The notes under the pieces: generated by a model
The model's database searches: none
What the model was told of the DNA's origin: nothing
What the model saw: only the letters and a program-made list of their open reading frames with translations
In this document: positions 1 to 64,000 of the stretch, piece by piece
Position numbering within the stretch: position 1 is the stretch's first letter
Layout of the letters: the number at the start of each line of letters is the position of its first letter
From: Stegostoma tigrinum
Taxonomy: Eukaryota
Assembly (NCBI RefSeq): GCF_030684315.1
Contig: NC_081387.1
Coordinates: forward strand, 10,684,822 to 10,748,821
DNA length: 64,000 nt
Direction of reading: 5' to 3'
Made by a program: the position numbers and the translations under genes

Positions 1-1065
1 TAAGGCATCAGAAAGTTTATGCAGAGCTTCAGATTTATCCGGATACTTTGCTCACGGTTTCATCGTGAGGAAGTTAGATCTTCCATCTTATCTACCGTTA
101 TTACCCATCTTAAGCAAGTTTCCGTTACAATGTCGACCCAAAACTTCTACTAATCAACCATCTGTCAACGAACAGCAGATTAACTACTTCCACAAAAAGC
201 TTCACTACTCCGAAGACCTTGACAGCCTCGTTATAATATATCGCGATACTCCTTAGTCTCACCTTTCACAGACTAATTTAGAAATCACTTTAAACAATGC
301 TAATTTGACCAGATTTGAGTCCCTGACTCATTTAAAGTCTTCAATACTCAGGTCCCTGACCTGTCTATTTTTGCCTCTCATTTCACAATGTTAGGGTCCT
401 CGACTCTAATCTGGATCCCCGATCCGTAGGTCCCAGACCATTAAATGGAGTCCCCGACTCCCTCTTTACCCATTTAAAATTTCCCTCATCTTTCCAAGAC
501 CGATGCTCTTTCGGGCTGGACTTATACTATAGGCAGCGAAGTTGGAGTCAACCGTTACTTTGAATGAAAGGAAAACCAGATGGAAAAAAATACTCACGTC
601 TGGCCGGCCGGTTCCTCTACACTCAATAGTGGAGGACTCGAGGCTCTTACACCGCTGTCCAAAATCCGTCCGTACCGAATCCGAATCACAGCACTGTATG
701 AAAATCTCCACTCCCAGTGCGGCCTCTCGTTCTGCAATCGGTCAGTGAGCACTCGCCGTTGGTCTGGCTGTTTAAGGCTTAACCCTTTATTTCTCAATAC
801 GGCCGGTTACAGAGCATCCGGAAACACAGGTTGAGCACTTCAGTATTCCTCAGAGGAGCTGAACACCACAGGTTAATACAAAGACATTGTTATATTTTTC
901 TTAAAGGAGGCTACAAGGTGCGATCATACAGTACATTCACACAATTGCTAATCAGTGTATAATAGTGCTTCATTGACGGTTACTAAGGCCAACTGTCAAA
1001 AAATTGTTCTCTCTACAGAGCTCTGTAATCTGATACTACTTCTAAAACTGCTACTGTTCCCTGCT

Positions 1066-1254
1066 AATAAAATGTGAGGCTGGATGAACACAGCAGGCCA
1101 AGCAGCATCTCAGGAGCACAAAAGCTGACGTTTCGGGCCTAGACCCTTCATCAGAGGGTGCTCCTGAGATGCTGCTTGACCTGCTGTGTTCATCCAGCCT
1201 CACATTTTATTATCTTGGAATTCTCCAGCATCTGCAGTTCCCATTATCTCTGAC
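1066..1254. mobile_element. Penelope-derived inverted-repeat (hairpin) insertion with hammerhead-like core
   Basis: Arms are reverse complements. The core CTGATGAAGGGTCTAGGCCCGAAACGTCAG is on - at 1154-1125. 13-bp flanking direct repeat ACTGTTCCCTGCT at 1053-1065 and 1255-1267. Confidence 0.8.
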
Positions 1255-1852
1255 ACTGTTCCCTGCTGTTTTGTTTCAGCCAATTACTAATGATCTATCC
1301 CCCTTTAATTTAAACCAGATTCAATAATACTTGCAATACAGCATTCTCTGCTTCACTTGTTCTGCCCGTACAGACCCCTGTTTTTTCAGAGCGGTATCCA
1401 CAGGATTCTCTGTCCTGCCCATTCAGCCCCTTGCTACCTGCAAGGCGGTATCCACAGAACTCTCTGCCCTGCCGTCCAGCCCCTCACTCCCTACGAGGCG
1501 GTATCCACAGGGACTTACTTACACCACGTGGAATTTTATTTCACCCGATCTTTTTCACTTATTTGTCCCTTATCCCACTGCGCAGTTTACTTGAACAGTC
1601 CTCCACGCCTCCTTCAACTTTAAATTACTCCCTGCTGTCTGGATCTTTGGGTCGGAGAGACCATTCGGCAGCTTCCCCACACTTCCGAGTCCCCGAGGAC
1701 CTCCCAAGCGAACAGAATATAGTCCGAATCAGAAGCAGAAATGCTTTTCTTTTGCTTTGGGTGCACCCTTATTCTGTCAGTTTCAGGAGTGTCCCCACCA
1801 GACCGGGAAGCGCCCTGTTACTGTCGCCCCTCTTCAGGTAGCTCTCTGCACG

Positions 1853-1870
1853 ACCCTGCTCATTGCGCAA
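1853..1870 (-). promoter_or_regulatory. Primer-binding site complementary to the tRNA-Ser(UGA) 3' end
   Basis: Plus strand ACCCTGCTCATTGCGCAA vs tRNA-Ser 3' end ACCCTGCTCGCTGCGCCA as recalled (15/18), 3 nt from the LTR terminal CA. Confidence 0.7.
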
Positions 1871-1873
1871 ATT

Positions 1874-2653
1874 TGTAGTGGAGAAACTACCAGGAGACGC
1901 GGAGAATTCTTCGGCAAGTTAAACTTTTATTTGCAAACAAAAGCTGTGACAATCAGAAAATGGTTTCCCGATTGCCCCCGAACCTCGGGCCTCGTTATTT
2001 TTTATACTTTTTAGTTATCACACTTTCTTCAAATTATCAGCATGCCCAATGGTATTAATTAGTAAACAACTTATGTCACTATGCTTAGATCATTTCTATC
2101 TCATGACAGAGAGCCATTGCACCTGCACTTGAAGGTCAGTTAGAGTGGTTAGTACCCCTCTATCTTATCAGGTTACTGCTGTATTCTGAAAGGCGCATTG
2201 TTTACGATCTTTCTTTGCAGCGGCCTGAGGGTTAGTGATTTACGTAGCTCGAGCAGAATTAATAAAGTTCGCAGCCTAGAAGCCATTTTGTTGCTAATTT
2301 GCATCGAGAAGCCATCTTGTGCCTGTATCCAAGTTTCTTATTTATTACTACATCTGCCTGAATGGTCCTTCGCCTCGGGTTGACCCCATTACGTCATGCT
2401 AGTCTTTAGTTCTATGTTACATGCTTTAATTAACCTAATTAAGCTGCCATTAATAGCTAACCTGGGTGTCCTACCTTTGTTTTACACTCCCTTGACCTAT
2501 GCTCAAGCACTTCATTCTGTTAACGTACAGCATTGTATTGATTATTGTAACACTCCATAAATCAGTACATCATCCTGCTGATCACTAAGATTTAACCCTT
2601 TGTCTGCCCCTATAATTTTAATTTCCATCTCTGTCTCGGTTGGATGCTCTTCA
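1874..2653 (-). mobile_element. 5' LTR of the ERV (right boundary approximate)
   Basis: Terminal CA at 1874 next to the PBS. On -, TATAAAA at 2006-2000 and AATAAA at 1931-1926 lie in U3-R-U5 order. Candidate TG start at 2653. Confidence 0.6.
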
Positions 2654-4446
2654 GAGGAATTGATCTGGACTTGAAAGATCAAATGACCTACTTCCACCCT
2701 GTGAGGATTCTATGGAAAGGAGGGCAAACAAATTCAGAGCTCCCCAGATGGAAATAGAGACAGCAGTTAAAATAACGAATAAAAAGTGTGCTGATGGCAA
2801 ATTAATAAGTCCAGTTGAGAACCAAAAGGAATATGAAAGGGCTGGGGGGGAGGTGAAAGATGTTGGAGAATCAAAGAGGGATGATGATAAAAGTCTGGTG
2901 GTCAACATGAAAGGGTGTCTTAGAGTCTTCTGCGGGGATGTCAATATTAACAGGGTGGTGAAATTAGGACTGACCAGGGCCCAAATGTTTTATACACATG
3001 GAGGCAGGAGGCATGACTGATGTGTCAAATGAACATTTTGTATCTTCCTTTATCAAGGGGGTGAAAGTGGCTTTGGGAAGCAGGACAATCTGTCAGTAAA
3101 GAGGTTCAAAATAGATCAGGATGAACTGTTCAATGGAATATTGATTCTTAATGTTGGCACCCTGGCCAGATAAGGTGTATTCAAGGATAGTGAAGGAGAG
3201 TGGAATTTTGCAAGAGCACTCGCCACGATCTTTGAGTTTTCCCTCAATTTGGGAGACACCCAAAAATTGGAAAAGTGCACCCTTATTCAAATAATCCTGG
3301 AAGACTGAGGCGTACAGTTATAAAAAAAATCAGTTTAAAGTTAGCATGGGGGAAGCTTGTAGAAACAATTATTCATAGCCAGACAAATAAAATGGCTGGT
3401 AGACAGCCAATGCACAACCAATGTGGAGTTCACAGCCAGTCAGACAGCATCTATAGGGAGTGATGTCAAGTTAATGTTCTGAGTCTAAATGACTCTTCAT
3501 CAGACCTGGAGTGAAGTGCAGAGGGGACAGCATTTATGCTACAGTTTGGGGAGGGAGAGTGTTGGGGTTGTGGAGTGTAGAGTGCTGGCTGAGAAAAGAT
3601 GTTGACAGTTCGGATTAAGTGGTCGGAATGTGAGAACGACAGTACAATAGTGTATCTAGTGCCAGACTTGAAAAAACAGATAACCCCTGTGAGGCGAAGG
3701 GAGAGGAGAGAGGATGTGGTGATTGAGAATGTAACAACCTAAAAGAAAGGGAAGGAATGGTTCACAAATTCGTACATTCTGATTGCTGACTCTGAACTAT
3801 CTGCCAGCACCCCACTCCCGCTACCCCCACCCCAACACCCAAACTGTAGCATAAATGCTGTCCCCTCCACACTCCACTTAGCTCTGATGGAATCGTCCAG
3901 ACTCGAAGCATTAGCTTGCTCTCTCTTCATGGATGCTGGCTGACCCACAGTGATCTCCAGTGCTGGTTGTTTTCAGTACAAGCCAGCATCTGCCACAATT
4001 TTCTCCCAGAATAAAAGTGGCTTATTTTTAGGGAAGGATTCTAAAGGGGAAATCATCTTTGACTAACACGCAAGAGTTTTGTTTTGAAGAGGTATCAGGT
4101 CGAAGAATTTTTGTTATTAGTTGTGGGGAGGAATGCAAGGGGAAGGTTCAGTCCTTTAAATACCCTTAACAGAAGTGGTGTGGAGTTGCAGATTTAGAAA
4201 CAATCTAGCCTGCTATTGGTAAGCCATTTGAATATGCACAATTGATGCCTTTGCACTCCTTCAAATTCATCCAGTGGATTGCTCGCACTCAGTTCGATTA
4301 TTCAGCACTGAGTTTATTTGACAACTTGCTGCATTCATGCATCCTTTAAAAATAGCGTATTTTAAAGATAGCCACCCTTGTAAAGCATGTTTCAATTAGT
4401 GAGGTCTGAATGTCCTTGTGTATCGGTATCCAGGCACAGTAAGTAA

Positions 4447-4948
4447 TTATTTCAGAATCCTCTCCCCATCACCCTTTTCTGATGAAGGGTCTAGGCCCAA
4501 AACGTCAACTTTTGTGCTTCCTACCTACTAACCTCATCCCACCCCCTTGACCTGTCTGTCCTCCCCGGACTGACCTATCCCTTCCCTACCTCCCCACCCA
4601 TACTCTCCCCTCCACCTATCTTCTCCCCTATCCATCTTCAGTCCACCTCCCCCTCTCTCCCTATTTATTTCAGAATCCGCTCCCCAGTCCCCTTTTCTGA
4701 TGAAGGGTCTAGGCCCGAAACGTCAGCTTTTGTGCTCCTCTGATGCTGCTTGGCCTTGTGTATCAGTATCCAGGTACAGTAAGTAACTATTTCAGAATCC
4801 GCTCCCCATTCCCCTTTTCTGATGAAGGGTCTAGGCCCGAAACATCAGCTTTTGTGCTCCTCAGATGCTGCTAGGCCTGCTGTCTTCATCCAGCTCCACA
4901 CTTTGCTATCTTGGATTCTCCAGCATCTGCAGTTCCCATTATCTCTGT
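4447..4948 (+). mobile_element. Tandem Penelope-like pseudo-LTR fragments with three hammerhead-like cores
   Basis: CTGATGAAGGGTCTAGGCCC(G/A)AAAC at 4479, 4697 and 4819, with a pyrimidine-rich tract matching the GIY-YIG-linked copy at 31290-31880. Confidence 0.75.
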
Positions 4949-5009
4949 GAAGTACATTGGATCTAGATTGATTCACAAGAGGAGACAGAGTCACCACCAA
5001 AATAAAGCG

Positions 5010-5321
5010 AATGGAATCCCTACAGTGTGGTAACAGGCCCTTTCACCCAACAAGTCCAAATAAACTATCAGAAGAGCACCGCCCCCATCCTTTCCCAGAA
5101 CCCCACATTTCCCAAAGCGGACACACCTAACCCGCACATCCCTGAACGGGATGGGCAATTTAGCATGGCCAATCCACCTACCCTGCACATCTTTGGACTG
5201 TGGGAGGAAACCAGAGCACCCGGAGGAAACCCACGCAGACAGTTGCCCGAGGGTGGAATCAAACTTAAGTCCTGGCACTCTGAGGCAGCAGTGCTAACCA
5301 CTGAGCCACTGTGCCACCCCT
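5010..5321 (-). mobile_element. HE1-type tRNA-derived SINE
   Basis: On -: GGGTGGCACAGTGGCTCAGTGGTTAGCACTGCTGCCTC (A-box), body TCCTCCCACAGTCCAAAGATGTGCAGG, CR1-like tail. Confidence 0.85.
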
Positions 5322-5675
5322 AAAATAAAGTGGCAGTTCTGTTTAAGAATAGGATAAGGACATTTTTCTTTGCTTTGTGAATCTTTCGAACTCTCTTTCT
5401 TGCAGGTAGCCTTTCTGAGACACAAAATGGTGGTGGGGTCAGTTTATTAGGGATAGATGGGATAACAGAGTCATCAGGTTGGCAGAATTGGATGGCCGGG
5501 TCGGTCCAAAGGGCCGAGTGGCCTAATTCTGTCCCCGTTTTGTATGTTTATATACTCCTATAGAAATGATTGATGCTACTGCTTGCTTCCAATTGTTGAA
5601 TGATCTGACGCAGGCTATTAGGTGAGGTCTCACAGTCCTATGGGATATGATTCCCTGCATCTATCTCACTAACAG

Positions 5676-5951
5676 GGATCCACTGGTTTCAGCTAATGAC
5701 TGGCTGTGACCTCCGGGAGGATGGCACCACAACTGGATTCTCTCAGTTTGGCTGGGACGGGCAAGATTACATGAAATTTGACAAAGATCACCAAGACTGG
5801 GTCACTACAGTACGGTGGGGAGAGAGCACGAAGAAATGGTGGGAGGACATCAGGGCGTGGAATAATCAGCACTGGAAGTATTACCTGGAGGAGGAGTGCA
5901 TTCACTGGCTGAACACCTACCTGGATTACGGACAGCAGATGCTGAGTACCA
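5676..5951 (+). CDS. MHC class I (non-classical) heavy chain, alpha2-domain exon
   Basis: Acceptor ctaacAG at 5675 and donor GTAAGT at 5952; 276 bp, phase 1/1. Translates (G)IHWFQLMTGCDLREDG...GWDGQDYMKFD...STKKWWE...YYLEEECIHWLNTYLDYG with C101/C164, DGxDY, T143, W147, Y159 and Y171 (HLA numbering). Confidence 0.95.
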
Positions 5952-6278
5952 GTAAGTGAGGGGTTAGGGACACTGAGAGTCGGTGAGCGAGGAAGGTGGT
6001 TGGGGGGAGTGAGAATCATTGAGTGAGGGACGGGGGAGTGACAGTAGGGGAGGGATTGTTGGTGACTGAGCAGGGTGTGAGAATCGGTGAGTGGCAGCCA
6101 AATTGAGGGGGGTGGAAGTGAGTGCCGGTGAGTGGGCGGTGACAAGAGTGTGGGTAAGTGGGGGGGATAATGGAGAAGAGTTGGTGAGCGAGAGTGGGGA
6201 GCGGGTGTGCAGGTCAGTGGGGGTGGGGGGGGGGTGGGTGGGGAGCGAGTGCCGGTCAGTGAGCAGGGTGTAGGTTGG

Positions 6279-7266
6279 TGCTACAAATCGGAGGGTAAAC
6301 CCCCTCCCCCAGAGAACTAAAACTGAAACACCCAAAGAGGAGCAGCTCGTGCCATAATCTGTAAAGGGAGTGTGAGAAGTCATGTAACCTGCTTCTCAGC
6401 AACTTCTAGTGCCTAAATAAAATAAATCCCTGTCACTCGCTTTAAAATTAACAAGTAACAGTTTATTTATCTAACTCTAACAATGAACAAATTAACAAAA
6501 CTATTAACAAATGGAATAAATCCTTTCTAACAACCAACTGTTCCTGAATAAAGCAAGATTCAAATGGTATTCTGTTCTTGTAAATATGATACTCAGTTAT
6601 ATATGAAAAGAAATTTAGTCTCTCGAAACAATAGCCAGGTTACAGGTCTTTTGGAATGTTCTGTGCCTTTTCCCTTGATTCTTTTGTCAGGAATGCTTTC
6701 TCTGTTGATTCTTCTGTCAGGAATATTAACAAGTTGTGCTGTTGGTAACATTATTATTTAGGTGGTGCTTTCCCTAAGACACAGAGGAGGCTTTGGGAGC
6801 CAATAATTCTCTCTCGAGCATTGAGGACCGTTAGCTTTGGCGGATGGCAGCTAGTTTTGGGATTTTTGTCTGACTGCCTCCTTTTTATACCCTTAATGGC
6901 ATATCAATATTTCTTCCAGTTGGATTGGTTCTATGTTCTCAAATCCATCAGACATAAATTTAATTGATTTTTGGCACCGAAGTATCTGGTTCAAATTGAT
7001 TTGGCTAAATTCAAAAGCCTGTTGTCTTGGTTAGCTTGGCCTGCTAACAGTACGGCCTTTTGATACAAATGTTTCAAGCTTGGGTGCTCTCTGTGTATTT
7101 GCAAATTTTCGCGCTGCTGTTCAAAGTTGTCCATTTTAAATCTCTAAGCAAATGTTCCTTAAAGGGGCTGCATAATGCTTCCACTCCTCCACCCCAGCAT
7201 CTTACAAATACCAAATTCTATCTTCCTGCCTCTTAATCCACAAGTACTCTGTCCAACTTTGCAACA
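6279..7266 (-). mobile_element. Solo LTR of a Gypsy-type retrotransposon in the MHC alpha2-alpha3 intron
   Basis: TG...CA termini; reverse-complement similarity to the LTR at 59711-60960. Flanks GTTGG and GTCAG are consistent with a CpG-decayed GTCGG target-site duplication. Confidence 0.75.
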
Positions 7267-7539
7267 GTCAGTGAATGAGGGCAGGGGTGTGTGTCGGTCA
7301 GTGAAAAAGCAAGAGGGTATTGGAAGAGGTGAAGTGGGGAGGTGAGAGTTGTTGAGTGAGGTGGGGAGGCAGTGGGAGTCAGTGCGGGAGGGGGAGGCGG
7401 AGGCGGGAGAGTCGGTGAGTGGGGGAAATGAGGTTCTAAATGGGTGGAGGCGATGCGAGTCAGGGAATGAGGGAGCAGTGAGAACCATGAACTCTCTCTT
7501 GATGCTTCCTGCACTGACTCCTGTTCCTCTCTCCCTCAG

Positions 7540-7803
7540 TTGCCCCCGCCGTGTCCTTTACCCGTCTGGGTGATTCTAACCGGCTGTCCTGTCTCGTTAC
7601 TGGGTTTTACCCCCAAGCCATCGAGGTGACCCTGTGGAGGGATGGAGTATTGGTTGATGAGACACTGTCCACTGGAATCTTACCCAATCATGACAGGACC
7701 TACCAGATCCGGAAATGGATGGAGTTTGATCCGGATGATCAGTCCGAGTATTCCTGTCGAGTGGAGCACACCGGGCTGGAGGACAAGCTGGTGGTGATTT
7801 TCG
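7540..7803 (+). CDS. MHC class I heavy chain, alpha3 (C1-set Ig) exon
   Basis: Acceptor ctccctcAG at 7539 and donor GTAAGA at 7804; phase 1/1. IAPAVSFTRLGDSNRLSCLVTGFYPQAIEVTLWRDG...ILPNHDRTYQ...YSCRVEHTGL carries the C-x3-GFYP, PNxDxTYQ and YxCxVxH motifs. Confidence 0.95.
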
Positions 7804-8729
7804 GTAAGACTGTTTCTCACTGTCTGAGAGGCAACCAGACTCTGGCTAGGATCGTGGGGGTGTGGTGGTGTGGGCCACTGCTAAGTTCTTGATTTAGGAC
7901 AGGCTAGTGATGGGATGGAGCGTGAGAAATAAACATTCACTTCCACGTGTCAACGATATCATACGATTTTTGGACAGTTGTGATTTTAGACTGTTAACCT
8001 AGGATATTGCAGTATGACATGAACCATTGTATCTTGGAGCCCTGTTAACAGACTGTAGCTGGTTGGTGAGATAGAAAGAAGTACACATATTTTCCTCTGT
8101 GCATAGAGTTTACTGTGTTGCTCAGTCTTGCCCCTCGCAATTCAGTTTCACAATTGCTCTGCTCACAGGAAATTGATATGAACCACGAGTTCCTCTTAAC
8201 ATGAACAATATGATTAACCATTGCCAGAATCCCTTCGTTAAATTTAAACTTTCATTGACCAGGTTTTCTAAAACCAAATTGAAAGGCCATGTTTTCTGTA
8301 GAATGGCATTCCACTCTACTCATCTTTCACAGAGCGAAAGAGCTCCTCTTTTCTGAGAGGGCGTACTGATCAGGAGTCTCTTTCAAAAATGCAGAGCCAA
8401 ACTTCCATTCTGATCAGCCCCTCAACTCATAGAACGGTTGACTGAGGGCAAGCCACTCTCCCATTTTCACAGCAGTGTTCTGAAACCAAATATGCTGCAC
8501 AAGAGACAGACACTATGATAAGCTGATACTAAAGGTTAAGTTTGTTAAGGCAAGTGTGGGGCTGGTGTGCAAAGGAAATAGGGTACAACTTAAGTAGGGT
8601 GTCATTTGGGAAAGAGATTTGGGAAGATTGGGTGTCAGGGGATTGAGTGGCATGTGAACAGGATGCCAAGTGGCTAAGGAGCTCGGGCATATGGGGGTCT
8701 AGGCAAGTGATGCAGTGGTTTGGTTGATT

Positions 8730-9200
8730 AGAGTCAAAGAGTTACGCAGCCACGGAAACAGACACTTCAGTCCAACTTGTCCATGGTGACTGAATATCCT
8801 AAACTGTTTTCATCCCATTTGCCAGCATTTGATTCTAACCCCTCGCAACCCTTCCGATTCACGTACCCAGCCAGATGCCTTTTAAATGTTGCAATTGTAC
8901 CAGCCTCCACCACTTCCTCTGGCAGCTCATTCCATATACACATCACCCTCTGCATGAAAAAATTGCCCTTTTGGTGTCTTTTAATTATTTCCCCTCTCAC
9001 ATTTAAATCTATGCCATCTAGTTTTGGACTCCCCCATCCTGGGGGAAAATACCTTAGCTATTCAGGGTATGCACACACCTTTAAGATCACCCTTTGATGC
9101 TCCAGGGAAGATAACCCCAGTCTATTTAGCCTCCTTCTGTAGCTCAAACCCTTCAATCCAGGCAACATTCTTGTACAACATCTTTCCATGCAGCAGTGAG
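8730..9200 (-). mobile_element. CR1 LINE 3' fragment
   Basis: Minus-strand reading FFMQRVMCIWNELPEEVVEAGTIATFKRHL is the CR1 ORF2 C-terminus, followed by a gactct-type tail. Confidence 0.85.
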
Positions 9201-11081
9201 ACCAGAATTGGAGATATTTTGTCCATCGGGTGAGGGTGGAGTAACATGTCATCTAGATTATCCTGGGGGCATTTGAGGACCAAGGGAATTGGGCCTGGAT
9301 GGCATGGGGAATCCGGTCTAATGGTGCATGCAGTAGACAGTGGATAGGATGGGGTTAGACGCACCTGGACAGGGGGTGGTGTTGCATGAATGTGTGAAGT
9401 GATGTCGCAGGAGGTGATATCGGCATTGGGTCAGGATTTGAGATTGTAAAGGGGCTGCCGGGAAGTGTATTTGAGGTGATCTGAAGCCTGTTGGGGAGTC
9501 AATATAATAGTTATCCAGGATTAGAATGGGTCTTTAATCTAGAATCATAGATACCTACAAGGCGTAAGCAGGCCATTCAGCCCATCGAGTCCACACCAGC
9601 CTTCCAAAGACCATCCAGCTCTGACCCGCCCACCCACCTTACCCAATCACTACCTTTCCCATGGCTAATCCTTGTCACCAGCACATCCCTGGACACTATG
9701 GGCAATTAAGAGTCTAACATTTCCTCTGAGTCCCAATTGAATTAACTGCAACAAAACCCTCCAAGTCTCTGATTTGTCTGGAGACTTTCAGAGGGTTCCA
9801 GAAGTACAGGAAATGCCCAGCAGAATCTTCAATTACCCGGCTCAAGTTATCATTGCTATGGTGAGAATTTGCGCCTGGTCATCAGTGCACAGCTCCCATC
9901 GAATGATCTGCCCAGTGGAAAGGCTGGGCTGAAATTGTCTGTCCACTCATTAATGAGTAGGCGATGCTCAGGGTCTGGGTGGGTAGTGGTGAAGTGGAAA
10001 TGGTATTCATGGTCACTCTGTGCCAATAGAGACAATTGGGTTAGGTTCTGGTGGAGGTGACACTGTGAAGCCTGAATCCTGAGGGTTGAGTCTGATGCCG
10101 AACCTGAGAAGGAGGAAAGTTTTCAGACCCGAAAAGAAGAGATTGTGGGCAGGGTTGATGAAGGGGAAATTGTTCTTCATACAGTAGGTGTTTAGAAGGA
10201 ATGCTTCTGGGCTTACGATGGGGAAGGGAGTTGGGAAGATGTGTGCCTGTGCGTGTCTGTGTTGAAGTGTGTGTTCATGTGCCTGTGTCCTGTACACTTA
10301 CCTATGTGTATTCATATTGATGTGTATCTGCGCAGTGGTCGTGTCTCTGCTTGTGTGTGTGTGTGTTTGTGTCTGTGTATGTATGCACACTCGCACGCAT
10401 CAATGTGTGTCAATGTCAGTTTGCTGCATCTGTCAGTGCAGAGCTTCAAGGGAGCAGCAGGGTTGAGGGTTCGGACTATAAGAATCTGGAATGTAAAGGG
10501 GCTGCCGGGAAGTGTATTTTGAATGACTTTTATCGGACCAAGAGAAGCCTCTTTGATCGTGCTCACGTTCTTTCGTATCTGCCTGTGGTTTATTCGTTCC
10601 CCTTCTTCCCAGTCATGAAAAGCTCATTAGAGACGCTATCTGCCGTTCCGAACCAACCCAAAGCCCCTCTTCTGGGCTCAGCAGCGAATTCCATCAGCAC
10701 AGGCCTCTGGTTTCAATCCATGCAAACTCCTACTGCCGTCTGCACCTTTGGCGCAATCTCTCTCTTATTTTCTTCCACCCAGTGTTGGTCACTGTGAGAG
10801 GGATAAAATTGGGTCATTGTAATAAACCTGTCTGGAACCTTGGTTAGATTGCACTTAGATTCAATTGTGAAGATATAGTTAATGTGTAATTCAAACATAA
10901 CAAAAGTATGGAGACACTGGAAGGGGTGTAGAGAATGTGTACAGTGGTAACAGGAATGTGTGGATCTAAATATCAGGACACCATTAACATTCTCAGTCTG
11001 TTCTCTTTCAGGAGCAGATTGGTAATAGAGGCCATTAAAATAACAAAATGTTTTGTTAGCGTGGTGTCTTGGATCACAACA

Positions 11082-11652
11082 TGTATCCAAGCAGTTCTTT
11101 TCCGATTCGGTAAACATAAGTAAGAGAAGGCTCAACTACAATTTGCTTAAATATGAATGTTTATTAAGTAATAATAAACAAGTACAATGGTAAAAATAAG
11201 TGGAAGAGAAAAGGAAGAAAAGCAAGTCTCATGCCCTCCTGTCCGTCAGGGGCCCCTTGATCAATGGCTGTACCAGAGGCTTCAGTTTGTTCCTGGCACC
11301 ATTCACAATGCCAAGCTAAGGCGAAGCCCTGCCCTTTGGAATGAAACACTCTCTCCCTTATACAGTGTAATGAACATCCAGCACAAAGAAAGCAGATCAA
11401 AAAGACAACACTGCTGCTTGGCTCAGAAATACAGGATGGGAAAACAAGCGCAGGTGTCATCTCCACCTCGGGAGGGAACGTACATAGGACCTATTCAAGG
11501 TCATGCAGCTCGTCAACAATTATTCTCAACTTTCCCATCCCGTGTAGTCTATTTTCCCACACAGCTGTCGAATATCATCATCACCTTTTAGTCCTTCAGC
11601 CCATTCTATCCACATGGGTGCAACGTGAATGCTTCCTCTTGATTTGAGCACA
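11082..11652. mobile_element. Solo-LTR-like repeat (second copy at 41529-42307)
   Basis: Both copies start TGTATCCAAGCAGTTCTTTT and end GAGCACA, with colinear internal similarity. Confidence 0.6.
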
Positions 11653-11825
11653 GAACACTGGTTAAACATCATTGCCGATTCGAGGGAATTTAAGAGAAAG
11701 TTATATATGCAAGGAGGAAATCCAGAGGGAGTGGTTGAATAGGATAGTACAGATGCGTTCATGGTGAAACTAAGCAGCAATACAAGGGAGAAGGGAGTAG
11801 TTAATTATGCTGCTATGGTTCTGTT

Positions 11826-12125
11826 GACGGTGGCTCAGTGGTTAGCACTGCTGCCTTACATTACCTGAGTTCAATCCCAGCCTTGGGCAACAGTCTGTGT
11901 GGAGTTTACATATTCTTTCTTTCTCTCTCTCTCTCTGTGAGTTTCCTCTCGGTGCACCAGTTTTCTCCTACAGTCCAAAGATGTACAGGTTAGGTGGATT
12001 GGACGTTGAAAATGATGGGTTACAGAGGTAGGATGGGATTTGTGTATGAATCAGCTTCTGTTTGGAGGGTCAGTGCAGACCCAATGGGCTGAATGGCCTC
12101 TTTCTGCATTGTAGGCATTCTGTGT
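11826..12125 (+). mobile_element. HE1-type SINE
   Basis: CGGTGGCTCAGTGGTTAGCACTGCTGCC head, GTTCAATCCC B-box, ACAGTCCAAAGATGTACAGG body. Confidence 0.8.
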
Positions 12126-12261
12126 GAAATTCACATGAGTTTAGTTGGGAGGGGGCCTGAGTGGAGCTTAGTCACTAGAACTATAATAAGTGGGTGGAAT
12201 GATCTGTGTAATCCTTATTCCCTGTCTCAGGCACATTGTGCCTCTCCTCTCTGTCTTACAG

Positions 12262-12366
12262 TGCTAGAGTTTCACTCCCAGGTTTTTGTTGCTATTGGGA
12301 TTTTACTTGGAGTACTCATAGTCATCACAGTCCTTCTCACAGTTGTCATCATCTACAAAGAGAAAG
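12262..12366 (+). CDS. MHC class I connecting peptide/transmembrane exon
   Basis: Acceptor tcttacAG at 12261 and donor GTAAGA at 12367; phase 1/1. VLEFHSQ-VFVAIGILLGVLIVITVLLTVVII-YKEK is a hydrophobic helix plus basic stop-transfer, in frame with alpha3. Confidence 0.9.
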
Positions 12367-13242
12367 GTAAGATCCTACACAAAATGTGGTAGGGCCCCAC
12401 TAGATTTGGAGAGCTGTGGTGGGCGTGGGTGGGGGGCAGGTGCTTGGGGCAGCTCTGAACCGTGGAAGTTAAGGGCTCAGGGTTTTGGTGGAGCTGCTCA
12501 GGGAGGTGAGGTGGTCCCAGGGCAACTTGGTGGTTGGGGATTGCCTCAGGCCATGGGGCCCATGGGCTAACTGTAGTGACTCACCAGGGGTTTGAGGTGT
12601 TGAAGTGATTCAGCTTCGAGGGTCAACAGGGCAGGGGCTGGGGAAGGTTTTGTAAGTGCTTAGGTTGTGAGAGGCAGTCTCACTGTCTGCAGAGAGTACT
12701 TCAGGGTGGAGTCCACTCTGGTAGGGAGGCTGGAGTTACCAAACCTCGATGTCTCATCATATGACTAAGCCATGCTGCAGCCATTTGTTGGTCATTCCAT
12801 CCTCTTATTGCATCATTGCCTTCCTGCACCAATCAGAAAGCAAGAAGACATCTTATGGATAGTGCAGCCTCAGGGACATCCCATCCTCCTTGGGGGCTTT
12901 GCGGGCTGGCAGGGTCGGTGTGGGGGTTTTGGATAACAGACTTCCAGGGTGTCCCCATCTTCCTCAGGAGAGTCTCAAGTCAGTTAAGGGAGCACTGGGT
13001 GGGTGCAAGGGCTCCAGGCTCTGGGTTGAATGTTGTGTTTTCGAGACGTAGGCTCCCATGGTCAGGAATGGGTTTCAGTTTGGCAGATGCACTCGGTTCA
13101 CTCGGGAGGGTGGGAGAGAATGATGGGAGACTGAAGACGAGACATTCAGGTGTGCGGGGCGAGTGACAGGGTCAGGTCCGTGGGGAGGGAGGAGGTAATT
13201 GTAGGAGTGAGGGGCTCAGGTCCAATGGGAGCAAGGGGCCTT

Positions 13243-13510
13243 AAAGTCATTGAGATGTACAGCACAGAAACGGACCATTCGTTCCAACTCATCAATGCTG
13301 ACCAGATATCCTCAATTAATCTAGACCCATTTGCCAGCATTTGGCCCATATCCCTCTAAACCCTTCCTCTTCACGTACACATCCAGATGCCCTTTAAATG
13401 TTATAATTGTACTCAGCTCCATGACCACCTCTGGCAGCTCATTCCATATATGCATTACCTTCTGCATGAAAAAGTTGTTCCTTCAGTCTCTTTTATATCT
13501 TTCCCCTCTC
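13243..13510 (-). mobile_element. CR1 LINE 3' fragment
   Basis: Same tail as 8730-9200 (ATGCCCTTTAAATGTT...CTCTGGCAGCTCATTCCA). Confidence 0.8.
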
Positions 13511-13927
13511 AGTCAGGTACATGTGGGAGCAAAGGAGTGTGAGGGCGAGGTCATCGAAAGAATGAGAACCATGGTTTCAGGTCGAAGTGAGGAGTAACAG
13601 GATGGAATGAGAGGTGGGGGGGTTTGGTGTGAATTTATAAGTCAGGGTGTGGTGGGAGCAGTGGGAGTAATGGAGAAGAAGTGAAGTGCGAGGGGCAACA
13701 GGGTGAGGTGAAGGTAAGATGGCACAAGGTGAGTTGGGAGTTAGAGGCAGCAGTAAGAGAAAGAGGGAGCGGTGGTGTCAGTGGGAGTGGACGCCCAGTA
13801 TTAATGTGGAGCTGGACCCAATGAGAGAAGTGTCCACCCTTTTCCTTTGACTGGGCATTCTCAACAGTTTCCTGTCTAACAACATACTGACAAAAAATCA
13901 ATCACTGAACTTTCCTTGTTTTTACAG

Positions 13928-13960
13928 CGAGAAGGAAGAGTGACTACATCACTACACACA
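13928..13960 (+). CDS. MHC class I cytoplasmic exon 1 (exon-6 equivalent)
   Basis: Polypyrimidine tract + ttacAG at 13927 and donor GTAAGC at 13961; 33 bp, phase 1/1. Encodes ARRKSDYITTH with the class I tail Tyr. Confidence 0.85.
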
Positions 13961-14086
13961 GTAAGCTGAATGTGAACTATCCTTTGGATCTCTGTGTGGC
14001 CATATCAATGTCCATTCTGTGACTGAAACACTCAACTGCTGATTCTCCTCTGTCCATGTGTCTCTCTCTATCTCGATATCTCTGAC

Positions 14087-14112
14087 TGCGTGTGTGTGTG
14101 TGCGCGCGCGCG
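14087..14112. repeat. (TG)n(CG)5 alternating purine-pyrimidine microsatellite
   Basis: TGCGTGTGTGTGTGTGCGCGCGCGCG read directly. Confidence 0.9.
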
Positions 14113-14193
14113 AGACACTTCCTGTTGCCCCTTGTGTCTTGTGTGCTGGATGTGATGTTGAAAATTTTTAATACCTCCTCCTTCCATTAACAG

Positions 14194-14240
14194 CTTCTGA
14201 TGATTTGATGTCCTCAGTGAGTTCCGTCGCCAGTTCCTGA
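14194..14240 (+). CDS. MHC class I cytoplasmic exon 2 with stop codon (exon-7 equivalent; exon ends at 14241)
   Basis: Acceptor ccattaacAG at 14193 and donor GTATGA at 14242; 48-bp exon encoding TSDDLMSSVSSVASS* (TGA at 14238-14240), a Ser-rich class I-type tail. Confidence 0.8.
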
Positions 14241-15563
14241 GGTATGAATAGTTTAAGCCAATAGTAAGAGCAGATCATTGTAACTGGGATACGGGAGCTG
14301 GTGTTAACTGTACGATCTAAAGGGTGGATTTCAACCTCAATTTCTCTCTCTCTCTGTGCGATCACTAAAGACCAGCTCATGCAGTTCAACGCTGAGCTTT
14401 CAGACTGACATCAGAGGGCTGCCCCTATGTGAGTCTGAACCTCAAAGTATCTTTGAGGGGTGATGTTTGGTTATAGAAATATCACATCCTGGATGTGGCC
14501 TCCTGTCAGCTGCTTGACTTCCTGAAGGGAGTTGATTCTCTAGGAGTTCTCATTGCAGTTTGTTCCTGGAGTTTCACATTGCTTTCCCAAGATTATGAAT
14601 TATTGGGCGTTTGTGCAAAGCTGTGTGGTGGGTGGGGTCTGGATCTGATGGAGAAATTGCAGCAGTTCCGGAAATTAGACCATGAGGAATTAAAGTCTTA
14701 CAACACAGAAACATACCCGTCGGTCCAGCTAATCAATGTCAACCAATTTTTCCAATTTAAGCTCGTCCTTTTAGCCTATATTTGGCCCATATCCCATTAA
14801 ACCTTTCCTATTCATGTGTTGGCCAAACATCTTTTAAATGTTGTAACGGTAGCTACACTTACCACTTCCTCGTGCCGTTCATTCCTCATACGAACCATGA
14901 TCTTGGAGGGAGTGCAGTGTCATCAGACCAGAATGAAACCTTAAATTCCAAGGAGAAATTAAACAAACTAAGGCCTTGTTCACTGAAATCTTGCAGGTTA
15001 AGGGCTGGTTTGCTCGATGCTTTTGAGGTATTAAGGGAAATAGCTATTTTGACAGAGGGAAACTTTCAGTTGTTTGGGGAGTTTCAAAGACTCGGTCCAA
15101 ACGTTTACTCATCGAAAGTGCAAATAAGAAGCTCTTCCACACGAAAAGGGTGGGAAATGGTTGCAACACCAATCCTCAAAATGTAATTGACATTAAATGA
15201 ACTGTTAATGAATCTGTGAACAGAAAACTATAAACCTCCAAAGGAGGGAAATCAAGGAAAGGTCAACACATTTGAAGATAGGCCAGAGATCCTCCATGAT
15301 CATAATATATTCAGGGGTTAAGAGGTTTCCTGCCCTGCCATTCCCTGCTCTGGGAATTTTGCACATACAATGGATCTTGGTCAGCTGGCTTATTTCCAAT
15401 GGGTTTTGTTGTGGGGTTTTGATTTGTTTTCAATTTGTTCATAGGCTGTAGCTTGTTAATTGTCCTTCCCGGATTTATTCCAGATTGCCATTGCATTTAC
15501 TGAGGTCTCAGGTCTGCTCTTTATTCCCTCACTCAGTAACCATCGTTTCTTCCTCTTCCGCAG

Positions 15564-16820
15564 TCGCCTCCCATATCCGACTGGGAATCCACAGATGCCA
15601 TTTCCCAAGTTCAGTGACGGAAGCCAAGGAGAGATTCATGGAGGACTGATTCCTGCTCAATCTCAAATTCTGGCATGTTTTGTCAATCTGATTCCAAATC
15701 GTGGCAATGTTAACATTTCACTGTGAAGCCCTGCCCTGCTAATGTTTAAGCGATATGATCATGTTTGACCCCGTTCACAGGCTGTTCATCAGTGTGATAG
15801 TGCCAGGCCTCAAATTAAATACCTCTGCACCTTTAAGACTCAAATAGCCCTTTCTTATAGTAACAGAACATGTCAATTCTTGTCGAGACTGATGGATTGA
15901 TTGAACCCAAACATGACCTTAATGTGACGTTATCTGTCCAAGTGCAAGAGAGGACCAGACGACAGCATCTCAGGATAAAGGGACAGTAATTTAAGACTGA
16001 ATTGAGGAGGAGTAACTTCTCTCCAAGGCTTTGTAATTCTTTGCTGCAGAGAGCTATGGGAGCAGAGTCCTTGTGCATATTTAAAGCTGACATAGATCTA
16101 TGTGGAATGAATCAACATTTATGGGGAGAAAGGAGGAACGTCGATGTGAAGAGTGTTTTTCCCACTGAATAGCGGAGCAAGCTCAAGGAACGGAAGGGAA
16201 TACTTCTGTTTCTCTTTGTTATGGTCTTATAAGCCTTATATCACAAGCTCTTCTCCTTGCCCAGGTCAAGTCACTATCTCGGAATCTCTTGACATCACAT
16301 GTTCACCACATTCAGTCAAGCACCCAGTGCTGTGTCTGGCCCTAAAGCAGGGACATGGTGGTGTGCAGTGCTCCTGCCTGGAATTCAAGGCTCCACCACT
16401 CTCTCCAGGCCCCTCAGATTCTCCTCACATTCTTATCTTTTTGAATAAAAGCACAGTACTGTGGATGTTGGAAATCTGAAGCAAACAAAGGGAACTCTGG
16501 AGAAGCTCAGCAGGTGTAGCAGCATCTGTGGAGAGAAAATGCAGAGGTAACATTTCAAGTCCAATCTGAGTCTTCTTCAGAATTGGAGAGGTGAAAGGAA
16601 TGAATTCTTCTGGTCAGCAATCTAGTCATGTCTGACTCGAGACGTTAACTCTGTTTCTCTCTTCACAGATGCTGCCTGAGATTTTCGGTATTTTATGTAT
16701 TTGATTCTTTTCAGTCAGGCTGCAGCCTTCATCTTCCATTTCTGACAGATTTTTTTTTGTTTTTAATCGTTTGGGATCTTCCAAAATTCCCACAGTCAAT
16801 AAAATGTTTTGTCAACAAAG
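15564..16820 (+). other. Probable terminal 3'UTR exon of the MHC class I gene (end uncertain)
   Basis: Strong acceptor tttcttcctcttccgcAG at 15563; AATAAA at 16444-16449 and 16798-16803. Confidence 0.45.
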
Positions 16821-17257
16821 GCTTCAAACTATGTTGAATAGCACTGCTATATCACCGCGCCAGTGATGCAGGTTTGATTCCTCCCTTGAGTGACTATATG
16901 TGTGGTTGGACATTCTCTCCAGTTTCCTCCAACAGTCTATAGTTGTGCAGATTAGGTGGATTGGCCATGCTAAATATCCCACAGTGTCCAGGGATGTGCA
17001 GGCCATGTGGATTAGCTATGGGAAATGTTGGGTAAAAGGGATAGGGTAGGGAGTTTGTCTGGGTGAGGTGCTCTCCAGACAGTTGGCATGGACCCGAAGG
17101 GCCAAATTGCCAGCTTCCATAATGTAGGAAATTCAGTGTTTCCCATTGACTCTCCTTTGGGCTGCTTTAGTGAGGGCAGAGTGCAAACAGCGATTAACAC
17201 TGTGTGTTAACACTAAGTGTAGTGAGACCAATTCCGAGCCAACATCAGTGAGAATTC

Positions 17258-17826
17258 CAGATAACAAAGTGTGGAGCTGGATAAACACAGCAGGCCAAGC
17301 AGCATCTTAGGAGCACAAAAGCTGACATTTCGGGCCTAGATTCTTCATCAGAAAAGGGATTTGGGCAGAGGGTTCTGAAATAAATAGGGAGAGAGGGGGA
17401 GGCAGCCCGAAGATAGATAGAGGAGAATGTAGGTGGAGAGGGGAGTATAGGTGGGGAGGTCCCTAGCCTGTTCTTCCTCTCACCTCTCCCCTCCTCCCAC
17501 CTCAAGCTGCACCTCCATTTCCTACCTACTAACCTCATCCTGTCCCCTTGACCTGTCCGTCCTCCCCGGACTGTTCTATCCCCTCCCTACCTCCCCACCT
17601 ATACTCTCCTCTCCACCTGTCTTCTCCTCTATCCATCTTTGTTCCACCTCCCCCTCTCTCCCTATTTATTTCAGAACCCTCTCCCCATCCCCCTTTTCTG
17701 ATGAAGGATCTAGGCCCGAAACGTCAGCCTTTGTGCTCCTAAGATACTGCTTGGCCTGCTGTGTTCATCCAGCTCCACACTTTGTTATCCCGGATTCTCC
17801 ATCATCTGCAGTTCCCATTATCTCTG
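17258..17826. mobile_element. Penelope-like inverted pseudo-LTR pair
   Basis: Minus arm (~17258-17460) and plus arm (~17461-17826), each with a hammerhead-like core (17351-17322 and 17698-17727). 14-bp flanking repeat ATCAGTGAGAATTC at 17244 and 17827. Confidence 0.8.
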
Positions 17827-19369
17827 ATCAGTGAGAATTCTTGCTGCTTCTTGCTCCTGGCGACCAGCTTTCAAGCTGCTTCACTTTCCATTCCTGACCC
17901 TGGAGGCTCAAATGGCAAGGAGATTCACGGGAACAGGGAGAATAAGATAGGGGGATGGAAAGGGAGGGTTCAGCAGTGAGATCTGAGTGGTGCCCATTCC
18001 TCTCCACCCAATCCTTGCCACAATTGGCCCCAAACCCGGCAAGCAGTTTGTCCTTGTTCTCCGGCTGGGAGACCAGCCACGTCTCTTCCCTCCTGGCAAG
18101 GCAGTTACCCAGGCTCTTCATTTTGCTTCTTAATTGGCCATTGATGACGGATAAAGAAGTCAGCCACAGACATTGACACTGAACTTTAGTCACTGAGTTA
18201 GTGAGATGCGTGTCTGTTGGGCCAAATTGTACAATATTTGCCCTTCCTAACATCTTCCTTGCAACTTCAGAGGAGCTTCCAATCACGCATTATAATTCCT
18301 GCGCAAGAATCACTTTTTCAAATCGCAGCTAGTGAAAACTCTCTAATTAAAACTGACCTGAAAGTCATTTCACGAGACTGAAGCATGTGAATCAGGTGTC
18401 ACGAAATTGAAGGAGTTTGCAATCGATCACTTTATTTAAATTACTATTTTTAATAAGAGAATGTAGCAATTTTCAAGTATTTTAACAGAAACAGCGTATG
18501 CAATAAACCATTTGGATGTTTGATTTTACTATTTTCAAATCGAGTTTTCTTTTTTCCCTTTAAGTTTGTCTTCCTATTTATTTTTACAGTAACTGAGCTT
18601 CCTTCTAAGCCTGCTGGCTCTGTACCATTATCAGGTCAAAATCAATGCATCTTTTGGGGAAGATTTTGATTCCTTTTAGGTTCAAATGAGCAAGAACCAT
18701 TAATGACAATAAACAAATTGCTTGCAGAGGTTTCAAAAGGGAAGTTGGTGCTTGTCAATGGACTTTAAAATTTTTGAGGAGATTGCGGACGTGGAAAATG
18801 TGTTAGATGTAGACCGGAGGATATTTAAGAAACACGTAAGTTACCACATGGGGGTGATAAGAGAATATTAAATTAGTACTTTGTGTCAGTCTTCACCCAA
18901 AAGACAGCTTTAACAGGAGCACAATGTCCTTGTACCATTTGAGCCGGTCATTCCAGATTCAGACCTGGAATGATGAAAACTTACACGTTACATCTTGAGG
19001 TCCTGCCCAGCACCTCAAGCAATGGTTCCGGCCTTTGACATTTCAATTGTTTCCATGCAGAAGTGGGCCACCCTGAGCAAGTGGATGACCGGAGGCATTG
19101 TCAATAGTCCCATTTTAGAGTTGAAACAGCAGAATGAAGACGCTTATGTGCGCAAATCTCTGGAAGTGTCCGAACTAATTGAGAATAGCTGCCAAAAAAG
19201 CGCAAAGTACTCCTGAACTTTAAGACCTACCAGAAGATCTGGTAGGAGAAGCCGTGACCTAGTGGTAGCGTTGTTAGATTATTAATGCAGAAACATGTTT
19301 GGGAAGCATGGGTTTAAATCCTGCCATGGCAGATAGTAGAATTTGGATTCAAAACTGTTGTTTCATTCA

Positions 19370-20900
19370 TCGCAATGATTTGGATGTGAATATTGGTGGT
19401 GTAGTGGACAGTGAAGAAGGTTATCGCAGAGTATTTCAGGACATTGATTAGATGGGCTACCGAGTGGCAGAGGGAGATCAATTTAGATAAATATGAGCTG
19501 TTGCATTTTGGTAAGGCAAATAAGGGCAGGACTTATACACTTAATGGTAGGGATCTGGGGAACATTGCTGCATAAGGAGTCTTTGTGGTGCAGGCTCGCA
19601 GGTGTTTGGAAAGTGGAGTCACAAGTAGACAGTGTAGTGAAGAAGGCTTAACTTTATTGGCCAATGCATTGAATATAGGAGTTGGGAAGTCATGTTGCAA
19701 CTACACAGGATTTTAGTGAGGCCAGTTTGGATACCTGCATTCAGTTCTGATGTCCCTGCTGTAAGGAGTGCAAGAAAAGATTTACAAGGATGTTGCGGGG
19801 TTTGGAGGGTTTTAGATATAGGGAGAGGCAAAATCGGCTGGAACTATCTTCTTTGGAGCATTGGAGGTGGAAGGGTGACCTCAGACACTTATAAAATCAC
19901 AAGGAGAATGGATACAGTGAATGGTAATTTTTTTTTCCCAGGGTAGGACAGTCTAAAACTAGAGGACACAGATTTAAGGTGAAGGGGGAATGATTTAAAA
20001 GGAACATAAGGGGCAAAATTTTCACATAGAGAGTGACACAAGTATGGACCAAGCTGCCAGAGGAAGTGGTGGCGTCTGGTACAAATTACAAAATATGAAA
20101 GGCATTTGGATGGGTATATGAATTGGAAAGGCTTAGAGGGCTTATGGGCCCAAAATGCTGGCACATGGGGCTAGGTTGTTTTAGGATATCCGGTCAGCAT
20201 AGATGAGTTGGCTGTGTTGTGGACCAGACAAAATCCCCTCAACATGTTTGAAGAAGATGGCCTCGGCCTTAACTTTTTCTTATTTTATTGGTAGATGTGA
20301 AATACGTGTTACAGATGTGATGCTACTGGTTAAACTACTTGATGTTAAGCAAAAAATCATTTTATTTAAACACTATAATTAAAATACAAACAAATGAAAG
20401 AGGAATTTAGAATAACGTAACGATTGGAAAATTTAGATGAATAATTGATGCAGTACCTCTTACTAATTAACTCTTCCAAAATAGTAGCACCCCAGAAGCA
20501 CACTTCTTGGTTGAAAGGCAAAATCAGATGCAGTTTCTTACAATTCAGGAGGAAACAACATTAAGGGAGATGTCAGATAGTCACTGCTAGGAATCATTTA
20601 CTGAGGCTTCCAACTCTTCTGGAACCCCAAACTACTTCTCACTACTAGAGGTAAAAAACAGAGAAAACTTGGTCTGTGTGAGCTGGCCACTCGCCTTCCA
20701 TTGTTACAATCTTTTAAGGGAAAAACCGAAACGATCTAAATTGTTTACTTAGGCAATTTTCAGAAGGCGGCTCTACACCTCTGACTTTACAACTTCTCTT
20801 CAAAAGAACACATAAGGACAAAATAACCTTTTTAAAGTGACAGCATCATCACAACTGAATGATCTATTCCTGTGCTTTGCAACTCTATGACTCTCTGACT
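19370..20900 (+). mobile_element. Degenerate CR1 LINE 3' part, interrupted at 20215-20853 by a solo LTR
   Basis: CR1 RT C-terminal region and tail. The tail resumes after the insertion (..GAGTTG|..|ACTGAATG..CTCTATGACTCT). Confidence 0.8.
20215..20853. mobile_element. Solo LTR (639 bp) nested in a CR1 tail
   Basis: TGTTGTG...CATCACA termini; flanking 4-mers GCTG/ACTG (decayed target-site duplication). Confidence 0.7.
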
Positions 20901-21303
20901 GAATCTGGATCTAAGGTCTAATGATGACCATGAAACCATTTTAGATTGTTGGAGAAGCCAATCAGGTTTATTAAAACCATTTAGAGAAAGAAATTTGCCA
21001 TCCTTACCTGGTCTTGTCTACTTGTGACTCCAGAGCTATAGCCATGTGGTTGACTCTTAACAGCTCTCTGGGCAATGGGAGATAGGCAATAAACTTTGGC
21101 CTAGACAGAGACCTCCACATTCCATGAGTGAATTTAAAAAAGTGTATTCCTATATTGAAAAGTGAAACACTTAAATGGTGGAGATCTGTAGCTGACACAG
21201 AAAATGCTGGAGAAACTCATAAGGTCCAGCAGCATTTGTGGAGAGTGAATGAGTTGACATTTTGATTCCAATATGGACCTTCTTCAGAACTGAGAACCAG
21301 GAA

Positions 21304-21625
21304 TGGCACGGTGGCTCAGTGGTGAGCACTGCTGCCTCACAGCGCCAGGGACCCAGGTTGATTCCACCCTCGGACAACTGACTGTGTGGAGTTTGCACAT
21401 TCTCCCCATGTCTGTGTGGGTTTCTTCTGTGTGCTCTGGTTTCCTTCCACAGTCCAACAATGTGCAGGTTAGCTGGATTGGCCATGTCAAATTGCCCATA
21501 GTATTCAGGGGCGTGTAGATTAGGTGAGTTATAGGGGGATGGGACTGGGTGGGATGCTTGAAGAGTCGGTGTGGACTTGTTGGGCCGAAGGGCCTGTTTC
21601 CACACTATAGGGGTTCTTTGATTCT
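21304..21625 (+). mobile_element. HE1-type SINE
   Basis: TGGCACGGTGGCTCAGTGGTGAGCACTGCTGCCTCACAGCGCCAGGGACCCAGGTT head with a full body and tail. Confidence 0.88.
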
Positions 21626-21947
21626 ATGAAAGAGCCAAAGACGAACAAAGGAAATGAACTCAATCATCCAAAGGTAGTACATATCCACATATACAGGCTT
21701 GATCAAATGAGTGGCACATAGTCAAGCAATACATATTCCTGGAATGATCACCTCCAACAAGACAGAACCTAACCATCTCCCCTCGACTACCAATGATATT
21801 TCATCATTGAGTTCTCCACTATTAACATTCTGGGCACTTCTCTTTAGCAGAAATAGAACTGGAGAAACCCTATAAATACTGTACCCTGAAGAGCAGGATA
21901 GAGGCTAGGAATTCTACAGCAGATAAATCACTTCCTGATTCTCCAAA

Positions 21948-22153
21948 GACAGTAGGAACTGCAGATGCCGGAGAATCTGAGATAACAAGGTGTAGAGCTG
22001 GATGAACACAGCAGGCCAAGCAGCATCAGAGGAGCAGGAAGGCTGACATTTTGGACCTTTTTCTGAAGATGGGTCTAGGCCTGAAACACCAGCCTTCCTG
22101 CTCCTGTGATACTGCTTGGTCTGCTGTGTTCATTCCACTCTACACCTTGTTAT
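21948..22153. mobile_element. Penelope-derived hairpin insertion
   Basis: Inverted arms; flanking repeats CCTGATTCTCCAAA (21934) and CCTGATCCTCCAAA (22154). Confidence 0.75.
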
Positions 22154-23114
22154 CCTGATCCTCCAAATATTTGCCATCATCGCAAGTCAGGTCATGGTGA
22201 TTTTGGTAGTGGTCAACTTGCTCAGATGTGATTCAGAGCACTTCTGGGTGTAAAGGGAAAAAAAGAACAGGTACAGACTGGAAGAAGCAATGTCTGTCTC
22301 TATTTCACTACAGCAAGGTAAATCAAGCCTGGAAATAGTTATAATTTCCTGCCATTTGCTGAACGCTGTTGCCCCTAATGAGAGACTCTAAAAATGAACA
22401 ATTCTTGATGAACAAATCATCTATCTCTTTGGCAAAAAATGGAAAGATCTTGGAAGGAAAGAACAAAAGGCCTTGAAAATGAAATTAACACCTCATGGAC
22501 TGGTTTTGTTGAACTACATTTCACCAGCACATTTTCCATCAACCGTAACGTTTGATGATCTGTTTGTGTCTGTGTGCATATGGAAGCGTTTTTGAAGGGA
22601 GTTAGAGTTTTAACTGGCAAAGTTATCTGTTGATCGTTCATAGTTTTATTTACCTGTTTTGAGGACTTACTTTTTTGTCAGAAGCAGTAATACTTGTCGA
22701 GCACAGATCTCTGGCCTTAATCTGAGTCCAACAACAAGGTAAATTCGGAACTTTGTGTACTTTGATTAAATCATTTACTTTTGTGGTGACCCCAGAAGCA
22801 TTGGGACTTGAAGACCAGCACTCGTTCCCAAAATGGGTCAGAACAAATGTATGTTTCGATATTTCAGTGGGACCCTATCTCATTCAAACAAAAGCAAAAC
22901 AAGATGTAATCTATCAAACCAGTGCTCAGATTGAGATCGGATTCTCCCATATTAACATCAACCTAGATGAAAACATACATACAGCTGAGATCCCAAAATT
23001 GTGCATGTTCTTCAGTTACTTTAAATCTGGAGACTTAAAGAAGTCGCATTCATGCACAGGAGACATTGAGAACTCACCTCCAGGTGGTTCTCAATTGCTT
23101 CATTTATTAATTCA

Positions 23115-24001
23115 TCAAATAACTGTTGTGACAGTATGTTTCACCTTGCTCTTCAATTGTTCGCTGAATTTGGACTGAGTCACCATATAAATAAATGCGT
23201 TGGTGCAACAATTTAAACTGAGCAGCATAACTGCAACTTCTGCAAAGGTATGCATAGAATCATTGTAATATTCAGGGCTAATTCCGGTAATGACATAATA
23301 TAAGAAATCTATTACATGCATAAGCCACAGGAGAATGAAGCTGCCAGATATGGTGAAGAGTAGAATCATAGACTTTCTTCTATTCTCCATCTCTGGGTCA
23401 CTGCAGTTCTGTCCCTTGCTCTGATTCCTCAGTGCTTTCCGGACTTGACTTGTCACTATAATGTACTTGACTGTCAGGGCATTGAGCAACAGAATTAAAG
23501 CATATGGGATTAATGGGGTTAAGACCTTATCAAACCAGTCAAATGCCATCCATGCAGGATCAGTGAAGTAGCTTGGCTTTAAACTGCAGAACCAGGGAAT
23601 ATTGTCAATTATCACTTCATGTTCAATTAATAAGTAGAGGGGAATGCTTTTTAAGCAGAGAAGAATGCAGGTAGTTGTCTGAATGAGGGCTGCAATTCTT
23701 CCAGTGCAATATTTTGTTTTCAGCTTCTGACAACAAATGGCCACAAATCGATCGAAGGAGAAAGTGACGGTCAGCCAGACAGAACATTCTGAGGATGCAG
23801 AAATCAGGACAAAATTAATACTGCACACAGGGGTGATGTTGAGGAATGATTCTGGGGAATAATGTGAATTAATTCTCCTTAGTATAAATGCAGTGATAAC
23901 GACCAGTAAATCTGCTGCTGCCATGGCTATCAGGTAGCGAGTGGTGCAGGTGGACAGTCCACACTTTCTTCGTGACAAGATCACAATTGCCAGTAGATTA
24001 A
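23115..24001 (-). CDS. GPR139/GPR142-like class A GPCR, gene A, exon 2 (probable G-protein coupled receptor 139-like; intact, 316 aa with exon 1)
   Basis: Acceptor ttcctggcAG at 24002. VNLLAIVILSRRKCGLS...YLIAMAAADLL...SVWLTVTFSFDRFVAIC...ILLFTISGSFILLW...LNCCTNAFIY gives a 7TM pattern with GPR139-like motifs and an open frame to TGA at 23117-23115. Confidence 0.92.
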
Positions 24002-25019
24002 CTGCCAGGAAGACAAAGGAAAACAAACTGTAAATTATTGATCAACCATTCTCTATGTTGAACCTAGGGAGTGAGGACAAATTTCTATTCCAAAAAACAG
24101 TAGCTTTGGAAGGATAGAGAATAGATATTTTCGGAAAATAAATGCAAGCATGACTTGAACTTGCCTAAATCAATGTTTAGAGTTTGGAAAAGGGCAGACA
24201 AATAACTATGCCTAAAAATTGGATGACAATTTATCATTTGGATAACATATAAAAATCTATGAGTTTACCTGAACTATATCATTTATTCTGTCTGTCATTG
24301 TTTTCCATGTTTCATCACAAATCCCAGACAAAGATACCAGGGATTATCAACTGGAAATGACTCCTGAAGCACCCTAGAAGCAGACACTCAGAAACTGGAT
24401 CATGTATCAAATCGAATAATCTATTTTTGGACATTGTGGGGTTGTAGGGGAACAATTGGGTGTTAGACAGGAGATATATGCAGCTCATTGCTCAGGAGTG
24501 TAGGTTAAGAAATGATACAAAGGACAAATGACAGACACTTAAATCATTTAATCAAGTTAAAAGATAAAGATGATCTACAAATTCAAATGATTAAACTAAA
24601 CAAAATAAAACATTCAATAAACAGACATAAAAATGTAGCAGTGTAGTAGAAATAGTTAATGGTGGATCGGCAGTTAATGACAGAGAGGTGACAAACATAA
24701 TAAATAATTGTTTGTTTGATCTTATTCTGTACCAGACTACTGAAGAAACATGGTCATGTTAAACAAAAAAAAAGCAAAATGAGCAATGAGGTAAGGATAT
24801 TTTGAATAAAAATATCATGTTTGAGAATGTGCACCAGAGTGGATGAATGAGTATAATGAGGGAAAACGGAAGTAGGGGACAAGTGGCAGAATGAATTTTC
24901 GTCTAGCATGGAGACAGAAAACAGAGCGTCTAGTCAAGAATAATTATTCCAAAGGTGAGAAGCTGTGTTTGTGAGGATCGGGGATGGCATCACATCTTTT
25001 CACAAATCGCATTAATTGT

Positions 25020-25320
25020 AGGGTAGAGGAGTCCAAAAATAAGAGGGCATAGGTTTAACGTGAGCAGATAAAGATGTAAAAGGGACCTAAGAGGCAACGT
25101 TTCCACACAGAGGGTGTATGTGTATGGAATGAGCTGCCAGAGGAATTGGTAGAGGCTGGTACAATTACAACATTTAAAAGGTATCTGGATAGACACATGG
25201 ATAAGGAGTGAAAACTGGCAAATGGCACTAAGTTTAATTTAAGATATCCAGCCAGCATGGATGAGTTAAACCAAATGGCCTGTTTCCACCCCATACAACT
25301 CTATGTCTTTATGACTCCAG
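25020..25320 (+). mobile_element. CR1 LINE 3' fragment (in gene A intron)
   Basis: GGAATGAGCTGCCAGAGGAA...ACATTTAAAAGG and tail CTCTATG. Confidence 0.8.
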
Positions 25321-26122
25321 TGATTTTGAGGCTGGAATCAAGAATCAGGTTGCAAATTTGCAGCTATCAAACAGCTAAGGAGAAGTTAGGGATAAACAAA
25401 TGAAGGAGGACAGATTCAATCACCGTAACAGTGAACTTGATGAGAAAGAAATTAAGGGCCACTGGATGAAGAAAAGATATTGTCATTGTCTGCTTGGAAC
25501 AAATTGCCACCTTTCCTGTGTTGTCTACCTGATGTTATCACTATTTACATTGAAAGCATTTTTAACAGCAAAATGCTCACTCTTTGTCATTGATTATGTC
25601 TGAAAACAACGGAGGCAAACTTCTTGAGAAAATATTGCAGAATGACATTTTATAACAAAAGGAAAAAGAAATCCTTTTCCACTCCAGGGACTTACCCACA
25701 TTCAGTATTATGCTACAGTGACCAACACTTCCTATACCTTCTCCCTCAGAGTCGCCTGTACTGATCACTGACTCTGCAGTACATTGTGCATCGCTAATGG
25801 AAATAACTGGTTCAAAATCAATAAGACTGAGAGTTACAAACATGCTTATTGTCTTTCTAAGCAATTTAACAAAACTACAAATCTATTTCATGAAATTTGA
25901 CAGATAAATTAACATATCACTGATCAGGATCTGGGTATAGATCACTGTTGGATGAATGGCATAATTATCTAATAAGACTAAAATGAAAGAATGATTTCTT
26001 ATGAATTATTTACACATTTCAACACTCAAAAAAATTCAGAAACTGTAATTAAAAATGATAAAAAAAGCTATTATTTTTCATTCCAGGAACCGACCCACAT
26101 TCAGTATAATGTAAACACTTAC

Positions 26123-26186
26123 CAGGAATGCCAATGACTGCAAGAATTGTATAATATGCTTTCTTGATAGTGAGAAGCGTTTCCAT
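26123..26186 (-). CDS. GPR139-like gene A, exon 1
   Basis: ATG at 26186; METLLTIKKAYYTILAVIGIP + G|GTAAGT donor (26122). Phase 1 joins exon 2 in frame within TM1 (GIP-V-NLL). Confidence 0.88.
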
Positions 26187-26392
26187 ATTTTTCTCTGTGA
26201 AGTGGTCTGCCCCTTGGTGCTGCTGACAATCTCTGTAAATTCGACTCTGAGGCAATATACTCACAGAGCCTCATATTTGTACTTCGTGGCATTTCCACTA
26301 GGGAATTGACATTGCACAATTGTTCAATGTAGCTTCTTTAGAGACAAGGTGAACCTAACTGCGGTAAACAATTTAACTCATTATTATGAGGG

Positions 26393-26462
26393 AATATATA
26401 TATCATTGAGATTGAATAGGACATTCGGAAAAAAAAGAGCAATTTTCATCCCATTAATTTGC
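26393..26462 (-). promoter_or_regulatory. Putative core promoter of GPCR gene A: TATATATA box plus upstream GCAAATTAATG motif
   Basis: TATA starts at 26402 on -; motif at 26462-26452. The same arrangement occurs in gene B. Confidence 0.5.
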
Positions 26463-27048
26463 TAACTCAAATTGCAAACTGCAGTCTGACAGCAATAGTT
26501 TTAATCAGCACTTCACACTGCACAAGAGGCCAGAATTCATGAAAACCTGATAATTTAGAAAGATCTGGGACTCAAGATGGTGGGTGTACGAGGTTTTAAA
26601 TTCTAGATGAAAATACGTCTGAAGAGCTAAGCTGAAGTTTAACCATAAGAGGACAGGGTGGAAGAAACAAAGAAAGAAACAAAATTGAGAGACCACAGAG
26701 AGAGAGAGAAAAATACTTGGGGGAATATTAGATCTATCCAAACCTCCCAGAAGAACAAGAGACCTGCTTGTGACCTTAACTAACCACAGTTATAAAATCG
26801 AGTGACAGATGAAATGAAAATAACAGAAATCTTTCACAGGATATGAACATAACTAGCCAGGCCAAGATTTATTGCCCATCCCTCAAAGCCCAGAGGTACT
26901 TGAGGGCCAGCCAAATTACTGTGGCTCTAGAATCACATGGAGGCCAGATTGGTGAAAACAACCAACTTCCGAAATGTACTAACTTTTTAGATCTAAAGGA
27001 TATTTATGAACCAGCAAGGTTTGCCCAAAAACCAACAATGGTTTCATG

Positions 27049-27267
27049 GTTAGTGATAATGGGAACTGCAGATGCTGGAGAATCCAAGATGACAAACTGT
27101 GTGGCTGGATGGACACAGCAGGCCAAGCAGCATCTCAGGAGCACAAAAGCTGACGTTTCGGGCCTAGACCGTTCATGAAGGGCCTAGGCCCAAAACGTCA
27201 GCTTTTGTGCTCCTGAGGTGCTGCTTGGCCTGCTGTGTTCATCTAGCTCCACACTTTGATATCTTAT
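27049..27267. mobile_element. Penelope-derived hairpin insertion
   Basis: Inverted arms meet at overlapping hammerhead-like cores; 12-bp flanking repeat AATGGTTTCATG at 27037 and 27268. Confidence 0.8.
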
Positions 27268-27799
27268 AATGGTTTCATGATTATTGTTCAACTGTTTTAA
27301 AAAATTGAATTTAAATTCCACCATCTGCTCTATCAGCATTTGTGCCCAGGCCCTCACAGAATTATCAGGGTCTTTTGACTAATAGTGTAGTGATAATGCC
27401 ACTAGGCAAGGACTCTGAGACACAACAGCAGCTGAATGCAAGGGCAACAACATAACAATGCAAGACAAAGCATCAAAGAGCAGATAAAAATATTTTCTGT
27501 ATTGTTAAGGCCGTATTGTATTTAACTGCTTAATTAACTCTTTTTAATGTGGAGAAATGTTTGATGTAGCTATACAGATGATAGTATACATGGACTTAGG
27601 CCTCCAACAGTTATTTAATAAAACACCACACACCAGATCTGGGTGAAATATTGCAGTGCAGGGAATAAGAACAGTGGAAACATAGGTATAACAATGACAG
27701 AGATAATAATCAGAGCAGTGATGAATGTTTGGTTTTCGGACTGTGGAAGGTTTATATTAAGATTTTACAGATATTGTTGTCAGGAACCTTTGTTCTTTT

Positions 27800-28390
27800 A
27801 GCCTTTATTGGCCAGTGCATCGAGTGAAGGAATTGTCATGTTGCAGCTGTACAGGCCATTAGTGAAGCCGTTCTTGGAATACTGCTATGCGAAAGGTGTG
27901 GTTAAATTTGAAAAGGTGCAGGAAACAAATACAACAATCTTTCTGGGATTGGACGGTTTAAGCTGTACGGTGAGACTGAATAGACTGGAACTATTTTCCC
28001 GAGAGCATTGGAGGCTGTTCTGAGAGAGGTTTATGAATTCATCAGGGGCACAGATATGGTAAATAGCCAGGGCCTTTTTCCCAGGGTAGAGTTGTCCAAA
28101 ACCAGAGGATATAGGTTTAAGTTTAGATAGGAAAAATATAAAAGGGACATAATCAGCAACTTTTTCACGCAAATGGTAGTGTGTATATGGAATCAGCTGC
28201 CAAATGAAGTTGTAGATGCTTGTATCATGACAACATTTAAAAGACATCTGTGCAGGTACATGAAAAGAGGAAGTTTAAAGGGATATTGGCCAAATGGTGC
28301 CAAATGGGATGATATTAATTTACGATGTCTGGTCAGCATGGACGAGTTGGAATGAAGGGTCTATTTGCATGTTTCTCACGTCTATGACTC
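27800..28390 (+). mobile_element. CR1 LINE 3' fragment
   Basis: LQLYRPLVKPFLEYC and VVCIWNQLPNEVVDA..TFKRHL match the CR1 ORF2 end. Confidence 0.85.
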
Positions 28391-30179
28391 GACAAGTTAA
28401 TGACAAAGACTCTTGTGTCTCGAGCAGAATTTCAAAATTGTGGATGCTGCAATATATTTATATTGGTTTTATACTACAATATTTATCCCTCTATCAATAT
28501 ATCAATGAAACTTGGGTGTGTTGTGAACTGTGAGGAGAATACTGTTGCATTCATCTTTAAAATGACATTGACAAATTGGTGGAATAGACAGTCAAGTGTT
28601 AGATGAAATATAATGCAAGAAAATATGAAGTGAGTAATTTTGGTAGAACGAACATGGAGACACCAAATGAAATTAAAAGGGATGAGTTTATTCCTCAGCC
28701 ATACAGGGTGCTGCTGTGATTATATCTCAAGTACTGTGCACAGCATTGGTCATCTTCTTTAAAGAATGTTTCATTAGACTAATGCCTGGAATAAGAAGAA
28801 TGTCTGATGAGGGAAGGTTAGCTAGATTTCGAGCCACTGGAGAGAAGAAGAGCAAGAGGTAATTTGATTGAAATTTATTGTCCTGAATTGTGTTTCAACT
28901 TGCAAAGAAATTGATTTTCAGACTCTAAAATATAACCCTTTACATCGTGGAGACTGCTGCATATTCCTTTGTCTCTTTAATGTTTTTATCTAGCTTTCCC
29001 TCTTCCTCTTAAATGCATCCTATTTTAAATACCAATTTGCGAATTCAAAGAGACAACATCCTTGCTTCTGTGATGATTCCAATGCATTATATAAACATAG
29101 TTGATGTGAAGCTGTCTCACAACTAATGTAGACCAAAATATGTTTTATAAGAATGTGGGATTGATCAGAGAATCAGATGACCTTATTTGTTGCTCTGAGA
29201 TGGTTGGCAGATCAGAAGAATTAGCGACAACTGTCAGTATTCCCTTAGATGGTTGTCTTCTTGATTCTGAGTCACAAGGGCACTACTGAGGGACTGCTGC
29301 AGAGTCAAATACTGATGTTCCATGAAGTTTCAAACTGACACCCTATCTCGTTGGTTATGTGAAGGTACAATATCCTATGACACTGTTTCAAAGGAAAGCC
29401 ACTGAATGTGGCTGTGTACGTGGCCAATATCTATCCCTCTATCATTATCTCAGAACAGTTGGACTGATTGTTATCTCATTTTGCAAACAAATGTGTGAGT
29501 GTGCTATATGCATATCGGTGTTATTTTTCCCAATTTACAACAGCGAGTGCACTTCAAAAGTACTTTATTGGCAGTAATGACTTTTAAGATATTAAGTGAT
29601 TGTGCGATTGTGAAAATGTTTGTGAACAAGCTTTTCTTTAAAAAAAGAACAAAAAGTGGAGTTGGAGAGACTGAGCAATGAAAATAATAGCAAAGAGACA
29701 AAAACAACAATTTAAAATGTGTAAATGTAGCCTTGGATTGAAGTTTCTATTGCATTAACAAAACAGAGACACACCATGAATAAGTATGGAAAGTGGTTCA
29801 TTATTTTCAGCTTTCTTTTCTTTTAGAGTGTTGGTGTGGGTTTGTTTGCAGGAAAATTAGTTAGTGGAAGGAACAAAAAGGAAGAGAATGTTGTGCGGGA
29901 ATTTCCTTTTTTTTGATGCTGCAGCACTTGACATTTCATTGAATTAAACACTGAAATAAGATTTTGCATCCTCTGGTTGGAAACTACCATCTGACCCAGA
30001 CAGGGACATGTATCTGCAATGTGATCAGAGCCAGGGAGCTAAATGGCACTTGAGCTTCAGTGGCAAGAATGAACCACACCTACCAGACTGTATTGCTAGC
30101 AGTGCCAATCTCTAATGGACTTGTGTGGAGCATGCTATATTAAGGAAGTCAAAAAATGCTTTGTTTTTGGCTGATTGTG

Positions 30180-30530
30180 GGTTAGAATCCCCACAGTGTG
30201 GAAGCAGGCCACGAGACCCATCACGTCCACCCTGACTCTCTCAGTGCTAGTCCAACCAGACCATGAACCTCTCCCTGTAACCCAGCATTTTGCATGCCTC
30301 ACCCACTCAGTCTGCATATCCCTGGACACCATGGCCGATTTTGCATGGCCAATTCACCTAACCTGCACATCGTTGAACTGTGGGAGGAAAGTGGAGCACC
30401 CAGAGGAAGCCCTGGAAGACATGCAGAGAATGTATAAACTCCACACAGACAGTCACCCGAGATTGGAATCAAACCCAAGTTCCTGATGTTATGAGGCAGC
30501 AGTGCTCACTGCCAAGCCACTGTGTCACCT
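30180..30530 (-). mobile_element. HE1-type SINE
   Basis: Reverse-complement match to the SINE at 21304-21625. Confidence 0.75.
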
Positions 30531-31289
30531 ATTGGAGCTACATTGTTATTTGGAGCAACTCTCCTCATAATGCCAAGTGTAATCTCTTACAGATTTTTTT
30601 TAACAAAACTTGCCCTTATTTGTGTCTGTCACATCAGACTCTCTCCCCATTTTAATACGCACCATTGCTGGAATAGCTCCACTTCTTATATGCTAAAAGA
30701 CCAGCATATCTGGTACCTGTGCTACCTTGGAAAGACCACTGTGCAGCTGGTAAGCATTAACAATATGAAGCTACTCTGCTTGGTCAAAGACAAATCTGAA
30801 CATGTCGGAGTTGGGGAAAATAATGTCACAATTCTCCAGCAGGGACTTGGAAGTCCTGGTGGAGGGAATAGTGCTAAAGATGGGTATCAGCTTCCTGAAG
30901 AGCTGGTAGAGAAGGCTGCACCACCAGACCCTCAATTCTTGGTCCATGTTTGGCATCAGTGCTGTCTCACAAGTGTGGTGTAACAGACAATAGTACTTTA
31001 AAAAGCCTTCTCTATTCCCCCATGTAAATGACACATTATTCTCACTGCTGCTTCACATATTACAAAGCAATAAAGAAGTCTGTGCTGCGCAGAACTCCAG
31101 CAGTAATTTCAGTTGAGGGGCAGAAATAAAGTTAAATAACAAAGCACCAAAAGGCCTAGTTCCACTTGCATGGCTCCGATGTTAGATTTGCAAAAGCCAA
31201 CATTTCCTCTCTGGCTAAAGACTTGAATGTACTGTCTAGTATTCATGGATACATTTCCATGACAAATAGGAAAAACAAAATCCCAGCAT

Positions 31290-31880
31290 TGCACAATGAT
31301 GCCACCCGAAGGCTGCAGGAGCAGCAACTCATATTCCGCTTGGGAACCCTGCAGCCCAATGGTATAAATGTGGACTTCACCAGCTTCAAAATCTCCCCTT
31401 CCCGCACAGCATCCCAAAGCCAGCCCAGTTCGTGCCCTCCCCCCACTGCACCACACAACCAGCCCAGCTCTTCCCCTCCACTCACTGCATCCCAAAACCA
31501 GTCCAACCTGTCTCTGCCTCCCTAACCTGTTCTTCCTCTCACCCATCCCTTCCTCCCACCCCAAGCCGCACCTCCATCTCCTACCTACCAACCTCATCCC
31601 ACCTCCTTGGCCTGCCCGTCTTCCCTGGGCTGACCTATCCCCTCCCTACCTCCCCACCTATACTCTCCTCTCCACCTATCTTCTTTTCTCTCCATCTTCA
31701 GTCCGCCTCCCCCTCTCTCCCTATTTATTCCAGAACCCTCACCCCATCCCCCTCTCTGATGAAGGGTCTAGGCTCGAAATGTCAGCTTTTGCGCTCCTGA
31801 GATGCTGCTGGGCCTGCTGTGTTCATCCAGCCTCACATTTTATTATCTTGGATTCTCCAGCATCTGCAGTTCCCATTATC
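31290..31880 (+). mobile_element. Penelope-like element 3' end (GIY-YIG endonuclease C-terminus + pseudo-LTR)
   Basis: HNDATRRLQEQQLIFRLGTLQPNGINVDF is typical of the Penelope/Poseidon ORF end; hammerhead-like core at 31756-31785. Confidence 0.85.
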
Positions 31881-34800
31881 ATTGTTATACCCTGTCTATT
31901 CGAGTTAAAACCCACTTTTAACAGGTGCTTATTAATTTGTCGGTACAATAATGAGCATTTGCAAGTGTGATATGACATTTTAATTGGACTTTCTAAACCT
32001 TCACTTCTAATGCATGCACATGTTCCTATCAATGTTTTATGCCGTCTATGTTTCATATGCGTTGTCTTTCTATTTCATTTTCAGCACTTGATCTGCTATT
32101 AAATTACCTTACACTCCTCTCATTCCTTGCATTGTATCTGTCCAAATCTGTCCAACGACGAATCAGCTTCTCTGTTCTGCCAAGTCACGGATATTTGATC
32201 AAGGTCCATCACTCAGGAAACGTCAATGAGAAAATTTGAAATAATTTTCTGAAAATTGCATCCAACTGTGTTATGTTACACTGAAACAATGGGGGGAATT
32301 GAATGTTTTGTGAGCATTGCATTAAAATGGAAATATTTGGTAAGGAGGAATATGGGAGTGGAAATAAGAAATGGGATGAAATACCTGAGAGACAGGTATG
32401 GAAAAGGTAAGAGTGGATTCGTGTGGAAAACGAGTGCGCAATGGTGAGTGGGCAATGTGGGAATAGGAGGGAGCATCAGGAAATTGTCAAAGTAAATGAG
32501 GAATGGAAAAACACAGATAGATGTTTGGATTATAAAGTAGTAGAATAGGGAACAAGGCAGTGGCAGTATGGAATGAGTGAGTCATTGAAAAAGGAGGAAA
32601 AAGAAACAGGAAGATATGAGGGAGAGTTGGAGGGGAGGGGAGGGGTTAAGTTCGGCAGAGAAGGACTATTTATTCATGATCTTTCAAAGGCAATCTACAT
32701 TGGGTCCTATTATTCCCTCCATGTTATCTCCTCCATCTGCAACTCCATATCTCTCCATAATCATCCTGGCATACACCTCTCCCTATTCTCTACCTCTACA
32801 TGTCCTAAAACTTAACTATTTCTATCAGGGACAGTCACAGTAATATTTATGTTCTCAATTGTCTCTCACGAGACAAGAAAGAATCCTTATCATCTGTGCC
32901 AACTCCTCCAGATTGAAAATGTCTCCAATATTCTGCAACCTGTTTCAGCCATTGAACTTTTCACTGTTTCAGTAATTTCTCACAGTCCACCCAAACCTGT
33001 ATCATTCAGCCTGCTCTGTGCGAATTGCCACATTTCAGGCATTACACTGGCAGCTACACTGAAGACAAAGATTACATTTTCAGAGCAGGGCAGCATTTGA
33101 TTTACTGAGGGATCTAGAAGCAAAGGCAGCAGCAATAGTTAATTGGGTCATTGAAGAGGCAGACCAGGCTCTTGTCTGCATCAGTTATGGCAGAGATTTT
33201 TGGGAGAAGGAGGGTTTTGTGGGATTTTACAGGTTATTGGTTTTCATCAGCTGAACCACAGTGTACAGTTCTGGTGACCACACAATGGAAAGGATGTGGT
33301 TTCACTGAATGGGGGGCAGAAGATATTGCCTGGATTGGAGTATTTCACCTATAACAGAGCCTTAACTTTTGTGCTCCTGAGATGCTGCTTGGCCTGCTCT
33401 GTTCATCCAGCCTCACATTTTATTACCCTTAATTAGCTGGTGTTGCTTTCTTTGGAGCAGAGAAGACTAAGTGGGTATCTGATTAACAAAGATAATGTTA
33501 TGTAGGACATGGACAAGGTGGATGGAAAACATCAGTTCTCACTAGTTGAAGGGCCAATACAAAGACGGCATAATTTCAAAGTGAGAGGCAGGAGATGTAG
33601 AGGGGATTTAGGAAAGAAAAATCACGCAGATGTTACGGGTGTCTAGAACACACTGCTTGGAGGGGTATTTGAGGTTGGAAACCTTCAAAAATCAATTAGC
33701 GGAGCAGTTGAAATCTCTCTGTCAATCACTAGAAGGTGGAAACAGAGCATTTTTGCTAGAACAGACTTCGTTGAGCCAAAGTACTTTTACAGAACTGTAC
33801 GATCCCATAATTCAATGTATCTGTACTTCAGTGCAACAACTTGGTGTAAATTATGCAGTATTTTTGAAACATTGTAGATCCATTCAGTTAAAAAAAACAT
33901 GGATTTATTCAAGTCAAATTTAGTTTCATTAATTTGATTAAATTGATTGATTTGTTCATTTATTTTTATTATGAGCAAGCGAGGAGATAATACAAGGATA
34001 CTGCAGTTTAGTGTACACCCTCTTCTGAAAACCCACATGTTAAAAAAAATCACTAAATGTGAAATGCTTAAAATAGAAATCATCAAAATCCCATTTGCTG
34101 ATAACAATAGACAAAATTCATGACATTGGAGGCAGTGTTGGTGCAAATATAGAATTCAAAACAGTACATTGATAGATTCATTGATCTGCAGCAAATCAAT
34201 TCAAGATCAATAAACATGAATCCATTCATTGCTAAAGAGGGAAAAGTTTTAAAGAGCACACATGAAATGAGGTATTGATAACATGACATTCATAACCATA
34301 CTGTTTACCCAATCATTCTTTGCCTCTCCAAATGTACGGAAGTCCGATCTTTCAGAATCACGTATAGTTGTAGAATGCAATCAACTTTTATATACACTCG
34401 CAAACCACGTCAGACATCAATGTATTTGGTGAAATGTCACATAATTGTGAAACAAATTTATTGCATCACTGAAGAAAATCTGGGTATATCTGGAAACAGA
34501 GATGAAATTTACAAACTCAGAGAATTTTTCATTCATCTCAACAGACTCAGACAAAAATCAACTGTTAAAACTGATGATGAAATTCAAACCACAGTAAAGG
34601 TTCTGAACTCAAACTTATTACAAAGAACAATGAGGATTACGTAACGTGAATCGTGCAGATACACTATCATCACCACATTAACTGCCAGCAAGGCCTTCAT
34701 CCCTTGCAACATGACTTACAGGAAATAAACAATGTTCTTCAATTGCTTATTGCAATAGAAAACAGCATTTTGTGGCACTGACAGGAAATGGACTCTACAA

Positions 34801-36260
34801 TTGAAGAAAGTATCTCGCTCACACCATCTCAAGGGCAACCAGGGATGGTAACAACTACTAGAATGGACATTCTGTTGAAAATGAAAACATTGCCCGCACA
34901 TCTAATGTTATTTGGGAGTAACTGTATGTCAGAGGGTAATAATTTTTGATCATGGTTGAATCACTCAGTGAAACATTTTGAGACAAAGAAGGCAGAGTCT
35001 TTGGTTGTCCTAACATGCGTATGCGCATTCAAAATTGGAAACATGATCCTGGGAATTTATGTTTCCCTCAACATTTACTCTTGACCATGGATTCCCATTT
35101 GCTTGAAAGTAAGTTGCCAAGATTTGATGACTTTGAATAGCATTGACTTTACGGAAAGGCAATGAGTTAATGTTGTTCACTGAACACTAAACTCAAGCTA
35201 CTATATTCATATTAAATTGAGAGCCATACGACATGCTGATAAAGAGTAGAAATTGATTTGAGGACCTAATTTTGCATGTTGACATCAGCTTTGCAATTTA
35301 ACTATTAGTGTTCAGTCATTTTGGAGAACTGACTGCTGTTAAAACAGTGTCAATTCATTCAACTGTGTTGTTTAGTTTCAAAATATTAATTGGCATTTTA
35401 ACAATTGAAACAGAACTGTGAGAAACATTAACAGAAGGCGCACATGCTAGAACACATTTGCATTATATTATGTGGAAGAAAAGCTTTGAAATGTATGTTT
35501 TACAGCAGACACCCATTATTAAGCAATATAATGTTGAAAACTACTTCTTAAATAGGCATATTTTATGATGCTTATAATTTAGACAACTTTGACTCCCAGG
35601 TTATTCATAAATCTCATCAAATAATCAATCCACACCTCTTTTATGACAGACATTACACATTTAATGGATATTATTGAAAGGTACATCCGAACTATATGTA
35701 ATCATTGTCTGTTTGAATCATAATATGGATACATGATTTACATACATTTAGGGATTATCTCATGAAAATCTTCATCAACCAAAAGGATTAATACCATTCT
35801 GCTTGTTGTATCTTTTTAATCTGAATACACCAATGTTTTTGTGCTGACAAGGTAGGAAATGTTTGCAAGTTTCCCTTTCAATATCAACTCAGTCTGTTCA
35901 ATAGCTGAAGAGATTCATTTGTCTCTATACAGTTTGCTGCCATTTTGCTCTCATGTGCAGTTGTTCATTGCTGAATTGTAGAAAGCAAACTATTAAATTA
36001 AAGACTTCAGGTGAGTTGAAGCTAAACATCATCTTGCTGCTCATTGAAGTTCCAGCTTGCTGAAGGCCAACTGGAGCCCAAGCTCTTACAAACTTCAAAA
36101 CCAGAAACAGTGAGGATTCAGTTTTTAATAGAAATGCAGACCACCTATTCCAAAAAATAATTATGAATTAATGGCTAAGCCTATGTCAGATGCAATGAAG
36201 ATATTGATGAGTGACACGGTTTTGAGTTTCATTGATCAACTATGTCTAGATGAATTGGGT

Positions 36261-36488
36261 TAAATGGACTCAGTAACATGAGTTCTGGCAGCCTCTGTGA
36301 AGAGTTCTGAGTCTATATTGTGAAAGGTTACTTCGGTTCAACCATCAATAGTTTCAGAAAACAACATACTACAAACTGTAAAGTAGCTGGCAAAATGTTT
36401 CCACAATGTTTGTTGTCAATCTGTGCAAGTTACATTAACACATTATGACTGAATGTCTGTAATTTCTCAAATATCTGCTCCTGTCCAG
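36261..36488 (+). repeat. Diverged local duplication (partner at 38681-38973)
   Basis: Shared blocks GAAAACAACATACTA...CCACAATGTTTG...AATCTGTGCAAGTTA...CACATTATGACTG...TTCTCAAATATCTGCT and AAATGGACTC...TTCTGGCAGCCTCT. Confidence 0.75.
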
Positions 36489-39400
36489 AATTGATTGGTA
36501 GGGTAGTTTCACCTCCTTTATTCCTTAAGGTTCACAAATCAAGAAGCAAATTGACTTAAACTATGAAAAGATAGATCACATTAGCAAGGACTACAAGAAG
36601 AATAGGTGTCCTTCTGTCATCAGTCCCTCATATGATTGGCAAGCAAACTGAAAAACAAGAAGATTTGACCTCATTGGACATGGGAGGTGTTTTTGGACCA
36701 GGCATCAGATTGAAGATTGTGGTGAAATATCTTGCATAATGGCATTCCAACCACATCCCTCAGGCAAAATCCCAGACAAGACTGGGCTTTACTCTCATAG
36801 AGATGAACACATATGCATGTAGAAAGTTACAGTGCTTTGGAGAAATAGCAGCAAAATGGAATTAACTGTCTAATTCTTCAGTGAGCCTGATTCAGAACTA
36901 ATGGACGAAGTGGTGCCCTCTGCCCTGTAACATTCGAAGATTTCTCCTTGCTTTTATTTTTTGCATACCACATGGTTCCAGATTTCAGTGCTAATTCGTG
37001 AGGCTAAAACTCTGATACACTGCCCATGTAATAAAACTTTGCTACATCGAATATGTTCCTTCATTTCAGCTAGAAACAGATGACTGAGTAGTGCAAGCAC
37101 ATGAGAATGAAATGACTGCTGCTAAATCCAAATGATTTGACAGATTGCGTGATCTCAACAAACTTTCTCTTAGCACAATTGGCAGAAATTCCACAAGCCC
37201 ATGAATGCCAGGAAGTTATACTGGGGTTGAACTTACACCACGAATTTTTCAAGCAGTGGCAAGTACAGCGGCTTGGCTGCTCACACCTTGGAAGTGGGCA
37301 GCCATTTCAGACATTTATGGGTTATTTTACCAAGTTGCTGATATTTTTTACAGTTTCAAAATTGGAACTTGCCCCTTGCCAGGGCATTGGCAGCGAGAAA
37401 ATGGTCTCCCTGCTTCTTCATGAGGGGACTGACACCTTCAGAGCAGAAGTTTCCATGGCTTGATGAAGGAACTGCAGAGTCAGTATCCATCCAGATCTAA
37501 ATCATCAGAGGCTGCCAAATTCACCCTGACAAGAATTGAAAGAGCAATCAAATCTGCAATTTTATCAAGGTAGTTTAATATGGAAGTGCAGCAACAACAA
37601 CCTGCCAACTCAATAATGGCCAGTTCTGTCTCTCTCATTCTCTGTCTGTCAATTAATTACAGAGTAGCCATTGACCACTACATGAATTTATTAATCGGCC
37701 CATCCCTCTGGCTGCCCAGCAATGCCTCATGCTGACATTGCACTGAACTGACACCTTGCTCATAGGAGTTGGCAGTGGAGCAAATCTATCGATGGGTACC
37801 CTCCTAAATTTTTTTGACTTTCCATCTGAGTGTTTTGCGATGTCTTAGGAACCAGCCCATTATTCATTTGTGTGTTGTGGTCACTCAGAATATTCCCCTG
37901 ACTTTGACCCCTCTGCCATTCTAGGAAGATCTCACTATATAATTGACAGCATAAGGAGCAGTCTAATGGCTCAACAAGACTTTAAACTGTATCGCTGAGG
38001 AGCAGTGAACGCCCATCTGTAATATTCTGCATGTCCCTTCAGCATTTTCTTCTCATCCTTCCTCCCTCATGAATTCAGTTGTTCGCTCTTAAATGCATCT
38101 ATACCCATTGCCTCAATGATAGATATTCCACAAGTGCACCAAGATATTTACTCTGAATTCATTCTCGGAGGCTTCGGTCACTGCCTTTCATCTCCGACAC
38201 ACCACTATGATTTTCCTAGCAAGTCGACATTTTTTTTCAAGTGAAAGCACTCATGGTGGAATACAGCTGTCACAACTTAGTTCACTTTCCCCTCAGGAGA
38301 TTTTTAAAGCAAGTTTTCAGCATGTGTGAGACTTAGCCATTGTTTATGTTTAAAGCAGCCATCTTTCCTTCAGGATATTTAACCTTCTGTATTCTGCATT
38401 CATTTCTTATCTCGAATATCTTGCAAATTTTGTTTCAAGACTATTCTGTCTTTAAACCGCATTCGGGAACAAAATAGACTGTTGCTCACTTTTTTTTCAC
38501 GAAAACCCCATTGATACAATAATGTCACGAAAGTTGCACTTTCAGAAATACATTTTGGGATAAACAGGTCAGGGAAATGCATGAAATAGTGCACATTCAT
38601 TTCATTAGTTTCAAACTAAGTTATGAATTAATAATCCTTTAGTCAGATTTTGCAGGCAGGCTTGCAGGCAAGGAAAGTCAAAAGAATTCTGTGGCTTTAT
38701 TAACAAAGATTACCTAGGTTCAACCGCCAATGGTTTTAGAAAACAACATACTATATACTGAAAAGTAGTTGGCAAATTTTTTCCACAATGTTTGGTGTAA
38801 ATCTGTGCAAGTTATGTTATCACATTATGACTGGATCTCTGTCAATTCTCAAATATCTGCTACTGCCCAAAAGGGATGGTAAGGGATATAAAAAAGAAGA
38901 CAGATGGATCATATGAAGTCAAAGGACTTAAATGGACTCGAAGAACAAGAATTCTGGCAGCCTCTATGAAGAGACAAACATAAAGCTCAGCAGGTCTGGG
39001 AGCATCTGTGAAGGGCCAAAAAAACAGACTCAACGTTTCGTGTACGGTGACCCTTCTTAGGTTTATTTCCTTCACAGATGTTACCAGACTTGCTGAGCTT
39101 TTCCTGCAACTTTACTTTTGTTCCTGATTTACAGCATCTGCAGTTCTTTTGATTTTTTTAATTGACAAACATAAAGTAGTAAGTATGGTGTGACTCCTTC
39201 CAGTCCTGAAGAAGCATCGTATCAAACCCAAAATGTTAGCAATGTTTTGTCTCTGCCAGTACTGTTGGAGCGGCTGAGTTTCTCCAACATTCTCTGATTT
39301 TGTTTCAGATCTACAGAATACGCAGTATCTCATTTTTATCAATGCGAGACAGCATCAAAGCCCCTCTTGCAGTATTGAAAATAACATTATTCTCATGCTG

Positions 39401-41528
39401 TATTGCTTCTTTCATCAATGACCTTAAATCTCCTGTTTCTCATTTGGCAGTTCTTTTGAGACTCCTCAGGGATTTGCATACCATGATCAAATCTCCTGTC
39501 AATCTTTACTTCTCCTTGAAAAATAATCTGAAACTTTCTAATCTATCAATTTAACTGAAATTCCTCATCTTGGAAACAGTTGCACACACCTTTCCTGCAC
39601 CATTGCTCAGCCCCTAAATTATGGTCCAAGCATTTGACACCATGCTCCACTTATGAGTGAAATAATGTGCCATACAAGTCAATGCACCGTCTTGCTTTTC
39701 TACTTTCTGCCATTTTACATGAAACATAAAAATTTGCAGGCTTCATTTACCACTTTCTTAACTTTTACTGAATTTGTTGGATATGCAGCAAAGTCCAATT
39801 GGTCCTGCAAATTTGATAAACCTACACGTTGTATCTTATTCTGTTTTCCAAAAAGCATGACAAACTTTGCACTTGTCCTCATGAAATTTCAATAACAACT
39901 TTTATTCCCATTTCTCCAACATATTTCTGTGTCTGACATGCTCCACACTGTGTACTTCAAGGTTCAAAATTCTTCCTGCTACCCTTTTGAATTCCATGAG
40001 TCATATCTTTCATCATGAGTCAGTTGCAGCGCTCTTTACAACATGCCCTTTGAAGCCCTTGTAGCTCACACAAAGCACATCACCCTCATTAATGTCGCAT
40101 CTTGATCTTAAAACAGTCTTCAGCAATATGATTAAACAGTCTGACCAGTTTTCGCCGGTGGATTTATCTTCACACATGTTTACAAGCAAGGATTCAAAAT
40201 TTGCAGAGACAGTAGGAGCTGCAGATGCTGGAGAATCTGAGATAACGAAGTGTCGGGCTGGATGAACGCAGCAGGCCAAGCAGCATTAGAGGAGCAGGAA
40301 AGCTGATGTTTCAGGCCTGGTCACAATTTGCAATTTTCCAATCACTATGCAATACCTGTGATTCGAAGTAATACTGTAATATTATGGTGAGTCCCTCAAC
40401 CATTATCGCATGTTGTCAAATGGCTTTACAGGCAGGCTGGCCAATACAATGTCCTTATTGATACCAGATATGTCGACTACTGCAATACCTTCACTTCCAT
40501 CAATAACTGGGTCACATCTCCTTCCTCAGTAAAGGGAAATTATCATTTGTGTACAAACTACAGCACAAGCAGCTTTTACAAGACTCTTGTTTTGTTCCCA
40601 ATCATTTATTTTTCCTCTTCCCAACTATGATTTTACTATTTATGTGTTGATAGAATTCTCCATCTCCAACTCAGTCTTGGGAACGCGTCCTTTCCTTCCC
40701 ATCCCACTCGTTGATGTATTTCTGTTAGTTTCACCTTTTGACCACGAGATGGCACAGGTCTAAAGTGAGAAGATGTAAAAGCGCCCAGAGAAACAATTTT
40801 TATTTCACCCAGAGGATGGTGTGTCTGAAACTGGCTGTCAGACGTATTCGTGGATATGACTACAACTTCATCATTTCAGAAGCAGTTGGAATGGATACTT
40901 CAGAAGGCAGTGGACCAGATGCAAGCAAATGGGGCTACTTTCGAAATGAAATCTGGCTAGCTGTGGAAAGTTGTGCCGAAGAGCTGTTTCCATGCTGCAG
41001 AGCTCTATTAAAGCAGTCTGTAACTTAAAATTAAGATTTTAAATATGCAACAATGCGTATGGATTGCCCATGCGCGAAGAGAAGACATTCATCGCTTAAG
41101 TTCCAGCAGTTTTATGTTGAAGTGAAAAGAGCTGAGTGTTACAGCTGGTATTGAAACCGTCTCAATTGCAGTAAAAAGTTGTGAGAAAGGAGCAGCAAAT
41201 AATTTTTAACATTTTCAAAAAAAAATTTAAATGGTTTAATAAGTAAGACTGGAAAGAAGTACGCTATTATTTCAAGCGATAGCAAACTTATTTTTGGAAG
41301 CATGTGCACACCCATTGTAATGTCAAGTCACCGAGAAAGTGAAATTTTTCTGTGAAGTCAGAGTTAACAGAAAATGAACTGGAAGACTGGTACTTAATTC
41401 TGAGTGATTGGAGTGAATTTCCTCAACAACTATCCACACTTGTTCTGACAGGTATCACGCATTTGGCCATCAAGTGTACCCAGATGTGTGGTATTTCTGC
41501 CAAATAAACTGTGTCTTGTGTCAGACGG

Positions 41529-42307
41529 TGTATCCAAGCAGTTCTTTTCCGGTTTGGGTAAATAGAATTAGGAGTAGCCTCGAACACAGCAATTTGCTTA
41601 AAAATAAATACTTATTAACTGAGAATAATGATTATAATGGCAAAAATAAAGGATAACACTGGTATAATAAATTGGAAAGGGGAAAAGAAAGCAACAATAC
41701 TCAAGGCCCTCTATAAAAAAACAAGGCTCGTGCTCTGCTGACTGTCGGGGCGCCCTCACTCGATGGCTGGCCGAGAGGCTTCGATTCGTTCTCAGCGCAT
41801 TTCACGATTCCGAGGCGAAGCGAAGTCCGGCAGCAACAGCTTGGAACGATAATTTCTCTCTTATGCAGTGTGGCAAACAGCCAGCATAAGTAAAGCAGAT
41901 ACAGCAAGACGGATCTGCTGCCTGGTACAGACCACACAAGAGGGGGAAAGACAACGAAAAAAAAACTGCAAATGCTGTAAATCGGGAACAAAACCAGAAG
42001 TTGTGAGAAAACTCAGCAGGTCTGGCAGCATCAACAAAGAAAGAAAATCTTTTGAATTAACGTTTCGAGTCGGGCGACCCTTCCTCCGAACGGGGAGAGA
42101 AAACACGTGCAGGTGTGATCTTTGGCTGGTACAGGAATATTTGCAGGACTCATTCAGGGTCATGCAGCTTTTTAAGTATTATTATAAACGTTCCCAGCAT
42201 ATCCCCCCATCCTGTCCAATCTATGCTGAATGCATCATTAACATCTGGCCCTTCGGCCCATCCTATGTTCGATATTTGAAGAGACCGCTGTTCTGAAAAC
42301 GAGCACA
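41529..42307. mobile_element. Solo-LTR-like repeat (same family as 11082-11652) with a nested Penelope-type fragment at ~41965-42100
   Basis: Shared termini and internal blocks with 11082-11652. Confidence 0.6.
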
Positions 42308-42902
42308 TCAGCTGACTGAATGGTGCAAACATTCGTATTTCTCTCATTAAAGTCGGAACGAATATGTTGTTGTGTAATAACTAAAACAACATCACATGAG
42401 GGGATTAAAATAAAAATTCAGTGACGAGATGTAAAACTGCATTTCTCTTGGCCACAGTGGTTGCAGATTGAGTAACTGCGACATCAATGAATTAGAGATG
42501 TTTCTTTTCCTTTTGAGGTATTAGCGGCTTCAGCACCGGCAGCGGATTGAATGGTCACATTCTGCACCCGGTCAGTGTCAGCGGGGGCCGCTTCAGCGTG
42601 CTTCCTCTTTGGTGTTGTGGCCTCAGAGACAGCTTTGGTGGCTGTGGAGAGAGATGCATCCCGCAGCTTCTCAGGAAATCAAAAAGCTGTGTATGGGGCA
42701 AACAATGGAAATTTGACCTAAAGTTATATAATTTGTTTCCTTCTATAATTTTTGAAATTAAAATGGTGATTTGTACATATTTTACGGCATTTTCATAAAT
42801 TCATGTGACAATAATTTACTTTTATTATTATCCTGACTGAAGACAGTAAGAAAGGCAGGACAAGATCACTTATAGAAATAATAGCTGAACATTAAGACTC
42901 AC

Positions 42903-42983
42903 TAGAACACCGGCAGCAGCAATGAGAGGATTGTAAATCTTTGCTGAATCGGCAGAGAAACGATAAAACATCAACTGATCCAT
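42903..42983 (-). pseudogene. Orphan exon 1 of a third GPR139-like gene
   Basis: ATG at 42983; MDQLMFYRFSADSAKIYNPLIAAAGVL then GTGAGT donor (42902-42897). Aligns with gene B exon 1 (EKIYYPLLGTIGVA). The donor is phase 0 instead of 1, and no matching exon 2 was found by eye. Confidence 0.65.
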
Positions 42984-43439
42984 ATTGATGAAGTGATCCA
43001 ATCCTTTTAAGGATGGAAGTTATCCTTCATCTTTATCACATTGCGTGATACAGCATACGATACAATATATGTCGCTGAAAAAATTAAAACTTTCCAGAGA
43101 TCCAACTCAGTTCTGTGGATTCTGATAAATTATCCTCAGTCAATGAAATATGACCAGGAGGAATTGTGCACTTGAAAGGCCTGAAATGATCCCAAAGTAC
43201 ACATGCCCTGAAACCAAGATAATCCTGTTTGATTGTATTCCACTCTGTGAGGTGATGATTTATTCCTTGCGGTTAACTCTGTTTTAGGAATCTCCTGGTT
43301 TGACTGAAATGACAGTCGCTGGCACTTCTGATAAAACTGAGGAATATCGGTCATGTGTAAGGGTACTCAGAGCCGATGGATTAACTGCAATTGGTGATGA
43401 AACAATGGGTCTGTAACATTGCAGAAAGTCATTTAGTAG

Positions 43440-43870
43440 ACGCCCTGTGTTTTTATGGAGAGGCTGTGTAGACTGGGGGTTTTTCTCCTTGTAGCAATGG
43501 AGGCGAAGGCGAAGAGATTTATGAAATCACGAGGCGCATGGATTGGGTGATTACTCAAGGCTTTTTTTTCCGAGGGTGGAGGAATCCAAACTCGTGGGCA
43601 TAGGTTTAAGGTAAGAGGGGAAAGAATTAAAAGAGATTCTGAGACGTAACCTTGTCACACAGAGGGTGTTGCGTGTCTGGAAAGAGCTGCCGAATGAAAT
43701 GGTAGAGGCAGGTACAATTACAACATTCAAAAGGCATCTGGATGGGGATGTGAAAAGGAAGGGTTCAGAGAGATATGAGCCAAATGCTGGCAAAAGGGAC
43801 GACATCAGATTGAGATGCCTTGAGTTAGACTAAAGGGTCTGTTTCAGTACTGCATGACTCTTCGACTCTA
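43440..43870 (+). mobile_element. CR1 LINE 3' fragment
   Basis: GAGCTGCCGAATGAAATGGTAGAGGCAGGTACAATTACAACATTCAAAAGGCATCTGGA and gactct tail. Confidence 0.8.
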
Positions 43871-45999
43871 TATGAACTGTTAATGCTCAGTCCCGTGACA
43901 ACATTCAGTCAGTTTTCTCATCCAGGAACATGTTCCCAGGATCCCTCTTCGTTTTGCAGTGTCAATGGGTAATGATGCTTTCAGTTCTGGTTTTCAAAAG
44001 AAATACATGTTCACACTTAACTGGTAGAATTAACTGCATGATCAGCCTGGAACGTCAATGGTACCGCAAGTCTTGTTCCTATCCATTTAACATGACGTTA
44101 ACTTTAATCTTTCTTGATTATGAGCCAATTTAAGGCTCAGGAACTCAATTCAGTTTGCCGTGACAAAAAGGAAATAACTTAGAGGTTCTCATGATAACTA
44201 CTATGGTAAAATTCAGAGTTTACAGAATACTTCAACAAGATGGAACAAAGTCCATTCAAAACCCTTTATTCTAAATTTCACAATTCTCACTCATTTCAAT
44301 CTTGAGCCTCATATACCCTTCGCCAAACAGGCTTCCATTATTTTAGAGGACGTTTTGCTTACCTTTGAAAAATAGAATGAGAAAGTCAAATTCAAATTCA
44401 ACATTTTAAAGACTATTGTATTCTCTGTGCTTCACATTCCAGTTCCTTCGTCTCATGCACTGATTTGTTAAAGGAAAAATCACGTGACTCTTCGAACACT
44501 CGATCCAATGATTTAAAAATCAAATTAAGTAACTTCATTGTGTTACATATCTAGATTCATCTGTTTCTTTTTTAAAGCAACGTTTTACACATGCAGTCAA
44601 TGCACCTGATTATGGAGGACGCCCGGACAGATAAAGTTAGCTACTGCAAACTGACTTCATGCAATTTGAACACGTTACGACGCGACAGCAGAGAACACCG
44701 AGTTGTTCTATACTTGCAAATATTGCATTGACCTTCCGGATTGAGAGAATTGAGTTCAATCCATTTGTTTTCAATGCTGAGATGTAACAGAAAACAGCAC
44801 AGCACAGTTGAACAAATATGCGGCGACCACTTTTAACAAAGGACAAATTCACCTAAATAAATACAGAAGTTGCCGGAGAAGTTCAGCAGATCTGGAAGCA
44901 CCTGTGAAGAGAAGTCAATGTTAATGTTTCGGGTCGGTGACCCATCCTCAAAACCGAACCTGAAGCGTTCTTTTGGACTTCTCTCCACAGATGCTGCCAG
45001 GCCTGCTGAGGTTTTCCAGCTATTTCTGTCTTTTTATTCACAGCATCCGCTGACTTACAGCGTCCGCCGTTCCTTCAGTTTTGATTAAACTCTCCGAGTA
45101 GGCAATGCAGTTTCTTCATCACCATGTTAATCTTCGATCGCACGAATTTTCATGTATCATCTTTTAAACTTCAGGATTGACCCATTATTATGTTTTAGTT
45201 CGGTACTTCAATTATATATGAATCATTTCGGAACATTTTTGAAACTCATTTCCAATTCTGGTTTCTCCTCTAATCATCTGATCAGCTGAAAGTACTTCTA
45301 TCCACATTCTCTCTACATGTAACTTCAGCATCATTCTATCCTTGGGATCCAATGTTGAGCAATTTTTGAACCCAGCAATCTTGTTTTGTTTTGTTCTATT
45401 GCTACTGAAAATGCGAAAGGGAGACCCTGGTAACTCTATATCAGTGGCCTGAGGGACACGATGTTTGTATCACCGTGCACGCGGGACAGCGGACTGGACT
45501 CTGCGAACCTGTGTCACACGTCCTGGTCAGAGAAAATTGATCAATCATTTCCGGCATGATTGATGTCCAGGTTGGGCCGGAGTGCAGTAGTGGAGTGACT
45601 GGAAGCAGACAGTGTCCATGATATGAGTATATATAAGATGCTATAAAGACCAATTTATCAATATTGAAGTATCTGATGGTGAAAAGATATACCACATTGA
45701 AATCTACACTGGTCCTGACTGAGAATAGATAGACTATACTCTGTCAGTATCATTGGGCCTAAGTGAGAACAGACAAAGCACATTATGTCTGTGTCATTGT
45801 CTCTGGAGCAGAGCAGGCTACTTTGTTGTTTCTGCATGGAAGAGGTGGGAAAGCGCACCCAATATCTGCATTATTGAAACTCCAAAATCCTATGGGGTGA
45901 CAGAGAGTTTGCTGAGAAGAATGACTGCATTTCTTGTACACAATGGTTAAGATATTAAATTAAAATTGATTTCTGATGCCTTGAGTTCATCAATGGCTC

Positions 46000-48308
46000 T
46001 CATCGGAAAATATATCTTGCAATTTGAGAAAAGGGATATTTGACCACACTCTTCAACTGCTCTCTGAATTTAGTTTGGATTATGGCATAAATGCACGTAT
46101 TTGTGCAGCAACTCAGGAGCTGAAGCATGTTTCCTAATCTGCCAACAAAATGAGGTGCAATTGCAGACACTTAACCTGAATACCATAAATGAGCCCACAC
46201 TGAAGATACAATATGTACTGCCCACAAAAATATGAAATTTCCTGAAATTGAAAATAATAAAATAATAGATTTCATTCGGTTCTCAATCTCTGTGTCTCTG
46301 TAGCTCACTGTTTTGCTCTGAGCCCGGAGTCTACTGCGTGCTTTATTGGAGACCAAAATGTGCCTGACAGTAAAACCATTGAGCAGAAGAATCACAATAA
46401 ATGGGAGACATGGAGTTACAGTGCTTTGAAGCAACTCGATTATAATCCGCTGCCATATATCAAAAACATCAAATGTTGTTTGACAAAACCAAGGTAAGTT
46501 CACAAGTAAATACCGGCCTGTGAATGAAAAGTACCACACCGTGTTTTTTTAAAAAGTTCAACACAGTCACAGTTCCAAGAACCACAGCCACAGTTTTCTC
46601 TGTGCAATACTTAGTTTTCAGTCTCTGGTAGCAAATGGCCATAAATCGATCAAACGTGAAAGTGACAGTGAACCACACTGAACAGTCTGTGGCTGCAGAA
46701 ACAAAACATGCGTGGATATTGCACACAGGTAAGGATTTCAAAAAATTAAAGCGTTTCCAATAAACAATAGGAATCTGCCTCAAGATCAGGTCGGTGATAA
46801 GCACGATTAGATCTGCTGCTGCCATGGCCACCAGATAATGACTTACACTTTGGAGAGGCCACACTTTCCCCGTGATAAGATCCCAATCGTCACTGCGTTA
46901 ACTGAAAGGAAGAGAAAAAAATCAGGTATATTAATCACCTGCTCGATATAATGCTATAAGGCTCTCTGATTAATTATAATATCCATGGAAATATATTAAT
47001 AAATCTGTCATATTGTTAACTGCTGTAAACGGGACCTGAATTAAGTAAATTCTCAATTATATCGAAGTGTTTATTTATGGGGATAAAACAAAATGGCTGA
47101 AAAGCATATTATAGATTCAATAAAATGATTGCAGTTCTGACAAATGTTTCCCTGTATTTGCAAAATAAAGAATATCATTTTCATATATAATATAGTGCAG
47201 AAGAGGTAGACTGCAATCTGATGATGCAACATTAAGCTCAATGCTGCCAGCTTAGAGTCGAAGTTAAAATTCATAAAATTCATAAAAAACATAAAATTGC
47301 ATCAAGAGAAAATATTCTCCTTGAAGTCAGATGGAAGAAGAAAATGGACAAATTTCCTGCAGTTCGAAAAGATGCATTATTGAATCAGCAAAATCTTTTT
47401 CATGCATCAAATGTTACGTTCGACTTGCACCGGCTCAGTGGTGGAGGCAGGAGCAGTGCGAACAGGATTAAGGAGAAAGCAGACTTTTATCCAAAATGGA
47501 TGAATATTCTGCAATGCACAGACAGTAAAGGTAATGATACCAATTTTACTAAATTAACTCATCATAACCTTATGTAAATAATGTCACTGATGGAAAACAG
47601 ATTTCAAGTCTTTTTTTTCAATGACGTGAGACATCTGAAGTTCTTCTTCCTGTTGACACGCAGCTATGGGTATGTACATGAAGGAGTGCACACAATAAAA
47701 TACCGAAAAATTACCTACTTCAACAAAATACCATCTTGTATTTTTTTTACAATACGGAGATAAAGTGAACAGCAAATTAGTGCTTCCACGATCTTACGGA
47801 CTCCCTGACCTGTAAAATATTTTGGCGTCATATTACATCAAATCATTGATTGGAAAGGAGTACACGGAAAGTCGAAAGTAAATACTTTTCAAGGTAAATC
47901 ACTTTTATTATGATACCACATTATAGACAGTACGAAAAATCGGTGTGATATCAAGATGCTATCGAATGAGCTGACTTCAGAAACATTAGAGTGCGGCTCT
48001 CGACACACTCTGCACACGCTTGTCTGATCAGAGAATCAAGTATCTGTTTCTTCAGATGGACATATTAACTGGTGAAACGTTGAAAGTGATGATATGCAAT
48101 TCATTCCACTCAAAATACTAAAGCAAGTTCCTCCTGAGAATTATTCGCTAGATCTATTGATGTGACATTGTAACAACAGCAACAGAATGGAATACATTAT
48201 TTAGGAATTCATGTCTGCTTCCAGAAACTTACCAGCAACACCAATAGTACCAAGGAGAGGATAGTAAATCTTTTCTATTTCAAAAATGAAGAAAAATATC
48301 TCGTCCAT
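46000..48308 (-). pseudogene. GPR139-like GPCR gene B pseudogene (exon 1 48308-48233, exon 2 46901-46000)
   Basis: Exon 1 MDEIFFFIFEIEKIYYPLLGTIGVA+G|GTAAGT. Exon 2 VNAVTIGILSRGKCGLSK..YLVAMAAADLI..SVWFTVTFTFDRFMAIC..LLSCCTNTCIYAIIQTKFREQLK..*. Lesions: 1-nt deletion at ~46848 giving an immediate TAA, +1 in the A7 run at 46550-46544, and an in-frame TAA at 46173-46171. Confidence 0.9.
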
Positions 48309-48388
48309 CACACTATAACTCGTTTTTCATCCTTGCACTTTCTGAAAAGCCGTTGATCATTATTCATGCTGGTGACATTGAAACATGG

Positions 48389-48456
48389 TTTATAAATAGA
48401 AGTGGAAATCCCTTTGGTGATTGTGATAAAATCCTTGGAGGCTGGCATTAATTTGC
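48389..48456 (-). promoter_or_regulatory. Putative core promoter of GPCR gene B: TATTTATAAA plus upstream GCAAATTAATG motif
   Basis: TATA at 48398-48389 on -; motif at 48456-48446. Confidence 0.5.
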
Positions 48457-49849
48457 GTTCATGTTGAAAAACAACATGAGACAATTCAAACAAAATAATC
48501 ACAATGGATTTATGATGATAAAATTTATTAAAAACACAAAAATGTCTGAAAACTAAAACCGTTTCAATTGAGAAGCTAAGGACAGTACGAAGGGAGCACA
48601 GACAGGGGTTTGGTGGAAGGACAGACAACGATGTTACTTCTTGTCTATTCACAGAATAACTCCTGTGCTGTGGGATATCTGCAACGACATTCCAATTTCA
48701 ATGGCTGGCTTACCATCCTGAGAAATCTTTCCAAAGGATGACACTGTCAAGATCACCACCAAAAATGAAAGTCAGCTCAGATCTAATGGTTGGTTATACG
48801 GTAAGAATATTGTCTACCGAGGATGATGCAATGGAAAGATGTATTTGATTGGCAGTTATGATCATGAGCCCTGTATTGGGGCAAAAGGAGGCGAACAAAA
48901 CCTAGAATAATGTCATCCAGCCAAGCCCTATTGAGATGGAACTACTCCATATTCTGTTCCAATTCCATATCTCTCTCCTTCACATCCATTACGTTTCTGT
49001 GGCACATCTGAGTAGAATCGAAAAAAGACCCCTTCTGAGCCCAGGTGTTTCAATTCTCAAGCATTCTCCATCTGCTAATTCAGCAATTGCATTGATTGGA
49101 ATGGGGTGGTGGTATTATCTGGACATTAAATCCTTGTGAAATGCCCTACTAGCAAATAATTGTGCATTAAATGTTGCAAAATAGCTATGGGGCACATTTT
49201 CTGGTGAACCACTTCTCACCATCGCCCAGACACAGCAGGATGTCAAAATAAAAACAAAGGTTCCATATTCTAAAATGAACTCCCTTTCTCACCCACCCAA
49301 CCCCTCACAGGACCAGGAAAATTCCAGAAACAGAATGAGTTCTGTATTGGTGAGTTCCCTTCATCATACAGCACAAACCATCCCCAAACACCCCGCCCAA
49401 TGTCCATCTCACCAACAACACTACACCCCTTCCCGCACAAAGCACTGACACATGCACACAGCAACATTTGTCTACCTCAAACTCACTCCTCCAACTGTGC
49501 ATTAGCATTATCGGCTTTGTAGCGTCACTGACTAGTTCCAGCTAAGAAATCTGAGCTTCAGTTGATTCACATCCCAGTAATGTCAAATGTTTGTTATTTG
49601 AATGTGAAAGTCTTCAGAGCCACACTAGGCACTCTCATAACAAGGAGTCAACTCTCTGCTTAGTTTTTTGAGGGTCACTTTCATTGTGAACCCAGGACAG
49701 GAAATGAGACCACAATCCTGACAAGTCATCCAACCAAACAGCTAACTGGGCTAACCGACACTTAACTCTCCAGTTGGCTGATCCAAAAAAGGTTTCTTTG
49801 TTCGTTTTCCAAACCTATCATTAGGAAAAGTTGAAAGTAACTGATTCAC

Positions 49850-50980
49850 TTTGGGACAACATGGTATCGACGTGTCTGTACACAGCAGACCAAGTAGCAT
49901 CAGAGGAGCAGGAAATCTGACGTTTTGGCTCTTGGCCCTTCTTCAGAAATCGGAGAGGGGAAGGGAATTCTGAAACAAATAGGGATAGAGGGGAAGGTGG
50001 ATAGAAGATGGATGAAGCAGAAAATTGGTGGAGAGGAGATAGACAGGTCAAAGAGGTTGGGTTGATGCCAGTGAAGGTGAATGTATTAGGGGATTTAGGG
50101 AGGGGATAGGTCGGTCTACGGAGGACGGACAGGTCAAGGAGGCAGAATGACGTTTGTGGGTAGAAGATGTGGATGGGGCTTGAGGTGGGAGGAATGGCTA
50201 GAGAGGCAGGGAGTAGCTCAGCTGCTTTTGGGATGCAGTAGTAGGAGGGGAAATTTTGAAATATGAGATACTGCTCCTGCAGCTTTCCGGCAGTGTCATT
50301 GTGGCACTGAGCATAGCAGTTCCTCCTATCTCTGCAGCAATTTTAATGCCAGTGCAAAGCATCTTCTCAGGATGATTGCAAAACATCTACAGTCAGTTTG
50401 CAACAAACAAATACACCTCCCAGTCGGGAACCATTTCAAGTCCCGCTCCCACTCCTTGGACGACATGTCCATCCTGGGCATCCTGCATTGGCACAGTGAC
50501 ACTACCTGAAAGCTGCAGTTTCAGCATCTCAGATTTCGCTTGAGAAACCAACAAATTGATGTATCAATGTAGACTTCACAAGTGTCAAAATCTCCCCGAA
50601 ACCGACTGTATCCCAAAACAAGCTCCACCCCCGTTTCCTACCTAACTACTCAACTCATCCCGCCTTCTTGAACAGTCTGTACTCTCTGGATCAACAGGAC
50701 CCCTCCCTAACTCCCCACCTACATTTGCCTTCACTGGCTCCAATCCCGCCTCTTTGACCCGTCTGTCTCCTCTCACCCTAGCTTCTCCTTCATCCATCTT
50801 CAATCCGTCTCCCCCTCTATAACTCATTATTTCAGAATCCCCTTCCCCTCCCACATTTCTGAAGAAGGATCGCAACCCAAAACATCAGCTTTCTTCCTCC
50901 TCTGTTGCTGCTTGGCCTGCTGCATACATCCAGCTCGATACCTTGTTATCTCAGATTCTCCAGCAGTTCCTATTATCTCT
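49850..50980. mobile_element. Older Penelope-like element: inverted pseudo-LTR (~49850-50310) plus GIY-YIG end and pseudo-LTR (~50405-50980)
   Basis: Degenerate homology to 31290-31880 in both orientations. Confidence 0.7.
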
Positions 50981-53001
50981 GCCAGTTGTGGATTTGCTGG
51001 TGATCTGTCCTCCCCGAGAGATCCAGCTCCAGACCATGCTGCCTCATTTTAGAGAATATCAGACCAAACCTGACAGTCAATCAAATAGGTGGAAGGCAAT
51101 TGATGGAAAGTTTTCAAGAAGGTGGGCCTCAGGGAAGTGGGCATGCTGCCAACAGGCATCAAACAAATATATTCGTTTTGATTTCCACTCAGCAACCTCA
51201 CAGGAAGGAAGTCACTGCTGCGTGGAAATCAACCATCAGAGGCCCAGATCCTTGTTCCACTCATTGATACTTCTCAGCAATGGCTGCAGACATTTCATGA
51301 TGTTAAAGCTGTGGGGAAAGAATGTGGGCAGTCGAGGAAGGTTTATCAACAGGAGAAGGGAGATGTCATCTAATATTTATTTTTCGCCCCCACCACTGAC
51401 GGAAAGTCACTCATCCTGTCACCAAATGCCTTTTGAATTGTGAAGCCCAGAGAATAGTACCTGAAGTCACACCGGGTTCAATTCTTATATTCCCCACGTC
51501 GCTATACAAGTGTAGATGACTGAGGATTCAAACACCTATCACCCACCCAATAAAAACCTCACGCACACCCCCAAACCCTGCCGTTTCTGAACACAACATG
51601 GAATGAGGTAGATCAATCTGACCAAGGCCAATTTCTGGGAATTGACATCCCCACACGCTCTGGATTCTGATTCCAGGAGGTGCACTCTATTCATGAGTTC
51701 TCAGTTTTGTGTCCCTGATCATTTCTGAGCAGGAGTGTTTGAGCCAGTAGCTTCACAGTCATGTGGGATTTCTCTCTTTTGTTTCGAAGCACAAATAGAC
51801 AAAACATGTTGATTCCTCAGCTAATGTATTTTACTTGCAACTAACATCAAAGTACACGATGTTCGAATAACAGTTATGTTTCAACTACAAGCCAATATCA
51901 TCGAAAAGTTTGTATTATCGACATTTATGTTCCTATCTGGATCATAAACGTGTATTTGTTGCCATATCTTTAATACATTCTGCATTTTGTTGCTTTGCTC
52001 TCTCCACTGTGAAGCTGTCTTACACTTTAGGTGTAGTGGAGCTGTGTTTTCCTAATCTGAATATTATTTGTTCAGAAGGAACTGCTGTATTCTATGAATC
52101 GGGATTCATTCAAATTTTGGTGGGGAAATATCTCTGCTATTGACTTAATCCATCAACTCAACACACAGGGAACAAAAACAAGCTTGATAGCTGGCACAAC
52201 ACAATAAAATGTCAGGAACATGGACGAGCATTTGTCACAGTGTCCAAGTTTCATTCCATACCTTCAGGCTCTTTGTGACAATCAGAGCATTTCCAATATT
52301 CCACGGATTCTAACTGCACACATTTTACACAAATATGGTGGATTATTATCAATAACTGAATGCTTAATTCGTTGGTTTTATGTTCTTATTCAAGTGAGGA
52401 TTATTTTAATGCTAATGAAGATGAGTAATTCATTTGAGGAGCCAAACAGATGCATTGACATCAGGCTAATCCCACATGACTGTGAACAATTAGGAGAGCT
52501 CTTCTTTTAATTTCCAAAGACTCTTTCTGAAATAAGGAATTAGCTATTATCAAAATACCTAAAAGACATTTGCTATAAACATTCAAAGAGTGTACGATGA
52601 TGAGAATGTCATGTCATTTAATGATTTGAAGATAGTGGATCTGTTCTGTGACACTTTAGGAAGGCAGTGATAGCTTGTTAATGAGCACAATATCATCAAA
52701 TGAAATATTCTCACAGAACAACTTTATGCTGTATTCGATGATGCGTAAATAATAGGTAAGTTTACCATCTCATTCCTTCAAAAATCTACTCGAATAAGTA
52801 GCATCAATTTTACCAACAGGAAGCATACGAATCAGTTGTTATGTTTAAAACGTCATTCAGATCTTACATATAAGTGTCAACTTGATACATAATCGGGCAC
52901 AATTAAACTAAAATCCTGCTGTACATTTGAATATAAATGAAGGAAAATCAAGTCAACGATATTTCTGAAAAGTGCACAAAATTATACTCGTAGCTTTTCT
53001 T

Positions 53002-54417
53002 TCATTTTGTTGTATCGATAATTTTGTACTTGCATGAGAGAAGATTCTTGAAGGTTTTCTTGAAGATGGCATTGCACAGAGCATAACAGACTGGGTTGAT
53101 GGTGCTGTTGATGTAACAGAGCCAATATCCAATGGTCCACATTGTGTCAGGGATACAAATTGAGCAGAAAGTGCTCAACACCATCATGACATTGTATGGG
53201 GTTCCACTAATGATGTATGCAAGGATGATAGCTAGTATGGTTCTGGTTACCTGATGCTCTCGAGATTTAGATACTTTCTTCGATGTATTCCTGTTTATGT
53301 TAACTAAATTATGGCCAGTTCTTATCATTGGGACATTCCTTTTATTCCTGTTGATATTTGGGAGTATTCCTGCTGGGTTGCCACAGTCCACATCTTTTTC
53401 AAATTTACAAATTCCCTTCATTGAGAAGCAATTGGAGTTGTCAATCCGAAAATAATTTTGTCCCACATAAACGCTTGTTTTGCCTTGGATTGCTTCTTCC
53501 TGATTCTCATTCGCAGGCAATGCATTGAGAGAAGTTGAATCATTATTGAGCTCATCTTGATGACTTTGGTCATAGCCATCACCTGTCAATTGATCGGGTA
53601 TTTTGCCACTTTGCGCTTGATCATGCAGAGGCACAACAGGAATTGTTGGAATTCTGTTATTATTTGTTTTTGCTATTTTTTCTTTCACTGGGCTAGAAGA
53701 AACTGTGGAATTACTTGTTTCAGGTGCTGTTTTATCCTGTTTAATTCGGCATTTGCTTGCACGAGATATGAATGTGTACAGAGTCACCATGATTATAGCA
53801 GGGAGATAGAAAGAAGCTGTACCGATACTGAGAGTGACAGCAGGATTTGAGAAGAATTGTACATAACACTCACCTTCGTTAACTGTCCGCTCCCCTACGA
53901 TGTACTGCCAGAAGATAATGGGCGGCGCCCACAGGATAAATGGCAATCCCCAAGCAGCTGCAATCATCATCAAGACCATCTTCGGTCTTTCCTTCACAGG
54001 GTAGTGAACCGGCTTTGTCACGCAGAAGTAGCGATCAAGGCTGATCATGAGGAGGTTCAAGGAAGAGGCATAGCTGACAACATAATCTACAGCAAGCCAG
54101 AAATCACATGCCACTGGACCCAGCGGCCAGTATCCAACCACAATGTAAACGGTGTATAAGTTCATAGAGAATGCACCAATAATGAAATCCGCACAGGCTA
54201 AGCTGAAAATAATGTAGTTATTAATAGTTCGCAAATGTCTGTTGACTTTGATAGATACTAGGATCAGAATGTTTCCAACAATGGTCACCAAACTTAGAGA
54301 TCCTGCTGCAATAACAATGAAGACCATTCCCACTGTATTACAGGAACTCCCTCCTGCAACATCAAACAATCCATTAGTGCTGCTGTGAGATTCATTTGTC
54401 TCCATTACATTGGTCAT
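53002..54417 (-). CDS. CHRM2: Muscarinic acetylcholine receptor M2-like (divergent paralog), single coding exon, 471 aa
   Basis: GSLSLVTIVGNIL..SIKVNRHL..FSLACAD..GYWPLGPVACDFWLAVDYVVS..DRYFCVTKP..ECYVQFFSN..VTRTILAI..WTIGYWLCYINSTINP.CYALCNA.FKKTFK. ICL3 is M2-like (NNN, NDSTS). The acceptor tttcatgcatttAG at 54449 places the first usable ATG at 54417. Confidence 0.93.
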   Translation of the reverse strand: MTNVMETNESHSSTNGLFDVAGGSSCNTVGMVFIVIAAGSLSLVTIVGNILILVSIKVNRHLRTINNYIIFSLACADFIIGAFSMNLYTVYIVVGYWPLGPVACDFWLAVDYVVSYASSLNLLMISLDRYFCVTKPVHYPVKERPKMVLMMIAAAWGLPFILWAPPIIFWQYIVGERTVNEGECYVQFFSNPAVTLSIGTASFYLPAIIMVTLYTFISRASKCRIKQDKTAPETSNSTVSSSPVKEKIAKTNNNRIPTIPVVPLHDQAQSGKIPDQLTGDGYDQSHQDELNNDSTSLNALPANENQEEAIQGKTSVYVGQNYFRIDNSNCFSMKGICKFEKDVDCGNPAGILPNINRNKRNVPMIRTGHNLVNINRNTSKKVSKSREHQVTRTILAIILAYIISGTPYNVMMVLSTFCSICIPDTMWTIGYWLCYINSTINPVCYALCNAIFKKTFKNLLSCKYKIIDTTK

Positions 54418-55729
54418 CCTTTTGTCGTGATGCACAGATATCAAATCCCTAAATGCATGAAAGAAAGGAAAGATTGAAATAAATTGTAACTTCACAGGGC
54501 TGTGTTTATGGCTGTTCTGAAATTTCTAACATCAAGAGGACCAAAAGTAGTCTCAACATATTAACTTCATTCTCTTCTCAAAGCAACACACTATTTGGTT
54601 TGAAATTGTCTCGGAAATCACTATTTTAAAAATTATCTAACACAGTCAAATACTTTTATTGAACTAAGTGAAGATGTGCTTGGTAACAGAGCAAACGTCT
54701 AGCCCAGAACCAGTCTGAAATAACCCCAAGCAGGCAGTGTGCTGTCATCCTGAATTGACATGTACCCAATACACGATGGTGTTCGAGCTCACTGAGACCC
54801 AGCTTCTCGGGTGAACAGAACCCCACTCTCCTGTTTATATCCATCATCCAGGGCTCCTGCATCCTGCAAGTTGGTCTCCTGGCCGGGCATTGCGGAGGCT
54901 CAGCACCGTGGGGAAGTCTCTCAGCGGCCTTTGGTCCAATGTGGCCTCAGCGTGAACTTCCATCCTCCAGGTGATTACAGAGGAGTCTCCCGGCCTTGTC
55001 AGCCTCCAGGTGAATCCCAGCGCAGCCTGGAGTCAAGGCTCAGTGGGGACTGGAAGCTCACTGGGAGTGTGGGCTGGGTTTGAAGGACTCTTTTGCTGAA
55101 CATTTTTAATTCTCTCTCTTTTTAAAAAAATATTCCTCTGATCTCTAATATTGGATTTTTTATTTCTTTATTTTCCTGCCATGCCACCAACACCCCACCC
55201 CCACCCCCGCGACCCCCGAAACTTGTGCTGAAGAATCTGTAACTATTTACCTTTTTACGTCAGATGGCCCTATAAGAGGCGATTTGTAAACTTTTTGCTG
55301 TACACTTTTGAGTACATGTTGCAATAAAGCTAAATCTAATTCAAGATTAGACCAGTCCCAAACTGGGATCTGACATTCCATGATATCAACCTCGTTGACT
55401 CCATTAAAATCACGACATCCTTCCCACTCTGCCTCCTGGGTTGTGTGATACTTTCGTCCCAGTCCCGGATCCTCTGACTCTGCCTCAGATACGGGCTAGT
55501 GTGCACCAGACCATGGACTATGCTTTGCGCTGGGAGCACATCATGAAAATTCATCCTTTTCCTCAAGTGGTGATGGTGTTGAAGCTCTGTCACCTGTTGC
55601 GTCCCATCCAGGACTCGGAGGATCCTTATGACGCGAGGTGGAAGGGGGTATCCACGGGCTCTCACAAACTCGCCGGATATTCTGAAAGGGCAGGGATGTT
55701 GCTGCCCCGTTTATGAGGTTGCAGCTTTC

Positions 55730-56430
55730 TTGTGGTCCAAGTTCCAACATCCCCGGAATTGGTCCACCCTCCTCACACCATCTTTTCATCCACAGGTTCA
55801 TCTTACATGTGGTACTGTTTCTACGCTGACCAGCTTGTTGCTCTGGAAGTAGTCCTGACATAACCACCTTTGAGCGGCTGCATTTCAACTTTCTTCGTAA
55901 GTCTCTATAATCTGCTTTCAGTGCCCATCCTTTCGGGTTAACCGGTGTCATTTGCACCAACATGTACCACAACCAGTAGCTGTTCACCCTCCCGACCCAG
56001 AATGTCCTGCAACCACTTCAAGACATCCAGGACCCGGCAACAGGGAGGGAACACACCATTCTGGACTTCCATTTCACAAAAACTCCCTTTATAATTGAAT
56101 CCCCAATTACTTTTGATTTCTGTGCTCAATCTCCCTCCCTCTACAGCAGAGACAAACATGCCCCCATGAAGTTTGCTGCTAGTGTTGTCTCCTGGATGCC
56201 ATTCCTCTCAACAGTTTCCCAAATGGTATATCTGTTTCGCAGGGGAATAGCCGCAGGAGACGCCTGAACTGCCTGCTTAGCCCTCCTGTCTAGAGTCACA
56301 CATTCCCCTCCTGCCCGTGGTGTCTGAGTCTACAGTGTTACCACCTCTCTATATGTGCCATTCATAATAATCTCCACCTCACAAATGCCCCACGGTGTCC
56401 CCAGGCGCTGGTCCAGGTACAATTGGCGAA
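55730..56430 (-). mobile_element. CR1 LINE ORF1 (SGNH esterase-like) fragment
   Basis: LQDILGREGEQLLVVVHVGANDTG and DLRRKLKCSRSKVVMSGLLP..MNLWMKRWC across frameshifts. Confidence 0.8.
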
Positions 56431-56479
56431 ATTACGTTTTGGTTCTACAATTAGTCAACAGTTGAAGGAAAGGATATTC

Positions 56480-58600
56480 ACTTCTTTGATTCTTTTATGT
56501 TGTTATAACGGTTGCCCGTGACAGAATTCGACTTAAAATGGCCACCAGCGATTTCTTCTGTAAAGCCTTGTCCCTTTAACTTAATTAGTCCTTACAATGT
56601 CAAATACATTTAATACTAAATTGTATCTGATCATGCTGTCTGCTCCACTGACAATTTCTTTAAAAGTATCTAACACTCACCAACATAGTTTCCAGAGCTG
56701 TTTTACGCCACGTTTCTTTGCTCCCGAAGTTCCTCTCAAATTGTTCTCTCTCCTCTCCTCTGAACTTTGCCTCACTTTTGTTTTGGTAAGCAGAGGAAGG
56801 AGGGATAGAAACATTACAGTAACGTAATCTTTGGGGCTGACCGTTGCTCAGCACCATGTTCTCCCACGATGCCTTCCTGACTGCGAAATCCATTCCCAGA
56901 ATTCAAACACTCGATCTCGCAGCATGCTCTGTTTGGCTGCCTAGATCTTCCTGAAAGCTTCCAAGTATTTCATTAGGATTTCACTCAGTTCACCATTTTT
57001 CATCAAAAAAGTGTTGAGTCAATCAGCTTGCATCTCTCTAAAGCTATTTCGTCCTTCAGTTTTTGGGTGTGAGCCTGTTATTTCAATCAGTGCTAACTGA
57101 ACCAATTGCTTCTCACAAGACAGCAGAACTGATGTTATGGTTAGTTAATTACTAATGGTTGGCGTTCCCCAATACAGGTTCTCAGCCTGGCTGAGGTCCT
57201 AAGCAAACTGAAGGTTTGGAGTTCAGAGAGAATTTTGGTAAAGACTGGTTCTGCAGTAACTGATACAATATCAACCTCTATTCGAACCAGGTGATCATTT
57301 AATCAGATATTTATTTTGATTGGTTCTGATTTGGATGTTTTGAAGCAGTTTGCCTGTTCCAAACCAGATACTGGTGCATTTTCCAAGGCGTGCAGTCTCC
57401 TGGATACTGGCCGATCCATTCTCTCACTAAATTCAGTCCCAGTAGGACTCACTTCTGTCTCATTTCCACAAACAGATAGCAATTAAAATGGCCTGCTGAC
57501 CTGTATCCTTGAGAAAATGTTAACCATTTGACCGTGCCTTGGTTTTGTTTTGGATCTTTGCTGTGGGGGTTGACCTCGAGTCACTCTGATCAGGATATCT
57601 CCTGAGTGAGGCTGTTCAATTGCTCTTACCCAAGTGATGTTTTCCCAGGTCCCTCAGCCTGACAAGGATGTCCACTTGCGTCAGAGTGCTTTGTAACTCA
57701 GAAACATCACTTGCTGCATTTTCTAATGACAAAGCCAGTTGTATTGCCTGTTTGAAATCCAGTTGGGCTTCATCCACATGGGAACACATCATAATTCCAC
57801 AACCAAATGGTCTCTCAGCATCTTACTGAGGGTTAAACCAAAATCACATGCCTGTGACAGCCATCCTAACCATGGCAAAAATCCTGACATAGATTACACT
57901 GGATCTCAAACTGCAATGTAAAATCAATAGCATCTCAGAATTAGAGGAGGCTTGGGGTCATAATATTCTTTAACAAATTCTGTCAATTTTTGAAAGATTT
58001 ATGCATCTGGTGCCTCGAGGAACATTAGGTTTTTAATGCTGAAATAAGCTGCTGGCCCACAAGCTGCATACAGAATTACTCAGTCCTTTTTAGCTGACCC
58101 AATGTCATTTGCCTGGAAAAATAAAGCATTCTTTCCACAAACTGGGCCCTGACGTCAATGGCAGGATCAAATGTGTCAAGCTTCTGAAATGGCAATATGA
58201 CTCCAGAAATGCTAACCTGAACTCAAAAACAACTCTTTCAAATGAATCCCTTCAGGACGGTGTTTCTGCCTCGTCACCACTGAAGTAACTCGACAGAGGC
58301 TGGTATCACATCACCAACTCACCTTTTATTCACACATGCATTGTGCCTGAAACTGATCCAGTTGGCTCAGAGCTGGCTCTCAGAACTCTTGATACTTCTG
58401 TTTATATCTGTCAGCCAGAGCTCCTGATTGAATGAGGTTAACAACCCCAATCAGGGAGCCTGATAGATAAATAGATTGCTAGGAGTTGATTATCAAGTGA
58501 ATGTCAGAGGATTGTTTTAGTTAGCCGCTAGTAGTTGCCAAAAGGCAGGTTACACCACTCGTCTATGACATCCACCTGGCTGACCTCTTTCCAATCACTG
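56480..58600 (-). mobile_element. Degenerate Gypsy (Mag/K02A2.6-like) LTR retrotransposon: LTR, PBS, gag and pol remnants
   Basis: On -, LTR end CTTCA at 58281, then tRNA-Ser-type PBS TGGTGACGAGG (58279-58269) and gag-like KLDTFDPAID..FVERM..FQANDIG..AACGPAAYFSIKNL with stops and frameshifts. Confidence 0.7.
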
Positions 58601-59710
58601 TACTGTCTTACTTCATTAAGTACATTTGGTGAGACCGTGTTTTGGCTTTGCAAGCATTCAACCACTTAAGGAAAGATTATACTCACTCATTTGATCCTTT
58701 CCAGCTAATATAACTGTTGCAGCTGCCAATGAGGAAGTTGACTTCAAGTGACCATTGGCGACATTTTAGCTGGCATAAAATGGCCTGAAAGTTGATGACA
58801 ATTACGGTTGAGAATATTCAAAGCAAGACTTCAGACATCCATGCACAATCACTAGATAAGATAATGAAAGGCCTCAGTGAGAGAGGAGAGGAGAGTGTAG
58901 TTAGTGAGGCATCCTTGATAGGGGAGGCATAGATGAAAACCCTTCTGCAAACTAATATAAACGTTCCACTTCAGATACAGTGGAAGGGGACAATTGACCC
59001 ATTTGCTTGAAACATTTTCAGGCAGTTTTAAGTTACATAACAAGAGTACACATATGTATGCTGTACAATAATGAAAGTTTTAGTTTTAATATATCAGTGT
59101 TTAGGGAATTTAATTTGATTCCTCAACTCCAAGCATACATGCATTGCACATAAAAAAAACCTTGAAACGCCTAAATAAGACACATCTAGCAACAAACAAT
59201 CTGAAATCTGTAGTTCAGAAAGAACTAAAAGAAAAGCATGTCACCACAATAATCTGGAATCTTTGAATAATTGTCATTACGTTGGAAACATATCCATCTG
59301 ACTTGTGTGAAATTAAATATGTGAACTTAAAAGCTTCCCTAAAGGAATTTAGTTGAGTTCTTATGAGCAGCCAATCACAGACACTAAAAAGCGACCTCCT
59401 CATTCGCAGGAAAGACGGAACAACAGATGGTGTAAACAGACAACTTGTAAGAGAGCAAAAGAGGTTGCAGGACATGGAAAATAAACAAATATAAGTTCAC
59501 AGCTTCGCACACAGATGCTTGTGAACGTGATTGCATTTCATCCTTATTAATCGGGTTTGAATACTTGTTCTCTGGTAGGAAGACTAGTGTGAAAGCTATT
59601 TGATGGAAAAAGAGTGAGTGGTCGAAGAGTTGCTCACCTTGCTTATTAACCAACTCACAGCCGCAATATAGAAATTCTGTGTTGGTTTGATCACCCCAAT
59701 TTATTAGCCT

Positions 59711-62140
59711 TGTGATGCGAAATTGGAAGAGTATTTGTGGATTGAGAGGCAGGAACTGGATGATTGTAAAATGCATTGAGAAGGCGGTGGGAACCGGCAA
59801 TACTCTCTTGAGAGGTGAGAGTTGTTAACTCTGGCGGATCGCCATTAATCCTCCTGTCTTTGTCCAGCAGCCCTCTCCTTTTATAGCCTTGATGACACAT
59901 CTATTTATTGCAATAGGATGCGTACTATGTGGTCAAAACAATTATGATTTACTTTCTTTTGGTTTAGAAGTGCCTGGTTCAAATTGAGAGGCGGGAACTG
60001 GGTGTTTGTAAAATGCAAAAAGTTAGAAATTGGTGTTGTAAAATGCTGGAGGTAAGCAGCATGGGGGTCCCTTTAAATGACGATGTGATTTTGCTATCCT
60101 CAGAGGTTCAGAATGGGTGTTCGTGGGCAGCGGCTTGATGGTTTCTGGGTCCACAGAGTGCGCTCAAATTGAAACATTTGTATCAAAAGCTCATACAGTT
60201 CGCTGGCCAAGCAGCAGTTCAGTTTTGTGACGAAGACAACCAGTTACTAATTTAGCCAAACAATTTGAACCAGGCACTTAGAAACCAAAAAAAAGTAAAT
60301 CATAATTGTTTTGACCACATAGTACCCATCCTATTGCAAGAAATAGATGTGTCATCATGGCTATAAAAGGAGAGGGCTGTTGGACAAAGACAGGAGAAGT
60401 AATGACCATCTGCCAGAGTGAACAACTCTCCCTCTGAAGAGAGTATTGCTAGCTCCCACTGTCTTCTCAACGCCTTGGAAAAGCACTATCAGAATCAAAG
60501 GTACCAATGGCGCAATGAGGTAATATTCCTGACAGAAGAATTGAAGGTGAAGGTACTCCTGACAGAATATTCAATGGAGAAGGCACAGAATGTTCCAGAA
60601 AAAACATAATCAGGCTGTAATTCTGAGAGACATTTTGTTTTCTTTCACAACAGTCAGATTTGCATTCATTGGAATAGCATGTCATGAGAATCTTTTTTTA
60701 TTCGTGAATAGTTAATGGTGAGAAAAGATTTATTCAGTTTGTTAAAAGTTTAGTTCCATTGGTGTTAGATAAATAAATTGTTACTTGTTGATTGTCAAGT
60801 GAGTGTGAGAGAATTGTTTTAGTTAACAACTAGAAGTTACTGAAAGGCAGGTTACACCACTTTACACACTCTTCCAGCAGATTAGAGTGAAGGTGATTCT
60901 CTTTGGGTGTTTCAGACCCAGTTCTCAAGAGGGGGTTGTCATAACCTCCGCTTCATTACAAATTGGGGGCTCATCTGGTATTTGAATGGATTTTAACAAG
61001 TATGAACAAAATTGAACTGAACCGGAATGGATTGGAACAGGTCTGAACATATTGCGACAGATTTGAACACATTTGGGGCATGGAAGATCCCAGCAGATTT
61101 AAGCAGACTTGAGGACTAGTGTCCAAGATAACAAAATAAACTTATTGAGAAGTGGAAAATCTGTTTAGTTTTGGTTGCTTGTTGTTGGTTAAATTAAACA
61201 TGAGCAAATGGATCTTAACATTGTTAAAGAGGTTCTGGGACTGAAAACGCTTCCTGATCTTGCCAAGAAAGTTTAGAAAGACAGAGAAAGGGGACACTTT
61301 TAGAATCAACAGACTGGACACAATTTGGCTGAACTAGGGATAAGAAGAAAGCTGAAGTTGGAAAGGAGTTTGCCTCGCATTAGGGTATATTAGAGAAACA
61401 GTCAAGTGCAGTGAAGTTGGAAAAAAATAAATTGCAAATTAGACAATTGGAGTTCGAGGACAAAGAAAGGGAAAGTAGATTACGAGCAGAGGAAAAAGAG
61501 AGGGAAAGAAGAACCCAAGCTGAAGAGAAAGAAAGGAAAGAAGAGAGAGCAGAAAGGGGAAGAATTTTTGAGGAGTAAAAGATGAAGTTGGAACTTGAAG
61601 GAATAAGACTTAAAATGACAGAATGAAAGGACCTGATAGAGGTGATGATGAGCAAACTCACCAGAGCCAAAAGCCTGTTAGAATATCTGCAAAAAAGATC
61701 ATATGTTATCGAAATGTGATGAAAAACACATTGAAGCTTTATTCATTACTTTCGAGGGTTTGGCTAAACAGATAAACTAACCATAGACTATGTGGGTAAC
61801 GTTAACTCAGGCCAAGTTGTTAGGCACAGCAAGAGATGTGTTTGCTGCACTGTCAGAGAAGCTGTCAAGTGAATATGAAGAAATAATACAGGCTATTTTG
61901 AGTGCCTATGAATTAGTATCAGAAATGTTTTGATCAAGGCTCAGAAATATAAGAAAAGAGCAGTTCAAACTAATATTGAGTTTAAAAGAATTAACAGAGC
62001 AACTTCAATAGATGTTTGAGAGTATTAAAGATAGAAAGACATTTCAGGATATTAGAGATATTATTCTGCTTGAGGAGTGTAAAAACTCCTTTCCAGAAAA
62101 GATAATAATTCATATTGAGAAACAGAAAGCTAAAACTCCC
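59711..62140 (+). mobile_element. Gypsy (Gmr1-like) LTR retrotransposon: rearranged 5' LTR 59711-60960, tRNA-Pro PBS 60964-60981, degenerate gag ~61200-62140
   Basis: The LTR ends TTACA; PBS TGGGGGCTCATCTGGTAT matches tRNA-Pro at 15/18. Gag remnant FEGLAKQ..MWVTLTQAKLLGTARDVFAALSE..YEEIIQAILSAYELVSE plus an E/K/R-rich coiled coil. Confidence 0.8.
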
Positions 62141-62640
62141 TCAGGCTTGCTGCAGTGTTCCAGAGAAGCTCAACACAGTTTGAAGGAACAACACATCAGT
62201 TTCCATTTGGGGACCATGCAGCTCTCTGGACTCAATACTGAGTTGATTAATTTTAAGGCCTCTACTTTCCCATGTCTGAGCATCGTACCCATTACACCAG
62301 GCCTCGTGTACCATTACACAGTACCTATTGTTAGCCACTAACAGCCTACAGGATCAGCTATTCACTGTCCTTGCCAGATCATTATCCATTTCTTTGTCTG
62401 TTCAACTGTTGTTCACTGTCTTTGAACTCTCTCCACACCAATCAATTCTCCTTTCCCCCTCCCCCACCCTACCTTCTGCATATAAACCGGCATTTTTCTG
62501 GCTACTATCAGTTCGAACGAAGGGTCACCAGGCTCAAATTGTTAACTCAGATTTCTCCTCACAGGCGCTGTCAGACCTGCTGAGATTTTCAGCAACTTCT
62601 GCTTTTCTTTCTGATTTACAGAATCCATGGCCGCTTCAGT
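62140..62640 (+). mobile_element. Penelope-like 3' fragment truncating the Gypsy gag
   Basis: EAQHSLKEQHISFHLGTMQLSGLNTEL resembles the GIY-YIG C-terminus at 31290. Confidence 0.7.
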
Positions 62641-63695
62641 TTTTAATGACACGCCAAAACCTGTCCACTGTCTACAAGGCTCACATCAGAAACGTGATGC
62701 AAATTTCTCAACTTGTATGGATGAGTACAGCTTCAAAAACACTCAGGAACCATCCAGGACAAAGCAGCCCCCTTGATTGGCACCACTTCCACAAACGGTC
62801 AGCCCTTCTCCCATTAGTGCTCAATGTCATCAGTGTGTACTATCTGTAAGGTGCAAAGCAGAAATCTATAAAGCACTTTGGATTGCACCTTCCAAACTAC
62901 TGACCAGTACTATCAATTGGGACAAGAACAAAATATAAACGAGAACGCCATCAGCGATGATTTCATGCTTCCTTCAGTTTCTTTGGGTCAAAGTCCTGGA
63001 ACACTCCGCCCCCTTCTGAAATTGTGAATCTAAGTACAGTAAATGGTCTGAAGAATTTCAAGAAAGCAGCTTGCCATCACCTCCTCAACTGCGGGTGAGC
63101 AATAGCTGCTGGCCGAGCCAATGACACTCATATCACAGAAGTTAAGATAAAATTAAATCTCCTTTCCTGCAGCATAAACGATATTTTCCTTTAATTTTGC
63201 TAATTCTGGCGAATTATCATGACTGTAGGACAAAATGTCCTTTGTTTCAGCAATATCCAATGATATATGATTATTGTTCTGTTTTTTACAATATTCTTGA
63301 TTGTACACTTCTTCATTTTAGCCATCACCGCTGAATGAGTGCACACCTTCAACGATGAGGCGGTAATTTTCTCAAACCATCAAGACAGGAACCCATGATT
63401 GTGGAATGGCATTTCCAGGTCTCAGAACGTCTGACTGCTAAACTCGCACGCTATTTGCATTTACAGAAGACAAGTTACTCCCTATTATCAGATTTAACAA
63501 AATTGTAGTTGTGAAATAAGGTGTGATGTCTCCAACTGCTATCTTAGTCAGGAATATTCCACTGAAAGTGATTCTGGGACCAAAGAACTTTCCTGAGAGA
63601 AACTTGATCAGCAAACAACCAGCACGAACATTGTACATACGCCTACAACTATTTTTTTTCTGACAAGCAGCAAATAGGGAACAATGCATACTGAC

Positions 63696-63930
63696 CTGCA
63701 AAAATATCATCCTTATTTACAAGACCAGCATTCATTGCACGTTGCAATCTGGCGCTAAGAAAGACAATTTTATTTTCAAACAAACATATTCAACAAGCTT
63801 GTCAAGCAAATAGGCTTTGAATGACGTATATATAAGCATATAAACGAAGTCGGCCCCAATCCCAGGTGGGTATCTCATGCCAAGTGATCACTTGCCGACA
63901 GCTTTGACTGCATGCAATTGCCCAATCCTC
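63696..63930 (-). promoter_or_regulatory. Candidate promoter and non-coding first exon (possibly of the CHRM2-like gene)
   Basis: TATATATA at 63834-63827, CCAAT boxes at 63856-63860 and 63922-63926, palindrome CAAGTGATCACTTG at 63881-63894, and donor-like GCAG|GTCAGT at 63696/63695, all in non-repetitive DNA. Confidence 0.35.
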
Positions 63931-64000
63931 CCAACATCAATCAAGCAACGTGAAAATATGAGATGGCCATGAATGCAAAATATCAGGACCGCTCAGTGTA

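What the first reader, a model, noticed from the sequence alone, without database searches (positions are those of the whole stretch)
5676..54417. Non-classical MHC class I gene tightly linked to a diversified GPCR cluster
Seen: the class I gene converges tail-to-tail on GPCR gene A (stop codons about 9 kb apart), followed by more GPR139-like units and the odd M2-like gene. No TAP, PSMB or class II genes are recognisable in the window. Established: rodent class Ib M1/M10 molecules are co-expressed with V2R chemoreceptors, and OR clusters flank the extended MHC of several tetrapods. Inference: this may be an independent shark instance of a class Ib + sensory GPCR supercluster (co-regulation, chaperoning or shared ligands). 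It may instead be a duplication-prone region that simply collects multigene families.
Basis: inference. Interest (0 to 1): 0.7.

Follow-up and report, generated by a model that had tools for sequence, protein, structure and literature searches.

The report
Receptor array inside the shark MHC
An intact non-classical shark immune gene (MHC class I, UBA family) sits inside an array of duplicated receptor genes that includes about 18 altered copies of the normally single M2 acetylcholine-receptor gene, a layout likely shared with white shark and catshark, but the immune gene keeps the promoter sequence of its immune-gene siblings and was not copied along with the receptors, so the closeness is likely inherited position rather than a working partnership.

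Summary
The adjacency is real: the stop codons of the class I gene and GPCR A are 8,875 bp apart. The class I gene is an intact, divergent UBA-lineage Ib gene with orthologues in four other carpet sharks. It lies at the edge of the published UBA cluster of the shark MHC, 9.4 Mb from the class Ia/PSMB8 region. The linkage is not an assembly quirk. CHRM2-derived copies and class I genes share a chromosome in 9 of 9 other galeomorph sharks and 0 of 2 testable rays, and gene-length matches place them between COL11A2 and C4/UBA in white shark and catshark. A partnership like rodent M10/V2R is not supported. GPR139-like genes are a genome-wide family (230 of 268 sampled loci lie off the class I contig). 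The class I gene is outside the seven-fold [M2-like + GPR139-like] cassette. Its promoter matches its UBA siblings (z about 16) and none of 7 GPCR promoters. The large Ib cluster has 10 class I loci and 1 broken GPCR in 400 kb. No expression data were obtained. The noteworthy part is the MHC-embedded expansion of CHRM2 copies with remodelled pockets, not found in nine literature searches.

The parts
5676..5951 (+). MHC class I (UBA lineage) alpha2 exon; leader ATG and alpha1 exon lie outside the window at G000:C44:10667765 and 10672566-10672829
   Evidence: PF00129 E 2e-22; splice ends; upstream exons
7540..7803 (+). class I alpha3 (C1-set) exon, 83% identical to nurse shark UBA
12262..12366 (+). 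class I transmembrane exon
   Evidence: match to P0121 residues 284-320; splice ends
13928..13960 (+). class I cytoplasmic exon
14194..14240 (+). class I last coding exon with stop codon
23115..24001 (-). GPCR A (GPR139-like family) exon 2, open, converging on the class I gene
   Evidence: PF00001 E 5.5e-23; best PDB hit human GPR139 at only E 1e-9
26123..26186 (-). GPCR A predicted exon 1 (21 codons + 1 base, GT donor), in frame with exon 2, giving about 316 aa
46000..46901 (-). GPCR B exon 2, pseudogene (two frameshifts, one in-frame stop); 5 open B-type copies lie in the cassettes beyond the window
48233..48308 (-). GPCR B predicted exon 1
53002..54417 (-). CHRM2-derived M2-like receptor, single coding exon, 471 aa; keeps D3.32, Y6.51, N6.52, Y7.39, Y7.43; changed at N3.37Y, V3.40S, T5.42I, A5.43G, A5.46S, W6.48G; splice acceptor 31 nt before the ATG. 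An orphan GPR139-type exon 1 lies 10.3 kb upstream, 786 bases beyond the window end
41700..64000 (-). first unit of a tandem cassette [orphan exon 1 > M2-like exon > B exon 1 > B exon 2], 7 M2-bearing units at 27-37 kb spacing (one further B-only unit), long blocks 84-96% identical; does not include the class I gene

Best explanation
The class I gene is an intact, divergent UBA-lineage class Ib gene at the edge of the known UBA cluster of the shark MHC, and its closeness to the receptors is likely inherited position, not partnership. Shown: (1) UBA membership, gene structure, and a proximal promoter homologous to its UBA siblings; (2) GPR139-like genes are a very large family spread over many contigs; (3) the M2-like genes of C44 and of other galeomorph sharks form one clade nested in shark CHRM2; (4) the local amplification unit is [GPR139-type exon 1, M2-like, GPR139-like B] and excludes the class I gene. 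Inferred: GPR139-like arrays were already in the MHC of the shark-ray ancestor. One copy of the CHRM2 coding exon then landed behind a GPR139-like gene between COL11A2 and UBA/C4, before carpet, mackerel and ground sharks split. It likely took over that gene's promoter and first exon as a leader, and spread by unequal crossing-over. The class I gene is likely run as an ordinary immune gene from an S-X-Y-type promoter and likely presents a restricted ligand (6 of 8 peptide-anchor residues kept). The M2-like copies likely remain Gi/o-coupled amine receptors with shifted ligand choice.
For: UBA: alpha3 71/86 = 83% to nurse shark UBA against 47-66% to UAA-type sequences; in the tree it falls in the UBA-containing group, as a 5-species carpet-shark clade with SH-aLRT 100 (lineage label from the supplement of PMC10751288). 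Map of C44: classical-type gene 1.10 Mb and PSMB8-like exon 1.24 Mb; large Ib cluster 5.5-7.1 Mb; fibrillar collagen C-terminus 8.01 Mb; M2-like 9.38-10.96 Mb; UBA-type 10.67 and 11.06-11.17 Mb; thioester-domain exons 11.44 and 12.02 Mb. This matches the published UBA cluster flanked by c4 and rxrb. No co-duplication: 664 kb holds 15 GPR139-like, 7 M2-like and 5 class I loci, and none of the class I loci lies in the cassette run. Promoter: class I against 2 of 2 UBA siblings scores 74 and 69 (z about 16), against 0 of 7 GPCR exon-1 upstream regions above the shuffle maximum. Control: 400 kb of the large Ib cluster holds 10 class I alpha2 loci, 1 frameshifted GPR139-like gene and 0 M2-like. 230 of 268 GPR139-like loci returned by two searches lie off C44, on about 54 contigs without a class I match (hand count). 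M2 tree: 40-row clade, SH-aLRT 99; ray duplicates fall outside it. 14 of 16 M2-like copies examined have a same-strand GPR139-type exon 1 within 20 kb upstream (one with a changed donor), against none for CHRM2 itself and none in 4 control strands.
Against: The arrangement has persisted across three shark orders. White shark even shows a lone MHC-Ib gene separated from the main UBA group by M2-like-sized genes, as here; long conservation can reflect function as well as slow rearrangement. The class I gene is flanked by GPR139-like genes on both sides: head to head at 5.9 kb and tail to tail at 8.9 kb, so distal enhancer sharing is possible and a 500-bp promoter comparison would not see it. GPR139-like arrays also sit between Ib groups in sawfish (10 genes at 13.38-13.68 Mb). 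This one UBA gene has strongly remodelled alpha1/alpha2 domains (50-59% to UBA) yet is 77-93% conserved among carpet sharks, which points to a specialised partner of unknown nature. The trees are quick IQ-TREE runs without bootstrap, and support for the UBA grouping is moderate (81-86). The promoter-capture step has no RNA support here, and 2 of 16 M2-like copies showed no such exon within 20 kb.
Confidence: 0.75

Rival explanations
1. Functional partnership like rodent M1/M10 with V2R: the divergent UBA molecule is co-expressed with the neighbouring GPCRs in sensory neurons and escorts them to the surface or hands them ligands.
For: Conserved linkage in three orders; GPCRs on both flanks; a conserved, remodelled groove in this one gene; receptor pockets diversified under purifying selection.
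Against: One class I gene against hundreds to thousands of receptors, most on other contigs. No co-duplication. The promoter is UBA-like. The groove keeps 6 of 8 anchors, including Y7, Y171 and R84, whereas M10.5 has lost Y7 and Y171 and has an open F pocket. The receptors are class A, not class C. From recall, mouse V2R genes are mostly not next to M10 genes, so the analogy does not predict linkage.
Confidence: 0.07
2. Shared regulatory neighbourhood without physical partnership: the M2-like or GPR139-like genes next to UBA are expressed in immune or barrier cells under MHC-region enhancers, for example as cholinergic or amine sensors of leukocytes, and the linkage is kept for that reason.
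For: Head-to-head spacing of 5.9 kb between the class I leader and a GPR139-like first exon; persistence of the interval.
Against: No sequence shared between the proximal promoters. Rays amplified CHRM2 off the MHC chromosome in 2 of 2 testable species, so amplification does not need MHC context.
Confidence: 0.15
3. Assembly artefact or species-specific accident.
For: The cassette copies are up to 97% alike at protein level, so the exact copy number could be mis-assembled; about 21 kb of the 664 kb read N.
Against: Orthologues of both genes share a contig in 9 of 9 other galeomorph sharks; gene order matches catshark and white shark; the window holds no N.
Confidence: 0.02

Closest known systems
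Elasmobranch MHC-Ib UBA cluster (Verissimo et al. 2023, PMC10751288; nurse shark UBA = P0158)
   Same: Lineage by alpha3 and tree; separate from the class Ia region and the large Ib cluster; next to C4-like genes; F59 at the Y59 anchor.
   Different: This gene is a separate carpet-shark sub-lineage (alpha1 50%, alpha2 59% to UBA). It keeps T143 and Y159 that nurse shark UBA lacks, has W at 146, has a 17.7-kb alpha1-alpha2 intron, and stands 370 kb from its siblings. The paper's main text has 0 mentions of GPCR, muscarinic, GPR139 or CHRM.
Rodent H2-M1/M10 with V2R receptors (PMC1174912, passages read)
   Same: A non-classical class I molecule near, or with, a diversified GPCR family.
   Different: M10 is a multigene, VNO-restricted family with lost A/F-pocket anchors, paired with class C receptors. 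Here there is one gene with most anchors kept, class A receptors, and no expression evidence.
Olfactory-receptor clusters of the tetrapod extended MHC (recalled, no call)
   Same: A birth-and-death GPCR array lodged in or beside the MHC and inherited with it, without shown functional coupling.
   Different: Different receptor families (GPR139-like and CHRM2-derived), and placed between COL11A2 and UBA/C4 rather than in the extended class I end.
Vertebrate CHRM2 (Pedersen et al. 2018, PMC6298421; PDB 6U1N)
   Same: Single coding exon, nested in shark CHRM2 in the tree, D3.32 and the tyrosine lid kept, VTIL-type Gi/o motif in TM6 kept (motif label recalled).
   Different: 17 full-length open copies plus one shorter open frame on C44, besides the canonical CHRM2 on C22. 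That paper's abstract states that no non-tetraploidization duplicate was found in any vertebrate; 'shark' occurs once in its text. All 17 C44 copies scored from the tree set, and an 18th added, differ at 2-10 of 24 pocket and switch sites that are invariant in the five canonical receptors of this genome.
GPR139 / GPR142 (human; PDB 7VUG)
   Same: [quoted passage not shown]
   Different: Only E 1e-9, 41 bits; hundreds to thousands of copies; orthology not tested.

Membership tests
Shark MHC-Ib UBA lineage | Groups with nurse shark UBA in sequence and tree | tested here: met
   alpha3 83% vs 47-66% to UAA-type; inside the 29-row UBA-containing group (SH-aLRT 86), quick tree of 54 rows
Shark MHC-Ib UBA lineage | Lies on the MHC chromosome, away from the Ia region, beside C4 | tested here: met
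   C4 identity rests on thioester-domain exons only; RXRB not located
Shark MHC-Ib UBA lineage | Low polymorphism or restricted expression | not testable with these tools
   the four runs found are one sample; no RNA holder listed
Classical class Ia (UAA) | All eight peptide-terminus anchors kept (numbering recalled) | tested here: not met
   Y59F and K146W; Y7, R84, T143, W147, Y159, Y171 kept (alignment)
Classical class Ia (UAA) | Tight linkage to PSMB8/9 and TAP | tested here: not met
   PSMB8-like exon 9.4 Mb away, beside another class I gene with classical anchors; TAP not searched
M1/M10-V2R type system | Class Ib expressed only in the receptor-bearing sensory neurons | not testable with these tools
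   no RNA holder listed; catshark atlas supplement unreadable
M1/M10-V2R type system | Class Ib family that multiplies with the receptors | tested here: not met
   single copy outside the cassette
M1/M10-V2R type system | Loss of A-pocket tyrosines and an open F pocket | tested here: not met
   Y7, Y159, Y171, R84 kept versus M10.5
M1/M10-V2R type system | Physical interaction or surface escort of the receptor | not tested
   no complex prediction sent; bench test needed
CHRM2 muscarinic receptor | Descent from CHRM2 | tested here: met
   40-row clade nested in shark CHRM2, SH-aLRT 99
CHRM2 muscarinic receptor | Invariant orthosteric and switch residues | tested here: not met
   6 of 24 sites changed, including W6.48G
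CHRM2 muscarinic receptor | Activation by acetylcholine through Gi/o | not testable with these tools
   sequence only; D3.32 and the TM6 motif are kept
GPR139 orthologue | Single-copy, closely related to human GPR139 | tested here: not met
   E 1e-9 only; at least 268 loci; no tree built

The most novel reading that the evidence does not exclude
Sharks evolved, independently of rodents, an MHC-encoded chemosensory module: a specialised UBA-derived class Ib molecule, conserved across carpet sharks, is co-expressed with and escorts the neighbouring GPR139-like and CHRM2-derived receptors, and the whole block is inherited with the MHC haplotype.
Probability: 0.07. Interest if true: 0.88.

Novelty: new variant of a known kind. 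Interest (0 to 1): 0.47.

Why it matters
If the best explanation holds, the class Ib/GPCR adjacency is a by-product. It still adds an undescribed block to the elasmobranch MHC map: a CHRM2-derived receptor array in the COL11A2-UBA-C4 interval, shared by three shark orders. It is also a counter-example to the published statement that muscarinic receptors were never duplicated singly in vertebrates. The naturally mutated pockets (W6.48G with N3.37Y, and parallel changes in stingray duplicates) are a ready-made panel for muscarinic pharmacology. If the partnership reading held, it would be a second, independent origin of MHC-assisted chemosensation and would bear on MHC-linked mate choice.

Tried and rejected
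Expression: the run search with the M2-like exon gave 'no RNA holder listed', which is no evidence either way. Laying runs X1-X4 on window 5600-7900 showed alpha2 pieces without differences, but the four runs are one sample, and the alpha3 differences are likely paralogues, so polymorphism is untested. Continuity between the class I gene and GPCR A in independent reads was not obtained. The class II beta family search rang nowhere, controls included: uninformative. The supplement of the catshark atlas PMC11979771 could not be read and may hold expression values that bear on the main question; the 8 supplements of PMC13188829 had 0 hits for six terms. The first exon-1 pattern search found nothing; looser versions worked. 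'M2-like nested in GPCR B's intron' was considered and dropped, because B has its own exon 1 at 48308. 'In-frame fusion of the orphan exon 1 with this M2-like exon' was dropped for the window copy: the donor is phase 1 and the acceptor needs phase 2, so it would act as a leader with a short upstream frame, although database models P0110 and P0005 join such exons in frame for other copies. No structure or complex prediction was run, since neighbourhood alone is not a reason. The careful M2 tree did not finish; the quick tree was used, without two C44 loci (10.372 and the broken 10.211). The class I tree used 54 rows chosen, not all 80 hits. Near-place and word look-ups in earlier findings were empty.
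Full report
Observation. The window is G000:C44:10684822-10748821; C44 is 31.9 Mb. It holds the alpha2, alpha3, transmembrane and two cytoplasmic exons of an MHC class I gene on the + strand. The leader and alpha1 lie 17 and 12 kb upstream of the window. The spliced product is database protein P0121, labelled zebra shark. GPCR A is an open two-exon gene on the - strand, and its stop is 8,875 bp from the class I stop. GPCR B has two frameshifts and a stop. The M2-like gene is an open single exon of 471 codons.

The class I gene. Its alpha3 is 83% identical to nurse shark protein O19479 (P0158), whose alpha1 matches by eye the UBA query in the supplement of PMC10751288, against 47-66% to UAA-type sequences. 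In a quick tree of 54 rows it falls in the UBA-containing group (SH-aLRT 86). It forms its own clade (100) with orthologues from whale, epaulette and two bamboo sharks, which are 77-93% identical in alpha1/alpha2, while other UBA genes are about 45-61%. It keeps Y7, R84, T143, W147, Y159 and Y171 and differs at Y59F and K146W (numbering recalled; alignment). The 500 bp before its ATG aligns with the same region of 2 of 2 UBA siblings tested (scores 74 and 69; shuffle maxima 38 and 34) and with 0 of 7 GPCR exon-1 upstream regions. The shared block carries a TGACTCA and two CCAAT-type boxes, which I read from recall as the X2 and Y boxes of an S-X-Y module.

Place in the MHC. All 36 of 36 MHC_I matches in the genome are on C44. 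A class I gene with classical anchors lies at 1.10 Mb and a PSMB8-like exon at 1.24 Mb. The large Ib cluster spans 5.5-7.1 Mb. A fibrillar collagen C-terminus, taken as COL11A2, lies at 8.01 Mb. UBA-type loci lie at 10.67 and 11.06-11.17 Mb, and thioester-domain exons, taken as C4, at 11.44 and 12.02 Mb. Verissimo et al. describe a separate UBA cluster flanked by c4 and rxrb. The absence of TAP, PSMB and class II from the window is therefore expected.

The GPR139-like genes. GPCR A matches human GPR139 only at E 1e-9. Two searches found 4,523 and 4,267 first-look candidates and scored 133 and 135 non-overlapping loci. By hand count 38 of these 268 are on C44 and 230 on about 54 other contigs that have no class I match; both samples favour the queries' own neighbourhood. 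In 400 kb of the large Ib cluster there are 10 class I alpha2 loci, 1 frameshifted GPR139-like gene and no M2-like gene.

The M2-like genes. C44 carries 17 full-length open copies, one shorter open frame and several broken ones between 9.38 and 10.96 Mb; CHRM2 proper is on C22. In a quick tree of 81 rows, these copies and M2-like proteins of carpet, mackerel and ground sharks form one clade (40 rows, SH-aLRT 99) nested in shark CHRM2, while ray duplicates branch separately. The window copy keeps D3.32 and the tyrosine lid but has N3.37Y, V3.40S, T5.42I, A5.43G, A5.46S and W6.48G. All 11 of 11 rows of its clade, from five species, lack W6.48 and carry N3.37Y. dN/dS in the 7TM core is 0.14-0.32 for all but the three closest pairs, which give 0.39-0.78 on very few changes. 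The window holds the first of seven M2-bearing cassettes [orphan GPR139-type exon 1, M2-like exon, B exon 1, B exon 2], with long blocks 84-96% identical. Of 16 copies examined, 14 have a same-strand GPR139-type exon 1 within 20 kb upstream: 9 with no exon 2 in between (one with a changed donor) and 5 as part of a whole or broken gene; 2 have none, nor does CHRM2. Promoter capture is inference; no RNA supports it here. The class I gene is not part of the cassette.

Conservation. Using printed contig lengths as a chromosome proxy, M2-like and class I proteins share a contig in 9 of 9 other galeomorph sharks: whale, epaulette, two bamboo, basking, white, starry smoothhound and two catsharks. They do not in 2 of 2 rays with chromosome-scale placement of both (sawfish, giant manta); two stingrays were uninformative because their extra copies are on small scaffolds. 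The sawfish MHC gene list has no muscarinic entry. In the catshark list, unnamed genes of 1,425, 1,383 and 1,419 bp lie at 33.40-33.55 Mb between MHC-Ib genes (32.1-32.4) and COL11A2 (34.3). These spans equal exactly the 474, 460 and 472 aa M2-like proteins plus stop. In white shark a 1,404-bp gene, equal to the 467-aa M2-like P0227, lies between a lone MHC-Ib gene and the MHC-Ib group before C4; a second gene of 1,362 bp does not match its 447-aa candidate exactly. These identifications are by length and are inferred. For horn shark, sevengill and sawshark only CHRM2 proper appeared, but only 120 of 837 hits were listed, so absence is not shown.

How it most likely works. GPR139-like arrays likely seeded the MHC early, as they did many other chromosomes. 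One CHRM2 coding exon then likely landed behind such a gene in the COL11A2-UBA interval of a galeomorph ancestor, borrowed its promoter, and multiplied with it. One UBA gene, separated from its siblings by this growing array, diverged in its groove but kept its promoter. The two systems are likely neighbours with separate control (0.75). Shared enhancers or immune-cell expression of the receptors remain open (0.15); an M10/V2R-like escort role is possible but has no positive evidence (0.07).

Literature. Nine searches gave no paper describing a shark CHRM2 or GPR139-like expansion or its MHC linkage; the library lacks most subscription papers, including, as far as these listings show, the Almeida class I lineage papers. 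Seen: PMC10751288, main text parts 1-3 of 7, one term search, supplement parts 1, 5, 10, 15, 18, 97, 98 of 98 and three supplement searches; PMC6298421, PMC1174912, PMC6523485, PMC11979771 and PMC10620051, passages from term searches; PMC13188829, supplement search only; all others, search listing only. The supplement of PMC11979771 was unreadable and may bear on expression. Pedersen et al. state that no non-tetraploidization muscarinic duplicate was found in any vertebrate; the shark array contradicts this.

Verdict. Observation confirmed; interpretation partly supported. A real, conserved, apparently undescribed receptor block inside the shark MHC, most likely positional. Interest 0.47; new variant of a known kind.

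Noticed in passing
P0016, P0040, P0074, P0084 (stingray CHRM2 duplicates): Independent CHRM2 duplicates in stingrays show the same pocket changes as the window's clade (N3.37Y, A5.43G, in two also A5.46S): parallel evolution in two separate expansions.
   Followed up: partly
G000, many contigs: One thioester-domain (C3/A2M-type) exon recurs in more than 100 near-identical matches (127 scored of 422 candidates), many on small scaffolds and near contig ends; possibly an exon carried in a repeat or a large A2M-like expansion.
   Followed up: no
G000:C44:10672829-10690497: The alpha1-alpha2 intron of this class I gene is about 17.7 kb, against about 0.2-0.55 kb in its UBA siblings.
   Followed up: no
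G000:C44:10878754-10880166 and 10371882-10373288: Two open M2-like copies have lost the DRY arginine (R3.50H, R3.50W), suggesting non-signalling or decaying receptors.
   Followed up: no
G000:C44:11170764-11171470: A broken UBA-type class I gene (three stops in alpha1, frameshift in alpha2) ends the UBA cluster.
   Followed up: no
P0110, P0005: Database models of other M2-like copies begin with a GPR139-type first exon joined in frame to the muscarinic exon; whether RNA supports these models is unknown.
   Followed up: partly
window 5676-5951: The alpha2 helix has a one-residue insertion and extra tryptophans around positions 146-150, kept in all five carpet-shark orthologues shown or scored; may shape an unusual F pocket.
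   Followed up: no
window 6216-7293: A high-copy interspersed repeat fills most of the alpha2-alpha3 intron (summed contig depth in the thousands).
   Followed up: no
G000:C13 73-87 Mb, C10 0-4 Mb and many unplaced scaffolds: A very homogeneous GPR139-like subfamily (312-aa frames, 60-62% to the B query) fills most of the 135 rows, suggesting a recent mass amplification.
   Followed up: no

What the first reader, a model, noticed from the sequence alone, without database searches (positions are those of the whole stretch)
23115..48456. Birth-and-death array of GPR139/142-like receptors: candidate undescribed shark chemoreceptor family
Seen: three co-oriented paralogous units within 25 kb (one intact gene, one pseudogene with three lesions, one orphan exon 1). 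The two full units have the same phase-1 intron inside TM1, almost no N-terminus, DRF instead of DRY, no TM6 CWxP proline and no NPxxY proline (CCTNxxIY). Their intracellular-facing parts are conserved (CGLS, QxLKTKYCT, EMENRRKS/EIENRMKS, KFxEQLK), while ECL2, ECL3 and the outer TM halves are very divergent. Established: mammalian GPR139 and GPR142 are single-copy aromatic amino-acid sensors, and cartilaginous fishes have few canonical ORs. Inference: a conserved signalling face, a variable ligand face and rapid pseudogenisation are the signature of a sensory receptor repertoire rather than a neuropeptide receptor ortholog.
Basis: partly seen in the sequence, partly recalled or inferred. Interest (0 to 1): 0.85.

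Follow-up and report, generated by a model that had tools for sequence, protein, structure and literature searches.

The report
Expanded shark GPR139-like receptor family
This zebra shark region holds one intact gene, one broken gene and one leftover first exon of a very large, apparently undescribed shark and ray receptor family whose ligand pocket varies from copy to copy while its signalling side stays fixed, as in smell or taste receptors, although where the genes are expressed is still unknown.

Summary
On the minus strand lie an intact two-exon class A GPCR (gene A, 23115-26186, 316 codons), a paralog with three lesions (gene B, 46000-48308) and a decayed first exon (42903-42983).

Gene A is RefSeq "probable GPR139" of Stegostoma tigrinum, but it is not the GPR139 ortholog. 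It scores 40 bits against human GPR139.

It belongs to a shark and ray family with 110 clusters at 50% identity (E<=1e-30) and at least 64 near-paralogs in one horn shark. The family's nearest relative is a single-copy gene of amphibians and sturgeon.

Of 27 generic orthosteric-pocket positions, 13 are among the 30 most variable of 294 (p=7e-8). Intracellular parts are the most conserved. Two single-copy relatives show the opposite pattern.

- A and B are not recent tandem duplicates: their subfamilies each include rays or skates.
- All three B lesions are absent from about 97%-identical DNA in two other sequenced samples.

No expression data could be obtained, so a chemosensory role remains inference. 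No paper on the family was found. First-stage notes of this scan (unchecked) report similar clusters on other pieces of this genome.

The parts
23115..24001 (-). Gene A exon 2: end of TM1 through helix 8, plus the TGA stop at 23117-23115
   Evidence: ORF. Pfam 7tm_1 E=5e-23. 100% identical to RefSeq 'probable GPR139 [Stegostoma tigrinum]' P0001. AlphaFold model pLDDT 84, pTM 0.80.
24002..26122 (-). Gene A intron, phase 1, inside TM1; it contains an interspersed-repeat copy
   Evidence: GTAAGT donor and pyrimidine tract with CAG acceptor read. Repeat-like ORF at 25055-25294.
26123..26186 (-). Gene A exon 1: Met, a short N-terminus and the first half of TM1 (21 codons plus 1 base)
   Evidence: Exon-1 HMM E=1.5e-6. 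The start agrees with the family consensus MLETLESIEKI....
26452..26462 (-). 11-mer GCAAATTAATG, 266 bases upstream of gene A's ATG
   Evidence: One of only two exact copies in the window; both lie on the minus strand upstream of an exon 1. Function not tested.
40356..40403 (-). Extra 5' exon used by the RefSeq model P0001 (16 codons, GT donor); it is spliced to 26249
   Evidence: tblastn of P0001 and sequence. Not supported by the family consensus, which starts at the 26186 ATG. No RNA data were available to test it.
42903..42983 (-). Orphan, decayed exon 1 of the B type (ATG, 27 codons, then GTGAGT; one base shorter than B's, so phase 0)
   Evidence: blastn E=0.004 to B's exon 1. No exon 2 follows it.
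46000..46901 (-). Gene B exon 2, a pseudogene in this assembly: frameshift next to 46847, frameshift in the run 46541-46547, TAA at 46173-46171
   Evidence: tblastn frames -2, -1, -2. Sequence. Family HMM pieces E=2e-39, 1e-33 and 1e-16. All three lesions are absent from contigs of two other samples.
48233..48308 (-). Gene B exon 1 (ATG, 25 codons plus 1 base, GTAAGT donor)
   Evidence: Sequence. Exon-1 HMM E=1.4e-4.
48446..48456 (-). 11-mer GCAAATTAATG, 138 bases upstream of gene B's ATG

Best explanation
The region carries two members and one relic of a very large class A GPCR family of sharks and rays.

Shown here:
- The family is a lineage-specific expansion of an old GPR139-related gene that amphibians and sturgeon keep as a single copy.
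- It has split into many old subfamilies, with further species-specific bursts.
- Copies decay or exist as null versions.
- Across paralogs, the G-protein-facing half (ICL1 CGLS, DRF, ICL2 QKLKTKYCT, the end of ICL3 PEMESRRKS, helix 8 KFREQLK) is nearly fixed. The residues at canonical orthosteric-pocket positions of TM2, TM3, TM6 and TM7, together with ECL2 and ECL3, are the most variable in the protein.

Inferred:
- Each receptor binds a different small ligand, entering the helix bundle under a short N-terminus and an ECL2 hairpin.
- All receptors signal through one shared transducer.
- The family therefore serves as a detector repertoire for many external or internal chemical cues: olfactory, gustatory or solitary-chemosensory, or a sentinel role in other cells.

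I put about 0.9 on the family description and pocket diversification. I put about 0.45 on a chemosensory role in the strict sense. The confidence given here is for the whole statement, which allows a sentinel role as well.
For: Family size and range:
- 2108 hits at E<=1e-3. The best 120 are all elasmobranch 'probable GPR139' at 56-90% identity (most 63-72%). 64 of them come from Heterodontus francisci alone.
- 110 clusters at 50% identity reach E<=1e-30.
- The deep lineages that were named are all sharks, skates or rays.

Not the GPR139 ortholog:
- Human GPR139 scores 40.5 bits against gene A and 76 bits against the family profile.

Place in the tree:
- The elasmobranch family (SH-aLRT 91-93) is sister to the amphibian and sturgeon single-copy group. 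Together (100) they stand apart from a conserved orthogroup, one gene per listed species, that includes the zebra shark's own copy P0279.
- There are species-specific clades in Heptranchias, Pristiophorus and Heterodontus. A has a 1:1 whale shark ortholog at 90% identity.

Variability by region:
- Entropy is 1.45 bits in extracellular loops, 1.21 in outer TM halves, 0.58 in inner TM halves and 0.53 in intracellular parts (p=2.6e-15).
- The pattern is the same among 63 paralogs of one species.
- 13 of 27 pocket positions are in the 30 most variable (p=7e-8), and 5 of 6 consensus ligand-contact positions (p=4.5e-5).
- In the controls, pocket positions are at or below the TM average: 0.98 against 1.09 bits in the conserved orthogroup, and 0.27 against 0.53 in the amphibian group.

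Turnover:
- B is broken here but open in two other samples.
Against: - There is no expression evidence of any kind. No RNA run holds gene A.
- The catshark sensory-organ study found no GPCR among the 50 most specific genes of its 'brain & olfactory epithelium' library (PMC11979771). Sparse one-receptor-per-cell expression would escape such a list.
- No dN/dS could be computed, so high pocket variability could reflect relaxed constraint as well as diversifying selection.
- I drew up the list of pocket positions from memory after seeing the most variable sites, so that test is partly post hoc.
- The trees are quick searches with SH-aLRT support only, and they lack true GPR139 and GPR142.
Confidence: 0.6

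Rival explanations
1. The family is an immune or sentinel-cell repertoire, expressed on leukocytes or barrier cells in the way of formyl-peptide or chemokine-type receptors. It would detect microbial or host-derived ligands rather than odours or tastes.
For: - First-stage notes of this scan (unchecked) report family members interleaved with T-cell receptor V segments on other pieces of this genome.
- After GPR139, the next-best solved matches of the family profile are chemokine receptors and GPR15.
- Pocket diversification fits this reading as well.
Against: - In this window the neighbour is a muscarinic M2 receptor gene, not an immune locus.
- The TCR linkage was not checked here.
- There are no expression data.
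Confidence: 0.2
2. The genes are neuromodulatory brain receptors working like GPR139 itself, as amino-acid or peptide sensors in neurons. The large copy number would be a by-product of segmental duplication with little functional diversification.
For: - GPR139 is the closest solved human receptor.
- GPR139 is a habenular sensor of L-Trp and L-Phe (PMC12208981).
- The intracellular face is strongly conserved.
Against: - The positions that align with the GPR139 ligand contacts 3.33 and 6.51 (contact residues recalled from memory) are among the most variable in the family.
- Hundreds of copies with species-specific bursts are unlike any known neuromodulator receptor.
- The single-copy relatives show conserved pockets.
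Confidence: 0.1
3. Most copies are functionless passengers of repeat-driven segmental duplication. They would be open reading frames that persist for a while without expression, and the variability pattern would reflect only the general tolerance of GPCR outer halves to change.
For: - Interspersed-repeat copies lie within and between the units.
- A pseudogene and an orphan exon sit in the array.
- dN/dS between the two B versions is 0.47.
- No RNA run was found.
Against: - Subfamilies have stayed open and recognisable in both sharks and rays.
- Intracellular motifs are nearly invariant across 118 sequences.
- A has a 1:1 whale shark ortholog at 90% identity with 92-94% identity on the inner side.
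- In the single-copy controls the outer TM halves are not more variable than the inner ones, so the pattern is not a general GPCR property.
Confidence: 0.1

Closest known systems
GPR139 (and GPR142), vertebrate aromatic amino-acid-sensing class A receptors
   Same: - GPR139 is the best solved match: 40.5 bits to gene A and 76 bits to the family profile, 20 bits above the next match.
- GPR139 also shows the highest sequence identity (22-24%) among the structural matches.
- NCBI names the shark genes 'probable GPR139'.
   Different: - The shark genes are not orthologs. Identity is low, whereas GPR139 is described as highly conserved across vertebrates (PMC12208981).
- Copy number is in the hundreds rather than one.
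- Pocket positions aligned with GPR139 ligand contacts vary freely.
- The chromosomal neighbour is CHRM2.
- True GPR139 and GPR142 sequences could not be brought into the tree.
Unnamed single-copy GPR139-related gene of amphibians and sturgeon (P0244 group, RefSeq 'probable GPR139')
   Same: - It is the reciprocal nearest relative. Its next-best hits after its own group are the elasmobranch family at 32-33% identity.
- It is the sister group in both trees.
- It also lacks P7.50.
   Different: - It has one listed protein per species in most species, with 66-74% identity among amphibians.
- It carries DRY and W-x-P.
- Its pocket positions are more conserved than its TM average, 0.27 against 0.53 bits.
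Conserved GPR139-like orthogroup that includes coelacanth P0235 and zebra shark P0279
   Same: It is a GPR139-related class A receptor of about 330 residues that lacks P6.50 and P7.50.
   Different: - It is a conserved orthogroup from sharks to reptiles, with one gene per species among those placed in the tree.
- It is only about 32% identical to gene A.
- It carries ERF and has no W6.48.
- Its pocket is conserved.
- The zebra shark keeps this gene in addition to the expanded family.
Vertebrate chemoreceptor multigene families (OR, TAAR, V1R/ORA, T2R, V2R)
   Same: - Large size, species-specific bursts, pseudogenes and null versions.
- Hypervariable pocket on a conserved signalling scaffold.
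- The canonical families are small in sharks: 2 OR and 6 OR-like genes, 3 ORA, 3 TAAR, 2 TARL and about 32 V2R in the catshark (PMC11979771).
   Different: - It is not a member of any of them by sequence. Pfam gives only 7tm_1.
- It has a coding intron in TM1.
- Sensory-cell expression, the defining property, is untested.

Membership tests
Class A (rhodopsin-like) GPCR | Seven-helix fold matching Pfam 7tm_1, with D2.50, the D/E-R motif of TM3, the ECL2-TM3 cysteine pair, W6.48 and N7.49...Y7.53 | tested here: met
   7tm_1 E=5e-23, above the curated cut-off. The AlphaFold model shows TM2-TM7, the end of TM1 and helix 8 with pLDDT 84. All top structural matches are class A receptors. D30, R84, W225, N267 and Y271 are invariant or nearly so. 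P6.50 and P7.50 are absent.
GPR139 orthologs | High sequence conservation with vertebrate GPR139, one copy per genome | tested here: not met
   40.5 bits to human GPR139. Hundreds of paralogs. More than 150 cluster representatives are closer to gene A than human GPR139 is.
GPR139 orthologs | [quoted passage not shown] | tested here: not met
   W6.48 is conserved. Position 3.33 (2.52 bits) and 6.51 (2.08 bits) are among the 30 most variable positions, and 5.43 has 1.90 bits. Numbering was inferred from motif anchors, not from a residue-level alignment to GPR139.
Wider GPR139-related clade | GPR139 is the nearest characterised receptor, by a clear margin over other class A groups | tested here: met
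   Family profile: GPR139 76 bits against CCR5 56 bits. P0235: 70 against 44 bits. P0244: 53 against 40 bits. A tree with GPR139 and GPR142 themselves could not be built.
Chemosensory receptor repertoire (functional class) | Large multigene family with lineage-specific gain and loss, and pseudogenes | tested here: met
   species-specific clades; pseudogene and relic; null and open versions.
Chemosensory receptor repertoire (functional class) | Variability concentrated in the ligand pocket, with conserved transducer interface | tested here: met
   with two single-copy control groups showing the opposite pattern. Whether selection is positive or merely relaxed was not tested, because no paralog DNA was available.
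Chemosensory receptor repertoire (functional class) | Expression in sensory cells, typically one or few receptors per cell | not testable with these tools
   No RNA run holds the gene. The four runs found are genomic.
Odorant receptors (OR) proper | Match to the OR-specific profile (Pfam 7tm_4) and an intronless coding region | tested here: not met
   Only 7tm_1 is reported at E<=0.01. The coding region has a phase-1 intron in TM1.

The most novel reading that the evidence does not exclude
This family is the missing large chemoreceptor repertoire of sharks and rays. It would be a third, independently expanded class A odorant or tastant receptor family, after the ORs of bony vertebrates and the TAAR-like genes of lampreys. 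It would be derived from a GPR139-type amino-acid sensor and tuned to amino acids, their metabolites or small peptides. That would explain how animals with a handful of ORs and about 35 V2Rs achieve their noted chemical sensitivity.
Probability: 0.3. Interest if true: 0.9.

Novelty: new variant of a known kind. Interest (0 to 1): 0.72.

Why it matters
Cartilaginous fishes are described as poor in GPCRs and in olfactory receptors (PMC8455134, PMC11979771, PMC10116579). Yet their genomes hold a class A receptor family with dozens to hundreds of members per species. Annotation pipelines hide it under the name of a single-copy brain receptor.

Its evolutionary signature is a fixed signalling face with a free-running pocket, together with species-specific bursts and null versions. 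This is the signature of receptors that sample a diverse chemical world.

If the family is expressed in sensory cells, it would change the picture of shark olfaction or taste and add an independent origin of a vertebrate chemoreceptor family. If it is expressed in immune cells, it would be an unusual diversified innate sensor set.

Either way it is directly testable with tissue RNA-seq, in situ hybridisation and ligand screens.

Tried and rejected
- Expression: the look-up of sequencing runs with kind rna returned only four genomic runs of one study. I therefore used the single read-laying run to check B's lesions.
Only the two B versions could be compared (dN/dS 0.47 from the listed differences).
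The link to GPR139 rests on searches of solved structures.
- The 'careful' tree with bootstraps did not finish in two 300-second runs. I used the quick trees under two models instead.
- Foldseek against the PDB gave only generic class A peptide-type receptors and does not discriminate.
- NCBIfam gave nothing, as expected for a eukaryotic gene.
- The supplements of the catshark paper are not held.
- Nine literature searches found no paper on this family.
- The 11-mer GCAAATTAATG with up to one mismatch is not enriched (5 found, 2.1 expected). Only the two exact copies upstream of the two exon 1s are notable, and they lie at different distances (266 and 138 bases).
- The idea that A and B are recent tandem duplicates is rejected by the trees.
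- The joined two-exon model of gene A was translated only inside scripts, to check its length and align motifs. It was never sent to a search tool; database searches used exon 2 by reference.


Full report
**What is in the sequence**

The window is zebra shark. The exon-2 translation of gene A is 100% identical to RefSeq 'probable G-protein coupled receptor 139 [Stegostoma tigrinum]' (P0001).

All units lie on the minus strand.

- Gene A. Exon 1 (26186-26123) gives a Met, about ten extracellular residues and the first half of TM1, and ends in phase 1 at a GTAAGT donor. Exon 2 (24001-23115) follows a long pyrimidine tract and a CAG. Joined in a script only, the two exons give 316 codons and one terminal stop. 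Pfam 7tm_1 scores E=5e-23.
- The RefSeq model is 352 residues because it adds a 16-codon exon at 40403-40356 and reads into exon 1 from 26249. Whether the far exon is a real leader exon needs RNA.
- Gene B. It has the same architecture: exon 1 at 48308-48233 and exon 2 at 46901-46000, with a phase-1 intron at the same codon of TM1. It carries exactly three lesions. One base is missing next to 46847, which brings TAA at 46845-46843 into frame. One base is extra in the seven-base A/T run 46541-46547. A TAA stop stands at 46173-46171.
- A third, co-oriented exon-1-like piece lies at 42983-42903: ATG, 27 codons...KIYNPLIAAAGVL, then GTGAGT. It is the best non-self match of B's exon 1 (E=0.004) and is one base shorter, so it would splice out of frame.
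- A family HMM finds no other exon-2 remnant in the 64 kb.

Support for the orphan exon is only modest.

**The pseudogene is not broken everywhere**

No RNA run holds gene A. The four runs found are genomic, from one study and one coded organism, and hold 95-96% of the sampled words of the gene A region. I laid contigs of two of its samples on 45900-48400.

At each of the three lesion sites both samples differ from the window:

- an extra base behind 46847;
- one base fewer at 46544;
- 46171 T>A with 46172 T>C, which turns TAA into TGT.

Applying the listed natural differences gives an uninterrupted 299-codon exon 2.

No contig identical to the window covers these sites. The divergence is patchy, 0.6-1% in parts of the intron and 3-5% in exon 2. 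Synonymous divergence is 0.041 and dN/dS is 0.47. That is far more than the roughly 0.2% implied for the gene A region.

I cannot tell whether this is an old null allele, a gene-conversion tract or a copy-number paralog. Any of these means active turnover at this locus.

**What the genes belong to**

- Gene A's exon 2 finds 2108 proteins at E<=1e-3. The best 120 are all elasmobranch 'probable/putative GPR139' at 56-90% identity, most at 63-72%. By my count of the names in that list, 64 come from Heterodontus francisci and 26 from Pristiophorus japonicus.
- Against one representative per 50%-identity cluster of 1.84 billion proteins, 110 clusters reach E<=1e-30.
- Full-length relatives run down to about 38% identity. 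There is then a gap to 32% (coelacanth), 30% (a teleost) and 29% (a newt).
- Every representative that I could name inside the family is a shark, skate or ray. One (UniRef A0A4W3GVL1) had its organism cut off. From memory that accession block is the elephant fish, which would extend the family to chimaeras, but this is unverified.

Human GPR139 is the best solved match. It scores only 40.5 bits against gene A and 76 bits against a 50-sequence family profile, with CCR5 next at 56 bits. GPR139 is described as highly conserved across vertebrates (PMC12208981).

Two other GPR139-related groups came out of the searches.

- The coelacanth hit P0235 belongs to a conserved orthogroup from sharks to reptiles, with one gene per species among those placed in the tree. 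It includes the zebra shark's own copy, which RefSeq merges with TMEM183A.
- The newt hit P0244 belongs to a single-copy group of frogs, salamanders and caecilians plus a sturgeon. Its next-best hits are the elasmobranch family.

Two quick maximum-likelihood trees agree (LG+G4 on 112 rows; LG+C20 PMSF on 64 rows).

- The elasmobranch family (SH-aLRT 91-93) is sister to the amphibian and sturgeon group (100). Together (100) they stand against the conserved orthogroup (100).
- Inside the family, gene A pairs 1:1 with a whale shark protein (90% identity, support 100). It sits in a well-supported clade with species-specific clusters of Heptranchias, Pristiophorus and Heterodontus and an electric ray member.
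- Gene B sits in a different clade (99-100) with two other zebra shark genes, horn shark, sawshark and a skate.

A and B are therefore neighbours from two subfamilies that each include batoids. They are not products of a recent local duplication.

**Test of the 'conserved signalling face, variable ligand face' claim**

I took helix limits from an AlphaFold model of exon 2 (pLDDT 84) and measured column entropy.

| Set | Extracellular loops | Outer TM halves | Inner TM halves | Intracellular parts and helix 8 |
|---|---|---|---|---|
| 118 members of gene A's subfamily | 1.45 | 1.21 | 0.58 | 0.53 |
| 63 paralogs of one horn shark | 1.26 | 1.07 | 0.50 | 0.44 |
| Conserved orthogroup (control) | 2.02 | 1.22 | 0.99 | 1.51 |
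| Amphibian single-copy group (control) | 0.67 | 0.52 | 0.53 | 0.78 |

For the subfamily, outer against inner gives p=2.6e-15. In both control groups the outer and inner TM halves do not differ (p=0.09 and p=0.71), and the intracellular loops are among their more variable parts.

I then numbered residues from the anchors D2.50, R3.50, P5.50, W6.48 and N7.49.

- The most variable positions are 2.61, 2.65, 3.28, 3.29, 3.32, 3.33, 3.36, 6.50, 6.51, 6.59, 7.35, 7.39, 7.42 and 7.43.
- 13 of 27 generic class A pocket positions fall in the 30 most variable of 294 (p=7e-8).
- 5 of the 6 consensus ligand-contact positions do so as well (p=4.5e-5).
- In the controls the same positions are at or below the TM average: 0.98 against 1.09 bits, and 0.27 against 0.53 bits.

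Two caveats apply. I wrote the position lists from memory of the GPCR literature after seeing the variable sites. Entropy also cannot separate positive selection from relaxed constraint.

Between A and B, identity falls from 59% and 54% on the inner side to 27% and 21% on the outer side. Even between gene A and its whale shark ortholog the outer TM halves are the most changed: 82% identity against 92-94% on the inner side.

**How it most likely works**

Shown: this is a large, old and still turning-over receptor family with a fixed transducer interface and a diversified pocket.

Inferred: each member recognises a different small ligand that enters the helix bundle, and all members feed one signalling pathway. 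The short N-terminus and the ECL2 hairpin fit this. The family would be a detector repertoire.

Which cells carry it is unknown.

- A chemosensory role is the most economical reading. Sharks have very few canonical olfactory receptors (PMC11979771, PMC10116579), and the nearest characterised receptor senses amino acids (PMC12208981).
- An immune or sentinel role is a serious rival. Unchecked first-stage notes report members inside T-cell receptor V arrays elsewhere in this genome.
- In this window the next gene is a muscarinic M2 ortholog (E=1e-158).

**Comparison with what is known, and novelty**

The genes are annotated in RefSeq, so the sequences are not new. Nine full-text searches found no paper that links GPR139 with sharks, elasmobranchs or cartilaginous fishes in this sense. 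Recent shark sensory papers treat only the four canonical families. One genome paper stresses the paucity of GPCRs in cartilaginous fishes.

I file the finding as a new variant of a known kind: a lineage-specific, pocket-diversified class A receptor family. Its sensory function remains to be shown.

This scan's first stage has noted similar clusters on at least six other pieces of the same genome. This window is one sample of a genome-wide family, not a unique locus.

**Limits**

- True GPR139 and GPR142 could not be added to the trees.
- The bootstrap tree did not finish.
- The joined two-exon protein was never sent to a search tool. Searches used exon 2 by reference.

Noticed in passing
window 53002-54495 (-): A single-exon muscarinic acetylcholine receptor M2 ortholog (497-codon ORF, E=1e-158 to human M2) lies 4.5 kb beyond gene B. 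From memory, mammalian GPR139 and GPR142 lie in other gene neighbourhoods, so the receptor array would not be at either. A first-stage note claims an altered pocket with W6.48 changed to Gly; I did not check this.
   Followed up: partly
window 46572-46739: In both genomic samples the summed contig depth over B's TM3-DRF-ICL2 stretch is 10 to 28 times that of the flanks. Many paralogs in the genome are therefore at least 95% alike over this conserved segment. The tool warns that this is not a copy number.
   Followed up: no
window 45900-48400: Divergence between the window and the two other samples is patchy: 0.6-1% at 46979-47138 and 47710-48054, but 3-5% in exon 2 and at 47446-47573. This looks like gene-conversion tracts or a mosaic haplotype. 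It remains unexplained.
   Followed up: partly
window 26452-26462 and 48446-48456 (-): The only two exact copies of GCAAATTAATG in the window lie 266 and 138 bases upstream of the ATGs of genes A and B. The motif contains a TAATT homeodomain-type core. It is absent upstream of the orphan exon. With one mismatch allowed there is no enrichment.
   Followed up: partly
window 25055-25294, 27885-28247, 43551-43805 (-): Three ORF fragments share the motif ..LNVVIVPAST.S.GSSF... They are probably copies of one interspersed repeat, one of them inside gene A's intron. Such repeats could mediate unequal recombination in the array.
   Followed up: no
window 40356-40403 (-): The RefSeq model of gene A starts in a 16-codon exon 14 kb upstream, on the gene A side of the orphan exon 1, and has a proper GT donor. 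It might be a real leader exon, as in many chemoreceptor genes, or a prediction artefact.
   Followed up: partly
window 5693-6145 (-): A first-stage note places an MHC class I-like alpha-2 domain at 5676-5951. The 150-codon ORF there gave no Pfam match at E<=0.01. Other frames were not tried.
   Followed up: no
P0279 (zebra shark, another locus): RefSeq names the zebra shark member of the conserved GPR139-like orthogroup 'transmembrane protein 183A isoform X3'. A frog entry (P0377) has the same name. This is probably a read-through merge of two adjacent genes in the annotation.
   Followed up: no

Follow-up and report, generated by a model that had tools for sequence, protein, structure and literature searches.

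The open reading frame at 53002-54417 on the (-) strand is a genuine, intact gene of the zebra shark and is not the canonical CHRM2. Its product is a muscarinic M2-like protein in which the tryptophan toggle switch of TM6 is replaced by glycine. With slightly more confidence than doubt, we infer from its sequence an M2-duplicate Gi/o receptor with an altered switch, whose cationic ligand would be other than, or additional to, acetylcholine (ACh); the ligand, the coupling and the change in activation all belong to this inference. Muscarinic receptors are regarded as evolutionarily frozen. The reference study of their evolution, whose sample did not include sharks and rays, found that none of its vertebrates had a duplicate beyond those from whole-genome duplication (PMC6298421). 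A shark and ray expansion of the otherwise single-copy M2 receptor is apparently undescribed: no description was found in the literature searched, nor any mention in the catshark olfactory literature and supplement searched. In these genes, nature has in effect mutagenised the scaffold of a major drug target, which shows which parts of aminergic activation are replaceable while the cation cage stays.

The earlier note described the frame as open over 471 codons, and the list of open reading frames and the translation bear this out, from ATG to TAA. All 471 residues are identical to P0136, the RefSeq protein XP_048375725.2 of Stegostoma tigrinum, annotated as "muscarinic acetylcholine receptor M2-like". 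By tblastn, the window, i.e., the whole 64-kb stretch of DNA analysed, has no other M2-like copy. The top PDB match is human M2 (phmmer, 6u1n_R, E 8e-159), and Pfam 7tm_1 (PF00001) matches residues 48-445 (E 1.6e-58). An AF2 model has seven helices and H8, with a mean pLDDT of 53 and values of 62-87 in the TM blocks. The RefSeq model divides the gene as follows:

53002-54417, (-) strand: main coding exon, 471 codons and TAA, with seven TM helices and an ICL3 of 175 residues
54449-54792, (-) strand: intron predicted by the RefSeq model, 344 bases, GT..AG, from the genomic sequence compared with the N-terminus of P0136
54793-54890, (-) strand: upstream coding exon of the RefSeq model (MPGQET...AGSQ; ATG at 54890)

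With the first 60 residues of P0136 as tblastn query, the upstream exon is recovered at 33 of 33 identical residues, and the split codon CA/G across the predicted intron gives the Q that precedes DLISVHHDKR-M. This exon sits within a very high-copy repeat (word depth 1600-6400 in bin 54810-54926, roughly 20-180 in neighbouring bins). A promoter motif was found in the window upstream of two GPR139-like genes and not of the M2-like gene, and the 64-kb window shows no enrichment in O/E-like sites.

Identity with human M2 is about 55% over the whole protein and about 73% within the TM helices. The protein has in common with vertebrate M2 (CHRM2; reference structures 3UON, 4MQS, 6OIK, and 6U1N; shark M2a example, Stegostoma XP_048405539) an essentially single-exon core, a long ICL3, the D3.32/tyrosine-lid cage, N6.52, VTxxIL, DRY, and NPxxY, and differs from it by W6.48G, N3.37Y, V3.40S, F5.40L, T5.42I, A5.43G, A5.46S, and F6.44Y. 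In the phmmer alignment to human M2 (6u1n_R), TM6 reads AYIISGTPYN for AFIITWAPYN, TM3 reads SYASSL for SNASVM, and TM5 reads TLSIGTASF for TFGTAIAAF. This alignment and the codon read-out recover every substitution that had been listed previously, W6.48G (GGA) included. The codons concerned are:

53191-53196, (-) strand: Y6.51 and N6.52, retained; the former belongs to the tyrosine lid, the latter is the Asn that binds the ester
53203-53205, (-) strand: Gly405 (G6.48), codon GGA; the Trp toggle switch in canonical receptors
53206-53208, (-) strand: S6.47, codon AGT; the segment from Y6.44 to S6.47 is 53206-53217
53215-53217, (-) strand: Y6.44, codon TAC; 6.44 is the F of the PIF motif
53812-53832, (-) strand: TM5 pocket segment, with L5.40, S5.41, I5.42, G5.43, T5.44, A5.45, and S5.46
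53812-53814, (-) strand: S5.46, codon TCT
53821-53823, (-) strand: G5.43, codon GGT
53824-53826, (-) strand: I5.42, codon ATC
54061-54087, (-) strand: TM3 pocket segment, with D3.32, Y3.37, and S3.40
54061-54063, (-) strand: S3.40, codon TCC
54070-54072, (-) strand: Y3.37, codon TAT
54085-54087, (-) strand: D3.32, codon GAT, retained

Further changes, absent from the earlier list, are F5.40L, G5.41S, I5.44T, T6.47S, S4.53P, and V6.55M. The CWxP toggle motif is missing, the corresponding stretch of TM6 being S-G-T-P. In the M2 and M3 crystal structures, the ACh pocket is made up of D3.32, Y3.33, S3.36, W4.57, T5.39, T5.42, A5.43, A5.46, W6.48, Y6.51, N6.52, Y7.39, C7.42, and Y7.43. Ten of these 14 residues are kept and four are altered (T5.42I, A5.43G, A5.46S, and W6.48G), as are the adjacent positions 3.37 and 3.40. 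The residues said to be kept (D3.32, Y3.33, W4.57, Y6.51, N6.52, Y7.39, and Y7.43) are indeed there, and so is the Gi/o motif VTxxIL at the ICL3/TM6 junction, which reads VTRTIL in the alignment (QVTRTILAIILA). The protein also retains D2.50 of the Na+ site, DRY, NPxxY, and the C3.25-ECL2 disulfide cysteines. In ICL2 the hydrophobic anchor is kept as Val (L137V), but R143E, T144R, and T145P are found.

Among 77 non-elasmobranch M2/M4 cluster representatives, the ten listed positions are invariant with the exception of one F5.40C, and 6.48 is W in 77/77. The view that the changes cluster in the pocket is not borne out as stated. M2/M4/M2a have 228 (nearly) invariant positions, and the protein differs at 56 of them, also outside the pocket; there is, nonetheless, a bias toward TM3-6 (26/76 changed, vs 6/49 in TM1, 2, and 7; Fisher p 0.006).

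The gene had been proposed to be a duplicated receptor and not the sole or syntenic CHRM2, and the genomic evidence agrees. Canonical shark M2a is a separate gene whose proteins from 12 shark species cluster at 90% identity or more, and it lies on another chromosome in every species checked: in Stegostoma, M2a (P0126/P0134) is on a contig of 63.46 Mb and the M2-like gene on one of 31.95 Mb, and the two are on different chromosome-sized contigs in six other shark species too. M2a is single and nearly frozen, whereas the M2-like gene is multi-copy and fast-evolving. Missing from the earlier note is that the gene is one of about seven close copies in the zebra shark, within a wider expansion; the number of additional M2-derived genes per species of shark or ray ranges from several to at least ten. 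In a tree with a single M4 (eel) as outgroup, all elasmobranch M2 and M2-like proteins group together (support 99) as the sister of bony-vertebrate M2. Inside the broader M2-like expansion of sharks and rays, where W6.48 disappeared on at least five occasions, lies a carpet-shark clade with G or A at 6.48 (SH-aLRT 100; stem of 0.34 changes per site). It includes seven proteins of the zebra shark and one each of the whale shark, two bamboo sharks, and the epaulette shark. Accessions of the carpet-shark copies are XP_048375725/726/728/729, XP_059495588/589, XP_048376214, XP_020375018, XP_043533789, XP_060706658, and XP_072405796. The zebra-shark copies are all on one contig, and the word tandem would rest for them only on this and on consecutive RefSeq accession numbers. 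Position 6.48 is G in nine and A in one of the ten full-length clade members aligned. Positions 3.40, 6.44, 6.48, and 6.52 vary between copies; at 6.44, Y is found only in the three youngest zebra-shark copies, with S or F in the other members. Of the 56 changes at positions that are otherwise invariant, 15 are shared in identical form by the ten members. The changes became fixed before the divergence of the five sampled carpet-shark species. The free tree puts the duplication after the Heterodontus split, but this timing is uncertain, because an AU test does not reject all shark M2a as one clade, i.e., a duplication before the shark crown (p 0.08).

In the explanation that we favour, the gene goes back to a duplication of shark M2. 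Along the stem branch leading to the carpet-shark (Orectolobiformes) clade, W6.48 was replaced by Gly, and the lower orthosteric pocket and the PIF layer were rebuilt (N3.37Y, V3.40F and then S, F5.40L, T5.42I, A5.43G, and A5.46S). The cation cage (D3.32, Y3.33, Y6.51, Y7.39, Y7.43, and W4.57) was preserved, with N6.52, D2.50, DRY, NPxxY, and VTxxIL, and the gene later multiplied to at least seven proteins in the zebra shark. Such a receptor may well retain Gi/o coupling and hold the head group of a charged amine or quaternary ammonium compound in the conserved cage, a ligand class predicted from the retained residues only. Because the floor that binds the tail of the ligand is new, the preferred ligand is probably not ACh, or ACh is perhaps a weak agonist. 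Activation would bypass W6.48, and its set point is probably different, as in MRGPR receptors with G or S at 6.48.

The M2-like gene could instead be a subfunctionalised M2 copy that is still an ACh receptor, with affinity, efficacy, or kinetics shifted in a particular tissue, which we regard as unlikely. The protein is nested inside the M2 clade, retains the Gi motif and a long M2-type ICL3, and belongs to a clade in which nine of ten members keep the ester-binding N6.52 and the whole head-group cage. Yet the protein is altered at six positions of the pocket or switch at which the 77 M2/M4 representatives show no variation, and in the m1/m3 mutagenesis literature substitutions of T5.42 and W6.48 reportedly reduce ACh affinity and efficacy. 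The conserved M2a, moreover, is already available for the cholinergic role, and seven copies differing at 3.40, 6.44, and 6.52 are hard to reconcile with a single ligand.

Less probable again is that these are relaxed duplicates becoming pseudogenes, with changes that reflect decay and a frame that survives through youth and the slow evolution of elasmobranch DNA. Between zebra shark and whale shark, M2a diverges by 1.3% in the TM helices and the M2-like protein by 9.6% (16.6% in ICL3), a TM rate about seven times higher over the same species split, and relaxed constraint would give that too. Divergence from the bamboo shark is 19% in TM and 38% in ICL3. In both comparisons the TM helices have diverged less than ICL3, which speaks for constraint, but the TM/ICL3 ratio is about 0.5-0.6 for M2-like vs 0.07-0.28 for M2a. 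Judging from its sequence, the zebra-shark array includes decaying members, such as the sister copy P0001, in which DRY has become DHY, with L3.43H and the loss of a tryptophan in ECL1 (W97C). Four public runs were found to contain M2-like sequence, none of them on record as RNA, and their contigs behave as genomic. The three youngest zebra-shark copies differ by 11-16 residues, and a frame free of stops ever since the last duplication has a probability of about 0.8, so that a recent relaxation is possible. However, the M2-like frame has been held open far longer than neutrality allows. Its lineage has accumulated about 102 amino-acid changes since the crown of the clade without a stop (neutral P about 0.004-0.012), and with the clade stem included the neutral P falls to about 1e-6 to 1e-5. 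G6.48 and about 15 other stem changes are fixed in five species and two carpet-shark lineages, and the folding and coupling motifs are intact in the XP_048375725.2 copy. With the exception of the one decaying copy, the ten clade members show no variation in the cage residues, DRY, NPxxY, D2.50, or the C3.25-ECL2 cysteines. Between the TM7 of this copy and that of any other member compared, at most one of the 20 residues differs (0-1). A caveat is that RefSeq protein lists are biased toward intact copies. The coding variants in the reads (5 synonymous to 7 non-synonymous, mostly in ICL3) are few and mix alleles with paralogs.

A constitutively active, ligand-independent receptor (or a purely modulatory or decoy one), with TM6 freed by the loss of W6.48 and of the PIF and hydrophobic-lock residues and expression level setting the output, is very unlikely. 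Young copies vary in the activation layer (3.40, 3.43, 6.40, 6.44, 6.47, and 6.48) and not in the cage, and G-T-P at 6.48-6.50 should loosen the TM6 kink; without a ligand, though, one would expect drift at D3.32 and at the four tyrosines of the cage, which are in fact invariant in 10/10 clade members, and the inactive-state stabilisers D2.50 and DRY are retained.

The substitutions are neither chance nor base-calling errors. Reads were available as contigs from four public runs of two samples in one study. The X2 contig over 52831-53271 spans the G6.48 codon with 0 differences, and X1 (53858-54095) and X2 (53858-54099) cover the TM3 pocket codons, again with 0 differences. The X3 contig (53474-54099) has six differences, none at the TM5 pocket codons according to the variant table. 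The same residue states occur in nine other proteins of a clade that covers five species, so that the earlier dismissal of a base-call error holds on both counts. Many contigs at 90-95% identity on the locus reveal close paralogs that could be mis-joined, but an assembly artefact or a collapsed chimera of paralogs has practically no chance of being correct, given that error-free contigs of the four runs span the key codons, that an identical protein is already in RefSeq, and, most weightily since the runs may derive from the assembled individual, that the same substitutions are found in four other species.

The loss of the toggle tryptophan has a functional precedent in the MRGPR family. MRGPRX1 is a functional receptor with G6.48 (PMC10286997), and MrgD, which carries S6.48, shows a high basal level of Gi activity (PMC9287403), an observation that also speaks for a constitutive receptor. 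Because of this precedent, the new ligand and altered basal activity suggested by the earlier note are plausible by analogy. CWxP is common in class A and not obligatory, since MRGPRs lack it; in these receptors TM6 collapses toward TM3. Both the shark genes and the MRGPRs (MRGPRX1/X2/X4 and MrgD) are class A receptors with lineage-specific expansion and no toggle Trp; the aromatic TM3 residue against 6.48, Gi/Gq signalling, many cationic agonists, and high basal activity of MRGPRs may be counted as further likenesses. MRGPRs are nonetheless an unrelated branch of class A, with a shallow surface pocket far from 6.48 and no D3.32 cage, with altered DRY and Na+ sites, and with a TM4-TM5 disulfide, whereas the zebra-shark receptor has a deep aminergic cage, DRY, D2.50, and canonical TM3-ECL2 cysteines. 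The parallel is thus best taken as one of mechanism and not of kinship.

TAARs, which keep W6.48, derive from HTR4, whereas the M2-like genes derive from CHRM2. They arose when a class A receptor of the neurotransmitter type was duplicated into a small, fast-evolving, lineage-expanded set with varied pockets that retained the amine-binding Asp (PMC8032801). The olfactory adenosine receptor A2c is a comparable case of such a conversion (PMC8890504, PMC8462279). The M2-like set is likewise small, fast-evolving, and lineage-expanded, with a varied pocket; for TAARs, olfactory expression has been shown. Clustered lineage-specific copy number, fast evolution, and variable pocket residues are traits of chemosensory families, and the OR, TAAR, and V1R sets of cartilaginous fishes are tiny (PMC10116579; PMC8032801). 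The M2-like genes are a concrete candidate family for shark sensory biology. That they form an unrecognised CHRM2-derived chemosensory family for water-borne or prey-derived quaternary ammonium compounds and amines is speculative and, on present evidence, improbable; candidate ligands would be choline esters, betaines, and TMA/TMAO-type molecules. If true, such a family would make up for the very small number of OR and TAAR genes in these fishes. Its most derived branch would then be the G6.48 clade of carpet sharks, which has expanded in the zebra shark, an eater of molluscs.

One part of the earlier interpretation is not supported as stated, namely, that the large-to-small change at 6.48 is compensated by the small-to-large change at 3.37. 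Y3.37 accompanies G5.43 and S5.46, also in stingray paralogs that retain W6.48. For Y3.37 vs G5.43 or S5.46, an independent-pairs test could draw on no more than 2-4 pairs and lacked power; the co-occurrence of Y3.37 with G5.43/S5.46 in rays and in carpet sharks is anecdotal. At the base of the clade, the partner of W6.48G appears to be V3.40F, later replaced by S or C.

The receptor gene is an ATG-to-TAA frame of 471 codons (ORF list and translation), and comparison across the whole 64 kb turned up no other M2-like sequence. Among the cluster members compared, it is identical (471/471) to the database protein P0136, the Stegostoma tigrinum RefSeq protein XP_048375725.2, which carries 43 more N-terminal residues, the 514-residue isoform being the database's own model.

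The receptor frame and its predicted upstream parts
53002-54417, minus strand: M2-like receptor frame
54449-54792, minus strand: predicted GT..AG intron after the upstream exon, read from the sequence
54793-54890, minus strand: predicted upstream exon, 33 of the 43 extra residues, by match to the RefSeq model N-terminus

The predicted exon sits within a repeat with a word depth tens of times that of its flanks. The N-terminal extension, which four zebra-shark paralog models share, may therefore be a prediction error or a repeat that was exonised. The very high-copy part (54810-54926), which overlaps this 5′ coding exon, has a summed word depth of 1600-6400 in all four runs, versus roughly 20-180 in neighbouring bins.

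Pfam assigns the window protein to the class A 7TM receptors (E 1.6e-58), and among all PDB chains human M2 is the best match (6u1n_R, E 8e-159), followed by M4 and then M1, M3, and M5. Ballesteros-Weinstein numbers, placed through alignment with the koala M2 protein, show as kept D2.50, C3.25, D3.32, Y3.33, S3.36, DRY, W4.50, W4.57, T5.39, F5.47, P5.50, P6.50, Y6.51, N6.52, W7.35, Y7.39, C7.42, Y7.43, and NPxxY, and as changed N3.37Y, V3.40S, S4.53P, F5.40L, G5.41S, T5.42I, A5.43G, I5.44T, A5.46S, F6.44Y, T6.47S, W6.48G, and V6.55M. Each substitution listed in the earlier note is visible in the alignment with human M2, and recomputed coordinates give the same 6.48 codon, GGA (53203-53205), two changes from TGG. 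Positions 3.32, 3.37, 3.40, 5.42, 5.43, 5.46, 6.44, 6.48, and 6.52 do not vary among 77 non-elasmobranch M2/M4 cluster representatives.

The gene had been proposed to be a duplicate and not the sole or syntenic CHRM2, and this holds. The canonical receptor of sharks, M2a, forms a single cluster at ≥90% identity (Stegostoma, Rhincodon, two Chiloscyllium species, Hemiscyllium, two Scyliorhinus species, Carcharodon, Cetorhinus, Mustelus, Heterodontus, Heptranchias, and Pristiophorus), with the canonical residue at all positions tabulated. In each species listing both, M2a and M2-like genes lie on separate chromosome-sized contigs, which rules out the window gene as CHRM2 itself.

Examples of contigs carrying M2a and M2-like genes
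Stegostoma: M2a 63.46 Mb, M2-like 31.95 Mb
Rhincodon: M2a 58.8 Mb, M2-like 25.1 Mb
C. plagiosum: M2a 70.0 Mb, M2-like 35.0 Mb
Cetorhinus: M2a 80.6 Mb, M2-like 96.3 Mb

In trees of 54 and 71 proteins (LG+C20 PMSF, SH-aLRT support), every elasmobranch M2 or M2-like protein falls in one clade (support 99), whose sister is bony-vertebrate M2. Ray paralogs cluster with ray M2a. Those of galeomorph sharks come together in a single clade (98), and in the free tree its sister is the M2a of the carpet, mackerel, and ground sharks. Grouping all shark M2a in one clade is not rejected by the AU test (p 0.08), which makes any dating of the duplication from the free tree tentative. The clade of the window protein has a support of 100 and sits on a long stem of 0.34 changes per site. 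It contains seven zebra-shark proteins plus single proteins from whale shark, C. plagiosum, C. punctatum, and Hemiscyllium.

Zebra-shark clade members and their identity to the window protein
P0136 (window protein): 100%
P0135: 97.5%
P0137: 96.6%
P0001: 91.5%
P0002: 87.9%
P0138: 86.4%
P0004 (partial): 87.7% over 454 aligned residues

A word search, in which clade members would be expected to rank between the 72% and 60% matches, found none in annotated lamniform, carcharhiniform, heterodontiform, squalomorph, or batoid genomes; many of its matches are shark and ray proteins named "M2-like". All clade members have Y3.37, P4.53, L5.40, I/V5.42, G5.43, S5.46, and M6.55, and of the ten full-length members aligned nine have Gly at 6.48 and one Ala (the partial P0004 also has Gly).

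Across 91 M2/M4/M2a sequences, 228 positions show no variation or a single exception, and the window protein has changed at 56 of them, more often in TM3-TM6 (26/76) than in TM1, TM2, and TM7 (6/49; Fisher p 0.006), and 15 of these changes are identical across all ten clade members. F3.40 occurs with F6.44 or S6.44 in the bamboo/epaulette shark branch and in two zebra-shark copies, whereas in the other members 3.40 is S or C and 6.44 is S or Y; parsimony on this residue table suggests V3.40F as the change that accompanied W6.48G. The compensation between 6.48 and 3.37 put forward in the earlier note is probably wrong, since Y3.37 goes with G5.43 and S5.46, including in stingray paralogs that retain W6.48. 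This trio may be a coupled structural unit, its two origins being too few for statistics. It arose separately in the stingray M2-like proteins P0016 (Hemitrygon) and P0084 (Hypanus), both with W6.48. Across the whole tree W6.48 was lost at least five times, each time in M2-like paralogs. Further independent losses (P0009, P0011, P0075, and P0113) come from two basking-shark copies (W6.48F) and from one skate and one catshark copy (both W6.48L); D3.32G and P5.50L also occur in P0009.

The alignments establish that the window receptor keeps the residues that folding, the holding of a cationic head group, and Gi/o contact would need. The head group would be held by D3.32 beneath a lid of Y3.33, Y6.51, Y7.39, and Y7.43, and Gi/o contacted through the VTRTIL motif, with the residues under and beside the ligand tail and the W6.48/PIF relay replaced. 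On balance, we favour, at somewhat better than even odds, a Gi/o receptor whose cationic ligand is not acetylcholine, or not acetylcholine alone, and whose activation set point has shifted. The cage is invariant in 10/10 clade members while the activation layer varies, which argues that the deep site is still in use; had it been abandoned, as in MRGPRs, the cage would be expected to drift. With the same cage, a low-affinity acetylcholine subtype is conceivable, though we consider it unlikely.

That these are relaxed copies in decay is a doubtful alternative. By protein-level proxies, the window protein differs from whale shark by 9.6% in TM helices versus 16.6% in ICL3, and from C. plagiosum by 19% versus 38%. 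The clade's TM helices evolve at ~7 times the rate of M2a across the same split (M2a divergence 1.3% and 4.6%, respectively), and TM7 shows 0-1 differences in 20 residues in every within-clade comparison. With a stop-to-missense ratio of 0.043-0.053, taken from the codons of the window gene itself, neutral evolution would have added 4-5 stops to the ~102 amino-acid changes of the window lineage since the clade crown (P of none 0.004-0.012); with the stem included, P is about 1e-6 to 1e-5, and the interval since the last duplication is too short for this test to judge. One zebra-shark paralog outside the window, P0001 (XP_048375728.2), has an open frame with DRY>DHY, L3.43H, ECL1 WPLG W>C, V58D, and N6.52Y, and is probably a decaying copy that has lost function; the window copy has none of the lesions DHY, L3.43H, ECL1 W>C, and N6.52Y.

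The toggle Trp is likewise absent from MRGPRX1, which has G6.48 (PMC10286997), and from MrgD, which has S6.48 and high basal Gi activity (PMC9287403), so class A receptors are able to signal without it. Their deep site is abandoned, whereas the carpet-shark cage is invariant, and a constitutive, ligand-independent receptor seems to us quite improbable.

An artefact is practically out of the question, as the substitutions recur in clade members of other carpet-shark species and are thus real and fixed. One run search gave four public runs containing the locus, from two samples of one study, none recorded as RNA. Over 52002-55501, their contigs show zero differences at key codons (X2 53858-54099 and 52831-53271, X1 53858-54095), and those of the X3 contig 53474-54099 are confined to ICL3 positions. 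These runs may derive from the assembled individual, so the cross-species evidence weighs more.

As far as the literature searched shows, the gene has an automatic-pipeline annotation and no description, and we found there no report of additional muscarinic genes in cartilaginous fishes. According to the reference paper on how mAChRs evolved, no vertebrate that it analysed has a duplicate of non-tetraploidisation origin (PMC6298421). OR, TAAR, and V1R genes are very scarce in cartilaginous fishes (PMC10116579, PMC8032801). A family of amine-type receptors that is clustered and evolves fast is therefore worth testing for chemoreceptor function, a role for which the M2-like family is a long-shot candidate.

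Two GPR139-like genes in the window place the M2-like gene among unrelated orphan GPCR genes.

GPR139-like genes
23115-24026, minus strand: intact orphan class A GPCR gene, 303 aa (Pfam 7tm_1 E 5e-23; best PDB match GPR139, E 4e-10)
46021-46917, minus strand: second copy, matching in three pieces and two reading frames, thus probably a frameshifted pseudogene

The motif GCAAATTAATG is missing upstream of the M2-like gene and is weak alone, with 5 matches at ≤1 mismatch versus 2.1 expected by chance. Exact copies lie on the minus strand at 26452-26462, 2.4 kb upstream of the intact GPR139-like gene, and at 48446-48456, 1.5 kb upstream of the second copy.
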